Source of the DNA: Epithemia pelagica
Taxonomy: Eukaryota > Protista > Bacillariophyta
Direction of reading: 5' to 3'
Length of the DNA: 64,000 nucleotides
Assembly (NCBI GenBank): GCA_946965045.2
Contig: OX337234.1
Span: forward strand, 1,054,001-1,118,000
In this document: positions 1-64,000 of the stretch, one piece after another
Layout: the number at the start of each line of letters is the position of its first letter
Position numbering within the stretch: the first letter of the stretch is position 1
Made by a program: the position numbers and the translations under genes
Notes under the pieces: generated by a model
Database searches by the model: none
What the model saw: only the letters and a program-made list of their open reading frames with translations
Told to the model about the DNA's origin: nothing

Positions 1-68
1 TGTCGTCGTCATCCGCTGGCAGCTGTTCAGTCGCATTAACTTGCTTCTTTGCTAGTGATTCCTCAACA
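1..68 (-). repeat. 3' LTR of Copia-1 (partial)
   Basis: Near-identical to 5926-6003; minus-strand start TGTTGAGGAATCAC follows the PPT. Confidence 0.9.
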
Positions 69-3000
69 CACTCCTTTGTGCCGAGTGGTATGGACTAGTC
101 GGCAGAATATTCATGATGGCATCCCGATGTTGATAGAAAAGTTGCCCTTGTAAAGGTTTGGTGTAGAAGTCCGCCACCATTTGGTCGGTCGGACAATATT
201 CAATTCGTAAGTCTTTGTTCTGGATACGATCCTTGATATAAAAATATCTGATGTTGATGTGTTTCGTACGTTTTGTGCTGGACATGCGTCCATTGTTCTC
301 CAACAGCATCGCGCTTTGGTTGTCTTGGTATACCACGACGTCCTTGATCTGCACTCCTTGACTTTTCAGGAAATTGCGAGTCCATACAATCGTTGGCAAC
401 ACATCATGAGCCCCAATGAGTTCACTTTCCATCGAACTTCTGGCCACTAGTTTTTGTTTGGTTGAATGTGATATAACACTTCCGCGACCCATGCATAGGT
501 TTGCACCAGTGTGCCCCTTCATATCATTGTGGGTAGCATACGACGCGTCGATCCACCATCGTAGCACCCCGTGTTTATTAGCTTCTAGTCGCAAAATCAG
601 GTCCTTTGTGTTTTGTAGATACTTGATGACTCGTATCAATTTTCGATAGTCGTCTTCGTTGGGTTTTGATACTCTGGTACATAAAAATGCGATAGCTGTG
701 CGTATATCAGGGCGTCCCCGATGTGCTAAGTATGCCAACTGCATGGTCATACTGTGGAACAGTTCAGCGCGTGTTGCATCCAATGGTTTGCAATTCTCAT
801 TGATGAGGAAGAGATGTGCCGCTGCTGGAGTCAGTGCTTTACCGTTCATTTCTTGTGGAATATCGTCCAGAACAGTGGCCACATAGGGGGTCATATCAAC
901 TTGTAACACCCCGGGTTCTGAGAAATCTAGGTACATCCCCAAGTAATCATGACGCTTTCCTCTGGAGATTGAGAGCTCTCCGAGTTGGCCAAATTCTTTG
1001 ATGAGCTGGTTGATGATCATGGATACGGTTTCTTCCTTAGCATGGGAGATTTTTAAATCATCCACGTGCCATGTAATCGTGCACTGGGTCCCGTCGATAT
1101 TTTTGTTTGCGACACATGTGTCATATTCGTTTAGGATAAAGCCCCAATTTTTCAGTACGATAGAGAGTTTTTCCCAAAAGAGTCGTGCTGCTCTGAGCGT
1201 TCCGTAAAGCGCTTTTAGCATGTCAACATAAATGACAGGCTTTCCTTTCTCGTAGGTAAGATATGGGCGATAGGCGGCTTCATCCACTTCCAGTAGCAGT
1301 TTTGCCATGATACCATCAATTCTCATATGGACGTCGGGATCCATGTCGGCTTGCATAAACGCGCCGGGAATGTCCACGACCGCCACCTCCCTATGTTCCA
1401 ATGCATCGATGATTGCCGTTAAGAACACAGCTTCGGTGGTTACTGTGGGAGAGGCTGCGTCCTCTCGCGGGATATACAAACGCTGTTTACGCCCATCGGC
1501 GCATCCTCGACCCTTGACTTTCCCATTGCGTTTTTGTTTGAGAAACATAAGGTAGCCGAGTGCGTTTGTGAGTTGATTGCTGGTTAGTGATGTCTTGTGA
1601 ACACCACGGATCACTCCTCGCTCATGTAGTTGTGTAATTTCTTTCTTGACAGCCGCCACTCCTTGATCTCCAAAAATCTTCAATCCCTTGCTCATGGGCA
1701 TTTGTGGGGTTGCCATGCTTACTTCACCACTGTCGGCGACAAACAGCCAACCGTCATGAATGTATCCATCCATTGGTGCTTGTTCTTGCTCATTGAAGTG
1801 AAAGGTGGCATTGCTATGCCCGAAACGATGTGTATATGAGCGCTCACGCTGTGGTCGTAGGTTGTAACCACTTTCATGACCATCCTCATGATCTTGTTCT
1901 TGACCCATATCTATGGGAATGTCGTTGTCATCAGCAACGGTCTCAACACCAGCAACGGTCTCAACATCCTCATTGATATTGTTATCGCTCCCCTGCCGGT
2001 CGTTGTTACTTTCGATATCGTCGTTGTCCTCATTGGCTATCACCCCCAAATCATCATTTGGCTCCTCCATTGATTCCTCCTCCTCTTCAATCATTTCCTC
2101 CGCGACCTCTTCCATCGGCCCCATCAGCCCCATTTCCTCCACCACTCCTTCGTTTGCACCTAGTTCTCTTCCGAGGTTATTGTGTTCGTTGTCCGCTGTT
2201 GGTGCCGGATCTGGCATGTCCATGTCCATCTCTTCATCCACATGATCAATTGTCTCATCCGCTAACTCTTCTGCGACGAACTCGGCATCATATCTCAGGT
2301 CCTCATCCTGGTCCTGTTCTAGCTCGTAGTCCTCGTCATCATCTTCATTGAATATTTCATTATCATCGTCCAACAGTAGAATCCTGTTGTCACGGTTGCC
2401 AAAAGCCAAGCCCGGTTGTGCTGATTGTGCTTCAGCCAATTTAGTAACTCGATCAATGACTCCTTGCGGCATCGGAACTTTGGTCGCGTGATTACGATTG
2501 ATAACCCTTCCACTGGCGAGACTGAGGAAATAGAAGCCACCTTGTCGATTGCCAGTTGGACGGAGAGCCAATGCACCCACCGTGCGGGCGCTCATTGAGT
2601 TGTCATGTTCCTCATGACATTGTACATATTCGCCAAACTCATAGCGGCAGTGACGATGGTAGTCCAGTCTGGATCCCGTCACTAGTTCTCGTGGGCTGAT
2701 GGTATCAGAAATGCCGCCCTGGTGAGGAAAGCTATTCAGCCAGAAGACGGCCTGTTTCGCCTACTCAATCACCATGATCTTGGGTAGAATATCAAACGGT
2801 AGAATGTTGTATGTTGCTCTCATCCTTTCTTTGATTGTTCTGATTCGTCGTTCAATGTCCCCAACGTGTTCATTGCGTGCTGCAGGGTTCAGCGCCAGTC
2901 CAATTGTGGCCAGTTGCTGTTCCATATAATCATTCTTGAATGCGCCATCGGCAAGCAGAATTCTCGGCCGCAGATCAGTTCGTCGATATAAGTTTACAGT

Positions 3001-4938
3001 CCGTTTGAGGCATTGAAAAACATGTTCCATGGATGTGCTCTCCAAGGCATCGATCGTGGTGAAATAAAGATGGCGAGAGAGGGTGGCTAGGAACGGGACC
3101 CCGTTCACATACATGATATCCATCGCGATCACGATTTCACGGTACTTGGCGTCAATTGCTGGAGGAATGAGGTTGTCGAGTGGGACGGTTGGTGATTTCC
3201 GACGTGTTGTCTTGCCCTTGAGTGTGCCGATGTCCGGGCCATAAGAAATGGCTTCGGCCCTTTTTATGTCTTCTCGAGTGTAGGGACAATTTGGTAACAG
3301 GTTTGTGGACACTATATGAAGGAACTCCTTCGTGGATGGACAACCTATGCTTATTTGAAGCTGTCGTGCTCCTCTAGCTCTATCTACATCAGACTGAGAA
3401 TATTTTGCTTCGTTGTCCTTAACTGTAGTTAGGAAACTATGCTCATTCTTCTTGGTGTCCATGTAGTAGAGTCCTTGGGTGCTCGGCTTGAACGTGCATT
3501 TGACTTTGCTGCTTTTGTCTTGTAATGTAAACTTGTTGCCTTGTTTGCTGTGATATTTGACTTGATAGTTATTCTTGGCGTTGTGAAGAGAGAGTAGGTT
3601 AACCGGTCCATCAGGATCAAACCAAACCACCCCGTACGAGGGGAGATCTGCAATTTGCGTCAGGACTCGGCTACCGGCGTGGCTGTGGATGGTTATAGGT
3701 GTCTTGCTTTTTCTGATGTTTTTAATAAGGTCTTCGTTTGAAATGATATCAACGGTGGATTGATTATCAAGGAGGATCCATGATCTGGGGATGTTAGCCT
3801 GTAAAGACGAGGAGAAGGACATAGCGTGAGAGATTGTTTCATCCGATTCGGTCACCGTTTGATGTTGCGAACCTTGTTGTGAGCCGTGTTGTTCGTGGTC
3901 GGCCGTTCCCGTGTTGAAGGCCACACCAGTGGCATTTTGTTGTCCGCCGCTGTTTGATCCTGAATTGCCATGATACTGGTTCTTGATATTGATACGGTTG
4001 TCGATAATGGCACGGGCGTCCGCTAAGGTTGCCGGGTAGTAGTTCCCACCGTCAAGGAATGTATTCTGCAGATGTACTTCATAAGATCGATGTCCACAGG
4101 TACGTATGAAGCGAATCGCGATGCACCGGTCTTGGGCCTCTGCTTCATCGTCCGTGGTTGGTTTGTTGTCGGTCCGTTTGTTTTTTGTGGCGATTTCAAT
4201 CAAAAAATCATGGTCGTACAGTTTGATTCCCATTTCGGTAATGAGTTTTACCTTGGAGCGAAAGACTTCATAATAACTCTGCATCGACTGGTTGTTTTGC
4301 CTTTTCAGTCCATAGTATTCTTCTTTTAGTCGGTCTCGAGATACCGCCGTGTAAACTCGTCCGGAGTCGAAAGTAAACATTGTAGTCTTGATTAATTTGA
4401 GTAATGCAATCCCGTCTCTTGCGTCTTGGATTGCCTGGAATTCTTTTTTAGCTCGCAGCTTGTCACGGAGGAGCGGGGTACATTGGCCCAACAAAACGCT
4501 GTAGAAGGACGATCGAAAGCCGTTGTAGAGAATGATTTGTTCTTCACGGGCCTTGAACTTGAATTCCCATTCCTATCCGATGAAGAAATTATTGGCGTCC
4601 TCATCCTTTGGCTTGACAATAGGGTCTGGATCGTTGAGCTCCAATTGCTTGACTGCTTTTTGGAATTCCATGTTGTATTTGCTGTGGTTAGCTCCGACAT
4701 ACCCAACAAGCAGTTCCACGTTCTTCAAATATCGTTTACTTTGGGGATCTTCGGAATAATCAAAGGTACAGTCAGCCAAACTTGGCTCCTGCCCTTGAAA
4801 CTTGTTGCTGCCTTGTCCGCCTCGCCCTCGACCGCCACGGCCACGTCCTTGGCCACGACCGCCACGTCCGGTTCGATCTTCATTGTTGTTGGTCGATGAT
4901 GAGGGAGCCCCATCAGGAATCGGATTCTGAGCACTCAT
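52..4938 (-). pseudogene. gag-pol: Copia-1 gag-pol polyprotein interrupted by two in-frame TAG codons (4573-4575, 2761-2763)
   Basis: ORFs 4573-4938, 2761-4494 and 52-2682 share one frame, and the sequence between them translates as continuous polyprotein. Motifs: protease ILLDNQSTVD, integrase DIMYVNG/ADG/EHVGDIER, RT DIPGAF and WHVDD, RNaseH WIDAS/ESE/QDN/ADFYTK. Confidence 0.92.
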
Positions 4939-5777
4939 TATTCTTGAGGAGGACGAACGGCCAAACGGATGTTGTGCCTCTGACGACGGAATTCCTCGTT
5001 CCTGTTTATGGCGTAGTTCCAGACTCTGATGGTATAATATACCGCGCCGATCCTAATTACAGTCCCGTGCACGTGATAGTGCACTCCTTGTCTTGCGAGC
5101 CGACAACTGTTGAGAATTCGTACGTACGATCCGATTCGGACAGTTTGGTCTTGAATTGGTTGTGGCTCTTGTGGTTGTGCTTGTGATGCTGGAGGTGCAC
5201 GTTGTGCTGGTCTTGGTGCCGGTTGAGGTGGGTGCTGCACTGGTTGCAATACGGCTGCTGCCCGTTGCTGAGCTTCGATGATTGCTCCAGCAAATTCTGG
5301 GTCAAGCACAACTGGTTCCGGAACCGGTGCCGCCTCGTTCACTTCAGGGATTGGTACGACTACCACGTCCTCTTCTTCTTCGACTTCTTCGTCGGAGTCT
5401 TCAACGTCCAATACAGCGACAGGTGGGCGACGTTGGTCAGCGAGAATGGCTGTTGCCAACTCTCTCTGCGGACCTGGTGGACCGTGAAGGTGGATGTGGG
5501 TCTCTTCGAGGTATGTCAATAATTCTTCTTGTCGTCGACGGTAAACAGAACGGGTTCGACTGATGCCACTTGCCAAACGATCTAACTGGTCTGAGAGTTC
5601 TTGCCGATGCGCCGCTTGGAGGGCCTCTTGGGCCTCGTTGAGGGACCGAACACTATCGGCACGCTCCGTCTCGTGTTGTTGTCGCAATTGCTCCAGCGCT
5701 TCTTGCTGTTGGTTGTCTATTAAGGCCAAATTGTGAAACACCTCGAGTATATCGTTGATGGCTTCAGTTACGTTCAT
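4938..5777 (-). CDS. Extra ORF upstream of gag in Copia-1 (about 279 aa: coiled coil, acidic/Pro-rich linker, C-terminal beta-rich SH3/KOW-like segment)
   Basis: Open frame from the first ATG at 5777 to TAA at 4938-4940, which overlaps the gag ATG (TAATG). It lies between the 5' LTR and gag. Confidence 0.7.
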   Translation of the reverse strand: MNVTEAINDILEVFHNLALIDNQQQEALEQLRQQHETERADSVRSLNEAQEALQAAHRQELSDQLDRLASGISRTRSVYRRRQEELLTYLEETHIHLHGPPGPQRELATAILADQRRPPVAVLDVEDSDEEVEEEEDVVVVPIPEVNEAAPVPEPVVLDPEFAGAIIEAQQRAAAVLQPVQHPPQPAPRPAQRAPPASQAQPQEPQPIQDQTVRIGSYVRILNSCRLARQGVHYHVHGTVIRIGAVYYTIRVWNYAINRNEEFRRQRHNIRLAVRPPQE

Positions 5778-5796
5778 ATATGTATGAAATCGATGT

Positions 5797-5809
5797 TTCG
5801 ATGAGTAAA
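5797..5809 (-). promoter_or_regulatory. PBS position of Copia-1, complementary to LTR-internal 5857-5869 (candidate self-priming site)
   Basis: Plus strand 5797-5809 TTCGATGAGTAAA is the exact reverse complement of 5857-5869 TTTACTCATCGAA and abuts the inferred LTR end. Confidence 0.6.
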
Positions 5810-6003
5810 TGTTGAAACTCACACAGCTGCTGTAAAGGCAAACTACGGAATCTTATTTTACTCATCGAATGAGACCTTTTTCCTTTCACATCTCTTCCCT
5901 GCCTTACGTTCCACGAGCGTCCATTTGTCGTCGTCATCCGCTGGCAGCTGTTCAGTCGCATTAACTTGCTTCTTTGCTATCCCGTCAGCGTGATTCCTCA
6001 ACA
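5810..6003 (-). repeat. 5' LTR of Copia-1 (194 bp)
   Basis: The outer end matches the 3' LTR. The inner end is inferred from the terminal inverted hexamer TGTTGA...TCAACA, because the 3' LTR is not fully in the window. Confidence 0.75.
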
Positions 6004-6508
6004 GTACATCGCTGTTCCTTGTAACCCCGTATATGCGACGGAGTAGACAAATCCCGGCTGTCCACTGCGACGAAAGTAACCATTTGATCCATGTTGCTTA
6101 CGTTGCTTCTCTTGTTACTCACTGTGCTTGACAGGCTGTTTCACCCCTTGGAAGTATGAAAGAAAAGATACCACACAGATCCCCTCCTGTCTGACGGTCT
6201 GTGCACCGCTCGACTCATGTTGCACGCCAGACGCACATCATTCGTCCGACGCGTGACCTACGCGCTTTGAACGCGCGGTGAGCTACGTATTGTGGACGAA
6301 GCAAAAAATGATGCTGACGGTCAGCACTTCCTCCCTTTGCTTCAATCTCTCAGTTGACGCTTCGGCTTCTCTTTCTCTTCTCCAGGTCCCACAGTGATCC
6401 TGAATCCTGAGAGATCTCTTTCTTCTTGGGTTTCTCGTTCGTTTGCATCACAGATGCATCTGTTCTCTTTTTATATGTTTCATTATTCCATTTGTCTGAC
6501 AAGAAAAA

Positions 6509-8728
6509 ATGACAGCAAGACAAAGACGAGGTTCCAGGAGGGCCACTCAAGCAGTGCTACATCCACACCTGATGCATTCAAACATGATTTTTCTCCTTAT
6601 GGTTGGATTGTGGGCAGCCTTGGCCTCGCCTACAACGCAGCAGCATCGAATGCCCTGGTTCACACTGGAGGATGACATTGGTGCCCTCCCACTCGACCCA
6701 CCACTCCTTCTTGAGTATGGTGACAATCATCCAATGGACCGAACAGCACACCGAAAGCGAAACCTGAATGTGAACAACAGTGATGATGAGCTATTTGAGC
6801 CGATTCGAATTCACTTTGTCACGACTCTATTGGATGAGCGTAGAGGAGAAAGTACTGCGTTGGATAGCTTTCTCAATGACCTTGAAAACACCTATTTGCC
6901 GGCTGCGGCCGCACAATGGGCTCGCCATGTGCGAGTCAAACCAGTCAATGCCTCCTCCTATATTCCCCTGACCCAAGATGTTTGTGCCGGTGCCTACGGT
7001 TCGCAACTTGCGGCAAGAGTTCAATCCATTTTTCAAGCTGATTTGGTCATTGTTGTAAGTGTGCAAGATTCCTTCTATAATGCGGATACGGACCAGTTCG
7101 ACCCAGTTTGTAACAGTAACAGCAACAATGGAGGAGTTCCGGTGGCCTTGGCTGCTGCTTGCGCTCTCGATCAATACGATCGACCTGTTATTGGACTAAT
7201 GAATTGGTGTTTTCGCAACGGACAAGGTCAATCCACGCCATTTTCTCAACAAACGACCGTTCTCCAAAATACATTCTTGCCTCCATTGAATGTCCCTATT
7301 TCATCAATCCAACTGGATCTTCTCAGCGCTGCCGTACACGAAATTGGACATGTTTTGGGCTTCACGGCCTGGCTATACAAGTTCTTTCGATTTCCCGATG
7401 GGACACCTCGTACACAGCGACCATTTTCTCAGGCGAAATCAGTCCTTTGCGCCAACGGACAAGTACAATCCACCATTCTACCCAACACCAATACTGTGAT
7501 GGCGATTGACAATGACAACGGATCACGGTCGTTTCTCATTGTCACAGCACGTGTCAAACAAGTCGTCCAGAATCACATCAACTGCCCAACCCTACAAGGG
7601 GCGGAATTGGCAATTGACAATGGATGCATTGGATCTCATTGGTCCGAACGATACTTTATGGGTGAAATTATGAGTCCAGCCCTATCTTCTTCGAGTGAGA
7701 ATGTCCTATCAGCCTTAACTTTGGCGATCTTGGAAGACTCTGGATGGTACCGAATAGACTACCAAGGTGTTGAGGCCCCTGTATATGGATTAGGAGCTGG
7801 TTGTCAATTTGCCTACGAGGAGTGTCTACAAAACGAACGTGTACCTGATTGGGGTAACGGACTGTTCTGTGAAGATCCTTTGAAGCTGAATGTTATTACT
7901 CAAGTGACACAAGCATCGTGGAATTCCTTAGAATGCGATGTCACTCACAGGTCTTGGGCTGTGTGTGATATGTGGAATGTGGACAATGTGATTTCGGATC
8001 GAGCCTCAACCCCTATTGGCAATACCGTGTCTGGGCATCATCGACTTCGCCATTTGGTCTCCCCAACACAAGGCGCTAATGCCTGTCCTGTCCCCTTTCG
8101 ACCCTTGGGCGTGGATTGCACGTCCTCCAATTCCTATACACCACATTACGTCGGCGAGACCTTTGGCACAGAGAGTCGCTGTATTCGAGCCTCGTACCAG
8201 TTTGGAAGCACAGTGTGGTTTCCTCGACCAGCATGCTTACCTTTGCGTTGTGATGAACAACGGGCCAAAGTTGTTCTCACCATTGCAGGGGAAGATCAAG
8301 TCTGTGACTATGACGGACAAGTTCTTTTCTCGTCCTCCAAAGCCAGTAGGAGTATGAACGGCAACAACAACAACAATGCCCAGTTCATTTGTCCGCGATT
8401 GGCCGCAGTTTGCCCTACCCTGGTGGGTTGTCCTGCGTCTTGCTCGGGAAGAGGGAGATGCGACTTTGGGTCTTTGTCGTCATCCGGACAATGCATCTGT
8501 GATTCGAATGAACCAGACAACCCGGGTTGCTTTCCATTTTACACAGAACAAACGTCGTCCTCACAACAGCCGACCACATCGCCCACAGGGAACGATAGTA
8601 CCACGTCAGGATCACAAAACTCTCAAAGTAACACGGCAGTTCATTCCAGGGGAAAGTCTACATGTTGTTGTTCGGTCCTTTGGTTCATGATATTGATCAC
8701 AGCAGTAGGAGTAGTAAGGCATTCATAA
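6509..8728 (+). CDS. Leishmanolysin/GP63-like (peptidase M8) surface metalloprotease
   Basis: HEIGHVLGF zinc motif, SHWSERYFMGEIM third ligand and Met-turn, Cys-rich C-terminal half with an EGF-like repeat, S/T-rich stalk and hydrophobic C-terminus. The likely start is ATG 6572 or 6584, followed by a signal-peptide-like stretch. Confidence 0.92.
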   Translation: MTARQRRGSRRATQAVLHPHLMHSNMIFLLMVGLWAALASPTTQQHRMPWFTLEDDIGALPLDPPLLLEYGDNHPMDRTAHRKRNLNVNNSDDELFEPIRIHFVTTLLDERRGESTALDSFLNDLENTYLPAAAAQWARHVRVKPVNASSYIPLTQDVCAGAYGSQLAARVQSIFQADLVIVVSVQDSFYNADTDQFDPVCNSNSNNGGVPVALAAACALDQYDRPVIGLMNWCFRNGQGQSTPFSQQTTVLQNTFLPPLNVPISSIQLDLLSAAVHEIGHVLGFTAWLYKFFRFPDGTPRTQRPFSQAKSVLCANGQVQSTILPNTNTVMAIDNDNGSRSFLIVTARVKQVVQNHINCPTLQGAELAIDNGCIGSHWSERYFMGEIMSPALSSSSENVLSALTLAILEDSGWYRIDYQGVEAPVYGLGAGCQFAYEECLQNERVPDWGNGLFCEDPLKLNVITQVTQASWNSLECDVTHRSWAVCDMWNVDNVISDRASTPIGNTVSGHHRLRHLVSPTQGANACPVPFRPLGVDCTSSNSYTPHYVGETFGTESRCIRASYQFGSTVWFPRPACLPLRCDEQRAKVVLTIAGEDQVCDYDGQVLFSSSKASRSMNGNNNNNAQFICPRLAAVCPTLVGCPASCSGRGRCDFGSLSSSGQCICDSNEPDNPGCFPFYTEQTSSSQQPTTSPTGNDSTTSGSQNSQSNTAVHSRGKSTCCCSVLWFMILITAVGVVRHS

Positions 8729-8998
8729 TATACCTCAAAAAGGAGAGAGCAGAGGAAGATTTCGTCCTTAGAAATGTCGGCATAGCATTTGTGAGCAAAA
8801 GCGAAGAATCATAAAACCACTAACTCCTTTCCAGAATCGTTCTGGTTGCAACTTACAAGAAGACGCACTTCTACGACAAGCAACTCTTCGAGAACCCAAG
8901 TTCATCCATTCCAACGCTCTTAACAATTGTTTGCAGGTATAAATGTAAAAGTGTATCTTAATGTTTCAAGAATGAGCGGTCTGCCGGAGGCGATACCA

Positions 8999-9172
8999 TG
9001 TTCGAATATTGTACATGCGGGCATATGTAACTGATGGGGACCTTGGGGGACCGCAGACGCAAACCTCATGACTCCATTAGGCCCAACGCATCATCGAACC
9101 GCCTATCACAAAATGCAAAACGACGAACGATGGATCCAGGCGACGATGCCTATGTAACGATCGACAATGCCT
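8999..9172 (+). repeat. 5' LTR of Copia-2 (alignable part; true end lies further right and is undetermined)
   Basis: Matches 14761-14930 with one substitution and a 4-bp indel seen. Confidence 0.9.
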
Positions 9173-9495
9173 ATGTGACGATTGTCGTTCTTAAGGACGG
9201 GATCCCATGACCATTGTCATAACGGTCCATGGCCCTAAGTGAATCAGAAGATACTTAGAGGCAGCGATATCCCACGAACGGTGGCAGGCCCGTCCATAAC
9301 ACATCTCGTCGCCCAAATTGGTGATACAACGTCTCCACCAACGATTCAACGCATCGACGACAGTTGGGAACGGAGACGTAGAACCTAACACAGTAGACAC
9401 ACAATTTTTGCAACAAGAGTCCTTTTCTTTACTCGCTAGTAAGGAAAACAACACGCTTCCTCTGCGCTTTAGACAGCACACGTCCATCGTCTGCC

Positions 9496-10737
9496 ATGGC
9501 TTTCGCAATCTCTCCCGCTAACGCAAACGCGAACAACATCGTGAACTTTGCAACGGCCGCGGGAGCAAAGCTCTACAAGCAGGCAACGACTGGACTCTTT
9601 GACGGTGGTGATCTCTACGATCTCCACGCGGAAGGGCTGAAGACTTTTCTCGACTCATTCCAAGATCGGATCGTCGAACAGTCTTGGACCAGCACCTTTT
9701 CCATTCCCGAACACATTGTGGTTCCTCCAGCAGCTGGACCAGCACCGCCACCAGCACCTACGCATCTCTTGACTCAAGCCTACGGTCGCGTCGCGCTCGC
9801 CCAGGTTCGCACCTACGTCGATAGTTTCATCGGACAGAACAGGATTTCTCAGAATTCCTACATGTCCTACATGTGTTTAATGGCGTCGCTCAACGAAGAT
9901 GCGAAGGCGCAAGTAAATCTACGACGCGAAGACTTTATTATCGACGACGTTGGCAGTGGTCCACTCCTTCTCAAAGTGATCATTTCCCTCGCGTATGTGG
10001 ATACCGAGGCGACCGTGATGGTACTTCGCCAGCGCTTGTCCGATCTGCATATTCATATTGCAGACTTCAACGGTGACATCATCAAGTTCAACTCCTATGT
10101 GAAAGCTACTCTTCAAGGTTTGCATGCCCGCGGTGAACGAACGCTGGACTTACTCCCTAACCTTTTCAAAGCTTATGAGACTGTGAGTGATGAGAACTTC
10201 TTGGAGATGATCCGTCGTCGAAAGAACGCATACGAAGAAGGAGATTCTCCGAATCTCTCGGCGACGCAACTCATGGATTGGGCCCGTCTCAAGTACCAAG
10301 GCCTGGTAGAAGCGAAGAAATGGCAGGCTCTGTCCGAACGTGACCAGAAGATTATTGCCCTTGAGGCCAAAGTCAAGAAGATGGAGAAAGGAAAAACAGC
10401 CCCGCTGTCCACGACCAAGGGATCCAAACAGGGCGAGCAAAAGACCAAAGAATCAGCAAAAGAATCGTGGCTCACCATTGGGCCACATGAGGGAGGCCCA
10501 GAAATAAAAGAAGTCAACGGAAAAATGTACTATTGGTGTAAGTGGCATGAAAAATGGTCACTCAACAAGAAAGACACTTCCGACACGTGCAACGGACGGG
10601 GCTTAACCGGAGAGAAAAAGAAGGCCTATGATCTAGCTCATGCCGAGAAGAACAATGATGGTACAACTCCTGCCCTTCGCCTCGCGAGTGCTCTAGCTGA
10701 TCTACCGGCCCAAGAAGAATCTTCTGACGAAGAGTGA
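9496..10737 (+). CDS. gag: Copia-2 Gag
   Basis: 413-aa ORF directly after the LTR, with copia gag-like helical core (GPLLLKVII, DIIKFNSYVK) and a C-terminal WCKWH..W motif. Confidence 0.85.
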   Translation: MAFAISPANANANNIVNFATAAGAKLYKQATTGLFDGGDLYDLHAEGLKTFLDSFQDRIVEQSWTSTFSIPEHIVVPPAAGPAPPPAPTHLLTQAYGRVALAQVRTYVDSFIGQNRISQNSYMSYMCLMASLNEDAKAQVNLRREDFIIDDVGSGPLLLKVIISLAYVDTEATVMVLRQRLSDLHIHIADFNGDIIKFNSYVKATLQGLHARGERTLDLLPNLFKAYETVSDENFLEMIRRRKNAYEEGDSPNLSATQLMDWARLKYQGLVEAKKWQALSERDQKIIALEAKVKKMEKGKTAPLSTTKGSKQGEQKTKESAKESWLTIGPHEGGPEIKEVNGKMYYWCKWHEKWSLNKKDTSDTCNGRGLTGEKKKAYDLAHAEKNNDGTTPALRLASALADLPAQEESSDEE

Positions 10738-10806
10738 CAACGAGACCCGAGGTCATTCCTCGGGCTGTTCTACAAGACGGTCGAGCAGCTCATCTATCTA
10801 TTACTA

Positions 10807-13263
10807 GTGACAACAATCCTCTACATGTCTGTCCTAGTATATAGTGATGATGATGCTAGGTCGGCTAACCCTTCCCAAGATGACAAGACGAGTCTGCGGC
10901 CTAAGCTATGGTTTCTAACACCAACATGCAATAGCAACAGGATACGACGACAAACAAGGAAACCAAGATGGAATAGACAAACAATGCGAATGCTATGCAT
11001 GGCAACAATACTCGCAGCTCCGATAACAGGCAAACCAGCCGCAGCACATCAAGTCAAGTTCGACTCCGATAGCCAGCCCGTGTTTGTTGACAACTGTGCA
11101 ACATCGTCTATCACAAACGATATCACCGACTGCATAACAGCAATCCAACCCGTAAGAAGAAAGATCAAGGGCATTGCAGGATTGTTCAAAACGGAAATCT
11201 ACTCCACGACGATCAAGTGGCACTTCGAAGACGACAACGGTGTCATCCATACATTCGTCCTGCCTCGATCGTTCTACATACCATCGACCTCCAACAGACT
11301 TTTCTCTCCCCAACACTGGGCACAAGTAGCCAAAGACCACAAGCCGAATCCAGATGGCACTCGCTGCATCACCACAGCTGACAACATCATTCTCGAATGG
11401 AACCAATGCAAATACACGAGAACCATCCCACTCAATCGAAGAGGAACGAATGTGGGACAGCTGTACACTGCAAACGGTATGCTCAAGTTCCATGCTTTCT
11501 GCTGCAAAGTACACGCGACACCGGAGGAAGAAGATGAGAATCCACCGATCGTTAGTCACGCGAATCTGATCGAGGATGACGAAAGCATCAACGAGAACTC
11601 ACCAAGCGCCCAGATCGAACAAGATTCCAACGATGTAGAACTTGACATGGATGACGAGCACAACGAACAGTATTTTCCACAACGGGATCAGCCCATCACC
11701 ACGGATTTTCTCTTCGAAGATGAAAAAGTGGTACATGTGATTCCCAATGAAGAAGAAGTGCCAATCGAAAACCCGACGGTCGAACTCCTACGCGTTCATC
11801 ATCGTCTCGGCCATCTGTCATTTGCTAAGATTCAAGAAATGGCACGACGAGGTGAATTGCCCAAGCGACTCGGTTCATGCGCTGTTCCAGCATGTACAGC
11901 CTGTATGTACGGGAAAGCGACGAAGAAACCATGGCGAGTGAAAGGTACAAGGGGTACACTGGATGTTATGACTCGTCCAGGCCAATGTGTATCGGTCGAC
12001 CAACTCATATCGACAACACCAGGATATATTGCCCACTTACGAGGTACTCCAACACGCGATAGATATCGGGTAGCGACTGTTTTCGTGGACCACTACTCTG
12101 GTATAGGGTACGTCCACCTACAACGATCGACGTCGGCTGCGGATACCATCGAAGCAAAGGAGCGATTTGAAGCATGGGCGGATACGCACGGGGTCGCAAT
12201 CATGCACTATCATGCAGACAACGGCATTTTTGCTGACAACCAATTTCGCAAAGCAGTAAGAGACAAAGGACAGCGCTTGACGTTCAGCGGAGTTAACGCG
12301 CATTTTCAGAGCGGTATGGCCGAGAGGCGCATAAGGGACCTACAAGACTCAGCACGGACTATGCTACTCCATGCACATCGTCGATGGCCCTCTGCTATTA
12401 CTCCGAACCTCTGGCCCTATGCAGTACGCTATGCATCGGATATCTTCAACTCTGCACCTATGGCGAAACATAAGAATACGACGCCTTTGGAACTCTTCTC
12501 TGGTTCCCCAGCACGATTCAACCTGCGACATGCGCACACATTTGGATGTCCAAGTTATGTCCTAGACAATGCTCTACAATCAGGAAAAGGGATTTCCAAA
12601 TGGTCCGAACGCTCTCGGGTTGGTATCTTCTTGGGATACTCCGCCCAACACTCAAGAACTGTGGGGCTTATTCTCTCATTGTCCTCCGGTTTATCTTCTC
12701 CACAATTCCATGTTCAATATGATGACCGTTTTGAGACTATGCGACGTAGTTTCGGGGAAGCACAACCTGTCTCCTACTGGCAGCAGAAGGCCGGGTTCCG
12801 CAAGGGTAAAACCATGGATCAGTCCCAACCAGATCACCACACTACCGACACACGTGACTCACAACTACCCTCACAAATGAGGGAGGTAGATCACAATTCT
12901 ACCCTAGAGGAGCCACCTATAGTTCCGTTACCAGTCGACAATGAAGATCTAATCCAGCCGACAAATGAGGGAGCCTTTGGAGTCCGCAGGTCACAACGAC
13001 AACCCAAACCAACTATGCGATATCAAGACTATATGGATTCTTTGGGGGACGACCTAGATCCTCTAGGTGAGCTGGCAGTGACGTTACCTGGGTTGATCTC
13101 CATGACCGCACAGGCCCAAGCAAATCCAGATGTCATGTATTGGCACGAAGCCATGCGACAACCAGATCGATTGGAATTTATAAAGGCTGCACAAAAGGAG
13201 GTCCAGGATCACACCGCAAACGGTCTCTGGGATGGTTCGACGACAAGATATACCACCGGGTAG
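10807..13263 (+). CDS. pol: Copia-2 Pol part 1 (protease, integrase)
   Basis: VDNCATSSI protease motif, HHRLGH..C..C zinc finger, SVDQ/HADNG/QSGMAER integrase core. Confidence 0.9.
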   Translation: MTTILYMSVLVYSDDDARSANPSQDDKTSLRPKLWFLTPTCNSNRIRRQTRKPRWNRQTMRMLCMATILAAPITGKPAAAHQVKFDSDSQPVFVDNCATSSITNDITDCITAIQPVRRKIKGIAGLFKTEIYSTTIKWHFEDDNGVIHTFVLPRSFYIPSTSNRLFSPQHWAQVAKDHKPNPDGTRCITTADNIILEWNQCKYTRTIPLNRRGTNVGQLYTANGMLKFHAFCCKVHATPEEEDENPPIVSHANLIEDDESINENSPSAQIEQDSNDVELDMDDEHNEQYFPQRDQPITTDFLFEDEKVVHVIPNEEEVPIENPTVELLRVHHRLGHLSFAKIQEMARRGELPKRLGSCAVPACTACMYGKATKKPWRVKGTRGTLDVMTRPGQCVSVDQLISTTPGYIAHLRGTPTRDRYRVATVFVDHYSGIGYVHLQRSTSAADTIEAKERFEAWADTHGVAIMHYHADNGIFADNQFRKAVRDKGQRLTFSGVNAHFQSGMAERRIRDLQDSARTMLLHAHRRWPSAITPNLWPYAVRYASDIFNSAPMAKHKNTTPLELFSGSPARFNLRHAHTFGCPSYVLDNALQSGKGISKWSERSRVGIFLGYSAQHSRTVGLILSLSSGLSSPQFHVQYDDRFETMRRSFGEAQPVSYWQQKAGFRKGKTMDQSQPDHHTTDTRDSQLPSQMREVDHNSTLEEPPIVPLPVDNEDLIQPTNEGAFGVRRSQRQPKPTMRYQDYMDSLGDDLDPLGELAVTLPGLISMTAQAQANPDVMYWHEAMRQPDRLEFIKAAQKEVQDHTANGLWDGSTTRYTTG

Positions 13264-14734
13264 CTATGTGACTAGAGCAGTATGGAGTTGTGTCCGGAAG
13301 CGGAAACTGCAGACAGGTGAAATCTATAAATGGAAGTCACGCTTGGCATTTGATGGATCAAGACAGACCAAAGGAGTGAACTATTGGGAGACTTATGCTC
13401 CCGTAGTCCAATGGCCTGTGGTCCGCTATGTCTTAACGACGGCTATTTCGCAAGGATGGGCGATGAAGCAGATAGACTATGTCCTCGCCTACACTCAAGC
13501 CGTGGCGGAAACTGATATGTACATGGAGGCACCTAGAGGGTTTACATTCGACACGACCGGAAAACAACGAGCCGAAGATTTTGTTCTCAAGATTAAACGG
13601 AATTACTACGGTCAGAAACAGGCCGCGCGTGTCTGGAATAAACACCTAGTACAGCAATTGGAACAAGTGGGATTCAAACAGAGTGATCATGATGAATGTG
13701 TCTTCTACAAAGGACGCAGCCTCTATATCTTGTACACAGACGACTCCATCTTAACAGGGCCTGATCCACAGGAACTCGACGACATCATCACCCAGATGCA
13801 GGACATTGGGCTTAAGATTACATATGAAGACGGAGTAGAAGATTTTCTTGGAGTCAACATTACAAAACAACAGACCGGACATCTTCACCTCTCCCAGACT
13901 CGCTTGATCGACGCTATCCTTGATGATCTGCGATTACCAGCGGACACGAATACTCGCGACGTGCCGGCAGCAACCACAGTGAAGATGCGCGCCGATGATG
14001 ATGGGGACCCCTTTGATGGACACTTCAACTATCGCTCGGTCATCGGGAAACTGAATTTCCTCGAGAAAAGTACACGACCTGATATATCCTACGCATTACA
14101 TCAATGTGCACGCTTTTCCGCGAATCCAAAGCAGGTACACGGACGAGCAGTAAAGCAGATTGGGCGCTACCTCGCTGGTACACGGTCACGAGGACTCGTG
14201 CTCAAACCACAGGACAAAGAAAATTTCGACGTTTATGCCGATGCCGATTTTTGTGGCAACTTCAACAAGACAGATATGCCACGATCAGACATGGCCCGAT
14301 CCCGTTCCGGATATGTCATCTTTTATGGAGGTTGTCCCATAGTGTGGGCATCAAAGTTACAGTCCGAGATTGCACTGTCCACAACGGAAGCGGAAATTAT
14401 CAGCCTCTCTACTTCATTGCGTACAGTCATCCCACTTATGAACATTACGAAAGAGATGAAATCACTCGGCTTCCCTGTCCTATCAACACAACCCAGAGTA
14501 CATTGTCGAGCTTTTGAAGACAATAACGGGGCTTACGAATTGGCTACGGTCTATAAGTATCGACCACGCACGCGATACCTCTGTACCAAGCTATTTCATT
14601 TCAAGTCCGACGTCGAGAAGAAAGAGATTACGATCCTCCCTTGTGATACGGAGTTGCAGACCGCGGATATCTTTACCAAAGCACTGGATAAAGAGACGTT
14701 CGAGCGGCATCGCACGCGTATTATGGGCTGGTAG
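13232..14734 (+). CDS. pol: Copia-2 Pol part 2 (RT-RNaseH), frameshifted relative to part 1 near 13230
   Basis: KSRLAFDG, QIDYVLAY, LYTDD, RPDISYA, YADADF, TEAE, EDN, TADIFTK. Confidence 0.92.
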   Translation: MVRRQDIPPGSYVTRAVWSCVRKRKLQTGEIYKWKSRLAFDGSRQTKGVNYWETYAPVVQWPVVRYVLTTAISQGWAMKQIDYVLAYTQAVAETDMYMEAPRGFTFDTTGKQRAEDFVLKIKRNYYGQKQAARVWNKHLVQQLEQVGFKQSDHDECVFYKGRSLYILYTDDSILTGPDPQELDDIITQMQDIGLKITYEDGVEDFLGVNITKQQTGHLHLSQTRLIDAILDDLRLPADTNTRDVPAATTVKMRADDDGDPFDGHFNYRSVIGKLNFLEKSTRPDISYALHQCARFSANPKQVHGRAVKQIGRYLAGTRSRGLVLKPQDKENFDVYADADFCGNFNKTDMPRSDMARSRSGYVIFYGGCPIVWASKLQSEIALSTTEAEIISLSTSLRTVIPLMNITKEMKSLGFPVLSTQPRVHCRAFEDNNGAYELATVYKYRPRTRYLCTKLFHFKSDVEKKEITILPCDTELQTADIFTKALDKETFERHRTRIMGW

Positions 14735-14760
14735 TCAGATTTTCACGCTGCGTGAGGGAG

Positions 14761-14930
14761 TGTTCGAATATTGTACATGCGGGCATATGTAACTGATGAG
14801 GACCTTGGGGGACCGCAGACGCAAACCTCATGACTCCATTAGGCCCAACGCATCATCGAACCGCCTATCACAAAATGCAAAACGACGATGGATCCAGGCG
14901 ACGATGCCTATGTAACGATCGACAATGCCT
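14761..14930 (+). repeat. Truncated 3' LTR of Copia-2
   Basis: Identity to the 5' LTR stops abruptly after GACAATGCCT with no CA terminus. Confidence 0.88.
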
Positions 14931-14932
14931 CA

Positions 14933-15039
14933 TGTACCCAATCTCCTTCATTCCCACATTCTCATCACGTCACATTATGGCTCGTGATGAGGATATGCTG
15001 TAAGGTAGCTCGAGGGAGAGAGACATCCTTTCCTGCAAG
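14933..15039. repeat. About 107-bp diverged direct repeat, copy 1 (copy 2 at 20212-20318)
   Basis: TGTACCCAATCTCCTT...CATCCTTTCCTGCAAG aligns at roughly 80% identity by eye. Confidence 0.85.
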
Positions 15040-15594
15040 CATGATCAATTGCTGAATGTCGCGGATGAGATTTGCAGTCGCGGATGGATTGTGTGGCCCA
15101 TTCATCACTTCTCAGAGTCTACTCAAACTCAAAATGATGTTTTTTCCTGAAAACATGTCCTTTGGTAGCTCACTACAAATAGACTACAGACGCTGAGAAG
15201 TCTCTCGGAAAAAAGATACCCTCATTTTTGTTCCAACGGCTTTGGCAAACAAAGATATGTCATTTCAACCCTTTCATGAACAGAAAAATAGAGCTATTTC
15301 AAACAGACAATCAATGATGCATGTGGACTGTGGACCCCCGATGTCAAGAGAATGGGGGTCGATACCCCTTAGAATGCCGCTGTCCGTACCGAATTTTAAT
15401 TGAGATTCCCTCTTATGAGCAGGTTGAGACTACACGACAAAGAAATACTACGGATACGTGTGTGTGGGAGGCAGATTGGCCTGAGACGGAGAGTCTACAT
15501 TGTGAACTCAAGAGCCCGTTATTAAGATTTTCCATCTTCACATATGCACAACAATAAACGATTTTTGGAACCAAACACGTTTCATTCTCTTTTC

Positions 15595-15905
15595 CCTTTT
15601 TTGTTTGAGGAGCCAGTCAGGATCCCTTTTGCCACGACTCTGTTGGATGGATGTCGAGTTGAAAGTACGGCATTGGATAGCATCTTTTTCAACGACCGTG
15701 AAAACATCGATTATCCGGCCTCTGCCCCACAACGGGCTTGTCATGTTCGAGTGAAACCAGTCAATGCTTCATCGTATCTTTCCCTGGTCCAAAATGTTTC
15801 TGCGGGTGATTGCGGTCGGCAACTTCCAGTTGTGAGCGTGCAAGATTCATTCTTCGATACAAATACGGGCCAGCTTGATCCAGTATCTTTCAGCAGCAGC
15901 AACGG
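15595..15905 (+). pseudogene. Leishmanolysin gene fragment (copy A)
   Basis: Aligns to about 6790-7130 (HVRVKPVNASSY, VSVQDSF) with indels; no catalytic motif. Confidence 0.85.
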
Positions 15906-16131
15906 TCGAGCTGGTAGCACTCGAATGTCTTTCCACGCGATTTCTGCATTCCATCGGGCCTAAAGATACTTTCACACGGAGAAAGAAAAACTACACGACG
16001 CAACCTTGTGAAATCAAGAATCCTTTATTTCGCTTTTCCATTTTGATATGCATACAGCCACAGCATCTACTACGGCACATACCCTTTCTATTCGTTTCCC
16101 GTTTCTCTTGAGCCAGCATTTTACCTCCAAG

Positions 16132-17334
16132 TCACTCACTTTTGGTGGTTCTTCGGAAACGACGTCGCTCAGAAAGTTTGGTCCTAAGCCAGAATTTTTT
16201 GATTTGGTCCACGGACCTTCTTGGCAAAAATGTGGATATAAGATTCCAGCGGTTCCCAAATCTTTGTCGTTTCTCCAAAATAATAAGCTTCTCCTGAATG
16301 GTGAGACGCGTTTTAAGGAGATTGGGGTCAATCACGTTCTCAAAGTGATCTCGAATCTCGATGCAAGTTCGACCTGGAAGTTGGGCTTGTATGGCAGAGT
16401 ACTTGATGTTCTTTTTGCGGTACTCACGAATAATTTCTTCTTCCTCTACCGTCCATGGCAATTGATGGTGCTGAACCTTTTTGTCGAGAGTACCGTGGAA
16501 TGTACTCTTGATACCCATGTCACTCGGAGTGACGTTATCTTCAGCATTGCCGACAATGGACGAATCATGGAAGAAAGTGGGTGTCTTCCATCGAGCAGAC
16601 GCGTCATGATCACGCTTGAGGGTGCCTTCTTGAGACAGTTCTTCCCAGGTATCAGGGTGGGGTTCCCGGGATTCTTGTTGTGGAAGTCTCTTGCCCTTTA
16701 GAGGTGTGGCCATCCGGGATTGCAATGGAAGGCGCTTACCCTTGATGGGTGTAACGCATCGAATATGTTTCGGATGAATGGACTTCTTGGTTTGACGGGA
16801 AGTCTCGGGCGTTGGAAAGTAATATAAGCGATCGTCATTGCATATCTCACTCATGGTTTGTGATTCCCAAGCGTCGTCGAGATTCTGAGCACTCAAATCG
16901 GCGTCTGATTCCCACGATTCATCGAGATCAGCAGCATTCGAATCCTCTTCTGATTCCCAAGAGTCGTCGAAATCTTGACTCCTCGAGTCATCTTCTTGAA
17001 CAGATGAATCATTGTCGTCATTGGCTGCTGTTGGAAACGGTGACTTCTTGATTGGAAAAGAGACAAAGTTTTTCGGCAGTTGTCGGGGATTCAGTCGAAA
17101 CCGCAAGTCATTATCGGTGAAATCGAACATGTCCACCAATTCGTTGATGTTGAGCTCAGCATCGGATTGCCCGGAGGCTACCTGTTGTGCAGCCAGGAGA
17201 ATGCTCTCGTCATCCCACGAGGAAACTTTGTGCGTCTTGAGGGGATTTCCTTCATTTTCAGCCGATGCTGATGAGCCCACAAAGCGAGGCTTGGTCGGTG
17301 TAATGGTGGGAACTGGAACAGTGCGTGAAGTCAT
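16132..17334 (-). CDS. Myb-domain protein, 400 aa, two C-terminal Myb repeats (copy A)
   Basis: WTVEEEEII...LPGRT..IRDHFENVIDPNL and FGNRWNLISTFLPRRSVDQIKKFW. ATG at 17334 gives the same length as copy B. Confidence 0.88.
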   Translation of the reverse strand: MTSRTVPVPTITPTKPRFVGSSASAENEGNPLKTHKVSSWDDESILLAAQQVASGQSDAELNINELVDMFDFTDNDLRFRLNPRQLPKNFVSFPIKKSPFPTAANDDNDSSVQEDDSRSQDFDDSWESEEDSNAADLDESWESDADLSAQNLDDAWESQTMSEICNDDRLYYFPTPETSRQTKKSIHPKHIRCVTPIKGKRLPLQSRMATPLKGKRLPQQESREPHPDTWEELSQEGTLKRDHDASARWKTPTFFHDSSIVGNAEDNVTPSDMGIKSTFHGTLDKKVQHHQLPWTVEEEEIIREYRKKNIKYSAIQAQLPGRTCIEIRDHFENVIDPNLLKTRLTIQEKLIILEKRQRFGNRWNLISTFLPRRSVDQIKKFWLRTKLSERRRFRRTTKSE

Positions 17335-18204
17335 TGCGATTGAATTGATTGGCAGGAGTTTGGATGCACGCGATTGCCTGGTCAAAGTGATGTGTGATTT
17401 GGGTAGAAGCCAATTTTATGAGAACAAGATGAATGTTTGTGCCAAGATGGACAAGGCAAAAGAGATTGCAAACCGCAACGCAACGAAGGTTTACGATTGA
17501 CTCCGAAGAGACTGGTTTTGCTTCTTGTGCGGCGGCAAGTGTACGTAGAACCGTAGGTAGATGTTCAACGGGAATGCTTGTGTCGCGCGGTGCTCGATCC
17601 CAGAATGAGTTCCGTGATATTCGGACGAGATCGGAGATCGGTTTTGCATGGATGAAACGGCGGATGGGTGGTTCGAGAAACGGTCGGTCATATCTTTCTT
17701 GGAGGCAATCGTCCCCCAAAGCATGCATGGATCGTTTGTTGCATTCCAAATCGCACTAGGAGCGACGCGAAATCAAGATTCACGTGGAAGGAGTGGATGG
17801 CCGCATAAGAGTTTTCATGCACAGTCCATGAACATGAACATGAACAAGATCATATCCTGTTGCCACATGAGATTCCTGCCTTCAAAATGTGACCGAATGA
17901 ATCGTGAATGGTGACTGTGTGGGTTCATAATTATTTAAGCCTATTAACTAAGGTCCGTACTCGGTACTCGTAAAACTAACCCTTCGAAAACCTAAGTTCT
18001 TCTGCCCAAGTGGCACATAATGACACCCAAAGACAACACACTGGATAGGATGACGAGGCATATAGTCAGAACGACCATGATGTGATGTAACAAGGTGGAA
18101 TCAACCCATTCGGTCACGATTCAGCACAACTTGAGCCGACATCGTGAGCGGCAACTACGAGTCTCGGTCAGGGCCTCCTGTTGCTACCTTCACAGGTCTC
18201 ATTC

Positions 18205-20001
18205 TTACGAACGTCGCGATGCTTTGGTGACTCGCGCCCGATCGTCAAAGAATCTGACCGGGTGGTGGATGCATCCGAGCTCCTCATTATCAAAGAAATT
18301 TTTGACCGTTTCGACCGAACTACAATCCACAGCTACAGTCAATCCTTCGTAACCCTCATAGTCAACCTCATTCGGCCGCCGGAATGACAAATGAACATCA
18401 TCCGGGACAACAAAGGCGATCTTCACCGACACACAATTGGATTTGAGCTTAAACGTCTGTAACAGAGGTCTGAGGAACTTGTTCGTAAACGTTCGAGGGT
18501 TGAAGGTGTGCTCAGTGGAAATAGTATACTGAAAGCACCAAACTGTTACGTTGTCATCGGGATCCTTAGTAAGAAGGGCCGCATCGATGTAGGCGAAGTT
18601 GGGTACACTTGGAATCCAGTAAATCAGAAAGTCGGAGAGTTGATTAACTCCCTCTATACCGGTCCCCTTGCTCTGGAGAACATCCGTTATAGGGCTTGGA
18701 CGTTTGTAGAAAAGCCCATGGAGAAGCTCCTCAAAGTGGCAACCCGCTGCACTTGCCAGCCCTTTCTCTTTGGATTCTATATAGGCATTGTAGTAATTTT
18801 CCAGGCCGACCCAGTTCCGCAGGAGACGTGCGACAAACTGTGAGTCCACAACCTGATAAGCAGATCCAAAGAAGGTCCAGCTGGATGTCACAACAGGGAT
18901 TCGGAACATGGTTCGAACACGATCAGGGCTTTTTCTATCCCCACTTCCTTTTGTGTCAACAATACTTAGCATTGCCTGATTCTTGGATATCGCATTCACC
19001 ATCGCCGTCTTCTCGGCCTTCCATATGTCTGGGTTCTGAGCGTACTCAAACGCGTCCCGGATCCGGCCACCAGTATGATAGAAAACATCATAAAAAACTT
19101 CATCGGGAGAATAGCTAGAAGCAAATTTGTCGAAGGCATCGCCATCTGCATCGGCTTCTTCGAGACCTTCCATTTCATCATCACATTTCGTTGTTGCTGC
19201 TGCTGGGACCGATGACGCTGCCGTTGAAACCCCGTCGACTGCTGGAGCCGCTGCTGCAACGTCGTCGTTGCCAGATGGTTTATGATTGTCTAAAATATCC
19301 GAAGTCAACTCGAGCGCTTTTTGCAGGTCCGTCTTTTCCCAGCCACTTAGAACGACGAGAGTTGAAAATGTCGCACTTTCTCCTTGAGGTACGTCATGTC
19401 CACCGCTTGTCGCTAGGTAATGGTGTGGTAGGTACAGATCTTGGTCGCCTTCGTGTAGACCATCAATGAACAAGAGAACATTGTTAGACATAACGTGAAC
19501 CTGGGCATCCGAACGGTTGATCGCCATATGCTTCTGTAGAACGTCCGCCAGCACATCGTCGACTCCCAAGTTTCCTTGCAATATTCGACTGTAGCGAATC
19601 GTAATCTCCTTATTCTCTTTGTCGCTGTTGACCTTCTTCCTCATAAAAAACACGCTCGTGAACTCTCCAACAGCCCTCGTCTTGCGAATGAAGCAGACAG
19701 GCTTCTCCTCGTACAGGGCACGGTACAGTGCCACCAAAAATATTAATACGCTTTTTCCAACACCAGGTGAACCGATTAAAACCTGTCTTAGCTTTCGATC
19801 CATCTTGATGAGTTCCTGGAACACTTCACACATTTCTTTTCGAATGTAGATCGAATTTTTGGGGAAGAATTGCTCCTTCATCTTAGTAGGAGGGGCGAGG
19901 GGAGAAAAAAAAGTTTCGGTCTCGATACACTCCCCCTCCACTAGGCCTGCTGCACCCAAGCCGATGTCTACACAATTAAGCGTTGCTGTTTCATACTGGA
20001 T

Positions 20002-20035
<34 letters not shown>

Positions 20036-20037
20036 AT
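18205..20037 (-). CDS. Crinkler/RHS-type P-loop NTPase plus restriction-endonuclease-fold protein (copy A)
   Basis: Walker A GSPGVGKS, Walker B LLFIDG, C-terminal YWIPSVPNFAYIDAA...CFQYT..EH REase-like motif. Confidence 0.75.
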
Positions 20038-20211
20038 GCTGGTAAAATCGTGAGACCTCGTTCAAGATTGCCTCTTTGTCTTCTGTCGATGCCGCCTTCG
20101 GTGTTGCTGTTTTTTCGGATTTTTGTGTTCCGTTTTGCTGCGGAGAGTCAGTCGGTGCACGGTCAGAACGCGGCGCTTCCGACACACAGTACATATGTAA
20201 AGAGAGATTCC

Positions 20212-20318
20212 TGTACCCAATCTCCTTCTTTCCCACAGTCTTACCACGTCGCAGTATGGCTCATGATGAGGATATGCTGTTGGGTAGCTCGAGGAAAAGA
20301 TACATCCTTTCCTGCAAG
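20212..20318. repeat. About 107-bp diverged direct repeat, copy 2
   Basis: Aligns to 14933-15039. Confidence 0.85.
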
Positions 20319-20341
20319 AACGGAATGACCATGGTCAAGTA

Positions 20342-21235
20342 TTGACCAATGCAATGAAAGACTTGGTTAAGAATTTGAAGATCAATGAGTTTCAAGGTGA
20401 AAATGTTCTTCTTGTTGTAAGTTTGATCCGTGGTGCACACAAGCGCTTGAAATGGGTCAAGAAAGTTCCAGAGCGTTTTAATCAGCAAGTGCTAAAGGTC
20501 ATGCAAACTTCATCCGTTGGCATATTTAACTCCTATTTCCGCTATATCGAGCAAACTTACACAATGGCACGGGACATTGGTAAACTTCAAGGTGATCCTG
20601 ATGACACTGGTGGTTTGGAAGTTGATGTTTTACTTCGCCTAGCCGAAACTAAGTATAATGTATTATGCAGCAGTAATGACTGGCACGGTTCTAAAACGAA
20701 GGGAAAGAACTCCGTGTTCAATGCCCAAGAAGATGCCAAGAAAGCTGCCAATACTGCCTCTTCGGGAAATGGCAAGCCCCAACCAATTTGTTGGAATTGT
20801 GGAAAGCCGGGACATGCGGCACCAAAGTGCACGGAACCCCGCAACGAACAGAAGATTGCTGCGAACAAAGAGAAGTTTGGTTCTAAGAAGGCAGCCAATG
20901 GGACGAGTTCCTCAAATTCTGGAGCAGGTGGTGCATCCGGAAAGTGGGCGCCTCCAAAGTCGGACGAGCGAAATCGACGCGTGATTGATGGAAAACATAT
21001 GTTCTACAACCATCACACCCATCGCTGGGTTCCGGATCGGACGCATTCTTCCAACCAAGACACGAGTGCTCATGCCGCGCGAGCCGACGGCGCCAGCACG
21101 ACCAGCACGCTCACCGGAGCGACTGGTACTGTGGCTGGTTCTACTGTCAATCGCGCTGAGCTCGATGCTGCAGTCGCAAACGTGGCTCGCTCCGTCGACC
21201 AGTCGCTCCGCAGTCTCGTGGAGCATTTCTCCTGA
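20342..21235 (+). CDS. gag: Copia-3 Gag C-terminal half with CCHC zinc knuckle
   Basis: KNLKINEFQGENV..VSLIRGA gag motif and CWNCGKPGHAAPKC. Confidence 0.88.
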   Translation: MTNAMKDLVKNLKINEFQGENVLLVVSLIRGAHKRLKWVKKVPERFNQQVLKVMQTSSVGIFNSYFRYIEQTYTMARDIGKLQGDPDDTGGLEVDVLLRLAETKYNVLCSSNDWHGSKTKGKNSVFNAQEDAKKAANTASSGNGKPQPICWNCGKPGHAAPKCTEPRNEQKIAANKEKFGSKKAANGTSSSNSGAGGASGKWAPPKSDERNRRVIDGKHMFYNHHTHRWVPDRTHSSNQDTSAHAARADGASTTSTLTGATGTVAGSTVNRAELDAAVANVARSVDQSLRSLVEHFS

Positions 21236-21811
21236 TGGGGTGGCCGCTGGGTGGCGTCTTTGGACGGTCCATCTGGTGTAGGCCGCCCCTATCATCGCTA
21301 TGGTCCCAGGAGGGAAACCTGGGCGACCTCTATCTTCTCATCCTTACTCGACTGTGCGCTCATGAGGGGAATGGGGGACCTATTTTGGCTTTATCTGCCG
21401 TGGTAATTTCTACTGTATCTCGCCTTGTTCACAGGCCTTTGTTGTGCCATGAGCTTGGTCGAGCAAGACTCCAAGTCCGGAGCCACAGCTGCTCATGCTG
21501 TGAGCACTCCACCAAGACCGCCGAAACCTCGTTTGAGACAATCGGTACGCTCCTATGGCCTCAAAATGAAAGCAAGACGTGGAGTCCATCGTGTGATCTG
21601 GCGAAACAACCGTCCTTGTCTTTGGTACAACACGGACAACTGGGACAACTGGACCAACCCGAGAACGTCGTCTCCAGAGGGAGCATCAAACGACACGACG
21701 AAGATTCTTTGAGACCAAATCTTTGGTGGATTGTCGCTTTGGAGTTTGGCCCTGAAGGACGATTCCTTGCTACCACAAGTCGATCCAGTTCGTCAATGGT
21801 AGACAATCAAA

Positions 21812-24800
21812 TTGTTGAGTCATGGGGCGTGGCTTGGAGCTGACCTTACAAGACAAAAGACCCCTTGGAAACTGATGTTGCGACAAAGCATGGTTGCAGC
21901 AGCCAATTTTGGACAACTGAAAAGTTTTCAAGCCGTCACTGTCCCGTTGAACCAGGTTGATTGTTCTGGTTTGAATAGTGAGACTATTGGCGAATTGTCA
22001 CGTCGCATGACGGTGTACATGAGTCAACGAGAACAAGATGTGCTTCCCATTGTGATCGATTCCGGAGCGTCCAAATCGCTGACGCCAAATCTCCAAGTCT
22101 TCGTCGGACCAATTCAACCGGCCGAAATCTCATCGTTGAATGGATTGTCTGGAACGACAGTAGTCCGAGGTTTTGGCACGGTCCAATGGATGGTTAGAGA
22201 TGTCATGGGGGTAGCTCGAACGATCAAGACGAAAGCATACTACGTACCAGAAGCCTCAATTCGTTTGTTCAGCCCGCAAACGTTCTTCCAAGAACAGCAA
22301 GCTGGAAAACTGGTACTCGACCACAAGAAAACGCAGTTGCAAATCCCGGATGGGACATGGTTAGAATTTCCATATAACTCCGGTAGTAATCTTCCCTTTA
22401 TGCTCACAGGGAATGTGAATCAAATGGGACTTACCTTCGAAGATGCAACGATGCTGGGTGATGGATATTCCGTCAAGTCGGCCTTGTCCACGGCAAATCA
22501 CAGTGGCTTGATGAATGTGGCCAACGAGACTAGCCAGAACTTGACGGCATCGCAAAGGGAGCTCTTGCTGTGGCACTGGAAGCTTGGCCATGCCAACATG
22601 CAATGGATTCAGACGCTCTGTCGAGATCCAAAAGCAAACAGTCGACGGTTAGTGCTGGAGACAAAAGAAGCAAAGACAACAAGTTGCGTCATACCTTTGT
22701 GCGCAGCTTGTATGCTCGGGAAGCAACATCGCCGGACGCCTCATTCGAATCACGGTGGATTGGTGGATGGGAAAGACAGTATGCTCAAGAGGGAGCACCT
22801 TCAACCAGGAGATTGTGTTTCGATTGATCAATACGAATCAACGATTCGTCGACGTCTTCCGCACACGTATGGAAAAGAGAGGACCGAAGAACAGTATAGA
22901 GGGGGAACTCTTTTTGTCGACCATGCCTCTGGCATGATCTTCTTGGCGAACCAAGTGTCCCTTCGAGTTGGTGAGACGATCAGTTCAAAGAAGAAGTTTG
23001 AGCGGTTCGCGGATGAATACGGTGTCAAGATACGAGAGTACCGCGCCAATAATGCGCCGTTTGGCCGAGAAGAATTTCTGAACCATGTACACGGAAGTGG
23101 TCAACGTATCAGCTTCTCAGGTGTTGGGGCACATCACCAGAATGGAGTCGCGGAAAGGGCAGTAAAGACCACGATGTCTTGGGCCCGTACTATGTTACTA
23201 CACGCGACCATTCACTGGCCCGAGCAAATGCATTTGCATCTTTGGCCCTTTGCCGTTGAGCACGCCGTCTGGCTCTGGAATCACCTTCCGAATCGCCGGA
23301 CGAACATCGCTCCACTCGAAATCTTCTCTGGCATCACATTCTCCGATTTTCACCACCTTCAGCGGAGTCACGTATGGGGATGTCCTGTATACGTCCTGGA
23401 CCCCAAACTTCAAGACTGCAAGAAGTTGCCTAAATGGCAAGCCAAGGCACGACGTGGTCAGTTTCTTGGGATTTCGCCCGACCATTCTACTACTGTTGGT
23501 CGTACACTCAATCTTCGCTCGGGATTCATCAGCTCACAGTATCATGTGGTCTACGATGATTTATTCTCTACGGTCCCTAATGCCGATTCTGGCGGGCTCT
23601 TAGATGAGCCACATTTGAACGGTGATTTTTGGCAACGCCTGCTAGCGGCGGGCACTGAATCTAACCTGCCTGACGAAGATGATGATGATGATGATGGTAA
23701 CTTGGAGCTTGGAGACGAGTGGATGACCGATTCCGAGATTGCGGAACGGCATGCCCGACGTCAGTCACGTCCTCCTCGTCCATTGCCCACTCCACCTTTA
23801 CCCATTGTTCCTGTTCCAACGTCTGTTGACGGGGGGGGGGGGGGGGGGGAAGGAGACCGAGCTGTAAGGAACCATGTTCGATTCCAACCTCCACTGGAAC
23901 AGCCAACAGAGCGAGGGCAAGGACCAGAACCACCTCCAGAACCCGGTGAATTGCCAAGTCAAGATCCAACAGGTGGATTGTTACCTCCAGAGGGAGCTCC
24001 AAATGGTGAATTGTTGCCTCCAGAGGGAGAAGCCAACGAGGAAGAACATGAGATCGTTTTTGAAGACGACTCAGACGATGACAGCACGACAAGACAAGAA
24101 GAGATTGAACGCCGTAATAGGCACTTTGCCGAACCCGATCCAGAATCACATGGAAGGGGCAAAAGAGAACGTCGTCCCAATCGTCACTTGTTCGATGAGC
24201 GATTGTGGGCATCGACTGCTTACTTTCCTCGTGGGTCAACAAGGCCAAAGCAAAAAGTGAGACGAGAGCTGTTGAATGCACAGTTCCTCCAATCCCTTAC
24301 CTGGGACACTCTGACCAGCGCAATCGCGTCCAAATCCAAAGACCTATTGGCAATGGACCTGGGGCTGGATCGTCATACAGATCCGGACACACGCTGGATT
24401 GAAGAGATGCATCCTATGGCATTGGCAACCAAGGCCGATGCTGCAGACAATCCCTCATGGGAACAAGCCATGAACGGTCCCGACAAAGACGGGTACTGGG
24501 AGACTTGCAAGAAAGAATACAATACGCTTCATGAGAAGATGAAAGCATGGGAAGTCGTGGCAAGAGAGACATGGATGAATGTCTTACCTGGCACGTGGGC
24601 GTTCAAGTGCAAACGGTATCCCGATGGATCCGTACGCAAATTGAAAGCACGGTTTTGTGCACGGGGGGACAAACAAGTCGAAGGAGTCGATTTCTTCGAC
24701 ACGTTTGCACCCGTTGTGAATTGGACGATTAGGCGCCTGATGATGATTCTTTCCATCATTTTGAATCTGTCTACGGTACAAGTTGATTACACGGCAGCAT

Positions 24801-25455
24801 TTGTTCATGCGCCGATTGACAAGGATCCCAATTGGGACAAGATGACAGAAGAAGAACAAAAGAAAAGTGGCGTGTATGTTGAGATGCCGAGAGGGTTTGC
24901 ACAACCAGGGAAAGTCTTGAAACTTACTCGATCGTTGTATGGCCTAAAGCAGGCACCACGCAACTTCTTCCTTCATCTGAAAAGCAAATTGGAACAAGTC
25001 GGACTCAAGTCGCAGGAACACATTGACCCGTGTCTGTTCATGTCCGACAAAATAATCGTGCTGGTCTATGTGGACGACACATTGATTTACAGCCCCAAAC
25101 GCGAGTGGATTGATGAGTTTCTTGGGAAACTCCAGAATCAACAGAACGTGACACTCGAGATCGAAGACAGTGTAGCCGGATTTCTCGGCGTACACATTGA
25201 ACGCAACGATAGTGATGGTACTATCACGTTGACGCAGAAGGGCCTGATCAAGCGAATTGTGGAGGCACTTCACATTGGAGACAAACCCATGAAACGGCCA
25301 CCAGCATCGAAGGATCCTCTGGTGGCAAACAAAAATGGGACTCCAGCACAGTGCAAATTCAGCTATCCAAGTGTCATTGGAATGCTGCAATACTTGCAAG
25401 CACATTCAAGACCCGACATCACATATGCCGTCAGTCAATGTGCACGATACACCCA
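21812..25455 (+). pseudogene. pol: Copia-3 Pol (PR, IN, most of RT), interrupted at the His codon of YTH|DPK
   Basis: VIDSGAS, LLWHWKLGH, SIDQ, QNGVAER, KLKARFCARGD, LVYVDD, RPDITYAVSQCARYTH. Confidence 0.95.
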
Positions 25456-25551
25456 CATCTAAGGAAGGAACGGTACGCCAGATTATGGCGGTTTAATTAT
25501 CGATAAGAAAGCACCCCTAAGCGCATCCTACTAGAATCATCCGCGCGCAGG

Positions 25552-25760
25552 ACACGCGCACACCTACAAGAACACGCGCACACCTACAAGAACATGCGCA
25601 TGGCCCTTCCTCACGTTATTACTAAAAATGTGCTTTCCAGAACCAGCAAGCGCATGACCCACATTTCACCAACTTCAACACCATGCACAGTCAAGAACCA
25701 ATAGTCATCACATCCCTCCACCTTCATGCACAGTCAAGAACCAACAGTCATCACATACCC
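25552..25760. repeat. Left subterminal tandem repeats of the DNA transposon
   Basis: 20-bp unit ACACGCGCACACCTACAAGA about 2.5 times from 25552; CATGCACAGTCAAGAACCAA.AGTCATCACAT at 25682 and 25725. Confidence 0.85.
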
Positions 25761-25963
25761 TCCTATGTATGCACTCATCCTTGATTGTGTCACATCACCA
25801 TCATGCGCATTACTCCAGCATCAAGTGCAAGCAAGTTGAACACAGTGCATTTAACTAACACCATGCACACACTCCCACTAACAACCAGCGAATGCATGGA
25901 ACACAATACATGTAGCTATATAGGAGTAGTATATGAAATGAAACCAATTGTCACTCTGATCAA

Positions 25964-27956
25964 TCACTGCCACGACCGTTTTCGTGGCCTTTTAGAAGGC
26001 CTTGTCACAGCATCATCATCTGCATACCCCATTCGAGAGCGATATTGCCCATTGAGAAACATCATGAACCAGATACCGCGGTCGCCTGCTCTGTCTTCAC
26101 GAGCAATTTTCTCTTCCATATCCTCAAAATAGTCCATACCATCCTCATTCATACATCGACTTGAGTTCCAACTGCCTGAATATTTGAAGCAAGGATACCT
26201 TGCTGAGGATGTATCAATCATTTGATCAACACCATTTTCATTGTACCACCTTGGATTTAATTCAAATAGTTTCGCCTTGAAAGTGGTCTTGCCCATGTGA
26301 GTCCACACATCCCGGCAATCCACAAGGATGGTCAATATGAATGCCTCGTCACTTGAAGTGAATAACTTCAAGGCCTTTTCGCAATGTTCCTTTCCCTGCT
26401 GCTCAGTGTGGTCACCAAAATTGAAATCAATCACGGTTTTATGCATATTCTCACCATAGACACATGGACCAAACAATTGCAAGAGATATGAATAGGCATA
26501 GTTGTCACACTTCTCTCCTCTCAATAACAGAAATTCTTCCAGGGTAGGCATTGGCCCAAAGTCTTCACAGTCGTTCAAAAGGCATGGATACCTCCGCTGG
26601 AAATTACTGTCACGCCATAGATCAAGACCCACATGTTCTAGATTCAGCAACAAATTATCTCACATCTCTTTATGAGAAGACGACGTGATGAACCAACACA
26701 TTCACTCTTCGATTGACACTTACTTATGAATGCTTTTTGCATGGAAGCCAGAACATTTGATCGTTTACTTCGGAACTTGTCAAGCATATAAGGTGAATGT
26801 TCAATCCACCACTCCTCTTGTTGTTTTGCATCCGTAATACCTTTGCCTTTGAAATAGTGCTCAGTAAAATATGTTTTGCCATACTTCCCCCAAAGACCAT
26901 TCGGATCTGCCTTAGTATCTTCGGACATGGAGAAATACTTGACATAACGCCATGCCACCTTCCGAACAAATGTATCAAAGAACTTCTCCGATACCACCTC
27001 AGGCTTTTTCTTCGGCTTTTGCTTCTTATTCTTGTCCTTTTCAACAGAACCTTTGTGTGTAGTGGATGTTACAATCGTACTTGTCGGGCAAGATGATTGA
27101 TTATGGTGTACTGTTGTTGTCTGTGTTTCCTGTGCCAACTGATTTTGAATATCGTCTTGTAGAAGAGTTTCCATCGCCTGATCTGGCCCTGTTGTTAGCA
27201 AAGTAGATGACGAAGATGACGACATATCCGAAAGGGAAGAAACGTCGTTAGCAAAGGTATCACCTGATGCATTCAACCCACAAACACCCCCGTCATTAGA
27301 GCCGTCTCACCGACAAATTGTCCTCCTCCATTTTGTGCATCTAACAACTTACTGACAAGTCCTCCAGCAGGAAAATGTCTCTCATTAGGATCAAAATCAT
27401 CTCCATCATACTCACTGGGTCCATTGCTCATATTCTGCAATGCTCGTTGCATTTCAGGTCCAGTGAGAATATTTACACCGACGTCGTCTTCCTCCATGTT
27501 ATTAACTGCCGTGTTTGTTGGTTGCGCAAAACCAGATGATGGTTGTGTTCTCAGCCCACCCTGTTCATTATTGCTATCATCTGCTGAAGTCACATCGGTT
27601 CCATCTCTTTCTGAATTTGTTGCCTGCTCCAAAAGATTACCACTCCCTTCCACAGTTGTGCCTTCTTGTGCTTGTGCTTGATCGTTGTTCATCGAGATCT
27701 GTTCCTCTTCTTCCTCGTCATCAGAACTATCTTCTTGGAGTACTAAACCTCCATTGGCTGCTGCAATAAGAGCATCTTTGTTTGTAATTGTCCCGTCCTT
27801 GTTAGGAAGATTCTCTTTATTTCTTGTTGCCACTGCTGCCAAGATGCTTCTTCGTTGTCGTTCAACCTCTTTCTGATTACTTCCATAGTTTGCATTTCGG
27901 ACTGCTAAGGGTCGACGCCTCGTTGGAGCTGCATTTCTGGTGGTGACTCCTGCCAT
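25964..27956 (-). CDS. Transposon accessory gene (multi-segment, spliced), function unknown
   Basis: Three abutting ORFs. A GTAAGT donor near 26722 and a pyrimidine-rich TAG acceptor near 26638 join the last two. Acidic low-complexity N-terminus; C-terminal FTSSDEAFIL...W...KYSGSW...G..YF motif. Confidence 0.6.
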
Positions 27957-28520
27957 CGTTTATCTTGGATGCTCCGTCTGATTTATGACAAGGATGTGAA
28001 CAAGAGCAGGGTGACAACAAGTCCTCTGATGGACAACCATTCAAATTCAAATGCTGGAATGCTCCATGTTTGAATCATAAACTCCGTGTTTGAACGATGG
28101 TCATTTGGAGAACGTATGAAGATGAGCATAGGTGGTTTCAAGTACATCATACTTGTCAGATGGAACATTGGTGCATGGGTTTGAATGATTGTCATTTCCT
28201 TTCTAATGTCGACAGTGTCGGTATCCTCGGCATTGACACAGTGTTTGAATTCCAATCGCTGCTATCACCGTTGGTATCTAACCCGGCAGGCTGGATTGGA
28301 TTAAGTAAATACACACGACCGTTTGAAAATATTATGATCCGTTCATGTACATAACCGATTTTCAGTCGCTTTTATGCACCAACGTCGGCCGATTCACCCA
28401 ATGCGGAGAAATTCTGATATATGCCACAAGATTGACCACCGATGTCTCAATTTGCAGAAATCGATTACAGAGCATTTTTCATTCCGAACCAAAATCTAAA
28501 ACCACCAGCATCGTACCATC

Positions 28521-31500
28521 ATGGGCCAGCGTCGTCAAGTAAAAAAGAAGTCGCGAAAGAGATGCTCAAATACAAGCCAACAAGAGGAGTCCTTCATATC
28601 CTTTCAAGTGTGTCGTTTCTGTCAATCACGTTTTGATGCAAGAGGAATGAGCCGTCACGAAACAGTTTGTGAATTGAAAATGAACACACAAAGGAAATGG
28701 CCAAATGTTGGCGATGACAACAATGATTGTGCCAGTAATATGAATGCTGATCCAATGAATATTGATATCATGGACGATGAAACCACTATTCCGCATGCTG
28801 ACCCACCAAAAGCATACTATGTACCTGGTGATACAGATAATATTATTCTGCGCAACAGCAAGGAGTGCCCGGTTGATTTTCCTGCGTTCCTTGATAGAGA
28901 TGGGAAGCAATTGAAACTTCATAAACACGATGCAGCCTTGGTCTCACTTATGATGTTACTTCGGAAAGCTGGTTGCCCCAAATATTTGTACAATTCGATC
29001 CTGGCATGGTCGAGTGACACATACTCAAGATGCGGTCCTGGGTTCTTCCTGGACAACCATTCAAAGAGGAAAACGTTCATCGAAAAGTTTTCTTCCAAAG
29101 GTTTCAATTATCCCAAGGCAAAATTTTTCCCGGTACCAATGGAATTCACCCAAAAACAGGGTGTGGTTGTACCAGAGAGTGAGAAATCAATAACAACACC
29201 AGTATTTGATTTGATCAGTCAACTACAGCGTGTATTACAAGATCCCGATGCAACCAAGAAAGAAAATACGATCCTCGATGATGACGATCCGTATCGTCCA
29301 TATGTTCCAAACAAGCACATCCAAAATATACAAGACGGAGAAGTATTTCGGAAAACAGTGGAAAAATATAGAGATGATCCAGATGCCTTCGTGGTTGGTC
29401 TTGTCTGTTATATGGACAAAACACATGCAACAGGGGATGGAAGATATACATCGGAGCCTGTTGTAATGGTGCCATCTTTTCTAACGGAAACACAAATGAG
29501 GAAAGCAAGGCGACAGATCATCCTTGGGACTATTACAGACATGGAAAGAAAATCATCGGCGGCAAAACATATCCTCGATAAAGGGACTCCTTGCCGAAAT
29601 TATCATGCTCAATTGACTAAGATCCTCGAAGGTCTTGTCAGTATCCAAAAACAGGAAGGTTTATGGATGAAACTACGCCTCCATGGGATTATCAAAGTTG
29701 TCCGTTTGATATTGCCAATGATTGTTGTCAAAGGAGACGGGAAGTCTCAGGATAACCTTGCAGGTCGGTATGCCTCGCATCATCCAAGTGTTGGAAGACT
29801 ATCATGGTGTTGCAACATTAAACCAAGGGATAGCAGATACCCATGGCATGAATGTTCTTATATCAACGCTGCAAGTACATACAAAATGTGCTTGAATGCA
29901 TTGGGTCTTAATGAAAATCGAGAAAAACTGACTGAACAGGATGTTGATTACCAAGAGAGAGACAATGATACATTTTCGACTTTGACTGTTCCTACCTGTT
30001 TGAGCACATTGCAAGTAAGTCAAGAAAATAGCAGAGATGGAGGGGTCAATACCCTTGTGTCAGCTGCAAAAACCCAATTGCATGACATGGGACAATATGC
30101 AGTCGATCTTTGTTTTCCAAGGTTTACCTGGGTGAAGGAACCAATTCTGAACATGGGATTTTCTCGGCCAGTAGTTGTGATGTTCTTCATACATTGAAAT
30201 CTGGGATAATGAGATACATCATGATTGACTTTTTCACGTTGATGACAAAAACTGAACGGGCCATGTTTGATTATGTCTACAATTCAATCTTTCGGGCAAG
30301 TAGACAGACTGTATTCTCGTATTCATGGAAACTTGGATATCCCGGAACATCATTCTCGACCGGGATCAGTAACCTGTCAAAAGTAACTGCCAATGAGTGG
30401 GTTGGGATCATGTTTGCTTCAGCAGCTCTATGTGCCACTGCCAGAGGTCGCCTTATATTTGCGAAGAATATGGCAAAGAAATGGAACAAGGTGGTTGCGG
30501 AATGGAAAAAACGACAAGCAAAGCAAACATCCAAAACCACCAACAAGACATGTCAAGCGGACGTGGATCAAGTGCAAGAGACAAGTGAACTTATTGCTGA
30601 CAATGAGGATGATACTCCACCAGATGAAGAGTACGAACGTACACGTCTTGATGATGATGATAGTGTTGACATTGATATCACAGCTGAAACTGTTTTTGAT
30701 GATGACCCAGTTGCTTACAGGTCTATCTGGGATGTTGATGAGTGGGAACCATACATAGACTTCCTGCATCTATTCGAGACTCTTTTGTGTTTCAACAGCT
30801 GGATTCGTATGGATACATTCTGGGAAACAGACCCAGACTCACAAGAAGGACAAACAACAGCATCCAAGTCTCTCGAATCAGTGCGGATTTTGATGGATGG
30901 CATCAGGAGATATGCACCCAGGCTCGATAAAAAAGGCAAATTGATGTCCAACGGGTGGATGATACCAAAATTCCACAATCTCATACACATTATACAACAG
31001 ATTCAGAATTTTGGACCAGCACGACTGCTTGATGTGGAGTCAGAGGAAAGTAATCATAAGGAAATTGTGAAATTGAATGCAAAAACGGTACAGAAACGTG
31101 GAAAAGGAATTTTTGAGTCGCAACTTGCAGAAAATATCTGGTGGATGCAAAGCTTGGAAATGCTGCAGGAAGCAACAGGTCTTGAAGAAGATCATGTCAC
31201 CTTTCTCCAGGAAGGGAAGTCACCTTATGAAATAAGGAGAAAAAAGGGATCCCAAAACCAACTCCCTACCACATCAAAACCTCAAATAGCCGTGGAACGG
31301 TCATAGTAGTATCCATGACCAGAGAAAAATGTTTGATTCCAGTACCTCACACGAACGTACATACTTCTGGTGATAATCAAGACCAGTCATCAAATGAAAT
31401 AGACAAGGATCTTCCGTCTCCATTGGGTATGTCGATTCAAGTTCCAGGCACGACCAGAAAAGAACAAGACGGATCAAACCGAAACCAGACGAGTAGTGTA

Positions 31501-32300
31501 CACAGGCGATTGACAGCAGCACCACACGAGGAGGATGTGGTATCAGTGAATATCAAATTCCATTCCAAAACAAATCATGACATGACATTGCCACAGTTTT
31601 GTAATCACTTCTTTCGATTACATTACAAACGCTTTTTTCATCATATAGACGGGATGAGTGATGATCCAACAAATGAGACTTCAACCACACTGGAATTGTT
31701 CGGGAGCACAGAACTTAAGTTCGAAGACCCCAGGATAGGAAATATACGGGCTCATCCGAATTATCAAAGCGAGGGGCCATGGAGAGATTGGGTGATGGCT
31801 AAAGTTCCAAAGAAAAAAAGGAAACCTCTTGACGAGGTATACAACCAACCTCTCGGAGAATTTGATACCATCCTATGTCAAACGATATGCTTCATTCAAA
31901 TACCCATTACTCGAACAGACCACATACAAATACAACCATCACCGGTATGTCAACCTTCAACTTCACCCGAGATGACCCATGTCCTTCTCTGAACGACATA
32001 TGTACGGAGTGCAGCTGATATCGAGAAATCATCCGTTCTCTTTCAAAAATGGCGTAAGCGTTTTGACCTACATCGAATAGCTGAAATTGTCATGGTTCCA
32101 CTCCGGAATATTGTTGAGGTTGTTGGTGTAGTGGATGAGAACCCAGAAATGATTCAAGACCGTGATTTTATCCCCAACATATTTCCATTCTTCACTTGAA
32201 AAAGATTTGCTCCAAGAAGACAGTCGTAATTTGAGAAACTTTAGTGACAATGTCTGGGCCGTACGCAACATCAAAGAATGGGCTTCCGAATTCAATGAAA
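28521..32300 (+). pseudogene. Plavaka/CMC-like DDE transposase with frame disruptions (about 30110, about 31306, TGA at 31990)
   Basis: N-terminal CxxC..H..C finger, then IQDG, YMDKT, NYHAQL, VKGDGKSQDNLAGRY, CDVLHTLKSG, PKFHNLIH..IQNFG...EESNHK, IRAHPNYQSEGPWRDWVM and a terminal WASEF, matching the motif series I associate with Plavaka-type transposases. Confidence 0.8.
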
Positions 32301-32582
32301 GTGCCCGTGACAATCTCGAGAAACGCTCTAATGAAATGAAAGAAAGATTGAAACAATCCGTCAGCAATTCGACCTCATGATCATAATTTGCCTCTATGGG
32401 GGGTTGTCACATACCAGCACTCCCCTCCTAATCTCCCCCCCCCCCCCCAACCGTACGCGAGCCGACCAATTCAACTCAGAGTGTCACACACAAATTGGAT
32501 GAAATAGTAGATACTTTCCATCGTTTTCCAAAAGTCATCCTCAGTCTTCAGTCAGTTAGGCTATTCTACTCCTCTTCAAACA

Positions 32583-33709
32583 ATGATCAACCCATACAAA
32601 TCGAGGAAGAAAACAGTTCCACCCTTGGTGGTCAAACCAAACTTTCCAGTCACAAAGATACCTCCATCTAATGAAGAAATGATGATCAACCCATACGAGC
32701 TAGAGGAAATAGGGACCCCCATGGTCAAAACGCACTCTCCAACCCCGAAAACTTGCGACGGTGAACATGACAAGAAGCCACCGCCTGCGTCCAAATCAAT
32801 AATCAAATGTCATCCACTTCCTTCTTCTAAGCTTGATACCAAGGAAGAAGAGGAGAAGAAACTTCCACCAATCAAGCGCCCATCGTATCAGTTGATCCCA
32901 AACCCATATAAGAAGAAGCTCAAGGTTGCCGATCCATCTACTATTCCAATCTTGCTATTACATGACTCTCCTCCAATGTGTAAACCAAGAGCAAACCGAG
33001 ATAAGCTGCATCTCGAAGTTATTCGGTTCACCGAGCTTGTCAATAAAATCTATGGATCCAATGATGTTCCCCCAGAGCCAGTCTGTCCTTGGTGTTTTGT
33101 AACCGACAACCTTTCAACAGATCGTAGACTTACAGGAAAATGTTGGCATCGCTTCGGTAAATCTCTCTCATGTGCCGATTGTTGTTATGGTTGTGGAGTG
33201 CCCATGAACGGATGTGATTCAGGTGGGAATGAACGTTGTTGCACCGAAGCCCTGTATATCCATGATTCGATGAATATCACACGCGAAGAATCAGACATAA
33301 ACAAAGTTCCATTGGTGTGTAAGTCTTGCTTAAGGCCATGCAATTCTTATTCAGAATGCGTCTTCTCGCATGGTTGTTGGAACTCTTGCAACAAGTACTT
33401 CGTCTGGCGATTCTGTCATATTGCTGGACGGGCGTTGGTGTACTCACAATTGAAGCCCAATTGCAAAGGACCAGGCACGATTCCCAAACATGCACAGGAT
33501 ATTATCAAAACCCAACAGAGTTGATGTACAACGAACTGCGAGATCCGATGGAGTCTTCTCAGTACACATCTCCATTTTGTCATGTTCTTGACCAAGACTC
33601 CTGGTCTAAATGGCTTGTATCCATGTCTTTCGGTCGATACTACAATTACATGCCGTTCTTCCGTCATTGTTACACAGCCTTGATGTCTTCATCGAAACCA
33701 TTGTATTAA
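32583..33709 (+). CDS. Cys-rich putative zinc-binding protein, paralog 1 (ORFs 32583-33524 and 33326-33709, frameshifted)
   Basis: CPWC, CYGCGVP, CKSC, NKYFVWRFC, then WSKWL..NYMPFF in the second frame; three NPY motifs in the N-terminus. Confidence 0.6.
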
Positions 33710-33813
33710 ACAAAGACTCGACTTCTTCGAAAGGCAAACTTGTTACACAGCCTTGATGTCTTCATCGAAACCATTGTATTAAACAAAGACTCGACTTCTT
33801 CGAAAGGCAAACT
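33668..33813. repeat. Perfect 73-bp tandem duplication
   Basis: TGTTACACAGCC...GAAAGGCAAACT at 33668-33740 and 33741-33813. Confidence 0.95.
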
Positions 33814-33843
33814 GGGAACAGATAACAAGATTTATAATATATG

Positions 33844-34896
33844 TCAATGATCATTACCATCCATATTTCCACGTTCCAACTCCGCCGTCTCAGCCATTCT
33901 TTCGAGACAATTACGGAAGCACCTGACAAAGAGTGGCATGTAGTTGCGAAAACCAGCCGTAGAATGAGGCAACGAAAGCAACCATACTGCCCATGTTTTA
34001 TCAGATGCTCGGGCATAATCGTATGGGGCACAATCGTTATCATCAAAATAGAAACGGGATCGCAATTCCTCAAGCCAAACGCTGCGGACAATAGTAAACA
34101 TTGGCCAGGTGATTTGACGGGGAAAGTTCACACCATCGTAAAATGATGTTATTTGAAAAGTACGCGCCACAATATGGCGTATGAGCATACAGAACTGCCA
34201 CACGAAGTGCTTATTCTCAGATTCCACACAGACACTGCATGAATCCAAATCTGGTTGTGGAATCCCAAAAGGTATTGAGCGTTCGGGAATTCGGAAACAT
34301 TCCCTACACACCTGACAATGAAATGTTGGATGCCTGTGGCGGTGACATAAGTTACAACGCATCAAAAAATTCTGCTGCCAGATAACTGAATAATCGAGAT
34401 ATGCCGCACGTGTTACCACTGTAGTATTTCCATGATTGCACTGGTGATGTGGTGTGGGACGACCAAGGATAACACAGTATGGACAGAGTTTCTCACCTCT
34501 AAGCATTTCGTCCACCAACCGTTTGAATTCAGTCTGGATCTCATGACCGACACGCATCTCTTCTCTGAGTTGTTCTATGACTTGTGGTACATCTTCTTCT
34601 TCATTATCGTAATCAAAAAAGATCCTCCCAGCGTCTCTGTAACAAGGCCGATCATTCACTTCCAAGTTCCTGTCGTTGATCGCCCGCATTTCTCGTCGTC
34701 GTCTACGTTCCCGAACATAAAAATCTTCTTCCTCCGATTCATCTCCCGATTCATCCTCCGGTTGGTCCTCCGGATTGTCAGCCATTCTGTTTGCAGTCTC
34801 CTTCTCTTCGTTTTGCTGTGAATGCAAATACCTGTACTTGTTGCTTCTTCTTTGGATTTTTATGAAACCTCTGCTGTCATATGAACGAGAGTTCAA
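33844..34896 (-). CDS. Cys-rich putative zinc-binding protein, paralog 2
   Basis: CPYC, CNLC, CRECF, NKHFVWQFC, WAVWLL..RNYMPLF; same motif order as paralog 1. Confidence 0.7.
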   Translation of the reverse strand: MNSRSYDSRGFIKIQRRSNKYRYLHSQQNEEKETANRMADNPEDQPEDESGDESEEEDFYVRERRRRREMRAINDRNLEVNDRPCYRDAGRIFFDYDNEEEDVPQVIEQLREEMRVGHEIQTEFKRLVDEMLRGEKLCPYCVILGRPTPHHQCNHGNTTVVTRAAYLDYSVIWQQNFLMRCNLCHRHRHPTFHCQVCRECFRIPERSIPFGIPQPDLDSCSVCVESENKHFVWQFCMLIRHIVARTFQITSFYDGVNFPRQITWPMFTIVRSVWLEELRSRFYFDDNDCAPYDYARASDKTWAVWLLSLPHSTAGFRNYMPLFVRCFRNCLERMAETAELERGNMDGNDH

Positions 34897-35378
34897 CTGG
34901 AAATAGATCCACGGATAACCGATCGGTCGCGTTTGTGTACAGAAATCGCCACACTATACTATTCACTGTGAGTATTACCACATACTGTGAGGATAAGTGT
35001 AATCATTCCCAACATGGTCGCGTTTCACTCGCTGGGCTGACCTATCGGTGTGGCTTTGCAAAATTTCCATGGACATGGAACAATGACATGCTTCTAGAAC
35101 TCGAATGGCTCCAAATTTTCGTAGAGACCATTTGGGTATCATTTGCATGGACAGTAAAGGCTCTGAACTTGTCTATCATCAACCAAAAGACTTGCAATAG
35201 ACCCTACCGGTGTGGTGTTGCCGTCGTCCCAAAATTCTATGGACATGGAGCAACGACATGCTTCTAGAGCTCGAATGGCTCCAAATTATCTAGAGACCCT
35301 TGGGGTATCATAGGCATTGATTGATGGTAGGTAGTGGTTTTGCTGATAGGTGGACATGGTCTTGTATATTAGAAATCT

Positions 35379-36314
35379 CTATTCGTCACTAGATTTCTGG
35401 CCCGACGCCAAGCCTCCAATTTCATGAGAATTGTCATCCTCGTTTTGTGTTACGGTAGCACTCAAAGATCTTGCATTTGTGCTAAAAAACCAACCAATCG
35501 TATGATTTCCCACATTCTTGTCTTTAGGTGGTATGGAGTGTGTATGGACAGATGTTCCATGTCTGATGATTCTCCCGTCCCATGCGATCGCAATGCCATG
35601 GAATAACCGGATACAAAGCCCATGATAAGTCTTGTCCTTATGCTTTATAAGGACATTGGGAAGGACGAAATACCAATTGTTGGTGCTGCCCGGGTTGGTT
35701 TCTGTCCAGATTGTAAAGGACACTGATGCATCATGAATATCATAGTGGCTTGCATTCATCAAATCGCAACTCAAAATGATGGATGATGACACACCCCTTT
35801 CGTTTCCTCCCAATTCGTTTGGGACATCCAAACCGAAGTTTGTTTCCAGGTGTCTGAAAGCCGATAACACACCAGGGAATTTCCTCTCACAGAATCGCCG
35901 AACACCTCCACAGATTTTTGGCAATATATTCATCATGTTTGGAGATATTTTGAAAAGTTTGTCAGAAAAGAATGTACTTCTGCCACCCGTTTTTGTGCAC
36001 ACACCAACAGATGTCATGGTCCCCATATCACCATGGTTACACCTTGCATTGGCTGATCTCTCTAGTGTACCGCTCTGCGCGAAGTGACATGACCTCTTGT
36101 GTAACAATGAAAGTAGGTTTTTGTCATTTTGCTGAAGTGTTGTCACTTTGACATGGCTGATGGTTTCGTTTTTACCCGCGTACCCACGTGTCCGAACAAT
36201 GAATGTTGTATCTTCTCCGGTTTCCCTTACATCAAACAGAAGCGGACGGACCGAAGTATCAGGCGGAGGGGACAGGTTTCTATATATAATGCTCCATGGA
36301 CGTACTTTCGGCAT
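35379..36314 (-). CDS. TET/JBP-like 2OG-Fe(II) dioxygenase domain
   Basis: R..HGDMGTM..VG N-terminal motif, NASHYDIHD (HxDxxD), WYFVLP, GLCIRLFHGIAIAWDG and distal RHGT His, consistent with a double-stranded beta-helix. Confidence 0.72.
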   Translation of the reverse strand: MPKVRPWSIIYRNLSPPPDTSVRPLLFDVRETGEDTTFIVRTRGYAGKNETISHVKVTTLQQNDKNLLSLLHKRSCHFAQSGTLERSANARCNHGDMGTMTSVGVCTKTGGRSTFFSDKLFKISPNMMNILPKICGGVRRFCERKFPGVLSAFRHLETNFGLDVPNELGGNERGVSSSIILSCDLMNASHYDIHDASVSFTIWTETNPGSTNNWYFVLPNVLIKHKDKTYHGLCIRLFHGIAIAWDGRIIRHGTSVHTHSIPPKDKNVGNHTIGWFFSTNARSLSATVTQNEDDNSHEIGGLASGQKSSDE

Positions 36315-39025
36315 CCTGTCTTGTTAGCACTGGCTTTATTCAGCAGTGTTTCACGATACCACACTCTAAGAGAATGTTGGTCATTTGGTGTGATTTTTGG
36401 TCTGGACTTTTCACTTGTATAATGATCAGGGGCCCAAAGTGGAGAACCACTTTCGACATCAGACGCTTGGTAGCATTCATGGACAACTCTCTTTGCACTT
36501 TGTGTCCAATCAAAACACCAACACTTGACAACCTTTTTGAGGAATGCCCCACCACTTGGTTGGCCGTCCGAATGTCGTAAACGCAGCCAGGATATAGGTA
36601 GTGCTACCAAAGATGAAGTGCATTCCGATGTTGCATACCCAGTATTCATTATCATTGCCGAAGTATAAAAAATACCGGCCAAAGGGATGATAACGATCAC
36701 GTCATGGAAAATATGGTCCATACAATCATCACAGTTTTTCTTGGATGTGCGACAATGGAAGATTGTATCGTCAAACGCAGACCACATGGTTTTGGGGTAT
36801 TTCCGATGTCCCTTATGTCGTTGACAGCGATTCAGTACACATTCTACCAAGAAGGCACATGGAGACCGGGTTGTTAAGAACTTCGGGTCACATTCTGTCA
36901 CATGAAGCTTGTTGTCTTCGAAACAACAATGGCTTGCTGGATCTTCCGTCACCTCACCAACCACGTCTTTCATTTGTTTGTACATGTTAGGTAATTTTCC
37001 CATGATTGTCTGGAGGTCTGTTGGTGTGATGTCGTAGTCTTTCAGAACCTTTGTATAGCAGATGCCAAACATTCTCCGATCATCATTGCTACTGAGACAG
37101 AGTGATAGTAAGTCGCATAGTCTTTTTGCTACCTTGTCCATGTCAGGAATTCCAAAAAAACACATTTCTGTATGATCGGATTCATTTGGTTTGGAGAATT
37201 TTGTCGTCAAATGGCTAGGTTTCTCAGCCTGTCGTCTCTTATACTTATTCATCGTTTCATGTGTTAGTGTCAACTTCGATAGGCCCTCTTGTCGTCGTTG
37301 CTTGTTCGTGGGTAGTCCCCTGGATGAACCAATGGTCTTACATCCTTTTCTTTTCCTTTCCGGTGAAGTATTCTGTTCGTCAGTATCGTCTTGATTACCG
37401 TGTATTGGAGACTCGTGAATCTCCTTCGTACCTCGTTCGTCTTGTATGCGCTGATCCGTTTGTGTTGTCGTGTTGATGCTACTTCCCTTGTTATGGTCGT
37501 TTTTTGTCATTTGGTCATCGTTGTTCTTGCTGCTACCTTTTTGTTTGTCGGTACTATCCTTTCCTTCTTTGGTTTGTGTCGCATCATCTTGGTTGACACT
37601 GTCATTGTGACAGCTAGACGGATTATCACTGTCAGGTGTGTTGTTGGCATTCTTAGACCCGTTCTCTCCTGAATTTCCGTGTTGTTCGTAAGCAACAATC
37701 TCTTGCTTGCCACATTCCTTGCCCTTTTGTTTGTCTGTAGAACCGTTGCCATCTCTGCTTTGTATCTCTTCTCCTTGTCCACATTCATCTTGGTGACTGG
37801 AGGTTGCTTTCTGACCGCTCTGTCTGTTCCAATCATCCCTCTCCTGATTGTCCTTGGAATTCCAACTAAGTTTGGATAGGCCATCCTGCCCTCCACGACT
37901 CGCTGTAGTGTGATGAATGCCCTTTTCTCTCTCTCTACGAGGTGATTGATTTGGTTGACTATTACCTCTATCAGTTGAGGGACGGTTAGGCTCTCTCTGA
38001 CGGGTACGCCTAGTATGTTCGTTGTTTCCAGGACGACTGTCTCTAAGTGACAAATGGTGCCTGGAATGTTCGTTGTATCCAGGGAATCTCTCCCAATCCA
38101 TCGGATGTCGATTAGACCATTGATTGTGGCTATCTCTATATACCGAATGGTGCCTTGTATGTTCTCTGGAATGTTTGTTGTATCCAGAGAATCTCCTCCA
38201 ATCCATCGAATGTCGATTAGACAATTGATTTTGATTATCATGTCTTCTTTTTCTATCCCGGTAAGTGTTTTCCATGATTTGATCTCTTCTCCCTCTAGAC
38301 TCGTCTTGGTGGTTATCATGGTATCCATGTTGGTCTTGTCGTTCAATGACTCCTCTTCTAGTTTGTTGGTTATCTTGATCGAAATGTGAATGACGAGACC
38401 CATGATAAACAGATGTATTAGATCCTCTCGATCCTGGATGATCATCATTGAATCGATTCTGTCCATGCTGACAATACACTGGCCTGTCATGTTCAGGTTG
38501 CGAACCCCACTCATTTGTTCTGGGGCTTTGAGCTGTCGACAGGACGTTGTTCTGATTCCGTCCTCCCCACAGCCCATGTGGATTCTCTCTCTTGTCCTTG
38601 GTTCTTTCGTTATCATGTTGGGTTTGCTCTGTTCTATGTCTTTCTTCAGGCAGCTCACTCCGGTTACCCCAATTCGCAGGCATTGCAACGGAACGTGATG
38701 AGTTATTTCCTCCCCATTGCTGGTATTTAGCCTTCTCACCCTCTGGTGACTGATAGATTGCTTTGTGTTCAGAAGGATGAGTATATTTTCTTTGAACAGA
38801 ACGTGTCATAGGACAGAAGTACAATAGACTTTGAATATCCTGGCTGCACACCATACATGTGTTGTGGCCCCGCTGCATCCAATCTCCAACACATTCCCGA
38901 CAAAATGTATGTCTACAAAGAAACAGTTCGCAATCCACTTTTCTGGTCATACAAATCGAACAAACCTCGGGCTTGTATTTTGTCTCAACTCCTCTTTGTT
39001 CTAGTGTTGACGGCTTGTTACTCAC
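36227..39025 (-). CDS. RING-HC protein with long low-complexity linker and uncharacterised Cys/His-rich C-terminal domain
   Basis: CSIC...CRHTFCRECV...CMVC; no ATG upstream of the RING in this frame; internal duplication NRH.MDW.RF.GYN.HSR. Confidence 0.75.
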   Translation of the reverse strand: MSNKPSTLEQRGVETKYKPEVCSICMTRKVDCELFLCRHTFCRECVGDWMQRGHNTCMVCSQDIQSLLYFCPMTRSVQRKYTHPSEHKAIYQSPEGEKAKYQQWGGNNSSRSVAMPANWGNRSELPEERHRTEQTQHDNERTKDKRENPHGLWGGRNQNNVLSTAQSPRTNEWGSQPEHDRPVYCQHGQNRFNDDHPGSRGSNTSVYHGSRHSHFDQDNQQTRRGVIERQDQHGYHDNHQDESRGRRDQIMENTYRDRKRRHDNQNQLSNRHSMDWRRFSGYNKHSREHTRHHSVYRDSHNQWSNRHPMDWERFPGYNEHSRHHLSLRDSRPGNNEHTRRTRQREPNRPSTDRGNSQPNQSPRREREKGIHHTTASRGGQDGLSKLSWNSKDNQERDDWNRQSGQKATSSHQDECGQGEEIQSRDGNGSTDKQKGKECGKQEIVAYEQHGNSGENGSKNANNTPDSDNPSSCHNDSVNQDDATQTKEGKDSTDKQKGSSKNNDDQMTKNDHNKGSSINTTTQTDQRIQDERGTKEIHESPIHGNQDDTDEQNTSPERKRKGCKTIGSSRGLPTNKQRRQEGLSKLTLTHETMNKYKRRQAEKPSHLTTKFSKPNESDHTEMCFFGIPDMDKVAKRLCDLLSLCLSSNDDRRMFGICYTKVLKDYDITPTDLQTIMGKLPNMYKQMKDVVGEVTEDPASHCCFEDNKLHVTECDPKFLTTRSPCAFLVECVLNRCQRHKGHRKYPKTMWSAFDDTIFHCRTSKKNCDDCMDHIFHDVIVIIPLAGIFYTSAMIMNTGYATSECTSSLVALPISWLRLRHSDGQPSGGAFLKKVVKCWCFDWTQSAKRVVHECYQASDVESGSPLWAPDHYTSEKSRPKITPNDQHSLRVWYRETLLNKASANKTGCRKYVHGALYIETCPLRLILRSVRFCLM

Positions 39026-40653
39026 GGGTGATTTTTTGATGATTCTTCAGGGCGTCCCTCAATCGTAGTTGTAGTGTCTTCGACTGTTTTCCTATGTCCC
39101 TCTTCAGGGAATCCCTCGCTCGTAGTTGTAGTCTCTTCCGCTGTTTTCTTGTGTCCCTCTATCTTCTCCGCACCAAACATGTGGATGTTACTCTTGATCT
39201 TTTGTCCACACTGGGGACACCATACATTATGATACTTGAACCGTATTCGTAAGCAATTTCCGTGAACCAGATGTCCACATGGGATGAGGGTACAGACTTC
39301 GCTGTCTGTATCTGTTTTCAATGCCCTGTTACAGCATACGCAAGAATCTGGACAATATACAACGGTCGGTAGCAATCGATTTATATCTCTCTTGGAAATT
39401 TTGGAGTCAAGTAACACCTCCTTCGGTTCTAATCCCACCTTCGGGCACGGTATGAACAATATGTCACAATCCGTAGTCCACGTCTCTGAACACCCACCAT
39501 CAGATAGATCGACGTTCTCCTTGTATTCGTATTTATCGGTATCACGTGAAAACCCCACTTCAACGGGATCATCGTCGCTGTTACCATCGAAATTGTCAGG
39601 TCCCAACACCAAAGGAGAAATCGAATTGCCACCAACAGCATGCTCTAGTCCTCTCGAAAATTCAGTATTGTACCGTATTTGATTACTCGAAAAACAATTG
39701 GATATCGTCATACTCTTGTCTATCTGACCTTCTTTCCGACCCGGGTTTGGTCGACTACTCATTATGTTTCCAAGCATTCTGATCACAATAGCTTGTGGCA
39801 TTGGCTTTGGAGTATCCTTCTTAGGTTCGGGCATTTTCACAATGCGATATCGCCACTTGTTGCATTCCTTGTTTGTATCATGTGTTGTTTCATCTTCTTC
39901 CACTAATGATGGGTCATAACATAGTCTGACAGGCGGGGCACCTTTTGACGTATTGACCAGGTCCCATTTCCGTAGTACATGACGCGTCGTTCCTTCCCAG
40001 TATTGGTCTGATCGATTATGTATTGGTTCGTAGATATGAAGTATCTTTTTGTCGATTTCGAAAGCCAATAAAGCTGGGTCGCTGACATCAGTTGCTGTTG
40101 TCAAGGCAATGATCGCCAATATCAGTGTGTTCGGATCCTGTTGTCTCCATGATGACATAGGAATTTTCTTAGGAAATGGGTTCCTGTTTGCTTCATCAAA
40201 TGTTACTTTGTCAACATATACTAGGTTCTGATGGTTGTGATGGACCATCAATTTCAAACAAGTATAGAAAGACTCAATCGGCATGCCCGTCCTTGAAGTG
40301 TTGTAGCAAAGATCTCTCCGACGATGTCTATGTGGGATATGCAAAACACGCGTTGTAGGGTCCTGGTCATTCATCAACCCACTGTAAGACATGCATAGTG
40401 TGCACCTAAATAATGTCTTGATTTCGACATGCGTGTTGTCCTTCCCCATACTCTTAGCATACTGGGTTGCTAGCTTCATGGCCGACTTGATGTTCTCGTT
40501 GTTTCTGTTAGTTTGTTTTTCCGCAAACTTGTCTAAGTAACCGTCACCAATGTTGTCGATGGATTCATTTGAGTCCCATGAGTCTTTTCTTCTCTTCTGG
40601 TTTACTATAGGATCAAGAACGTGTGGAATTTCAATGAAAGGCGGTGGTACCAC
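39022..40653 (-). CDS. RING-H2 protein, 543 aa, with a possibly degenerate Ulp1/C48-like central region
   Basis: CVCC...CGHLVHGNC...CPQC. The Ulp1-like resemblance (LLAFEIDKKILHIYEP) is weak. Confidence 0.7.
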   Translation of the reverse strand: MVPPPFIEIPHVLDPIVNQKRRKDSWDSNESIDNIGDGYLDKFAEKQTNRNNENIKSAMKLATQYAKSMGKDNTHVEIKTLFRCTLCMSYSGLMNDQDPTTRVLHIPHRHRRRDLCYNTSRTGMPIESFYTCLKLMVHHNHQNLVYVDKVTFDEANRNPFPKKIPMSSWRQQDPNTLILAIIALTTATDVSDPALLAFEIDKKILHIYEPIHNRSDQYWEGTTRHVLRKWDLVNTSKGAPPVRLCYDPSLVEEDETTHDTNKECNKWRYRIVKMPEPKKDTPKPMPQAIVIRMLGNIMSSRPNPGRKEGQIDKSMTISNCFSSNQIRYNTEFSRGLEHAVGGNSISPLVLGPDNFDGNSDDDPVEVGFSRDTDKYEYKENVDLSDGGCSETWTTDCDILFIPCPKVGLEPKEVLLDSKISKRDINRLLPTVVYCPDSCVCCNRALKTDTDSEVCTLIPCGHLVHGNCLRIRFKYHNVWCPQCGQKIKSNIHMFGAEKIEGHKKTAEETTTTSEGFPEEGHRKTVEDTTTTIEGRPEESSKNHP

Positions 40654-40735
40654 ACCATCACCTGTCTCCTCATTTCCCTTGTTTATGGAAGCACAACGTC
40701 TCTAAGACAAAGAGATCAATCATTTTTGAGATTGT

Positions 40736-41923
40736 CTAATCCTTCTCGATTCTTGGCAAGTCGCTCGAACATCTTACCTCGTTGTCTGCGGTTTTTTCAT
40801 CGTCGTCGCTTATAATCTTCCTGACCTCTTCCACACGGTCTGATTTGAGGGCGACTTGGTTCGACGTTGTAATGGAAGTTGGTAGTACTTGTTCCTTTCT
40901 CTCGTCAGTAGGATCATTACCAGCGACGACCTTCTGTCTCTTTTTTGCCGGCGAGTCTGTACTCCGACGTTGCACGGCAATTTCTTTCGATTTCCTGGCA
41001 GACAGTAACTCTTGTTTTTCTATATAATGCAGTAGATCGTAGAACATACCGCCATCGTCTCCGTTTCTTCCATATTGTACCAAAGAATCTCTTTCTTCAA
41101 GGTACATCTTGAACCATGTGTCAGGCATCGTATACAACAGTGCTTTCTCCATTTGGATATTGGAAATCACGTCCATGTTCTCGTCCGATGTCGATTCTGA
41201 GATGAAACGGTGTATGGCCACCATATGTTCGATAACCCATGCGATTTTACCAACAGGTACGAGACGCGGTTTCCTGTAAAGGGAGGAATCATCTAGAAGG
41301 TATCGTTTCAATGCTTCTCCAATCCCACCGATCCCCTTGCGTGTCTTCTTAGAGACTAAGCCATGAGAGGAAAGAAATCTGATAATGGTTTGTCTCAGAT
41401 TCTCAGCACTGTCTATCACTGTCGTCCCAAATGCCTGATTCCAAATATTGGAAACAGGACTGTAGAGAGTCTTTTTGAACAACAGTCGAGCAACCATTGG
41501 AGTCAACTTGTCATCATCATCCATCTCGTTCTTAATTCTTGTGAAACAGAAAACGGAGTGACAGATGATATCTTGGAATGCAGGCGAATAACAGATTGGT
41601 AGGAATATCTTCACATAATGGCCGTCATGTGGTACCTCCACTGTTGTCCATTTTCCTGATTTGTCTTGGAAAACACTTTCATACCAATTGAGGACACTTT
41701 CGTATGTAATGGGCATAATACCGGTGTAGTGAGATTCCTCGCTTGTGTGTGTTCGAAGTATATGATTGGTACCAGAAACAGTCATAGTCGACACGTCCTT
41801 TCTTTTGTTTCGCACTTCATCATTCATTGAAGAAGGGTCACCAGGATTCTTGGCGGTCGGTGGCTTTTTGTAGCGAGGGCCCTTGATGCGGTTGCCCGCC
41901 ATTTTGTACTTGTCACGATGCAC
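40736..41923 (-). CDS. Hypothetical protein, 395 aa
   Basis: Long ATG-initiated ORF co-oriented with the neighbouring cargo genes; no confident domain. Confidence 0.6.
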   Translation of the reverse strand: MHRDKYKMAGNRIKGPRYKKPPTAKNPGDPSSMNDEVRNKRKDVSTMTVSGTNHILRTHTSEESHYTGIMPITYESVLNWYESVFQDKSGKWTTVEVPHDGHYVKIFLPICYSPAFQDIICHSVFCFTRIKNEMDDDDKLTPMVARLLFKKTLYSPVSNIWNQAFGTTVIDSAENLRQTIIRFLSSHGLVSKKTRKGIGGIGEALKRYLLDDSSLYRKPRLVPVGKIAWVIEHMVAIHRFISESTSDENMDVISNIQMEKALLYTMPDTWFKMYLEERDSLVQYGRNGDDGGMFYDLLHYIEKQELLSARKSKEIAVQRRSTDSPAKKRQKVVAGNDPTDERKEQVLPTSITTSNQVALKSDRVEEVRKIISDDDEKTADNEVRCSSDLPRIEKD

Positions 41924-41928
41924 TTTTT

Positions 41929-43240
41929 GTGTAGCGTCTTTGTTTCAACAACAACAACAACAACAAGGGTAGTCGAGGAAGCGCTTTAATTGTAGCGTCT
42001 TTGAGACAACCTTGTGTACTTGTCTAAACAGTAAAAAGTGTGCGCTGAATTGTGTAGCGTCTTTGGTTTGGTCCTGAACTCTGGTGGTAACAAAACAACA
42101 ACCAAATCGAAGGAATACACTACGACGCGCTTTATGTGTAGCGTCTTGTTCGTTGTGATCCAACAATCGGTGCCAGAATTTGCTACTCCAAAACCAGGGG
42201 TTGGTTGGTTGTCCAAGCAATCTCGCGACAAGAATAGAACAGAAGCAACTGGCTACCACCGTGTCACACTGCTTGCTTTGGGTCTGTTCTATTCAAGTCG
42301 GAGTATCACGAGGACAGGAGGGTTCTTGATAAACAATCTAACAGATAGCCCGAAACCGCTTTAATTGTAATAGCGTGATTGGAATGAAGGACAGAGCTGA
42401 GTGAAACAAGCAACAATCAGACAGATGCCCCAAGCCGCTTTAATTGTAGCGTGGTGATTGGAATGGCAGAGCTGCAAGATAGTGCAAGTGTCAAAGATAG
42501 GACAAATGTCGACAATATTTCGATTGCTCTGGTGGTCGTTCTTCTTCTTGGGTTCCTCTTCTTCTTGTTTTCCTGTTGTAGCGGTTTTGGAGTGAAGGTC
42601 GTGGTTGAAAGGAAGCAAGCAACAATCAGACAGATGCCCCAAGCCGCTTTAGTTGTAGCGTGATTGGAATGGCAGAGCTGCAAGATAGTGCAAGTGTCAA
42701 TGTCTCGAATGCTCTGGCCGTGCTTGAGTTCCTCTTCCTCTTCTTCTGGTGCAGCGGTTTTGGAGTGAAGTGTTGTAGCGGTTTTGGAGTGAAGGTCGTG
42801 GTTGAAAGGAAGCAAGCAACAATCAGACAGATGCCCCAAGCCGCTTTAGTTGTAGCGTGATTGGAATGGCAGAGCTGCAAGATAGTGCAAGTGTCAATGT
42901 CTCGAATGCTCTGGCCGTGCTTGAGTTCCTCTTCCTCTTCTTCTGGTGCAGCGGTTTTGGAGTGAAGGTGGCTGAAGAGGAAGCAAGCAACAAAAAGGTG
43001 ACTGAAAAGGAACCAAGCAACAATCAGACAGATGCACCAAGCCGCTTTAATTGTAGCGTGATTGGAATGGCAGAGCTGTTAGGTTGGTGAAAGAAGTTGG
43101 ATAGGTGAAAGGATTGAAAAGGGAATCTCGGCAGAGAGAAAGCAAGCAACAAAAAGGTGGCTGAAAAGGAACCAAGAAACAATCAGACAGATGCCCCAAG
43201 CCGCTTTAATTGTAGCGTGATTGGAATGGCAGAGCTGTTA
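41929..43240. repeat. Right subterminal complex repeat array of the DNA transposon
   Basis: Core CCGCTTTA(A/G)TTGT..AGCGTG..ATTGGAATG at about 42356, 42435, 42644, 42841, 43042 and 43201; TGTAGCGTCTT at about 41930, 41991, 42053 and 42136. Confidence 0.9.
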
Positions 43241-43965
43241 GGTTGATGAAAGAAGCTGGATAGATAATGGGATTGAACAGGGGAATCTCGATAGCGTTGG
43301 GTGATCGATTGCTGTTGTTGCTGCTGCTGCTGCTGCTGTTGTTGTTTGTTGTGGTGTGTTGGGTGGAGGTGGAGGGAGATGAATGAGCATCGATTCTGGT
43401 GGTCGTTGATTGTTGAATGACTAGTATGCTAAGTTGTTCGGTTTTGTTCGATGGATCAGAGTGTCGAGTTGGTAATCCCCGCGGTTTGGGTGATTGGGAA
43501 GGAGGATCCATCTGAGACATTCTTTGGGACATCCATGTGCGTCAGTCTTTCTGGCAGCTGCTGTGTGATGTGGTGGGAGTGGAAATTAGTGATTCAAAGG
43601 TGAGGGGACAGACGCTTGCGCATGAGGGTTGCGTCATGCGCGTCTCGGGGGGGTCGAGCGCGCCAGATAGTTGTAGTGCGTATTAGCGGAGTGTGGCGCG
43701 CGTTATTCGTGGTTTGATCGCGGGCTTGTGCGCATTAAAATTGTTGCATGCGCGTGATAGTCAGCTCGATCTCTAGAACTAGCTAGAGAAATGTGCATTG
43801 TTAGACCTAGATTTGCAGATTTAGTTGGGAAAGCAGGATTATAGTTAAAAACTGCGCATATAAAAATAAACTGCGCATAAAAAATTTTAATTCGGCGAAT
43901 TTTTTCTAGAAATTCGCTTTTGGGGGTGGAAATCAAGCGCCAGGGCAAATTTCCCTCCTTAGATG

Positions 43966-44589
43966 CATGATCCTAAGACAACACACGAAGAAGCATTAGA
44001 AAGGATCGGACAATACTTGAAAGGGACAATGGAGAAAGGACTCATCCTCCGTCCAACTTACGACAATCTCAACGTTGATTGTTACGTTGATGCAGACTTC
44101 GCGGGTCTGTGGCCACATGAGGATAAGATGGATCCGTCATGTGTCAAGAGCCGAACTGGGTTTGCCATCTGCATCGCAAACTGTCCAGTCATTTGGCAAA
44201 GCAAGTTGCAATCGGATATTGCAACATCAACAATGGAGGCGGAATACACAGCGCTCAGTGTGGCGATGAAATCTGTGTTGCCTCTTCTGGAACTTCTGAA
44301 AACTGTGGCACGAGGTGTCGGCATGACAGAAGATCAGAGCACGAAATTCAAAACCACAGTGTGGGAAGATAACAATGGTGCCCTGACGCTCGCGAACATG
44401 GAGCCGGGCAGGTTCACACTAAGATCAAAGTTCTATGCGATTCGAATGCACTGGTTTCGATCGCACTTAAAGCCGAATCGAGTCACGGTTGAAAAGATCG
44501 AGACATCAAAACAACGTGCAGACATAATGACAAAGGGTCTGACGAAAGATACATTTGAAACAATTCGGAAGCTACTGTGTGGATGGTAG
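43966..44589 (+). pseudogene. pol: Copia-3 RT C-terminus and RNaseH (continuation of 21812-25455)
   Basis: HDPKTTHEEALERIGQYLKGT, YVDADFAG, TMEAE, EDN, RADIMTK. Confidence 0.95.
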
Positions 44590-44614
44590 CCGAGATATTG
44601 CGCTTGAGAGGGAG

Positions 44615-44851
44615 TGCGAGTATAGCTGGGGTAGCAAGCTTATACCCGGCAACAAGACTCATCAATCACGAATGATGAGCGACGTAGATGTGAACGAATG
44701 GATGGAATGACTCATCCAAAAGATATTGAAGAAAAGATCCAAGTGAATTTAGTGAGAATTTAGGACTAACATAATAGTGATTATCAGAATAAGTATCCTT
44801 TTACGGATTGCTCAATGGGAAAGAGACCGCCGTTCTTTTCCACTACTCGCA
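44615..44851 (+). repeat. Copia-3 LTR (237 bp), shared between upstream pol and downstream gag
   Basis: Terminal inverted TGCGAGTA...TACTCGCA, PPT upstream and PBS downstream. Confidence 0.88.
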
Positions 44852-44863
44852 GGTTCTGAGCCC
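44852..44863 (+). promoter_or_regulatory. Copia-type primer binding site
   Basis: GGTTCTGAGCCC abuts the LTR and resembles the GGTTATGGGCCC-type PBS of copia elements primed by an internal tRNA-iMet fragment. Confidence 0.7.
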
Positions 44864-44953
44864 AAGTATTACGCTGTAGAAGGTTTCCCAAGGTCGTACG
44901 GTGTCAAGGAAGTGAGTGCTCTGGCAAGCTAGGACAGAGAGAAGGTGAGAACA

Positions 44954-45553
44954 ATGGCGCGAGCAGAAGACTCGGCAAATGTTTCACCCGCTTCAGGTGC
45001 TGCACCGGCTAACACGGGAGACGATGAGGACTATCAAAACGCCTCAGCGGAAGACCAGACTGGAACCGACAATCGGGAATCCGACTTTGGATTCCGAACA
45101 CTCGACGAAACGCTTCAGGGTCTTAATGAGAGAAGACAAAGAAGAACAAGCGATGAAAGCAACTCGGATAAGAGTTCAAAGAGCGATGACTACCCGTTAG
45201 ATACAGATACCCGATTCATGGTTGGGGGACTGGCAGTTGAGCTGGTGGAACCAGGTTCAAGGGGATATGGTGTTGCAGATCAAGGACCTCTATATCGGAA
45301 AGAGAACAGGGAGAAAATGTCTTCGGAGAAGAAACAAGATCTCTTCAAGGAAGCCGTGAAGACATCGCAAACGAAATATACTTTCACGAGTATGAGTTTG
45401 ACCGATGAAAAGAAGTTGGATGAGTGTTATAACACTGCCATCATGATTTCCAAGACCAAGGACACGCATATGGTTTACGATATGCATGACGTGTTCACGA
45501 TTGTGTTCCCCAAGTCGAAGGGATCCCGGAGTATTGAGTCTCGTACTGTAGAT
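44954..45553 (+). pseudogene. gag: Gag N-terminal half of a second tandem Copia-3 unit, truncated
   Basis: KLDECYN...YDMHDVFTIVFP gag N-terminal motif; similarity is lost after ESRTVD. Confidence 0.75.
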
Positions 45554-46958
45554 CGCACACACACATGGTGCAATGCACCTCTAGGAGTATCAACACAAGC
45601 TCCTGGCACTTTGTCTATGGGAAAGATAAAAGCATAGTCCACTACTAGTTTAGGCTTCCTGCTTCCTGGGCTTACATACCCCATGATGACGCTGTCAAAC
45701 CTTCGCTTCATCATTGTAGAGGTTGATTGTGGCAGAATTCTCACCAACAACTAGGTGGTGGTGGAATCTACAACTCATCGACTGATGCTAGTATTTTATG
45801 GCATCCGATGACATTTTCGTAAAAGTGAGAAAAGAATGACGGCATGCTCGCAGACCTTTAAATTCGGCCAAGGCATGCTCGCAATGCACGTGTTATGAGC
45901 GACCGATCGGATATTAATTATGGCCCAACACGTGCGCGCCCAATATTCTCAAGCGCGCGCAATCAATATCCGAGTACGCACCTCCACGACTTAGCCCAAC
46001 GGCCTAAGTAACCGAAGCACGAATCACGATCACGCGAGACCATATCTCTATTCCCACAAATCGAAGAATGCAAACGGCAACGCGCCAAGAAAACTACCTA
46101 TATCACAACAAAGCAAGAGCTGTTGGCATTAGTATATGATATACAAGTGCATATACTTCCAATACACAATATCCATGTCTACTCCAACCAGACCAGTCCT
46201 GTCAGCGCCATGAATATATCAGTCATGCACCCTGGCCAGACCTGCACATCAAAACACACACCGTAGTCCTAAAGCTCACAATCTAACAATATCACCATTT
46301 ATCACATCCTCTTTTGTGTCCCGACTATCCTTTTGATAGACTACGACTTGGTTGTATCTCTGACACGTGGAGATACTACTATCGGTTGGTGACCTACCTG
46401 ATTGTCTGCTCTACCAAGCATTATCCCCCATGAGTTTGAAAGAATTCTACTAGATTAACAGTCTCACTGCTTATTTCCCTGCAGTTGCATTTGGAACCTT
46501 ACTTACCCATCAACACCCATTACAGATTGAGATACCCCAACAAACAAGAGTTAGAGGACAAAGCTACCCAACCCAACAACAGGGCCAGCCTGGCTAAGGC
46601 TAGGGTCACCAACCCTCTCCTATTCCAGGACCTCAAGCTGCACCAGGACTCCGTGCAACTACCTTCCCCATACCTGACCAGTGAACCACTTTGTTGAGGA
46701 CCACGAGCAAGACGAGCAAGCTACCACTGTTCCTGACTCCCCGGTTCAACTCGATCACCGCAACGAGTCTGGAAGTGACCAAGAATAAGTATCTTTAAGT
46801 CGTTTTCACACCAAACCAGAGACAAAACTGAGTTCCGCACATCCGGGTTGCCTTTTGGACATCACAACACACATCCGGGTACTTTATACGTGGTACATAC
46901 GTGGTACATCCGGGTTCATATCACACCACACATTAAATAAAACCAATCAAGTACTACC

Positions 46959-47779
46959 ATGGATCCTCAACCACCCAAGACACCTACAACTCCTAAGGGA
47001 GAAGATAACCAAGACAATGTCTCGAACACAGACCTATTCGATCACATCATCTATACTGTCTGTCAATACTTTACCAAAGAGAGAGCTGACTATTTAATGA
47101 AATGGATGAAATACCATGGTTTTGAGAACATACTCATGTTATCTTGTACATGCAAACCAATACTGAGGAATCCATGAACAAACTAACCCAATACAAGGTC
47201 AACAACAAGACGCAAGATCTGCAAGGTCCTACAAGACAACAGATCAAGCTCTTAGTCTATTGGGCCATACACAAGACCAATGAAATTCAAGATGAGCTAT
47301 CCAATAGCGACTGGATGAACCTAACGAGAAATGAGTTCAACATTTGGAGGATCAATACAAATTTCTCCAATGGACAACCTAGCCAAGTCCCAGTCTCGCC
47401 AATGAAGTCGCCGTCATCTGCAAAATCTGTCAGCACAGTTACTACCGCATCCCAATCTCAACAAGACCTAACGGCGTTCAGAAAGGGAACTAAGCGCGAC
47501 GCAACTGCATATGAGGTATTCAAGGATGAACGATACTACGATTCATTCTGGCGTGTATTCAAGACTACAGCTAAGGCACAAGGCCTATCCAACGTTCTGA
47601 GTTTCAAGTACACACCTCCCAAAGATGATGAGTATGCTGAAGAACTATTCCAAGAGCAACAAGTATTTCTTTACTCCGTTCTTGTCCGTATTATCCAGAC
47701 TGACCAAGGTCGAGCCTATGTACGTGAACATGAACATGATGAAGATGCACGTGCTGTATTGAAGAAGTTACATTCATAA
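46959..47779 (+). pseudogene. gag: Copia-4 gag 5' part (frameshift near 47150, in-frame TAA at 47777)
   Basis: FRKGTKRDATAYEVFKDERYYDSFWR gag motif; the frame continues past the TAA into the 47909 ORF. Confidence 0.8.
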
Positions 47780-47908
47780 CATACCGAATCTGATCTCGCA
47801 AAACGAGAAGTCCTACGTTTAACCAACTACATTTCCAATCTACGTCTTGATGACACATGGCGCGGAACAAGACGTCAATTTCTTCTACACTTTCAAGAGC
47901 AGCTACGT

Positions 47909-50900
47909 TTGCTAGACAATCTTGTGACATTGTCTGATCGCATCCCTGATCATACCAGGATGACTTTCCTCATGCAAGCTGTAGAAAAGGTACCTGATCT
48001 CCGCCGAGTCAAGATCTTGGACAATGTGGTGAACACAAAATCCGGTGCAAAATCCCTTTGCTATCAATCATACTTCCGTCTCCTTCTAGACGCAGCTTAT
48101 GACCATGATCAAGCAACCCAGTCATCTGCATATAGTCGCCGTCGACATGTCAAACAACATGATTCACAATACGGCCAAGATACAGATCCTGACTTAACCC
48201 CACAAGATGATATGGAGTATCATGTTCACAACACTAACGTGACATCTGACTCTCCATCCTCTTCATCTAAGGTTAGTCTGCCGCGTGACCTATGGTTCAA
48301 ACTTTCTGAAGAAGATCGCAAGTTGATCATTGGGTACAACAAGATGATTCATGCACCATCATCAACAACGCCAAAGAAAGTGCAGACGCATGCCCTTGAC
48401 ATTGATCCGGAACCTGATCCTGACCCCAGTCAAGAAGCTGTTTCTAAAAATGCTTCACTTGGTGCGACTTCCGAGCATCAAGATGAGTCAGATCCAGTTA
48501 CACAATTCATCAACCAAGCCATGACGACTGACATCAATCATCCAGCGTCTGACTTGACCAGTGTTCTATCCAACGCCAAGTCAAAAACAAGCAAGAAGGT
48601 TAGCCTCAAGGCCAATATGCATAAACAGGAAGGACACATACTGCACTATCTGTCTTCCAGGAAATCTACTCTCCCAGGAAACCAATTGGTTGACCGTGGT
48701 GCTAATGGAGGACTTGCTGGTTCTGACATGCGCATCCTTTCTAAGACTGGTCGTCATATATCCATTATGGGTATCAAAAATCATGAGCTTACTGAGATTC
48801 CTATTGTCACATGTGCCGCTAAGTTTGAAACCAATGATGGACCCATTATTGGCATCTTCAATGAATATGCATTCCACGGAAAAGGACAATCGATCCATGC
48901 TCCTGGACAATTCGAGCACTTTGGACATGCTGTTGATGAACGATCCGTTAAAGTTGATGGAAAACAATGCATCACAACACTTGATGGCCGTGCTATGTCT
49001 CTGCACATCAAAGAGGGACTAGTATACATTCACTCCTTAGGTATCCCCAGTGATGATGACATGGAGACATTACCTCAGATCATCTTCACATCACCTGATA
49101 CATGGGATCCTGGTGTTTTGGATCATTTGCATCCTGCCTCATCACCTGACAGTGCTTCTAACTGGCAACAAGTCAACACTGATGGTAGTATGACGCATTA
49201 TGGGGAGTACACTGATCGTGATGTCTGTAACCTCACTCAACTTTTGGATTTACCTTACGATCATGGACCTGATACACCTTCCTTCTCCTCAGCCCTTATT
49301 GGAGACTCTTGTTCCAAACTGTACCATCAAGATCACAACATGACTGAGAAGCGTTATCCTACCGTTAAGAAGATGCCTTGCGTCATCATAAACGTTTCTG
49401 GTCATCTTACTCTTCAGATCCTCAATGGTCGCCCACCTGATTTTTCCCAACCCCTTTTCTTCCTTCTCTGCGACAAGGTCTTCTCCTGTACCAAATCTTA
49501 TGCACCCTATCTTTGTCCGGATGCCTCTTCAGGGGAGGAGTCACTTCCAAATAAACCCAATGACAAGCAAGCTGACACCGTTTTCATTTGTAGCAAAGGT
49601 GAAGATCCATCCGCACAAATGCCTACGATCAAGAACTGCGACAAAATTTTTGGACAAGCGTTTCCTTACAAACCAGCAGAGGGAAATGGGGAGCAACAAC
49701 AAGCATGTATAATCCAACATGTCAATTTAGAACATGACGCTTTCAAGCAAGAAGCATGTATCAAGAAGTATATTTTCTGCAAACACAATTCCTATATTGA
49801 CAAGAAGGTGATCTCATGCAGTCAACTTGTGGAATACAATGGACAGGACAACCAGGAACAGGCAACTGAAGATGTTGTTTTCCAATTCAGAGATGTTGTC
49901 ATACATGAAGGACCTTTCAGTAGTAACAACAACCCTGACTACAAAGGGAGTCGCTGGAATGTACTTGTTGATTGGGAGACTGGGGAGATGATCTTTGAGC
50001 CTCCAACACCCACCATAACCATTGTCTATGGCAAGAAACATGACGTACTGAATGAACTTGGATGGAAGCATTTCAAGCATTTTGTCAAGATCAGTGAATG
50101 CCTCATTCAAGCTGCTAAACAGCAGTCAAGAATCAAGCAGCTCAGTTTTTTTGTCAAGTACAATTTTGGTTACCCACACGTTTCACAGACACACAAAGAA
50201 GCAATTGTTTTAGACAAGCAAAATGGCAAAAACAAGTGGCAAGACACTACCAATTTTGGACCCTCACAGATTCAATCACTCAAGACATTGAAGGATCATG
50301 ATCAAGTTCAAGTCCATCTTGGGAAAATGTTAGATGCACAAGAAGAGTATCACAACAAGATTCAAGTCTATCTTGTGAAACATGATGATAGATGCAAGGC
50401 ACTTCTTGTCACATGTGAACATTTTACCAAAGAACCAGTTGAGGCAATCTGTCCATGTGCTATTTCCTCTTGCAACTTCCATACTACCATCTACCTTGGG
50501 CCTCTCAATGATATGGATATATGGAGAGCATACATTGGAAATGCATGCAACCTAAAAGCTTTAGCTGGGGAGAAGACCTTGATAGTCGCAAGACAAGAAC
50601 TCAAGGAATTATGTCACACCTTGGTTACCTACTACAAGACCTCAAATGGATTCGATTCTTCAGGAGCACATCAACATGACTGTTTATTTGATGTCTTTCT
50701 TGACGTGGATTTGTCACCAAGTAAAGCAATTCCCAATGTTTGGATGAAGAAAGCACCCGGGGAGGAGAGCTCTGAAGGTATCTGCAACAACTTTACACTC
50801 AAGAATGTTGGATTTATTATCAACTGCCTTGGACGTTTTTATACACCAATCCAGAAGATGTTCTCGGCAAACATTGGAAATTCTCCACATGATAGACGAT

Positions 50901-51082
50901 GTCCAAGACCTTCTTCTTCCTCTGGATTGGAAACAATCACAAGAACAACAAAGGAAAATAACAATCCTCACTTGACGAATTGTGGGGAGTGGCAGAATTC
51001 TCACCAACAACTAGGTGGTGGTGGAATCTACAACTCATCGACTGATGCTAGTATTTTATGGCATCCGATGACATTTTCGTAA
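47909..51082 (+). pseudogene. pol: Copia-4 gag 3', protease and heavily decayed pol
   Basis: LVDRGANGGLAGSD protease and YKGSRWNVLVDWETGE motif are present. The integrase core, YxDD and RNaseH are missing; RT relics such as KHDDRCKALLV remain. Confidence 0.8.
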
Positions 51083-52100
51083 AAGTGAGAAAAGAATGAC
51101 GGCATGCTCGCAGACCTTTAAATTCGGCCAAGGCATGCTCGCAATGCACGTGTTATGAGCGACCGATCGGATATTAATTATGGCCCAACACGTGCGCGCC
51201 CAATATTCTCAAGCGCGCGCAATCAATATCCGAGTACGCACCTCCACGACTTAGCCCAACGGCCTAAGTAACCGAAGCACGAATCACGATCACGCGAGAC
51301 CATATCTCTATTCCCACAAATCGAAGAATGCAAACGGCAACGCGCCAAGAAAACTACCTATATCACAACAAAGCAAGAGCTGTTGGCATTGGTATATGAT
51401 ATACAAGTGCATATACTTCCAATACACAATATCCATGTCTACTCCAACCAGACCAGTCCTGTCAGCGCCATGAATATATCAGTCATGCACCCTGGCCAGA
51501 CCTGCACATCAAAACACACACCGTAGTCCTAAAGCTCACAATCTAACAATATCACCATTTATCACATCCTCTTTTGTGTCCCGACTATCCTTTTGATAGA
51601 CTACGACTTGGTTGTATCTCTGACACGTGGAGATACTACTATCGGTTGGTGACCTACCTGATTGTCTGCTCTACCGAGCATTATCCCCCATGAGTTTGAA
51701 AGAATTCTACTAGATTGTTTATTGCAGTGGTTGATTGTCATGTTTCATGTTGTCATCCTTCCTTTGATGTATTCCGCCTTCACTTGTGATCTAGGTGGAT
51801 GGTTTTGGCCATAAAGTTGTCACTGTGGTCGTTCGTACGGCTGGATGGTTTTCTTTTGGTTTTTGGTGTGCTCATGGTCGTCTTTTGTGGTGTTGCTCGA
51901 AAAGTGAGACGATTCCTGGCCCTTGTGCTAGCAATACAAGGCGTGACCGGCGCGTCTATTTCGAACGATCGAAGGGAGGCTGGCGATATCACCCGGCTGG
52001 CGCTTTGGGAAAAAATACGAGACAATTTTTTTCCTTTCGGATGACGGACGAACAAAGGTACCCCCCAATCGCACCCTTTTAATTCAATACAAATACACTA

Positions 52101-52438
52101 CCGGTAATTACACAGTCCAAGCACCATGCGTTGAATCTTTCCGCTCAAATTTGTATAGGACCAATGTGTAGTGCTTAACGCATATACAGTTAAGTCTTAA
52201 AGCCGAAATGCCACATGTTTGAAACTGTAACTTTAGAAGTACTTTGAGTTAGCTAGTCTTATGATTATCATTTGAATCTACTTCAAAAGAGGATTCGATC
52301 CCACCCGGGCTCATCAAAATCCGACTTATAGTTCTCATTTTATGGACGGATGAAACTCTTTGGGGGCATGCTCGTTTTACGGGTAAATCGTCCGTTTTTT
52401 GCACCATTCCAATGGTGCTTGGACTGTGTAATTACCGG
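52101..52438. mobile_element. MITE, Tc1/mariner-like, 338 bp
   Basis: Perfect 27-bp TIRs CCGGTAATTACACAGTCCAAGCACCAT, TA on both sides, and an empty site with a single TA at 15185-15186. Confidence 0.9.
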
Positions 52439-52669
52439 TACAGACGCTGAGAAGTCTTCCGGAAAGATACCTAAAAAAGATACCCTCACTTTTGTTCCAC
52501 CGGCTTTGGAAAGCAAAGATCTGTCATTTGAACCCTTTCATGAAAAAAAACAAATACAGTCCTTTCAAACAGACACTCAATGATGCATGTGGACCCCCTA
52601 TGTCAAGAGAATGCGGGTTGATGCCCCTTAGAATGCCGCTCTCAGAGTTGAGATTCCCTCTCAATGAGC

Positions 52670-52915
52670 CGATTTTCCGGCCTTTGCCGCACAATGGGCT
52701 CGCCGTGTTCGGGTAAAACCAGTCAATGCTTCATCCTATCTTTCCCTGGTCCGAAATGTTTCTGCGGAAGATTACGGTAGGCAACTTCCAGTGGGAGCAC
52801 AATGGATTTTTCCAGCCGATTTGGTCATTGTTGTAAGCGTGCAAGATTCATTCTTCGATGCAGATACGGGCCAGCTTGATCCAGTATCTGTCAGCAGCAG
52901 CAACGTTCGAGCTGG
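52670..52915 (+). pseudogene. Leishmanolysin gene fragment (copy B)
   Basis: RVKPVNASSY and ADLVIVVSVQDSFFDADTGQLDPV align to about 6900-7130. Confidence 0.85.
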
Positions 52916-53185
52916 TTTCATTCGAACGACCTGCCGTTGGAGGCATAGGCCAATATCATCCCCAGCACTTTTTGCTTCCCATCAATTTCATTCCACACAT
53001 ACAAATCGGTCCGAAAAATACTTTCACGCGAAGAAAAATGACTACAAGACTCAATGTTGTGAAATCAAGAATCCTCTATTTTGCTTTTTCATTTTGATAT
53101 GCATACGGCAATAGCCTCTACTACAGTACATACCCTTGTCATTCGTTTCCCGTTTCTCTTGAGCCACACTTCTACCCGCAAGAAG

Positions 53186-54388
53186 TCACTCACTTTTGCC
53201 GCTTGTTCGGAAACGACGTCGTTCAGAGAGTTTGGTATTCAGCCAGAACTTTTTGATTTGGTCCACGGACCTTCTTGGCAAAAATGTGGATATAAGATTC
53301 CAGCGGTTTCCAAATCTTTGTCGTTTCTCCAAAATAATCAGCTTCTCCTGAATGGTGAGAGGCGTTTTGAGGAGATTGGGGTCAATCACGTTCTCAAAGT
53401 GATCTCGAATCTCGATACAAGTTCGACCTGGAAGTTGGGCTTGTATGACAGAGTACTTGATGTTCTTTTTGCGGTACTCACGAATAATTTCTTCTTCCTC
53501 TACCGTCCATGGCAATTGATGGTGCTGAACCTTTTTGTCGAGGGTACCGAGGAATGTACTCTTGATACCCATGTCACTCGGAGTGACGTTATCTTTAGCA
53601 TTGCCGACAATGGACGAATCATGGACGAAAGTGGGTGTCTCCCATCGAGCAGACGCGTCATGATCACGCTTGAGGGTGCCTTCTTGAGACAGTTCTTCCC
53701 AGGTATCAGGGTGGGGTTCCCGGGATTCTGGTTGTGGAAGTCTCTTGCCCTTTAGAGTTGTGGCCATCCGGGACTTAAATAGAAGGCGCTTGCCCTTGAT
53801 GGGTGTAACGCATCTAATATGTTTCGGATGAATGGGCTTCTTGGTTTTTCGGGAAGTCTCGGGCGTTGGAAAGGAAAATAAGCGATCGTCCTTGTATGTC
53901 TCATTCATGGTTTGTGATTCCCAAGCGTCGTCGAAATTCTGAGCACTCAAATCGGCGTGTGATTCCCACGATTCATCGAGATCAGCAGCATTCGAATCCT
54001 CTTCTGATTCCCAAGAGTCGTCGAAATCTTGACTAATCGAGTCATCTTCTTGAACAGATGAATCATTGTCGTTATTGGCTGCTGTGGGAAACGGTGACTT
54101 TTTGATTGGAAAGGACACAAAGTTTTTGGGCAGATGTCGGGGATTCGGGGGAAACCGCATGTCATTATCGGTGAAATCGAACATGTCCACCAATTCGTTG
54201 GTCTTGAGCTCAGCATCGGATTGCTCAGAGACTATTTGTTGTGCAGCCAGGAGAATGCTCTCGTCATCCCACGAGGAAACTTTGTGGGTCTTGAGGGGAT
54301 TTCCTTCATTTTCAGCCGATGATGATGAGCCCACAAAGCGAGGCTTGGTCGGTGTAATGGTGGGAAGTGGAACAGTGCGTGAAGTCAT
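53186..54388 (-). CDS. Myb-domain protein, 400 aa (copy B)
   Basis: Two C-terminal Myb repeats; paralog of 16132-17334. Confidence 0.88.
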   Translation of the reverse strand: MTSRTVPLPTITPTKPRFVGSSSSAENEGNPLKTHKVSSWDDESILLAAQQIVSEQSDAELKTNELVDMFDFTDNDMRFPPNPRHLPKNFVSFPIKKSPFPTAANNDNDSSVQEDDSISQDFDDSWESEEDSNAADLDESWESHADLSAQNFDDAWESQTMNETYKDDRLFSFPTPETSRKTKKPIHPKHIRCVTPIKGKRLLFKSRMATTLKGKRLPQPESREPHPDTWEELSQEGTLKRDHDASARWETPTFVHDSSIVGNAKDNVTPSDMGIKSTFLGTLDKKVQHHQLPWTVEEEEIIREYRKKNIKYSVIQAQLPGRTCIEIRDHFENVIDPNLLKTPLTIQEKLIILEKRQRFGNRWNLISTFLPRRSVDQIKKFWLNTKLSERRRFRTSGKSE

Positions 54389-55294
54389 TGCGATTTAATT
54401 GATTGGCAGGAGTTTGGATGCACACGATTGCCTGGTCAAAGTGATGTTTGATTTGGGTAGGAGCAAATTTTATGAGAACAAGATGAATGTTTGTGCCAAG
54501 ATGGACAAGGCAAAAGAGATTTGCAAACCGCAACGCAACGAAGGTTTACGATTGACTCCGAAGAGACTGGTTTTGCATCTTGTGCGGCGCCAAGTGTACG
54601 TGGAACTGTCGGTATATGTTCTACGGGAATGCTTGTGTCGCGCGCTGCTCGATCCCCAGTATGAGTTCCGCGATATTCGGACGAGATCGGAGATTGGTTT
54701 TGCATGGATGAAACGGCGGATGGGTGGTTCGAGAAACGGTCCATCATCTCTCTTGGCGGCAGTCGTCCCCAAAAGCATGCATGGATCATTCCTTCCACTC
54801 CAAATCGCACTGGGAGCGGCCTTCGAATCGGCACAACGCGAAATCAGGATCACATGGAAGGAATGGATGGCCGCATAAGAGTTGTTCATGCACAGTCCAT
54901 GAACATGAACAAGATCATATCCGTAGACTAGGTCCTTTTGCCACATGAGATTCCTGCCTTCAAAATGTGACCGAATGAATCGTGAATCGTGACTGTGTGG
55001 AATTCATTATTATTTAAGCCTCTATAAATTAAATATCCGTACTCCGTACTCGTAAAACTAACCCTTCGAACTTCGAATACCTCGAAGTTCTTCTGCCCAA
55101 GTGGCACACAATGACACCCAAAGACAACACACTGCCGCCGCTGGATAGGGAGACGAGGCATGAAGTCAGAACAACCATGACGCTACAATGTGGAATCAGG
55201 TCACGATTCCGCACAACTTGAGCCCCGGCATCGTGAGAAGGCAACTACAAGTCTCAGTCAGGGCCTCCTGTAGCTACCTTCACAGGTCTCAGTC

Positions 55295-57112
55295 TTACGA
55301 ACGTCGCAATGCTTTGGTGACTCGCTCCGGATCGTCAAAGAATCTGACCGGGTTGTCGATGCATCCCAGTTCCTCATGATCAAAGAAATCTTTGACCGTT
55401 TCGACCGAATTACAATCCACAGCTACCGTCAATCCTTCATAACCCTCTTCGTCAACCTCTTCCGGCCGTCGGAATGACAAATGAACATCATCCGGGACAA
55501 CAAAGGCGATCTTGACCGACACACAATCTGATTGGAGCTTAAACGTCTGTAACAGAGGTCGGAGGAACTTGGTCCTAAACGTTCGAGGGTTGAAGGTGTG
55601 CTCAGCGGAAATAGTATACTGAAAGCACCAAACTGTTACGTTGTCATTGGGATCCTTGGTAAGAAGGGCTGCATCGATGTTTGCGGAATTGGGTACACTT
55701 GGAATCCAGTAAACCAGAAAGTCGGAGAGTTGATTAACTCCCTCTACACCGGTCCCCTTGCTCTGGAGAATGCCAGATATAGGGCTTGGACGTTTGTAGA
55801 AAAGCTGATGGACAAGCTCCTCAAAGTGGCATCCCGCTGCACTTGCCAGCCCTTTCTCTTTAGATTCCATATAGGCATTGTAGTAATTTTCCAGGCCGAC
55901 CCGGTCCCGCAAGAGACGTGCGACAAACTGTGAGTCCACAACCTGATAAGCAGATCCAAAGAAGGTTTCGCTGGATGCCACATCAGGGATTCGGAACATG
56001 GTTCGAACACGATCGGGGCTTTTTCTATCCCCACTTCCTTTTGTGTCAACAATACTTAGCATTGCCTGATTCTTGGATATCGCATTCACCGTCGCCGTCT
56101 TCTGGGCCTTCCATTTGCGTGGGTTCTGAGCGTACTTTAACGCCTCCCGGATCCGGCCACCAGTATGATAGAAAATATCCTCAAAAACTTCATCGGGAGA
56201 ATAGCTAGAAGCAGATTTGTCGCCGTCATCGCCATCTGCATCGGCTTCTTCAAGACCTTCCATTTCATCATCACATTTCGTTGTTGCTGCTGCTGGGGCC
56301 GATGACGCCGCTCTTGCAACCCCATCGACTGCTGGCGCCGCTGCTGCAACGTCGTCGATGCCAGATGGTTTATGGTTGTCTAGAATATCCGAAGTCAACT
56401 CGAGCGCTTTTTGCAGGTCCGTCTTTTCCCAGCCACTTAGAACGACGAGAGTTGAAAATGTCGCACTTTCTCCTTGAGGTACGTCATGTCCACCGCTTGT
56501 CGCTAGGTAATGGTGTGGTAGGTACAGATCTTGGTCGCCTTCGTGTAGACCATCAATGAACAAGAGAACATTGTTAGACATAACGTGAACCTGGGCATCC
56601 GAACGGTTGATCGCCATATGCTTCTGTAGAACGTCCGCCAGCACATCGTCGACTCCCAAGTTTCCTTGCAATATTCGACTGTAGCGAATCGTAATCTCCT
56701 TATTCTCTTTGTCGCTGTTGACCTTCTTCCTCATAAAAAACACGCTCGTGAACTCTCCAACAGCCCTCGTCTTGCGAATGAAGCAGACAGGCTTCTCCTC
56801 GTACAGGGCACGGTACAGTGCCACCAAAAATATTAATACGCTTTTTCCAACACCAGGTGAACCGATAACAATCTGACTCATTTCTCGACCACTCTTGGTG
56901 AGTTCCTGGAACACTTCACACATTTCTTTTCGAATGTAGATCGAATTTTTGGGGAAAAAATGCTCCTTCATCTTAGTAGGAGGGGCGAGGGGTGAAAAAA
57001 AAGTTTCGGTCTCGATACACTCCCCCTCCACTAGGCCTGCTGCACCCAAGCCTATGTCTGCGCAATTAAGCGTTGCTGTTTCATACTGGATTGACGACAA
57101 CGACGACGACAT
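55295..57112 (-). CDS. Crinkler/RHS-type NTPase-REase protein (copy B)
   Basis: GSPGVGKS, LLFIDG, YWIPSVPNSANIDAA...CFQYT. Confidence 0.75.
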   Translation of the reverse strand: MSSSLSSIQYETATLNCADIGLGAAGLVEGECIETETFFSPLAPPTKMKEHFFPKNSIYIRKEMCEVFQELTKSGREMSQIVIGSPGVGKSVLIFLVALYRALYEEKPVCFIRKTRAVGEFTSVFFMRKKVNSDKENKEITIRYSRILQGNLGVDDVLADVLQKHMAINRSDAQVHVMSNNVLLFIDGLHEGDQDLYLPHHYLATSGGHDVPQGESATFSTLVVLSGWEKTDLQKALELTSDILDNHKPSGIDDVAAAAPAVDGVARAASSAPAAATTKCDDEMEGLEEADADGDDGDKSASSYSPDEVFEDIFYHTGGRIREALKYAQNPRKWKAQKTATVNAISKNQAMLSIVDTKGSGDRKSPDRVRTMFRIPDVASSETFFGSAYQVVDSQFVARLLRDRVGLENYYNAYMESKEKGLASAAGCHFEELVHQLFYKRPSPISGILQSKGTGVEGVNQLSDFLVYWIPSVPNSANIDAALLTKDPNDNVTVWCFQYTISAEHTFNPRTFRTKFLRPLLQTFKLQSDCVSVKIAFVVPDDVHLSFRRPEEVDEEGYEGLTVAVDCNSVETVKDFFDHEELGCIDNPVRFFDDPERVTKALRRS

Positions 57113-57393
57113 GCTGGTAAAATCGTGAGACCTCGTTCAAGATTGCCTCTTTGTCTTCTGTTGATGCCTTCGTTTGTTGTTGTTTGTGTTAGCGGAATGG
57201 TGAGTCCTGGTTGATCGTGATTCACAGGGGCGATTGGCCCACTAGTCTCTAGTAGTCTCTGAGTCCCCTTTACCACTCTAGCTACCTAGGTACTCCCTCT
57301 GGAAACCCTTTGTTGCACCAATTGGTTTTTGGTTATTTTAGTCGCATTAAAAATTCACGTATACTTCAGTGCAAACCTACAGGGGGACGGCTA

Positions 57394-58485
57394 TACCCCC
57401 CAGCGGGGGTGAGTAATGAGGACTAGCGATAGAATACACGATTTGTATTCTCTATCTCACCCCCAAGGCGCGATCCTCGAAATCGGCGATTTCCCAACTT
57501 TGACACAAACTCAGAACAACCACAACGCAAACACCACGAGGCCCATCTTGCTGTGGATGTAACAACACCCATGGACCCTCCCAAGTCCAACCGTGTTGTC
57601 CATCCTTTCTCTACCAACCCAAGAGTCACTCCTTGCGCTGCAATTACTGGTGCGGTCAGTCCGATCGCTCCAAGCGCTCAGTACCACTACAATGCAAACC
57701 CAAACAACAACAATCAAACAGATAACCCTCTGTCTGAACGTGGTATGGATCCCTTTGTCTCTTTTCAAGTACCTCCCATGATCAATTACCCCTCCCCTAT
57801 GTACCTGGTGACTCTCAGGATGCGTAGAACCAAGTTGGGACTTTGAAGTAAGGAACTGAGTGATACGACACGCAACCAGCGAGAATCCACTATTTTTTCA
57901 GCCTGAACATTTTATCATGGTTCTACAGCAAGTTTGGTGATACCCACTCTAGAATCTATGCATTTGGATGGGTTCTATTTCGTTTTGGGTTTGTTTGGTA
58001 CCCCCCTCCTTTGTTGTTCCGTTGGGCCGCTGCGGCCAAGTACAAGTGAGCACATCGTTGGACGGACATTTTCTTGGGAGACAATGGCTGTGTTGTTGTC
58101 GGCACCGCCTCCTTTGTTGGGTTGTTTGTTTGTGTCGTGTAGTGCATTGTCATTCGCAAGGATGTGTTGGTATCGTTGATTGTTGTACGTTTGGAGGATT
58201 CGTCGCGGTAGCATTGTGTTTGGAATGAAAGTGTGCGCACCAGCAATTGCAGCGCCAGGAGTGTCCCTTGGGTTGTTAGAGACAGCATGGACAACACGGT
58301 TGGACTTGGGAGGGTCCATGGGTGTTGTTACATCCATAGCAAGATGGGCCTCGTGGTGTTTGCGTTGTGGTTGTTCTGAGTTTGTGTCAAAGTTGGGAGC
58401 AGCCGACACGCCTTGGGGGTGAGTAAGGGAATACAAGCGCAGCGTATTCGATCACGCGGGACTCACTCACCCCTGCTTGGGGGTA
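57394..58485. repeat. Foldback element with long imperfect inverted arms
   Basis: Core 57492-57603 is the reverse complement of 58287-58398 with one mismatch seen; similarity extends to about 57394-57650 versus 58238-58485. Confidence 0.88.
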
Positions 58486-61400
58486 GGACGGCTGGCTCAT
58501 TCGGAGTATCAAAATCTTAGAATAATATGGGGGATCATATAGAATGACATGCGCGCCTCTACACTACTATACGAAAAGTACGAAATATTTGGCGACGGAA
58601 GTCAAAGCACCTCAGAAAAAGGTGCCCTGATTGACCACGGTGAGGAGGGTCAAAATGGCCCGACCACAGCATTGTGCCGGCAACTCTGGTCCCTTTGACA
58701 TTCCAATATAGCGTCCTGGCCCTCGCGCTCTCCTAGGAGGCATATAAGGATCAACCGGTACGGGATGAAAGTAGGTGCTTCCAATTTCCAATTCGTCCCT
58801 TTTTTGATCACAGGTCGTCAGGAATACGAGATCGAACATATAACCCTCGGTATCAGTGTCCACTGCTTAGCTGTTTTTTGTCTGTGCCATCATTTTAGGT
58901 TCCCAGGTGGACACAGACATCATTTTTTGCTTTTGAGACAAATAGAAATGATCAAATGGCAAATTGGCACGCATACCCAGCTGGAGTTTTCACAGTTTGA
59001 AACAGACGCATGCCCAGCAAGCGGCCGTGCGTGGATAACTGCTGGTTGCTCCATAATTCATAATGACAAGCACACAATTCTTTTCTCTTGTTGCCGAAGC
59101 ACATCGTACGAATGGCATTCCAGGTGAGTGTGATCCGTTACCAATTGCCATGACAATTACATAGCTCATGCTCACTGATCACTGACACTTGTCACTTTTG
59201 TTTGCTCTGCTCATGGGAAGAGAGGCGATCATCTGTTGTGTCTCTGGGTAGCTCATTACGTGCCATTCTACATGTCGAAATGACGGATTTTTGATAACTT
59301 TCAGTCGATTCATAAACAGACTGCAGACATTGTTTTCTTTATATACTAGGAGTAGAAATAGAACTCAAGTGCTATTCATTCGTAGAGTTCAGTGCATTCT
59401 GAATTCGTTGCAGATCTCTTTTCTGTTTTGAGCATGGCAATGACTCTCAGTTTCACCATGAACACAAGCAGCTCTCACACGCTACAGCTACAACTTTTGA
59501 CTCTATGAACTGATAGACATGGAAAGTAGGGTGTGGCAAGAGCAAGAGGGCTTCCCATCTATTTGAAGCAAAAACAACAAAGTGTTTGGTCATTGAGAAA
59601 TGAGATGATGCTACGACCTATGACGATAGTGAATCATCTATCCTACAGAAGACATGAAAGCAACCAACCAACAATCAAACAACAAAACAATTACTCCTAC
59701 TTCAACAAATGAGACGGGTAAGATACTTCAGTTGACATCAAGCGGCTTGTTCCTAGTCTACTCGTTCAACAAGAGACAAGCCAAAGGATCATGCATGAAC
59801 AAGAGGAAAGATTGCAGCAGTGATGAGTGAGAAGAAAGAAAAAGAAACAAGAAGATTAGAAATAAGCCACAGTAGTGAGAAGTGAGAAGCAGTTCAGGTT
59901 CAGCCCAGCATGTTGCATCCATTGTTCTCACCTCACGTCATGGTCAAGCATTTGGCTCGGTTTTTTGGGTTTTGTGACAGACGAGGACGGGAGGGTTGCC
60001 CAAAAAATTTGAATCGTGGTGACCACAGAGGACAACCACCAACGGTCAACTGTCACATTCACGCTGGCCTTGCTCCAACCCTGAGGAATTTTATTGGGTA
60101 GACAGACAGACGAAAAACATAAAATGCTGGCTGTGTCCACTTGGGAACCTGTGAAGGTGGCACAGACAAAAAACAGCTAAGCAGTGGACACTGATACCTA
60201 GGGTACCGAAATGTTCGTACTAAAAAGAGCTATAAGCCTATATAATTTTTTTGACCAACGGACATACGCCCATGAAATGACGTAATTCCCCTTTTTTTGG
60301 TGCAACAAAGGGTTTGTTTCCAGAGGGAGTAGTCGAACGCAGAAAGTAGGATCCGTAGACTCGGTCCTTTTGCCACATCATGTGACAATCCTTCCAGAAC
60401 CAGAACGCTCTGTATCGGTGACCACCTATAAACCGTACGTACGTCGTCCGCACAGAACTCTGTCCTTCTCCCCCATAAAATGTCCCAAAAGCAAATCGTC
60501 ATGTAGAATGGCCGGCGTGCAAGTGACAGTTGAAGGTTGGCGGGCGTCCTCTGATCAACACGATTCAAATTCCAGACGCTCGCGAGCGACGACAGCTCAT
60601 AAAAACCATGCGATCAAAATCTGAAGGGCCCTATCACGGTACCGGTAAGACCATCGGCCATGGCACATGAACCGCGGACGAATCATTGTAGACTGTAGAC
60701 AGAGCGCGTCTTTCCTTCAGTTGTTGTTTGTGCCTTCTGTTTCTTCTTAGGATTGATAGATTGGTAGTGTTTTCGCCCATTTTCTGATTGTAGGGCTTGT
60801 CACATCCATGGTTCGAGTTGTCTTCTTGGTTGGGGACGATTTGGTTTCTTCTTCTTACTCTTAGGAGTAGTACTACATCATGAGGCTGATTGTCACCACT
60901 TTCTTTCTAGGCTAATGGTCGCTGAGACAAATTCTTAGTGTTTGCTGAATCTTCTTCAAGGTGAAGACGAGGAGAAGGAGAAGAAAAAAGACAAGAGAAT
61001 CCCTGGTCGAGCAGGACACCACCATTGACCTTCATATTTACCCCTATGATAAAATATAGAACAGGAATTCTACCTAGACTAGTATCGGAGTAAAAGGGCT
61101 ACAAATGAATCAATCATAAAGACTACAAGCAAAATTGGACTGGTGAAAAGTGAGACGTCGCAACGAGTCCAGAAAATGGGGCTCAAGGGGTGTATGCGAA
61201 CAAAAACAACAGGGAGGGACTATTGAGATGCTTGTCCTTAGCCCAATCGCAGCACTGTCTTTCTTGACGTACCTGGGTAGCATGGAAGCTGAAAAATCAT
61301 GCCATTGCAAGAATTGCCATGGACACGGCCGCTGTACTGGAGGTTTGTTTGTTTTATGAGTGTCGTGCACCAACCACCAACGGCAACCGTCATGCACGCT

Positions 61401-61720
61401 GGGTCGCTCAAACTGATTTGAAATGTGACAAGGAAATGCCGGCGTGTCCTTTCTGATTTTTTATGGAAAATAGGATATGAATCGAGAAAAAAATCTCCAT
61501 TGGGGGGACAGTTTGCGGACGACGTACATACGACTAATAGTTGGATTAAGGTGGCTGGTAGCGCAGTGGTTCGATTCCACAACACCTTAATTCTAAACAG
61601 AGGTAGTCGCTGTGGATCTTCAGAATTGCAGAAAATCTTGAGCGGTGACATTTGTATTTTGGGGTTAGCATGTGTGAGCTAGGGGAAAAGCTCTCTTAGA
61701 ATGGTTTCAATCCTTCCCCT

Positions 61721-62929
61721 CTACGTATAGTATGAAGGAACCACATTTTTAGCAAGAGACCATTCCGGAAGAGATGGGCGGACTCCGTCACTCAAAGGTG
61801 ACTCCGCAAGTGCGTTAGCAAGTCGATGTAACAGAGCCTCGTTCTCTATTGCCTTGTCCACAGCATCCTGGCCTTCTCCCGCTCCATCGGTCCATGCTAG
61901 AGAAGCTGTGCCCGGGGTAGAAGCCCCAGGAAGATGATGTTCTGATTGAAACTGTTCTTCCAATACTGGAGCAAGTTTAGCGCGCTTGCTACCTCGCAGT
62001 TTTGCCTCCCTGGTTTTCAAAGACTTCAGGAGAGATTCAAATTCATTCAAACACTCCCGCCCATCATTGTACTGGGTTATCAACATGCTGTTGAGGGCCT
62101 CAAATTGTACCAAGTACCATTTCTTGTTCCCATCCGTACCCAGCAGAATTGTTGATTGCCCCCATACACTTTCCCTCGAGAAAGCAGCAAGCTGGAGTAA
62201 CATTTGGGCCTTATTCATCGGCGTCCTGTCGGTCTTCATCTCGACCAGTGCCATACCGTATGTGTAGAACGATTCCTGAGACCGCTCACAAAGTGCGAGC
62301 ATTGATTCCTCCGTAACACATCCGTCAGACTTGCCGTTTGCCACCTTTCGATCGGCCTTGATAGGTGCTAATTTCTTTCCTTTCACGTCTCTTATGCCTA
62401 GCTTCTTGCCGTCCACAGCAAGCGCTTGATCCAACTTACCAAAGAGCCATTTCAGTGCCAATGGGGTCCCATCATTTTCCGAAAGTTTTCCTGTTCCTCC
62501 CGTCAAAAGTGCTTGCTCCCATTCAAAATTTCCTACAACAGATCCGACTCCGACATTCATGTTGGCGACGGCGTTACGCCAGGAGATCGACAGCCCGGTC
62601 AACAGATCGGTTGCAAATTCAGTGTTCGCCTTCGACATGTTTCTGTCATCCGTTTTTGACTCGATCATCATTTTCTCTATGTTTTCAATTTTCCGTTTCA
62701 TATCCTCCGAATCATTCGCCTGTTGTTTTTGTTGTTCATTCATTTCCTACACCCAGAGTGAGAACAAAGGTGAAACTGTAAGATCACGAACACAACAGAT
62801 AAAACACCACAAGCACAAATTCAAACTCACCTGCTTTTGGGACTCGATCATCATTCCTTCCATGCGTTCAATTCTCCGTTTCATATCCTCCGAATGATTC
62901 GCCTGTTGTTTTTGTTGTTCATTCATTTC
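61721..62929 (-). CDS. Restriction-endonuclease-fold (CRN-like) protein with a duplicated N-terminal coiled-coil exon
   Basis: KSDG...ALVEMKT...QMLLQLAA PD-(D/E)xK-like motif; exon 62831-62929, GT-AG intron 62747-62830, main exon from 62746. Confidence 0.6.
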
Positions 62930-62937
62930 CTACACAG

Positions 62938-63957
62938 GACAAGATGATTCTCATTACGATGTTACAAATGCGCGACAATATATGGCCGAATTTGTGCGTC
63001 GAAACGGGGAAGCACGATATGCAGTTAAGAGATTGCATCGTGATTTGAACGATTTGGAAAGAACACGGGGGATGATAGACTTGGCTATTGAAGCCAAGAT
63101 TCTTTCATTTGTATGGCATCCGAATATCAGTAGGTTTTGCATCTCTGCGTTCCCCTGCTTCCCACCTTGAAACAATTTGGTCTCTCATATCAAATCATTT
63201 GTTTTCGTCTCTCCAGTAAAAATGCGTGGAGTTGCTGCAGGCCCAACGCTGAACCCAACTTTCTTTATCGTTATGGATCGTTTGCACGTATCCCTACCCG
63301 AAAAAATGGAAGAATGGGCGCAGATTCAATCGGAACATCAGGGCTCTATTTTTGGAATCGGCTCTAATAAGCCTGAAATGAGGCAATTGCTGCAAGAGCG
63401 TCTAAGGGTGGCGTATGATCTCGCAGCTGCGTTCTCGTACATGCATGACAAGAAGTAAGTGATGATGCTGCTGTACCTCGATCCTCGATATACCATCGGA
63501 ACATATTTTGATCTCAGTGTCTCTCTTTGTAATCAGGCTTGTTTACCGAGATATCAAGCAGGAAAACATTGGTTTTGATGTCCGGGGTGATGTCAAAGTG
63601 TTTGATTTTGGGTTGTGCAAGGGTTTGTTGCCATCAAGAAAGACCAAAGACGTTAATGGTCGAGATTTGTATGGGTTTAACCTGACTTCTCGAACTGGGT
63701 CCGTACCCTACATGGCACCGGAAGTCGCCGAATGTAAACCTTATGATTGCAAAGCAGATGTCTTCTCTTTTGCCATTCTCCTCTGGGAAATGCTGGCCCT
63801 TCGGACAGCGTTCAAAGGATACTCGAGGAAAGAGTTCCTGGATCGCGTTGTCAGACGAAGAGAAAGATTAATAGTAAACCGATTATGGCCATCACTGACA
63901 AGAACAGTGATCAAGGAAGCATGGGACAATGACACACAAAAAAGACCCGACATGAAG
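62938..63957 (+). CDS. Ser/Thr (TKL-like) protein kinase, partial, three exons visible (62938-63129, 63217-63454, 63537-63957)
   Basis: YAVKRL, HPNIIKMRG, YRDIKQEN, DFG, YMAPEV, DVFSF, W...RPDM; canonical GT-AG introns keep the frame. The Gly-rich loop was not found. Confidence 0.9.
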
Positions 63958-64000
63958 GTAGGTTCTGGTTATCTGCTTTGGTGCTTCAATCTGTCTACGG

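Follow-up and report, generated by a model that had tools for sequence, protein, structure and literature searches.

Yuan and Wessler reportedly placed EnSpm/CACTA and Mirage in the CMC superfamily in 2011. Plavaka transposons group with EnSpm, Mirage, Chapaev and Transib (PMC12730594). The PlavakaB elements have target-site duplications (TSDs) of 2-3 bp and CATCA..TGATG termini, and some of them carry TET/JBP (Kojima 2025, PMC12730594). Giant Plavaka elements with accessory genes have also been published already, those of red algae being 17-19 kb long and including a 2OG oxygenase gene (bioRxiv 10.1101/2025.02.11.637652), as have TET-bearing PlavakaB elements (PMC12730594). As for diatoms and other stramenopiles, our full-text search, which was partly too loose, found no literature on Plavaka, EnSpm or TET/JBP transposons. 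Here we describe an element found in a 64,000-nucleotide stretch of genomic DNA (the window). In all likelihood, it is a young, multi-copy, cut-and-paste transposon of a diatom, with a divergent transposase of the Plavaka lineage and five accessory genes that are long-term parts of the element. The host, taken to be a stramenopile from the window alone, is indeed a diatom, whose genome contains at least 11 silicon-transporter genes.

The element spans positions 25456-43965 of the window (18,510 bp). A first, sequence-only reading had proposed an 18.5-kb transposon with base-precise ends, 15-bp TIRs starting with CATCT and a CA TSD of 2 bp, whose excision restores the reading frame of a host Copia reverse transcriptase, and each of these proposals is borne out. 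The TIRs are complementary at 14 of 15 positions (CATCTAAGGAAGGAA versus the reverse complement CATCTAAGGAGGGAA; pattern CATCT..AGATG). By itself this pair is not significant, ranking 24th of 44 among the inverted pairs of the region, and the boundaries therefore rest on independent evidence, namely the other copies, the TSDs, the empty site and the repair of the Copia ORF. The terminal 400 bp of either end recur at 27-31 places in the genome, with alignments that end precisely at the proposed first or last base. Approximately 25 copies have both termini, and 20 of the 21 paired copies are flanked by a perfect 2-bp TSD, the sequence of which varies (binomial P about 1e-23), the remaining one having an apparent 4-bp TSD, ACTC. 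The predicted empty site, a 26-mer spanning the junction with a single CA, has 13 exact occurrences in the genome, in uninterrupted Copia (control, 0). Furthermore, contigs from three sequencing runs depart from the window at 25455 and go on into the Copia sequence that follows the insertion. In silico deletion of the element together with one CA lengthens the Copia ORF from 1,216 to 1,421 aa, giving ...CARYTHDPKTTHEE..., the insertion point lying in the RT-RNase H region of the Copia element. Subterminal repeats, which the same reading named as typical of the CMC/CACTA group, are present at both ends as tandem units and TGCGCAT motifs (Table 1), and six of the eight TGCGCA sites of the whole element lie at most 350 bp from one of its ends.

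Table 1. Features of the element and of its host Copia in the window
Feature	Position	Strand	Remarks
Host Copia pol ORF, upstream part (RVT_2)	21812-25455	+	Pfam RVT_2 E 3.3e-31; broken after first CA
TSD, left copy (CA)	25454-25455		adjoins element start
Left TIR	25456-25470	+	15 nt, CATCTAAGGAAGGAA; identical in >20 copies
Left subterminal 20-bp tandem repeat, GCGCA-containing	25552-25600	+	one unit fewer in window copy than in C17 copy
Left subterminal 43-bp tandem repeat	25682-25774	+	direct-repeat search
geneA, three exons	25964-27956	-	predicted introns 27264-27352 and 26638-26723 (GTAAGT..AG, phase 1)
DDE transposase, pseudogene here	28521-32380	+	frameshifts 30113 (-1), 31276 (+2), 32172 (+1); intact 1,285 aa
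geneC, Cys-rich	32583-33813	+	intact 375 aa; frameshift 33507; 73-bp duplication at 33667-33812
geneD, Cys-rich	33844-34896	-	paralogue of geneC
geneE	35379-40653	-	single 1,760-aa ORF when intact; here in three pieces, indels 36281 (+2), 39032 (-1)
TET/JBP-like 2OG-Fe(II) dioxygenase domain of geneE (predicted)	35379-36314	-	conserved motif, AF2 model, PDB matches
RING finger 2 of geneE, C3HC4	38828-38968	-	Pfam PF13920/PF00097, above cut-off
RING finger 1 of geneE, RING-H2-like	39208-39348	-	Pfam PF13639 E 8e-4, weak, below cut-off
geneF	40736-41923	-	388 aa in intact copy; 27% identical in sister family
Right subterminal tandem array, five units	42403-43290	+	units of about 159-209 bp; direct-repeat search
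Right subterminal cluster, four TGCGCAT motifs	43617-43878	+	two more near left end, 25595 and 25804
Right TIR	43951-43965	+	15 nt, TTCCCTCCTTAGATG
TSD, right copy (CA)	43966-43967		adjoins element end
Host Copia pol ORF, downstream part	43968-44589	+	frame resumes at 43968 without element and one CA

The copies range from about 4 to 20 kb. Full-length ones are colinear across all 18.5 kb with identities of 98.4-99.5%, and internal deletion derivatives of 3.6, 5.4 and 8.0 kb retain both ends. A unit of 18.5 kb with several genes might also be a virus-like integrant of the Polinton/Maverick type or a segmental duplication. Nevertheless, more than 20 loci have unrelated flanks and a 2-bp TSD of their own, and Pfam finds no polymerase, integrase, capsid or packaging ATPase domains. 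Given also the DDE transposase and the ends kept by the deletion derivatives, both explanations are highly implausible. Frames of 1,292 aa for the transposase and of approximately 1,775 aa for geneE are open in several copies. Since intact copies are 99.5% identical to one another, the family appears to be young and is probably still active. In the window copy, the transposase, geneC and geneE are all broken by frameshifts, and this copy is thus non-autonomous. As its ends are intact, however, intact sister copies could still mobilise it.

A CxxC..H zinc finger lies at the N-terminus of the transposase. The residues D299, D406 and E843 of the DDE triad, together with C431, H557 and H819, are invariant in the alignment of its homologues. 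The LH motif (H557) and H819-x3-H823 are kept. In place of the C-x2-C motif of the clade this protein has C-C, C431 being the one invariant Cys and C445 near-invariant. The AF2 model of the core (pLDDT 83, pTM 0.84) was compared with the PDB using Foldseek, and the 44 best matches are without exception RAG1 or RAG-like proteins, aligned over approximately 650 columns with E-values down to 1.1e-6 and a probability of 1.00, with modest TM-scores to RAG1 (0.3-0.47). HzTransib comes next, with weak matches (E 0.06-0.5, probability 0.06-0.51). The alignment profile of the transposase found no meaningful match among PDB sequences. Based on the model, the core is predicted to adopt a RAG1/Transib-like fold.

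The sequence-only reading assigned the element to Plavaka/CMC and proposed PF18759 as a check. The assignment draws indirect support from the homologues with PF18759, the conserved DDE triad, LH and H(3)H, the RAG1-like predicted fold, and termini and a TSD that fit PlavakaB, but none from a direct match, as PF18759 failed to match the intact 1,285-aa transposase or the window fragments even at E <= 10. A genome-wide search with PF18759 also returned nothing; control genomes gave no match either, which makes that search uninformative. Homologues of the transposase number 1,417 at E <= 0.001. Two relatives labelled with PF18759, P0007 and P0008, have E-values of 4.6e-14 and 6.9e-11 in a database of 5.8e9 sequences, and BLASTP alignments with PF18759-labelled proteins take in the D, D and E blocks. 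PF18759 is the sole Pfam family matched among 39 aligned homologues, in 21 of them. The Plavaka link is thus transitive, through PF18759-matching homologues together with the fold and the terminal features. The placement of the element as a cut-and-paste DDE transposon of the CMC/Transib-related ('CMCT') clade, nearest to Plavaka and inside or beside it, is largely supported.

Might the element belong to another CMC lineage, Mirage or canonical EnSpm/CACTA, and be only remotely Plavaka-like? A 2-bp TSD is also the hallmark of Mirage in the Repbase classification. EnSpm/CACTA and Mirage elements resemble ours in their short TSDs (2 bp in Mirage), subterminal repeats, large transposases with the same order of motifs and frequent accessory genes. 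Moreover, the diatom transposase itself does not match PF18759, and Kojima moved some Plavaka-like transposases to EnSpm, judging by their termini and TSD (PMC12730594). However, the CATCT termini and the 2-bp TSD do not fit EnSpm/CACTA proper, for which CACTA and 3 bp are expected. Pfam finds no Transposase_21/24 domains in the transposase or its homologues, and none of the 39 aligned homologues matches any Pfam family other than PF18759. The termini CATCT..AGATG agree with PlavakaB CATCA..TGATG at four of five positions, and PlavakaB elements typically come with a TET/JBP partner gene (PMC12730594). We therefore regard another CMC lineage as improbable. As for the KDZ/Zisupton group, the other one with TET/JBP genes, fungal KDZ elements are likewise large and TET/JBP-associated (PMC12730594). 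Zisupton TSDs are of 8 bp, though (PMC12730594), as against 2 bp in 20 of 21 diatom copies, the homologues of the transposase include no KDZ Pfam family, and the predicted fold matches RAG1, so that there is hardly any room for that assignment.

A sister family of 21.5 kb, with termini CGTCTAAGG and a 2-bp TSD, TA, sheds light on the rest of the element. It has all six genes in unchanged order, with amino acid identities of 24-53%, the transposase being 53% identical. Its geneF is fused to the N-terminal region of geneE and a RING. The CA..TG termini that the sequence-only reading took for a group trait are not kept in this family, which ends in CG..CG (CGTCT..AGACG). Further away, a metagenomic relative whose transposase is 36% identical has the same CATCTAAGG terminus approximately 3.1 kb upstream of its transposase gene, and contig L067 harbours a homologue of geneA exon 3. 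Another metagenome contig, L068 (transposase 27% identical), shares neither a terminus nor an accessory gene.

Are the other genes passengers? The sequence-only reading counted at least seven cargo ORF segments and called the element cargo-rich. The count was right, and the segments turn out to be exons and frameshifted pieces of five genes. No full-length copy lacks these genes, the sister family has them too, and they do not look like captured passengers. CACTA-type elements are well known to capture genes, and Pfam recognises no domain in four of the five accessory genes; among all window ORFs, even at E <= 10, it reports RING fingers and host Copia domains and nothing else. Passenger host genes of the Pack type, with no role in the biology of the element, might thus be envisaged. 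Nevertheless, all five are found in the same order in the sister family, next to a 53% identical transposase and between other termini, and their own divergence (24-50%) is comparable. A geneA homologue also lies beside the 36% identical transposase on the metagenome contig, and TET-like ORFs occur 10-14 kb from a transposase at approximately 10 further loci. It is therefore quite unlikely that they are passengers. That the accessory set has been kept across 53% transposase identity argues that such 'cargo' belongs to the transposon's own machinery.

Regarding individual genes, exons 2 and 3 of geneA are 36-50% identical in the sister family, the exons having been searched and compared singly. 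Among sequencing runs, the strong matches were all DNA-like assemblies from this same organism, with no RNA run. Joints listed in one run had short sides (25-29 nt) and non-canonical ends, and we do not take them for introns. geneC is 40% identical in the sister family. Leads from an atlas search, DUF6532 and DUF6698 of Basidiomycota, were below threshold for geneF and were not used.

geneE codes for the most informative of the accessory proteins, with an N-terminal domain, two RING fingers, a low-complexity region and a TET/JBP-like domain, in that order. In the latter, H310-x-D312, R368, R371 and H372 are invariant across 27 sequences. Its AF2 model has a pLDDT of 76, with values below 50 for the HxD loop. 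The top 25 PDB matches of the model are all TET2, CMD1, CcTet or NgTet1 (E 1.8e-9), with modest TM-scores to TET proteins (0.3-0.56), and 24 of 30 matches in a language-model search belong to Tet_JBP clusters. PF12851 (Tet_JBP) matches neither the geneE protein nor 26-27 homologues of the TET domain, and the alignment profile of the domain found no meaningful match among PDB sequences. The genome-wide search with PF12851 was uninformative, with no match here and none in control genomes. On the strength of the model, the C-terminus of geneE is predicted to have a 2OG-Fe(II) double-stranded beta-helix fold closest to TET/JBP. As far as we checked, a RING-TET fusion is an unreported architecture.

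How might such an element work? Binding of the transposase to the 15-nt TIRs, and probably to the GCGCA-rich subterminal repeats as well, would be followed by excision of the element and its reinsertion at a cut with a 2-bp stagger, the repair of which would give the 2-bp TSD. The five accessory genes are most probably long-term parts of the element, and the geneE protein would most likely target methylated DNA or chromatin of the element itself, countering silencing. It is tempting to speculate, although we hold this only as a tentative idea, that an old lineage of giant Plavaka-related elements in diatoms owes its success to a self-encoded anti-silencing module, in which the RING-RING-TET/JBP protein would oxidise 5-methylcytosine of its own copies and ubiquitinate a chromatin or silencing factor. 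The internal tandem arrays and the Cys-rich proteins of geneC and geneD might serve to guide this module, which may also be of common descent with the red-algal PAG cassette. If true, this would represent a transposon-borne epigenetic counter-defence in a major group of phytoplankton. As the family looks recently active and methods for transformation and methylome analysis exist in diatoms, both transposition and TET-based escape from silencing are directly testable. Left unrecognised, the approximately 25 copies and the 21.5-kb sister family would enter genome annotation as dozens of orphan host genes.

For a Plavaka-related element beyond fungi and red algae, our study provides ends defined to the base, TSDs, target sites, copies both intact and deleted, and a sister family. 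Transib elements have TSDs of 5 bp, as against 2 bp in the diatom element. The predicted core of the transposase aligns over approximately 650 residues with RAG1 and the amphioxus RAG-like protein (PDB 4WWX, 6CG0, 6DBT, 6B40, 6PQN), but with approximately 10% sequence identity and no PDB chain matched at the sequence level, and no RAG2-like partner was identified. The PlavakaB elements of Agaricomycetes (Iyer et al. 2014; PMC12730594) have in common with ours a short TSD (2-3 bp there, 2 bp here), similar termini (CATCA..TGATG there, CATCT..AGATG here), a DDE transposase with PF18759-carrying homologues and a gene for a TET/JBP-type dioxygenase inside the element. They differ in being fungal and in having one accessory gene, whereas the 18.5-kb diatom element has five, a transposase too divergent for PF18759 itself and with C-C in place of C-x2-C, and a TET-like domain too divergent for PF12851 and fused to two RING fingers. 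As for the giant Plavaka elements of the red algae Bostrychia moritziana and Chondrus crispus, they share with the diatom element a comparable size of 17-19 kb, a transposase with several conserved accessory genes, internal tandem arrays, a gene for a 2OG-dependent oxygenase and assignment to the EnSpm/Plavaka lineage. Compared by their descriptions, PAG2 (DNA-methylase and SET) and PAG3 (ParB-like) have no counterpart detected by Pfam in the diatom element, which in turn has RING fingers. The red-algal elements make up a third of the genome, and the diatom family comprises approximately 25 copies.

The TIR pair, with arms of 15 nt that are 93% complementary (repeat finder, pair I24), is unremarkable by itself, as 23 longer inverted pairs lie within the same 18.8 kb, and the ends of the element therefore had to be fixed from other evidence. 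The junctions read ...GATACACC CA / CATCTAAGGAAGGAA... on the left (window 25446-25470) and ...TTCCCTCCTTAGATG / CA TGATCCT... on the right (43951-43974). When the terminal 400 bp of each end were searched against the organism's own genome (60.5 Mb, 23 contigs), the first 400 bp were found in 31 places and the last 400 bp in 27, and nearly all alignments begin at query base 1 or stop at base 400. We retrieved 100 bp around every end and paired the ends. A perfect 2-bp direct duplication flanks 20 of the 21 paired copies (binomial P ~1e-23 against a chance of 1/16), with varied sequence: GA five times, TA four, TG three, CA, AG and AT two each, TT and CT once each. The only paired copy without one, C16:3130006-3144168, is flanked instead by ACTC at each end, apparently a 4-bp TSD.

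The predicted empty-site 26-mer, with a single CA, occurs exactly 13 times in the genome (reversed control, 0), in uninterrupted paralogues of the host Copia. In three public runs of this organism, contigs also depart from the window immediately after 25455 and run on as TGATCCTAAGAC..., as expected for the empty Copia site that the sequence-only reading proposed to seek in read data. With the element and a single CA deleted in silico, the Copia ORF, which carries RVT_2 (E 3e-31), grows from 1,216 to 1,421 aa, across ...CARYTHDPKTTHEE.... The boundaries, TIRs and CA TSD claimed from the sequence alone are thus confirmed to the base, as is an excision that restores the Copia frame, and the suggested genome-wide search for the termini has revealed other 2-bp TSDs. 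As at least 13 uninterrupted paralogues have the exact 26-mer, the host Copia is itself a young multi-copy family.

Paired ends delimit copies of this family that measure between 3.6 and 20.3 kb. From end to end, full-length members on contigs C17 and C2 run colinear with that of the window (98.4-98.9% identity); between themselves they are 99.5% identical. Simple internal deletions, with both ends kept, account for three short copies (3.6, 5.4 and 8.0 kb), as is usual when cut-and-paste elements decay. The window copy differs from the intact one on C17 by 199 mismatches and 14 indels, and lesions in its transposase, geneC and geneE make it a dead copy with intact ends; two of them also appear as differences from run contigs. 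The duplication in geneC, a perfect tandem one, is found in the window copy and not in the C17 copy. Contigs of two runs, X1 and X2, part from the element after window 26473 into unrelated sequence, as though some copies were truncated or bore another insertion there.

Features of the element, its relatives and its host. Gene layout is read from the intact C17 copy (loci L051 and L060); identities are amino-acid values for the second family against the first; lesions are those of the window copy against the C17 copy
Feature	Position	Strand	Description	Identity	Lesions (window)
TIR arms	window 25456-25470, 43951-43965
Host Copia	window 21812-25455, 43968-44589
Left-end repeats	left end		20-bp repeat (copy number variable), 43-bp repeat
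geneA		-	three ORF segments; two predicted introns, 89 and 86 nt, GTAAGT..AG ends	36-50% (exons 2/3)
Transposase		+	1,285 aa	53%	frameshifts 30113, 31276, 32172
geneC		+	375 aa, Cys-rich	40%	frameshift 33507; 73-bp duplication at 3' end, 33667-33812
geneD		-	355 aa, Cys-rich	31%
geneE		-	1,760 aa: two RING fingers, long low-complexity region, C-terminal globular domain	42% (TET part), 24% (N-terminal part)	frameshifts 36281, 39032
geneF		-	388 aa	27%
Right-end array	0.7-1.6 kb from right end		five units of ~160-210 bp
Second-family example	C16:2999074-3020557 (loci L061-L063)		21,484 bp
Third TET-like ORF group	C5:847405-932004, C2:4855527, C7:2231542, C10:104652 and others		open frames of 614-650 aa
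Transposase-core segments	C3:489664-494703		three, 1,980-bp spacing
Silicon-transporter genes	C11:1001834, 1004536, 1112749, 2732032, 3159754, 3165384; others elsewhere

The seven cargo ORF segments of the sequence-only reading are present but amount to five genes. Both geneA introns are phase 1 and its three frames reconcile exactly by arithmetic, the exons having been searched one by one; geneC and geneD are paralogues. The RING fingers of geneE lie around residues 438-488 (weak) and 563-609 (above the Pfam cut-off). Six of eight TGCGCA(T) motifs fall within 350 bp of an element end.

As for the transposase, the proposed check against PF18759 fails: the HMM has no match at any threshold to the protein or its fragments, nor anywhere in the genome, a search in which no control genome gave a match either. 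The Plavaka/CMC reading is nevertheless largely supported by other evidence, and homology is clear. An exhaustive HMMER search yielded 1,417 relatives, and PF18759 is matched by 21 of the 39 full-length ones in our alignment, with no other Pfam family among them. A word-indexed search found two PF18759-labelled proteins (E 4.6e-14 and 6.9e-11), both of which align by BLASTP at three catalytic blocks, ..CYMDKT.., ..KGDGKSQDNL.. and ..PKFHNLIH..FG...D..SEESNHK. D299, D406, E843, C431, H557 and H819 are invariant and H823 nearly so; together they yield the DDE triad along with the CMC-group motifs LH and H(3)H. The C-x2-C motif is not kept. The AlphaFold model of residues 230-900 (pLDDT 83, pTM 0.84) has only RAG1 or RAG-like chains as its first 44 PDB matches, over ~650 aligned columns, with HzTransib next. 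In addition, a stretch of transposase core with 52-60% identity to the query is present in tandem triplicate on C3, in one open frame of 2,730 aa.

For the C-terminal 431 residues of geneE, 26 homologues were found, and H310-x-D312, R368, R371 and H372 are invariant. By eye, ..HG(x8)R(x2)RHGTS.. corresponds to the animal TET block HGS...R..LHATT. Neither Pfam nor PDB sequence searches with this domain and its homologues gave any relevant match. The 25 best PDB matches of its AlphaFold model (pLDDT 76, pTM 0.81; HxD loop of low confidence) are all human TET2, Chlamydomonas CMD1, Coprinopsis CcTet or Naegleria Tet1 (best E 1.8e-9), with FTO, AlkB and other 2OG oxygenases ranking after these. In a language-model search, 24 of 30 matches fell in Tet_JBP clusters, the first being a diatom cluster. 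The structural model, the intact copies and the lesions bear out both a domain of TET-like type and a fusion gene that is broken in the window copy. A third group of TET-like ORFs, several clustered on contig 5, is 34-39% identical to this domain.

The second giant family, with termini CGTCTAAGG..CCTTAGACG and a TA TSD, holds all six genes in the same order. Its domain joins differ: the TET domain is an ORF of its own (681 aa), and geneF, the geneE N-terminal region and a terminal RING form one 951-aa ORF. Large internal tandem arrays (periods ~170 and ~105 bp) are also present. About ten further loci of the genome have a TET-like ORF 10-14 kb from a transposase match. A metagenomic contig, L067 (ENA ERZ27315315 k141_2029390), encodes a 36% identical transposase (nt 3172-7149), with a CATCTAAGG terminus at nt 38, ~3.1 kb upstream as in the window element, a geneA exon 3 homologue and, where geneA would lie, three ORFs on the minus strand. 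Downstream of its transposase is an unrelated gene of 1,018 aa, also on the minus strand. The accessory genes have thus long belonged to the lineage and are not recent passengers, so that to call them cargo is misleading. Neither is a 5'-CA terminus universal, since the sister family ends in CG.

The family combines a DDE transposase of RAG1-like fold, TIRs, 2-bp TSDs, empty sites, deletion derivatives and several near-identical intact copies. The transposase would bind the TIRs and the subterminal GCGCA-rich repeats, excise the element and reinsert it through a 2-bp staggered cut, with little preference for the target. The window copy and other defective ones might be mobilised by those that are intact. 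Counter-silencing roles have been proposed for fungal TET-bearing transposons (PMC12730594) and for PAG3, an accessory gene of red-algal Plavaka elements (bioRxiv 10.1101/2025.02.11.637652); by analogy, geneE may counter methylation-based silencing, and its RING fingers might supply an added ubiquitin-ligase function.

The host was rightly placed among stramenopiles: full-length genes for silicon transporters (PF03842, E down to 1e-226), at least 11 in number, identify it as a diatom. Several of them form tandem pairs on contig 11. Among sequencing runs, weaker matches to the element come from marine biofilm and sediment metagenomes.

Plavaka was placed with EnSpm, Mirage, Chapaev, Transib, ESTA and Lanisha in a 'CMCT' clade, and PlavakaB described with 2-3-bp TSDs, CATCA..TGATG termini and, in some elements, a TET/JBP gene (Kojima 2025, PMC12730594). 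The present element has 2-bp TSDs and a TET/JBP-like gene, and its termini, CATCT..AGATG, come within one base of those of PlavakaB. That it is Plavaka-related and most like PlavakaB is well supported, although strict membership is not proven. TET-bearing PlavakaB elements were already known in fungi (PMC12730594), and 17-19-kb Plavaka elements with accessory genes in red algae (bioRxiv 10.1101/2025.02.11.637652). The literature covered, which is incomplete, yielded no account of Plavaka, EnSpm or TET/JBP transposons from diatoms or other stramenopiles. The diatom host, the six-gene layout common to two families, the RING-RING-TET fusion and sequences too divergent for both Pfam models (PF18759 and PF12851) appear to be new.

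Follow-up and report, generated by a model that had tools for sequence, protein, structure and literature searches.

Genes for TET/JBP dioxygenases are carried in fungi by DNA transposons of the KDZ, Plavaka and other groups (Iyer et al. 2014, as cited in PMC12730594; Kojima 2025, PMC12730594), and an anti-silencing role, the same as that considered below, has been proposed for them. PlavakaB, the lineage of Plavaka with TET genes in fungi, has CATCA..TGATG termini and produces target duplications of 2-3 bp (Kojima 2025, PMC12730594). Giant Plavaka elements of 17-19 kb with several accessory genes (PAG1-3) have been described from red algae in a Bostrychia preprint (doi 10.1101/2025.02.11.637652). 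One of these accessory genes has a putative 2OG-oxygenase domain, fused with a DNA-binding part of ParB type; the best HHpred match of this oxygenase is a non-TET protein, 2OPW. A 6mA-methylase/SET gene is also present. In human TET2, Naegleria NgTET1 and Coprinopsis CcTet, 2OG is bound by an Arg of the last strand (R1896, R289 and R385, respectively), a residue that has been called characteristic of the superfamily. The algal enzyme CMD1 of Chlamydomonas, a vitamin-C-dependent 5mC glyceryl transferase that makes 5-glyceryl-methylcytosine, still has this Arg in its sequence, turned from the pocket, showing that loss of Arg function in a TET-like pocket can be accompanied by a change of co-substrate (PMC7854593).

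The 64,000-nt stretch of DNA analysed here (the window) contains, on its complementary strand, an ORF of 311 codons with an ATG start. This ORF probably encodes the catalytic, C-terminal half of a TET/JBP-like Fe(II) dioxygenase domain, itself the last domain of a giant protein encoded by a PlavakaB-type transposon; the gene is broken at two simple repeats in the window copy, as is the transposase gene, and in intact copies the enzyme is proposed to oxidise 5mC (Table 1). As in the fungal TET transposons, a TET-type dioxygenase gene lies inside a cut-and-paste element with a 2-bp target duplication and PlavakaB-like termini, CATCT here and CATCA in fungi, and relatives of the window protein give weak matches to the fungal Tet-like model PF20515. 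Unlike in the fungal systems, the dioxygenase forms the C-terminal part of a two-RING-finger protein some 1,770-2,150 residues long, it lacks the last-strand Arg and falls below threshold with the Pfam TET models, and the host looks diatom-like. The host assignment, which agrees with the non-fungal host proposed in the first-pass annotation, comes from weak leads, namely the atlas taxa of the TET-like cluster and of a leishmanolysin gene that is also found in the window, and incomplete matches in metagenomes of marine, sediment and biofilm origin. The element resembles the red algal ones in its size and its several accessory genes, but neither the ParB-like part nor the 6mA-methylase/SET gene was found in it, the fusion here being to RING fingers. 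CMD1 differs in being a host gene, whereas the TET-like gene of the window is transposon-borne and gives no sign of ascorbate use.

Table 1. Positions of the transposon, its genes and the catalytic motifs in the window
Feature	Position	Strand	Basis or remarks
Whole element, 18,510 bp	25456..43965		TIRs, target duplication, split copia pol
Accessory ORFs A, B, C, 5' of transposase	25964..27956	(-)	Conserved in L002, L003, L005
Plavaka-like transposase, two overlapping ORFs (28521-30197 and 30110-31306)	28521..31306	(+)	Atlas features
Cys-rich accessory ORF F	33844..34896	(-)	tblastn matches in L001 and L005, beside TET-like gene
TET-like ORF, 311 aa	35379..36314	(-)	C-terminal catalytic half of TET/JBP-like double-stranded beta-helix
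Last strand N270-F277	35484-35507	(-)	NHTIGWFF of TET-like ORF
H252	35559-35561	(-)	RHGT (R251/H252) of TET-like ORF
H190/D192/D195	35730-35747	(-)	HYDIHD of TET-like ORF
N-terminal ~315 residues of TET-like module	36230..37180	(-)	End of ORF M, residues ~615-932, different frame
(TA)4 tract, -1 switch from ORF M to TET-like ORF	36281..36288		Frame comparison, public contigs
ORF M, 932 aa	36227..39025	(-)	RING-HC, long low-complexity hydrophilic linker, then N-terminal part of TET-like module
RING-HC finger, ORF M residues 20-66	about 38828-38968	(-)	Pfam zf-C3HC4_3
T6 run (A6 on coding strand), -1 switch between ORFs R and M	39032..39037		Frame comparison, public contigs
ORF R, domain of unknown function and RING-H2	39022..40701	(-)	In one frame with ORF M after T-run change
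RING-H2 finger of ORF R	about 39208-39348	(-)	Pfam zf-RING_2, E 8e-4, below cut-off
Predicted intron, 76 nt, phase 0, GT..AG (GTAAGA...TCTTAG)	40702..40777	(-)	Sequence; would link ORFs G and R in phase
ORF G, likely first exon of large gene (ORF itself 40736-41923)	40778..41923	(-)	Sequence reading and L005 comparison

The ends of the carrier element were located by the sequence CATCTAAGGARGGAA, which is found at 25456-25470 (+) and 43951-43965 (-), two matches where 0.02 are expected by chance. These 15-nt TIRs agree at 14 of 15 positions, end in CATCT..AGATG, and are flanked by a 2-bp target duplication, CA, at 25454-25455 and 43966-43967. The insertion divides a Ty1/copia pol ORF into two parts (21812-25462 and 43963-44589), and without the insert and one CA the copia frame is continuous again, ...YTH being joined to DPKTTHEE.... 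The same left end, with a TA flank, is present at an unrelated independent site (L003:14369). Four of the five terminal bases are those of PlavakaB (CATCA), and the 2-bp duplication lies within the PlavakaB range. The TET-like ORF lies within this TIR-bounded element, as had been noted at first pass. Atlas features point, for the two transposase ORFs, to Plavaka (PF18759) clusters at 0.94-0.95. The ORFs themselves gave no Pfam match, and only four database relatives of the transposase were found; P0164, which is 58% identical to the window transposase, matches PF18759 with an E-value of 0.0031 and 17.2 bits, below the cut-off of 26.3. A -1 frame switch divides the window transposase near 30105-30125, beside short T-runs, where P0164 reads through.

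The ends of the element had also been described as CpG-rich, which is weakly borne out: the observed/expected ratio is 1.19 in the last 500 bp, but 0.72 in the first 500 bp and 0.76 for the element as a whole. Subterminal tandem repeats with GCGC cores are present at both ends (25552-25600, 25682-25774 and 43849-43885), examples being ACACGCGCACACCTACAAGA in 2.5 copies and AAACTGCGCATAAAAAAT in 2 copies; these are possible transposase-binding sites. That the element modifies its own ends, as earlier suggested, is pure conjecture. Several further repeats were observed in the element, including a perfect 73-bp tandem duplication (33667-33813, 2.0 copies, 100% matches) between accessory ORFs E and F, and satellite-like arrays near the right end (42574-43290) with 197-bp and 159-bp units in 2-2.5 copies with 91-92% matches. 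The Cys-rich ORFs at 32583-33524 (+) and 33844-34896 (-) share a weak 'NK(Y/H)FVW(R/Q)FC' motif (BLASTP E 3e-4). Elsewhere in the window, two ORFs of ~400 aa at 16132-17385 (-) and 53186-54388 (-) carry Myb DNA-binding repeats in pairs towards the C-terminus (Pfam E 1e-12 to 1e-13); the two could be paralogous or belong to another repeat family.

The HYDIHD, RHGT and NHTIGWFF motifs named in the first-pass annotation are all present. Neither the ORF nor a profile of its 21-sequence family matched any Pfam family, and a search of PDB sequences gave no significant match for either, no solved TET being found by sequence; the sole PDB match of the A3 family profile was a restriction-endonuclease-like chain at E 0.53, which was rejected as a chance match. 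A word-indexed search returned 20 relatives of the ORF (best E 6e-70). An exhaustive profile search with the TET-like family returned 1,041 cluster representatives at E<=0.001, with 276 reaching E<=1e-30, giving a clade of at least 1,041 clusters (clustered at 50% identity) that are mostly from marine eukaryotes. Many of these relatives are 550-650 residues long, with the matching part at the C-terminus.

Residue conservation was counted over 163 relatives. The HxD..H iron triad is retained almost throughout (H190 in 161/162, D192 in 160/162 and H252 in 155/157), as is D195 (160/163). By motif spacing, D195 occupies the position of TET2 N1387, NgTET1 D234 and CMD1 D350, which hydrogen-bond the N4 of 5mC, while CcTet, which accepts 6mA, has a Gly at this position (PMC7854593, PMC11040006). 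Since D195 is nearly invariant at the N4-contact position, a cytosine-type substrate is the best guess for the window family. The first-pass annotation had remarked on the missing 2OG-binding Arg of the last strand, and the absence extends to the whole family: six residues ahead of the conserved aromatic, where the window ORF has N270/H271, the relatives have Asn or His, and Arg in only 5 of 154. The co-substrate pocket is unusual in lacking this residue. R248 (137/155) and R251 (144/157) are nearly invariant beside the distal His ('DGRxxRH'), and an upstream Arg in an 'AR...GD.G.M' motif, R91 (122/133), is a candidate counterpart of TET2 R1261 and CMD1 R244. R248 or R251 may hold 2-oxoglutarate instead, or a different co-substrate may be used.

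The strongest alternative to a 5mC oxidase is that a TET-like fold carries out another chemistry, such as hydroxylation of T (as in JBP), action on 6mA (as in CcTet), or catalysis with a co-substrate other than 2OG (vitamin C, as in CMD1). We regard this as unlikely: the almost invariant D195 at the cytosine-N4-contact position speaks against 6mA or T, the nearly invariant R248 and R251 could stand in for the missing Arg, and CcTet requires 2OG and hardly uses ascorbate (PMC11040006). A more elaborate version, which we hold to be somewhat less likely still, is that the TET-like clade may have rewired its co-substrate pocket for a chemistry other than 2OG-dependent 5mC oxidation (e.g. CMD1-like hypermodification), coupled here to two RING fingers, so that at its own copies the element would rewrite a DNA mark and also attach ubiquitin to silencing factors or chromatin. 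Oxidation of 5mC remains the preferred reading.

Whether the dioxygenase gene is a genuine part of the element can be judged from the other copies. In L005, whose proteins are ~50% identical to those of the window copy, the genes follow the same order, A-B-(C)-transposase-F-TET-R-G, and L003 keeps part of it. Because the order is kept at this level of divergence, the TET-like gene can be assigned to the Plavaka-type transposon as a long-standing component. A RING finger is also found in the L005 counterpart of the RING gene. Of the long TET-like relatives, none other than the helicase fusions has a RING or another Pfam domain, so that the RING fusion appears to be specific to the lineage of the window element. 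Helicase fusions account for 2 of the 56 members of alignment A2, including P0146, a metagenomic protein of 1,602 aa in which the TET-like domain (1341-1599) follows a DEAD/Helicase_C helicase (Pfam E 1e-6 to 6e-7). No similar transposase was found in the genomic contexts of the relatives P0014 and P0034.

It has also to be considered that the gene is a passenger remnant, a fragment of a host or foreign dioxygenase that was picked up and has no role in the life of the element. The broken frames of the window copy would fit this, as would L002 and L004, where a transposase is present and no TET-like gene lies within 10 kb, and L001, where an isolated TET-like fragment (9905-11235, 53% identical), probably a decayed remnant, is next to a piece of ORF F in inverted orientation and has no transposase in the surrounding 10 kb. 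These observations are outweighed by the gene order kept between the window copy and L005, TET-like gene included, by the retention of the catalytic residues, and by the positions of the breaks, since the window copy and L005 are broken at different points (in L005 at a 'PLAGVF' strand), implying an intact ancestor. A passenger origin is thus very improbable, and the TET-like gene is better read as part of the element.

The TET-like ORF, annotated at first pass as a dioxygenase, is not a complete gene but the C-terminal fragment of a far larger one, with ~300 N-terminal residues of its module lying upstream in another frame. A transposon-borne TET-like dioxygenase is upheld in its fold and its Plavaka-type carrier, but not as a complete ORF. 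The end of ORF M resembles the N-terminal part of intact relatives (BLASTP E 7e-24 for P0010 and 1e-8 for P0021); ~45 more relatives also match its residues ~615-932, and the longer relatives of the TET-like ORF have this N-terminal extension. The two ORFs lie in different frames and share 88 nt, and homology crosses from '...GCRKYVHGAL' in one to 'RNLSPPPD...' in the other at the (TA)4 tract. A 26-nt GT..AG 'intron' over this junction was considered and rejected, as it would remove a conserved 'YVxGAL' that is kept in relatives. Upstream, the RING-HC finger of ORF M scores above the Pfam cut-off of 27 (29.8 bits, E 5e-7). In L005 the parts corresponding to ORFs G and R form one uninterrupted ORF of 977 aa, without a break at the point of the predicted intron, and no joint across this intron was found in the contigs of run X3, a run of unspecified kind; the search for RNA runs returned none.

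Three public runs of the same organism gave contigs that match this stretch at ~99%, and these were compared with the window. Contigs spanning the two sites lack 2 nt at 36281 and have one additional T after 39031, beside the T6 run, the two frame-restoring forms coming from separate short contigs and not from one molecule; other copies in the same organism appear to be free of both large-gene breaks. Many contigs of run X3 end at the (TA)4 and T6 repeats, and a homologue search of the assemblies with ORF M residues 560-932 found no fused M-TET ORF. When both observed changes are applied, a frame of 1,773 codons is open from 40701 to 35379, comprising the RING-H2, the RING-HC, the low-complexity linker and the TET-like module; with the predicted intron and ORF G included, the predicted protein has about 2,150 residues. 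L005, a diverged copy from a public assembly that is 49% identical, reads '...RRYVSGALHRNL...' unbroken across the point equivalent to the (TA)4 tract. As assembled, the window copy is unable to make the enzyme on account of these frame breaks, which could be real slippage mutations or assembly errors, indel errors in assembly being possible since all three breaks of the window copy, that of the transposase included, lie in simple repeats. Programmed ribosomal frameshifting of the kind found in retroelement gag-pol might be suspected from two -1 changes in slippery repeats (A6 on the coding strand and (TA)4), but is hardly credible given the in-frame forms of both sites in contigs of the same organism and the diverged L005, which is in frame at the first site and broken elsewhere.

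The fold was examined by structure prediction. An AlphaFold model of the TET-like ORF (pLDDT 74.6, pTM 0.78) is rich in beta strands by DSSP, as the first-pass annotation had it, and in Foldseek matched TET2 first (E 5e-8), followed by CMD1, FTO, CcTet and NgTET1. Because this ORF is without the first strands of the module, the intact 608-residue relative P0034 was also modelled (55-row alignment; pLDDT 84.6, pTM 0.87). This model scored 15.0-16.2 with CcTet, CMD1 and NgTET1, 11.7 with FTO/ALKBH3 and 10.6 with a prolyl hydroxylase, and the best 25 Foldseek rows for the full-length module were all TET-type. In a full-length predicted model, the module part contributed by ORF M aligns to TET2 1136-1300. 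AFDB cluster matches are named 'Tet-like 2OG-Fe(II) oxygenase' or 'JBP1/TET oxygenase', and atlas features link the protein at 0.97 to PF12851 clusters, and also to PF20515 clusters and a mostly diatom cluster. The best structural matches, TET2, NgTET1 and CcTet, share with the window family the HxD..H triad, the HxDxx(D/N) motif, the last-strand aromatic and, with R91 as its candidate counterpart, an upstream conserved Arg; they differ from it in overall sequence (~10% identity), in the 2OG-binding Arg of the Rx5-aromatic motif, which is Asn or His in the window family, and in the His/Arg after the stacking aromatic, which is missing there. Neither PF12851 nor PF20515 was reached at gathering score by the TET-like ORF or its 21 close relatives, and PF20515 was touched by 5 of 56 relatives, all below threshold (best E 0.0014). 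With one defining residue absent and the Pfam thresholds not reached, the family is best described as a divergent TET-like clade and not as a canonical TET/JBP member. An AlkB/FTO-type repair enzyme or RNA demethylase, or a prolyl hydroxylase, deserves next to no weight, as neither an AlkB protein nor a prolyl hydroxylase was the best match in the structural comparison proposed at first pass.

The intact protein would consist of domains of unknown function, a RING-H2 and a RING-HC finger, a low-complexity linker and the TET-like module of ~600 residues. In such a copy, Fe(II) would be bound through H190, D192 and H252, and a methylated cytosine would be flipped out, contacted by D195 and oxidised at its methyl group. 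Diatom 5mC is confined to transposons (PMC12344493), and its oxidation would counter the 5mC silencing that diatoms aim at these elements; we infer an anti-silencing role for the TET-like enzyme from this restriction of 5mC together with the fungal precedent. The RING fingers might function as a ubiquitin ligase or in targeting to chromatin.

TET-bearing transposons are already known from fungi (PMC12730594), and giant Plavaka elements with accessory genes from red algae (10.1101/2025.02.11.637652); no account combining diatoms with a Plavaka-borne TET was found in the literature searched. What is new here is that the last-strand Arg has been lost throughout the family, that the breaks of the window copy are exactly placed and characterised, and that modelling of the complete module separates it clearly from AlkB/FTO. 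The window copy itself is smaller news, being broken. Its lineage adds a two-RING fusion and an altered co-substrate site to the known systems, and the clade as a whole offers a large, conserved and uncharacterised TET-like group for biochemistry. Mobile elements able to erase the DNA-methylation mark with which their host silences them have their clearest candidates among transposons that carry TET genes. With a family that has recently multiplied in a diatom-like alga, this strategy would reach a further major lineage of eukaryotes, in which 5mC is directed at transposons.
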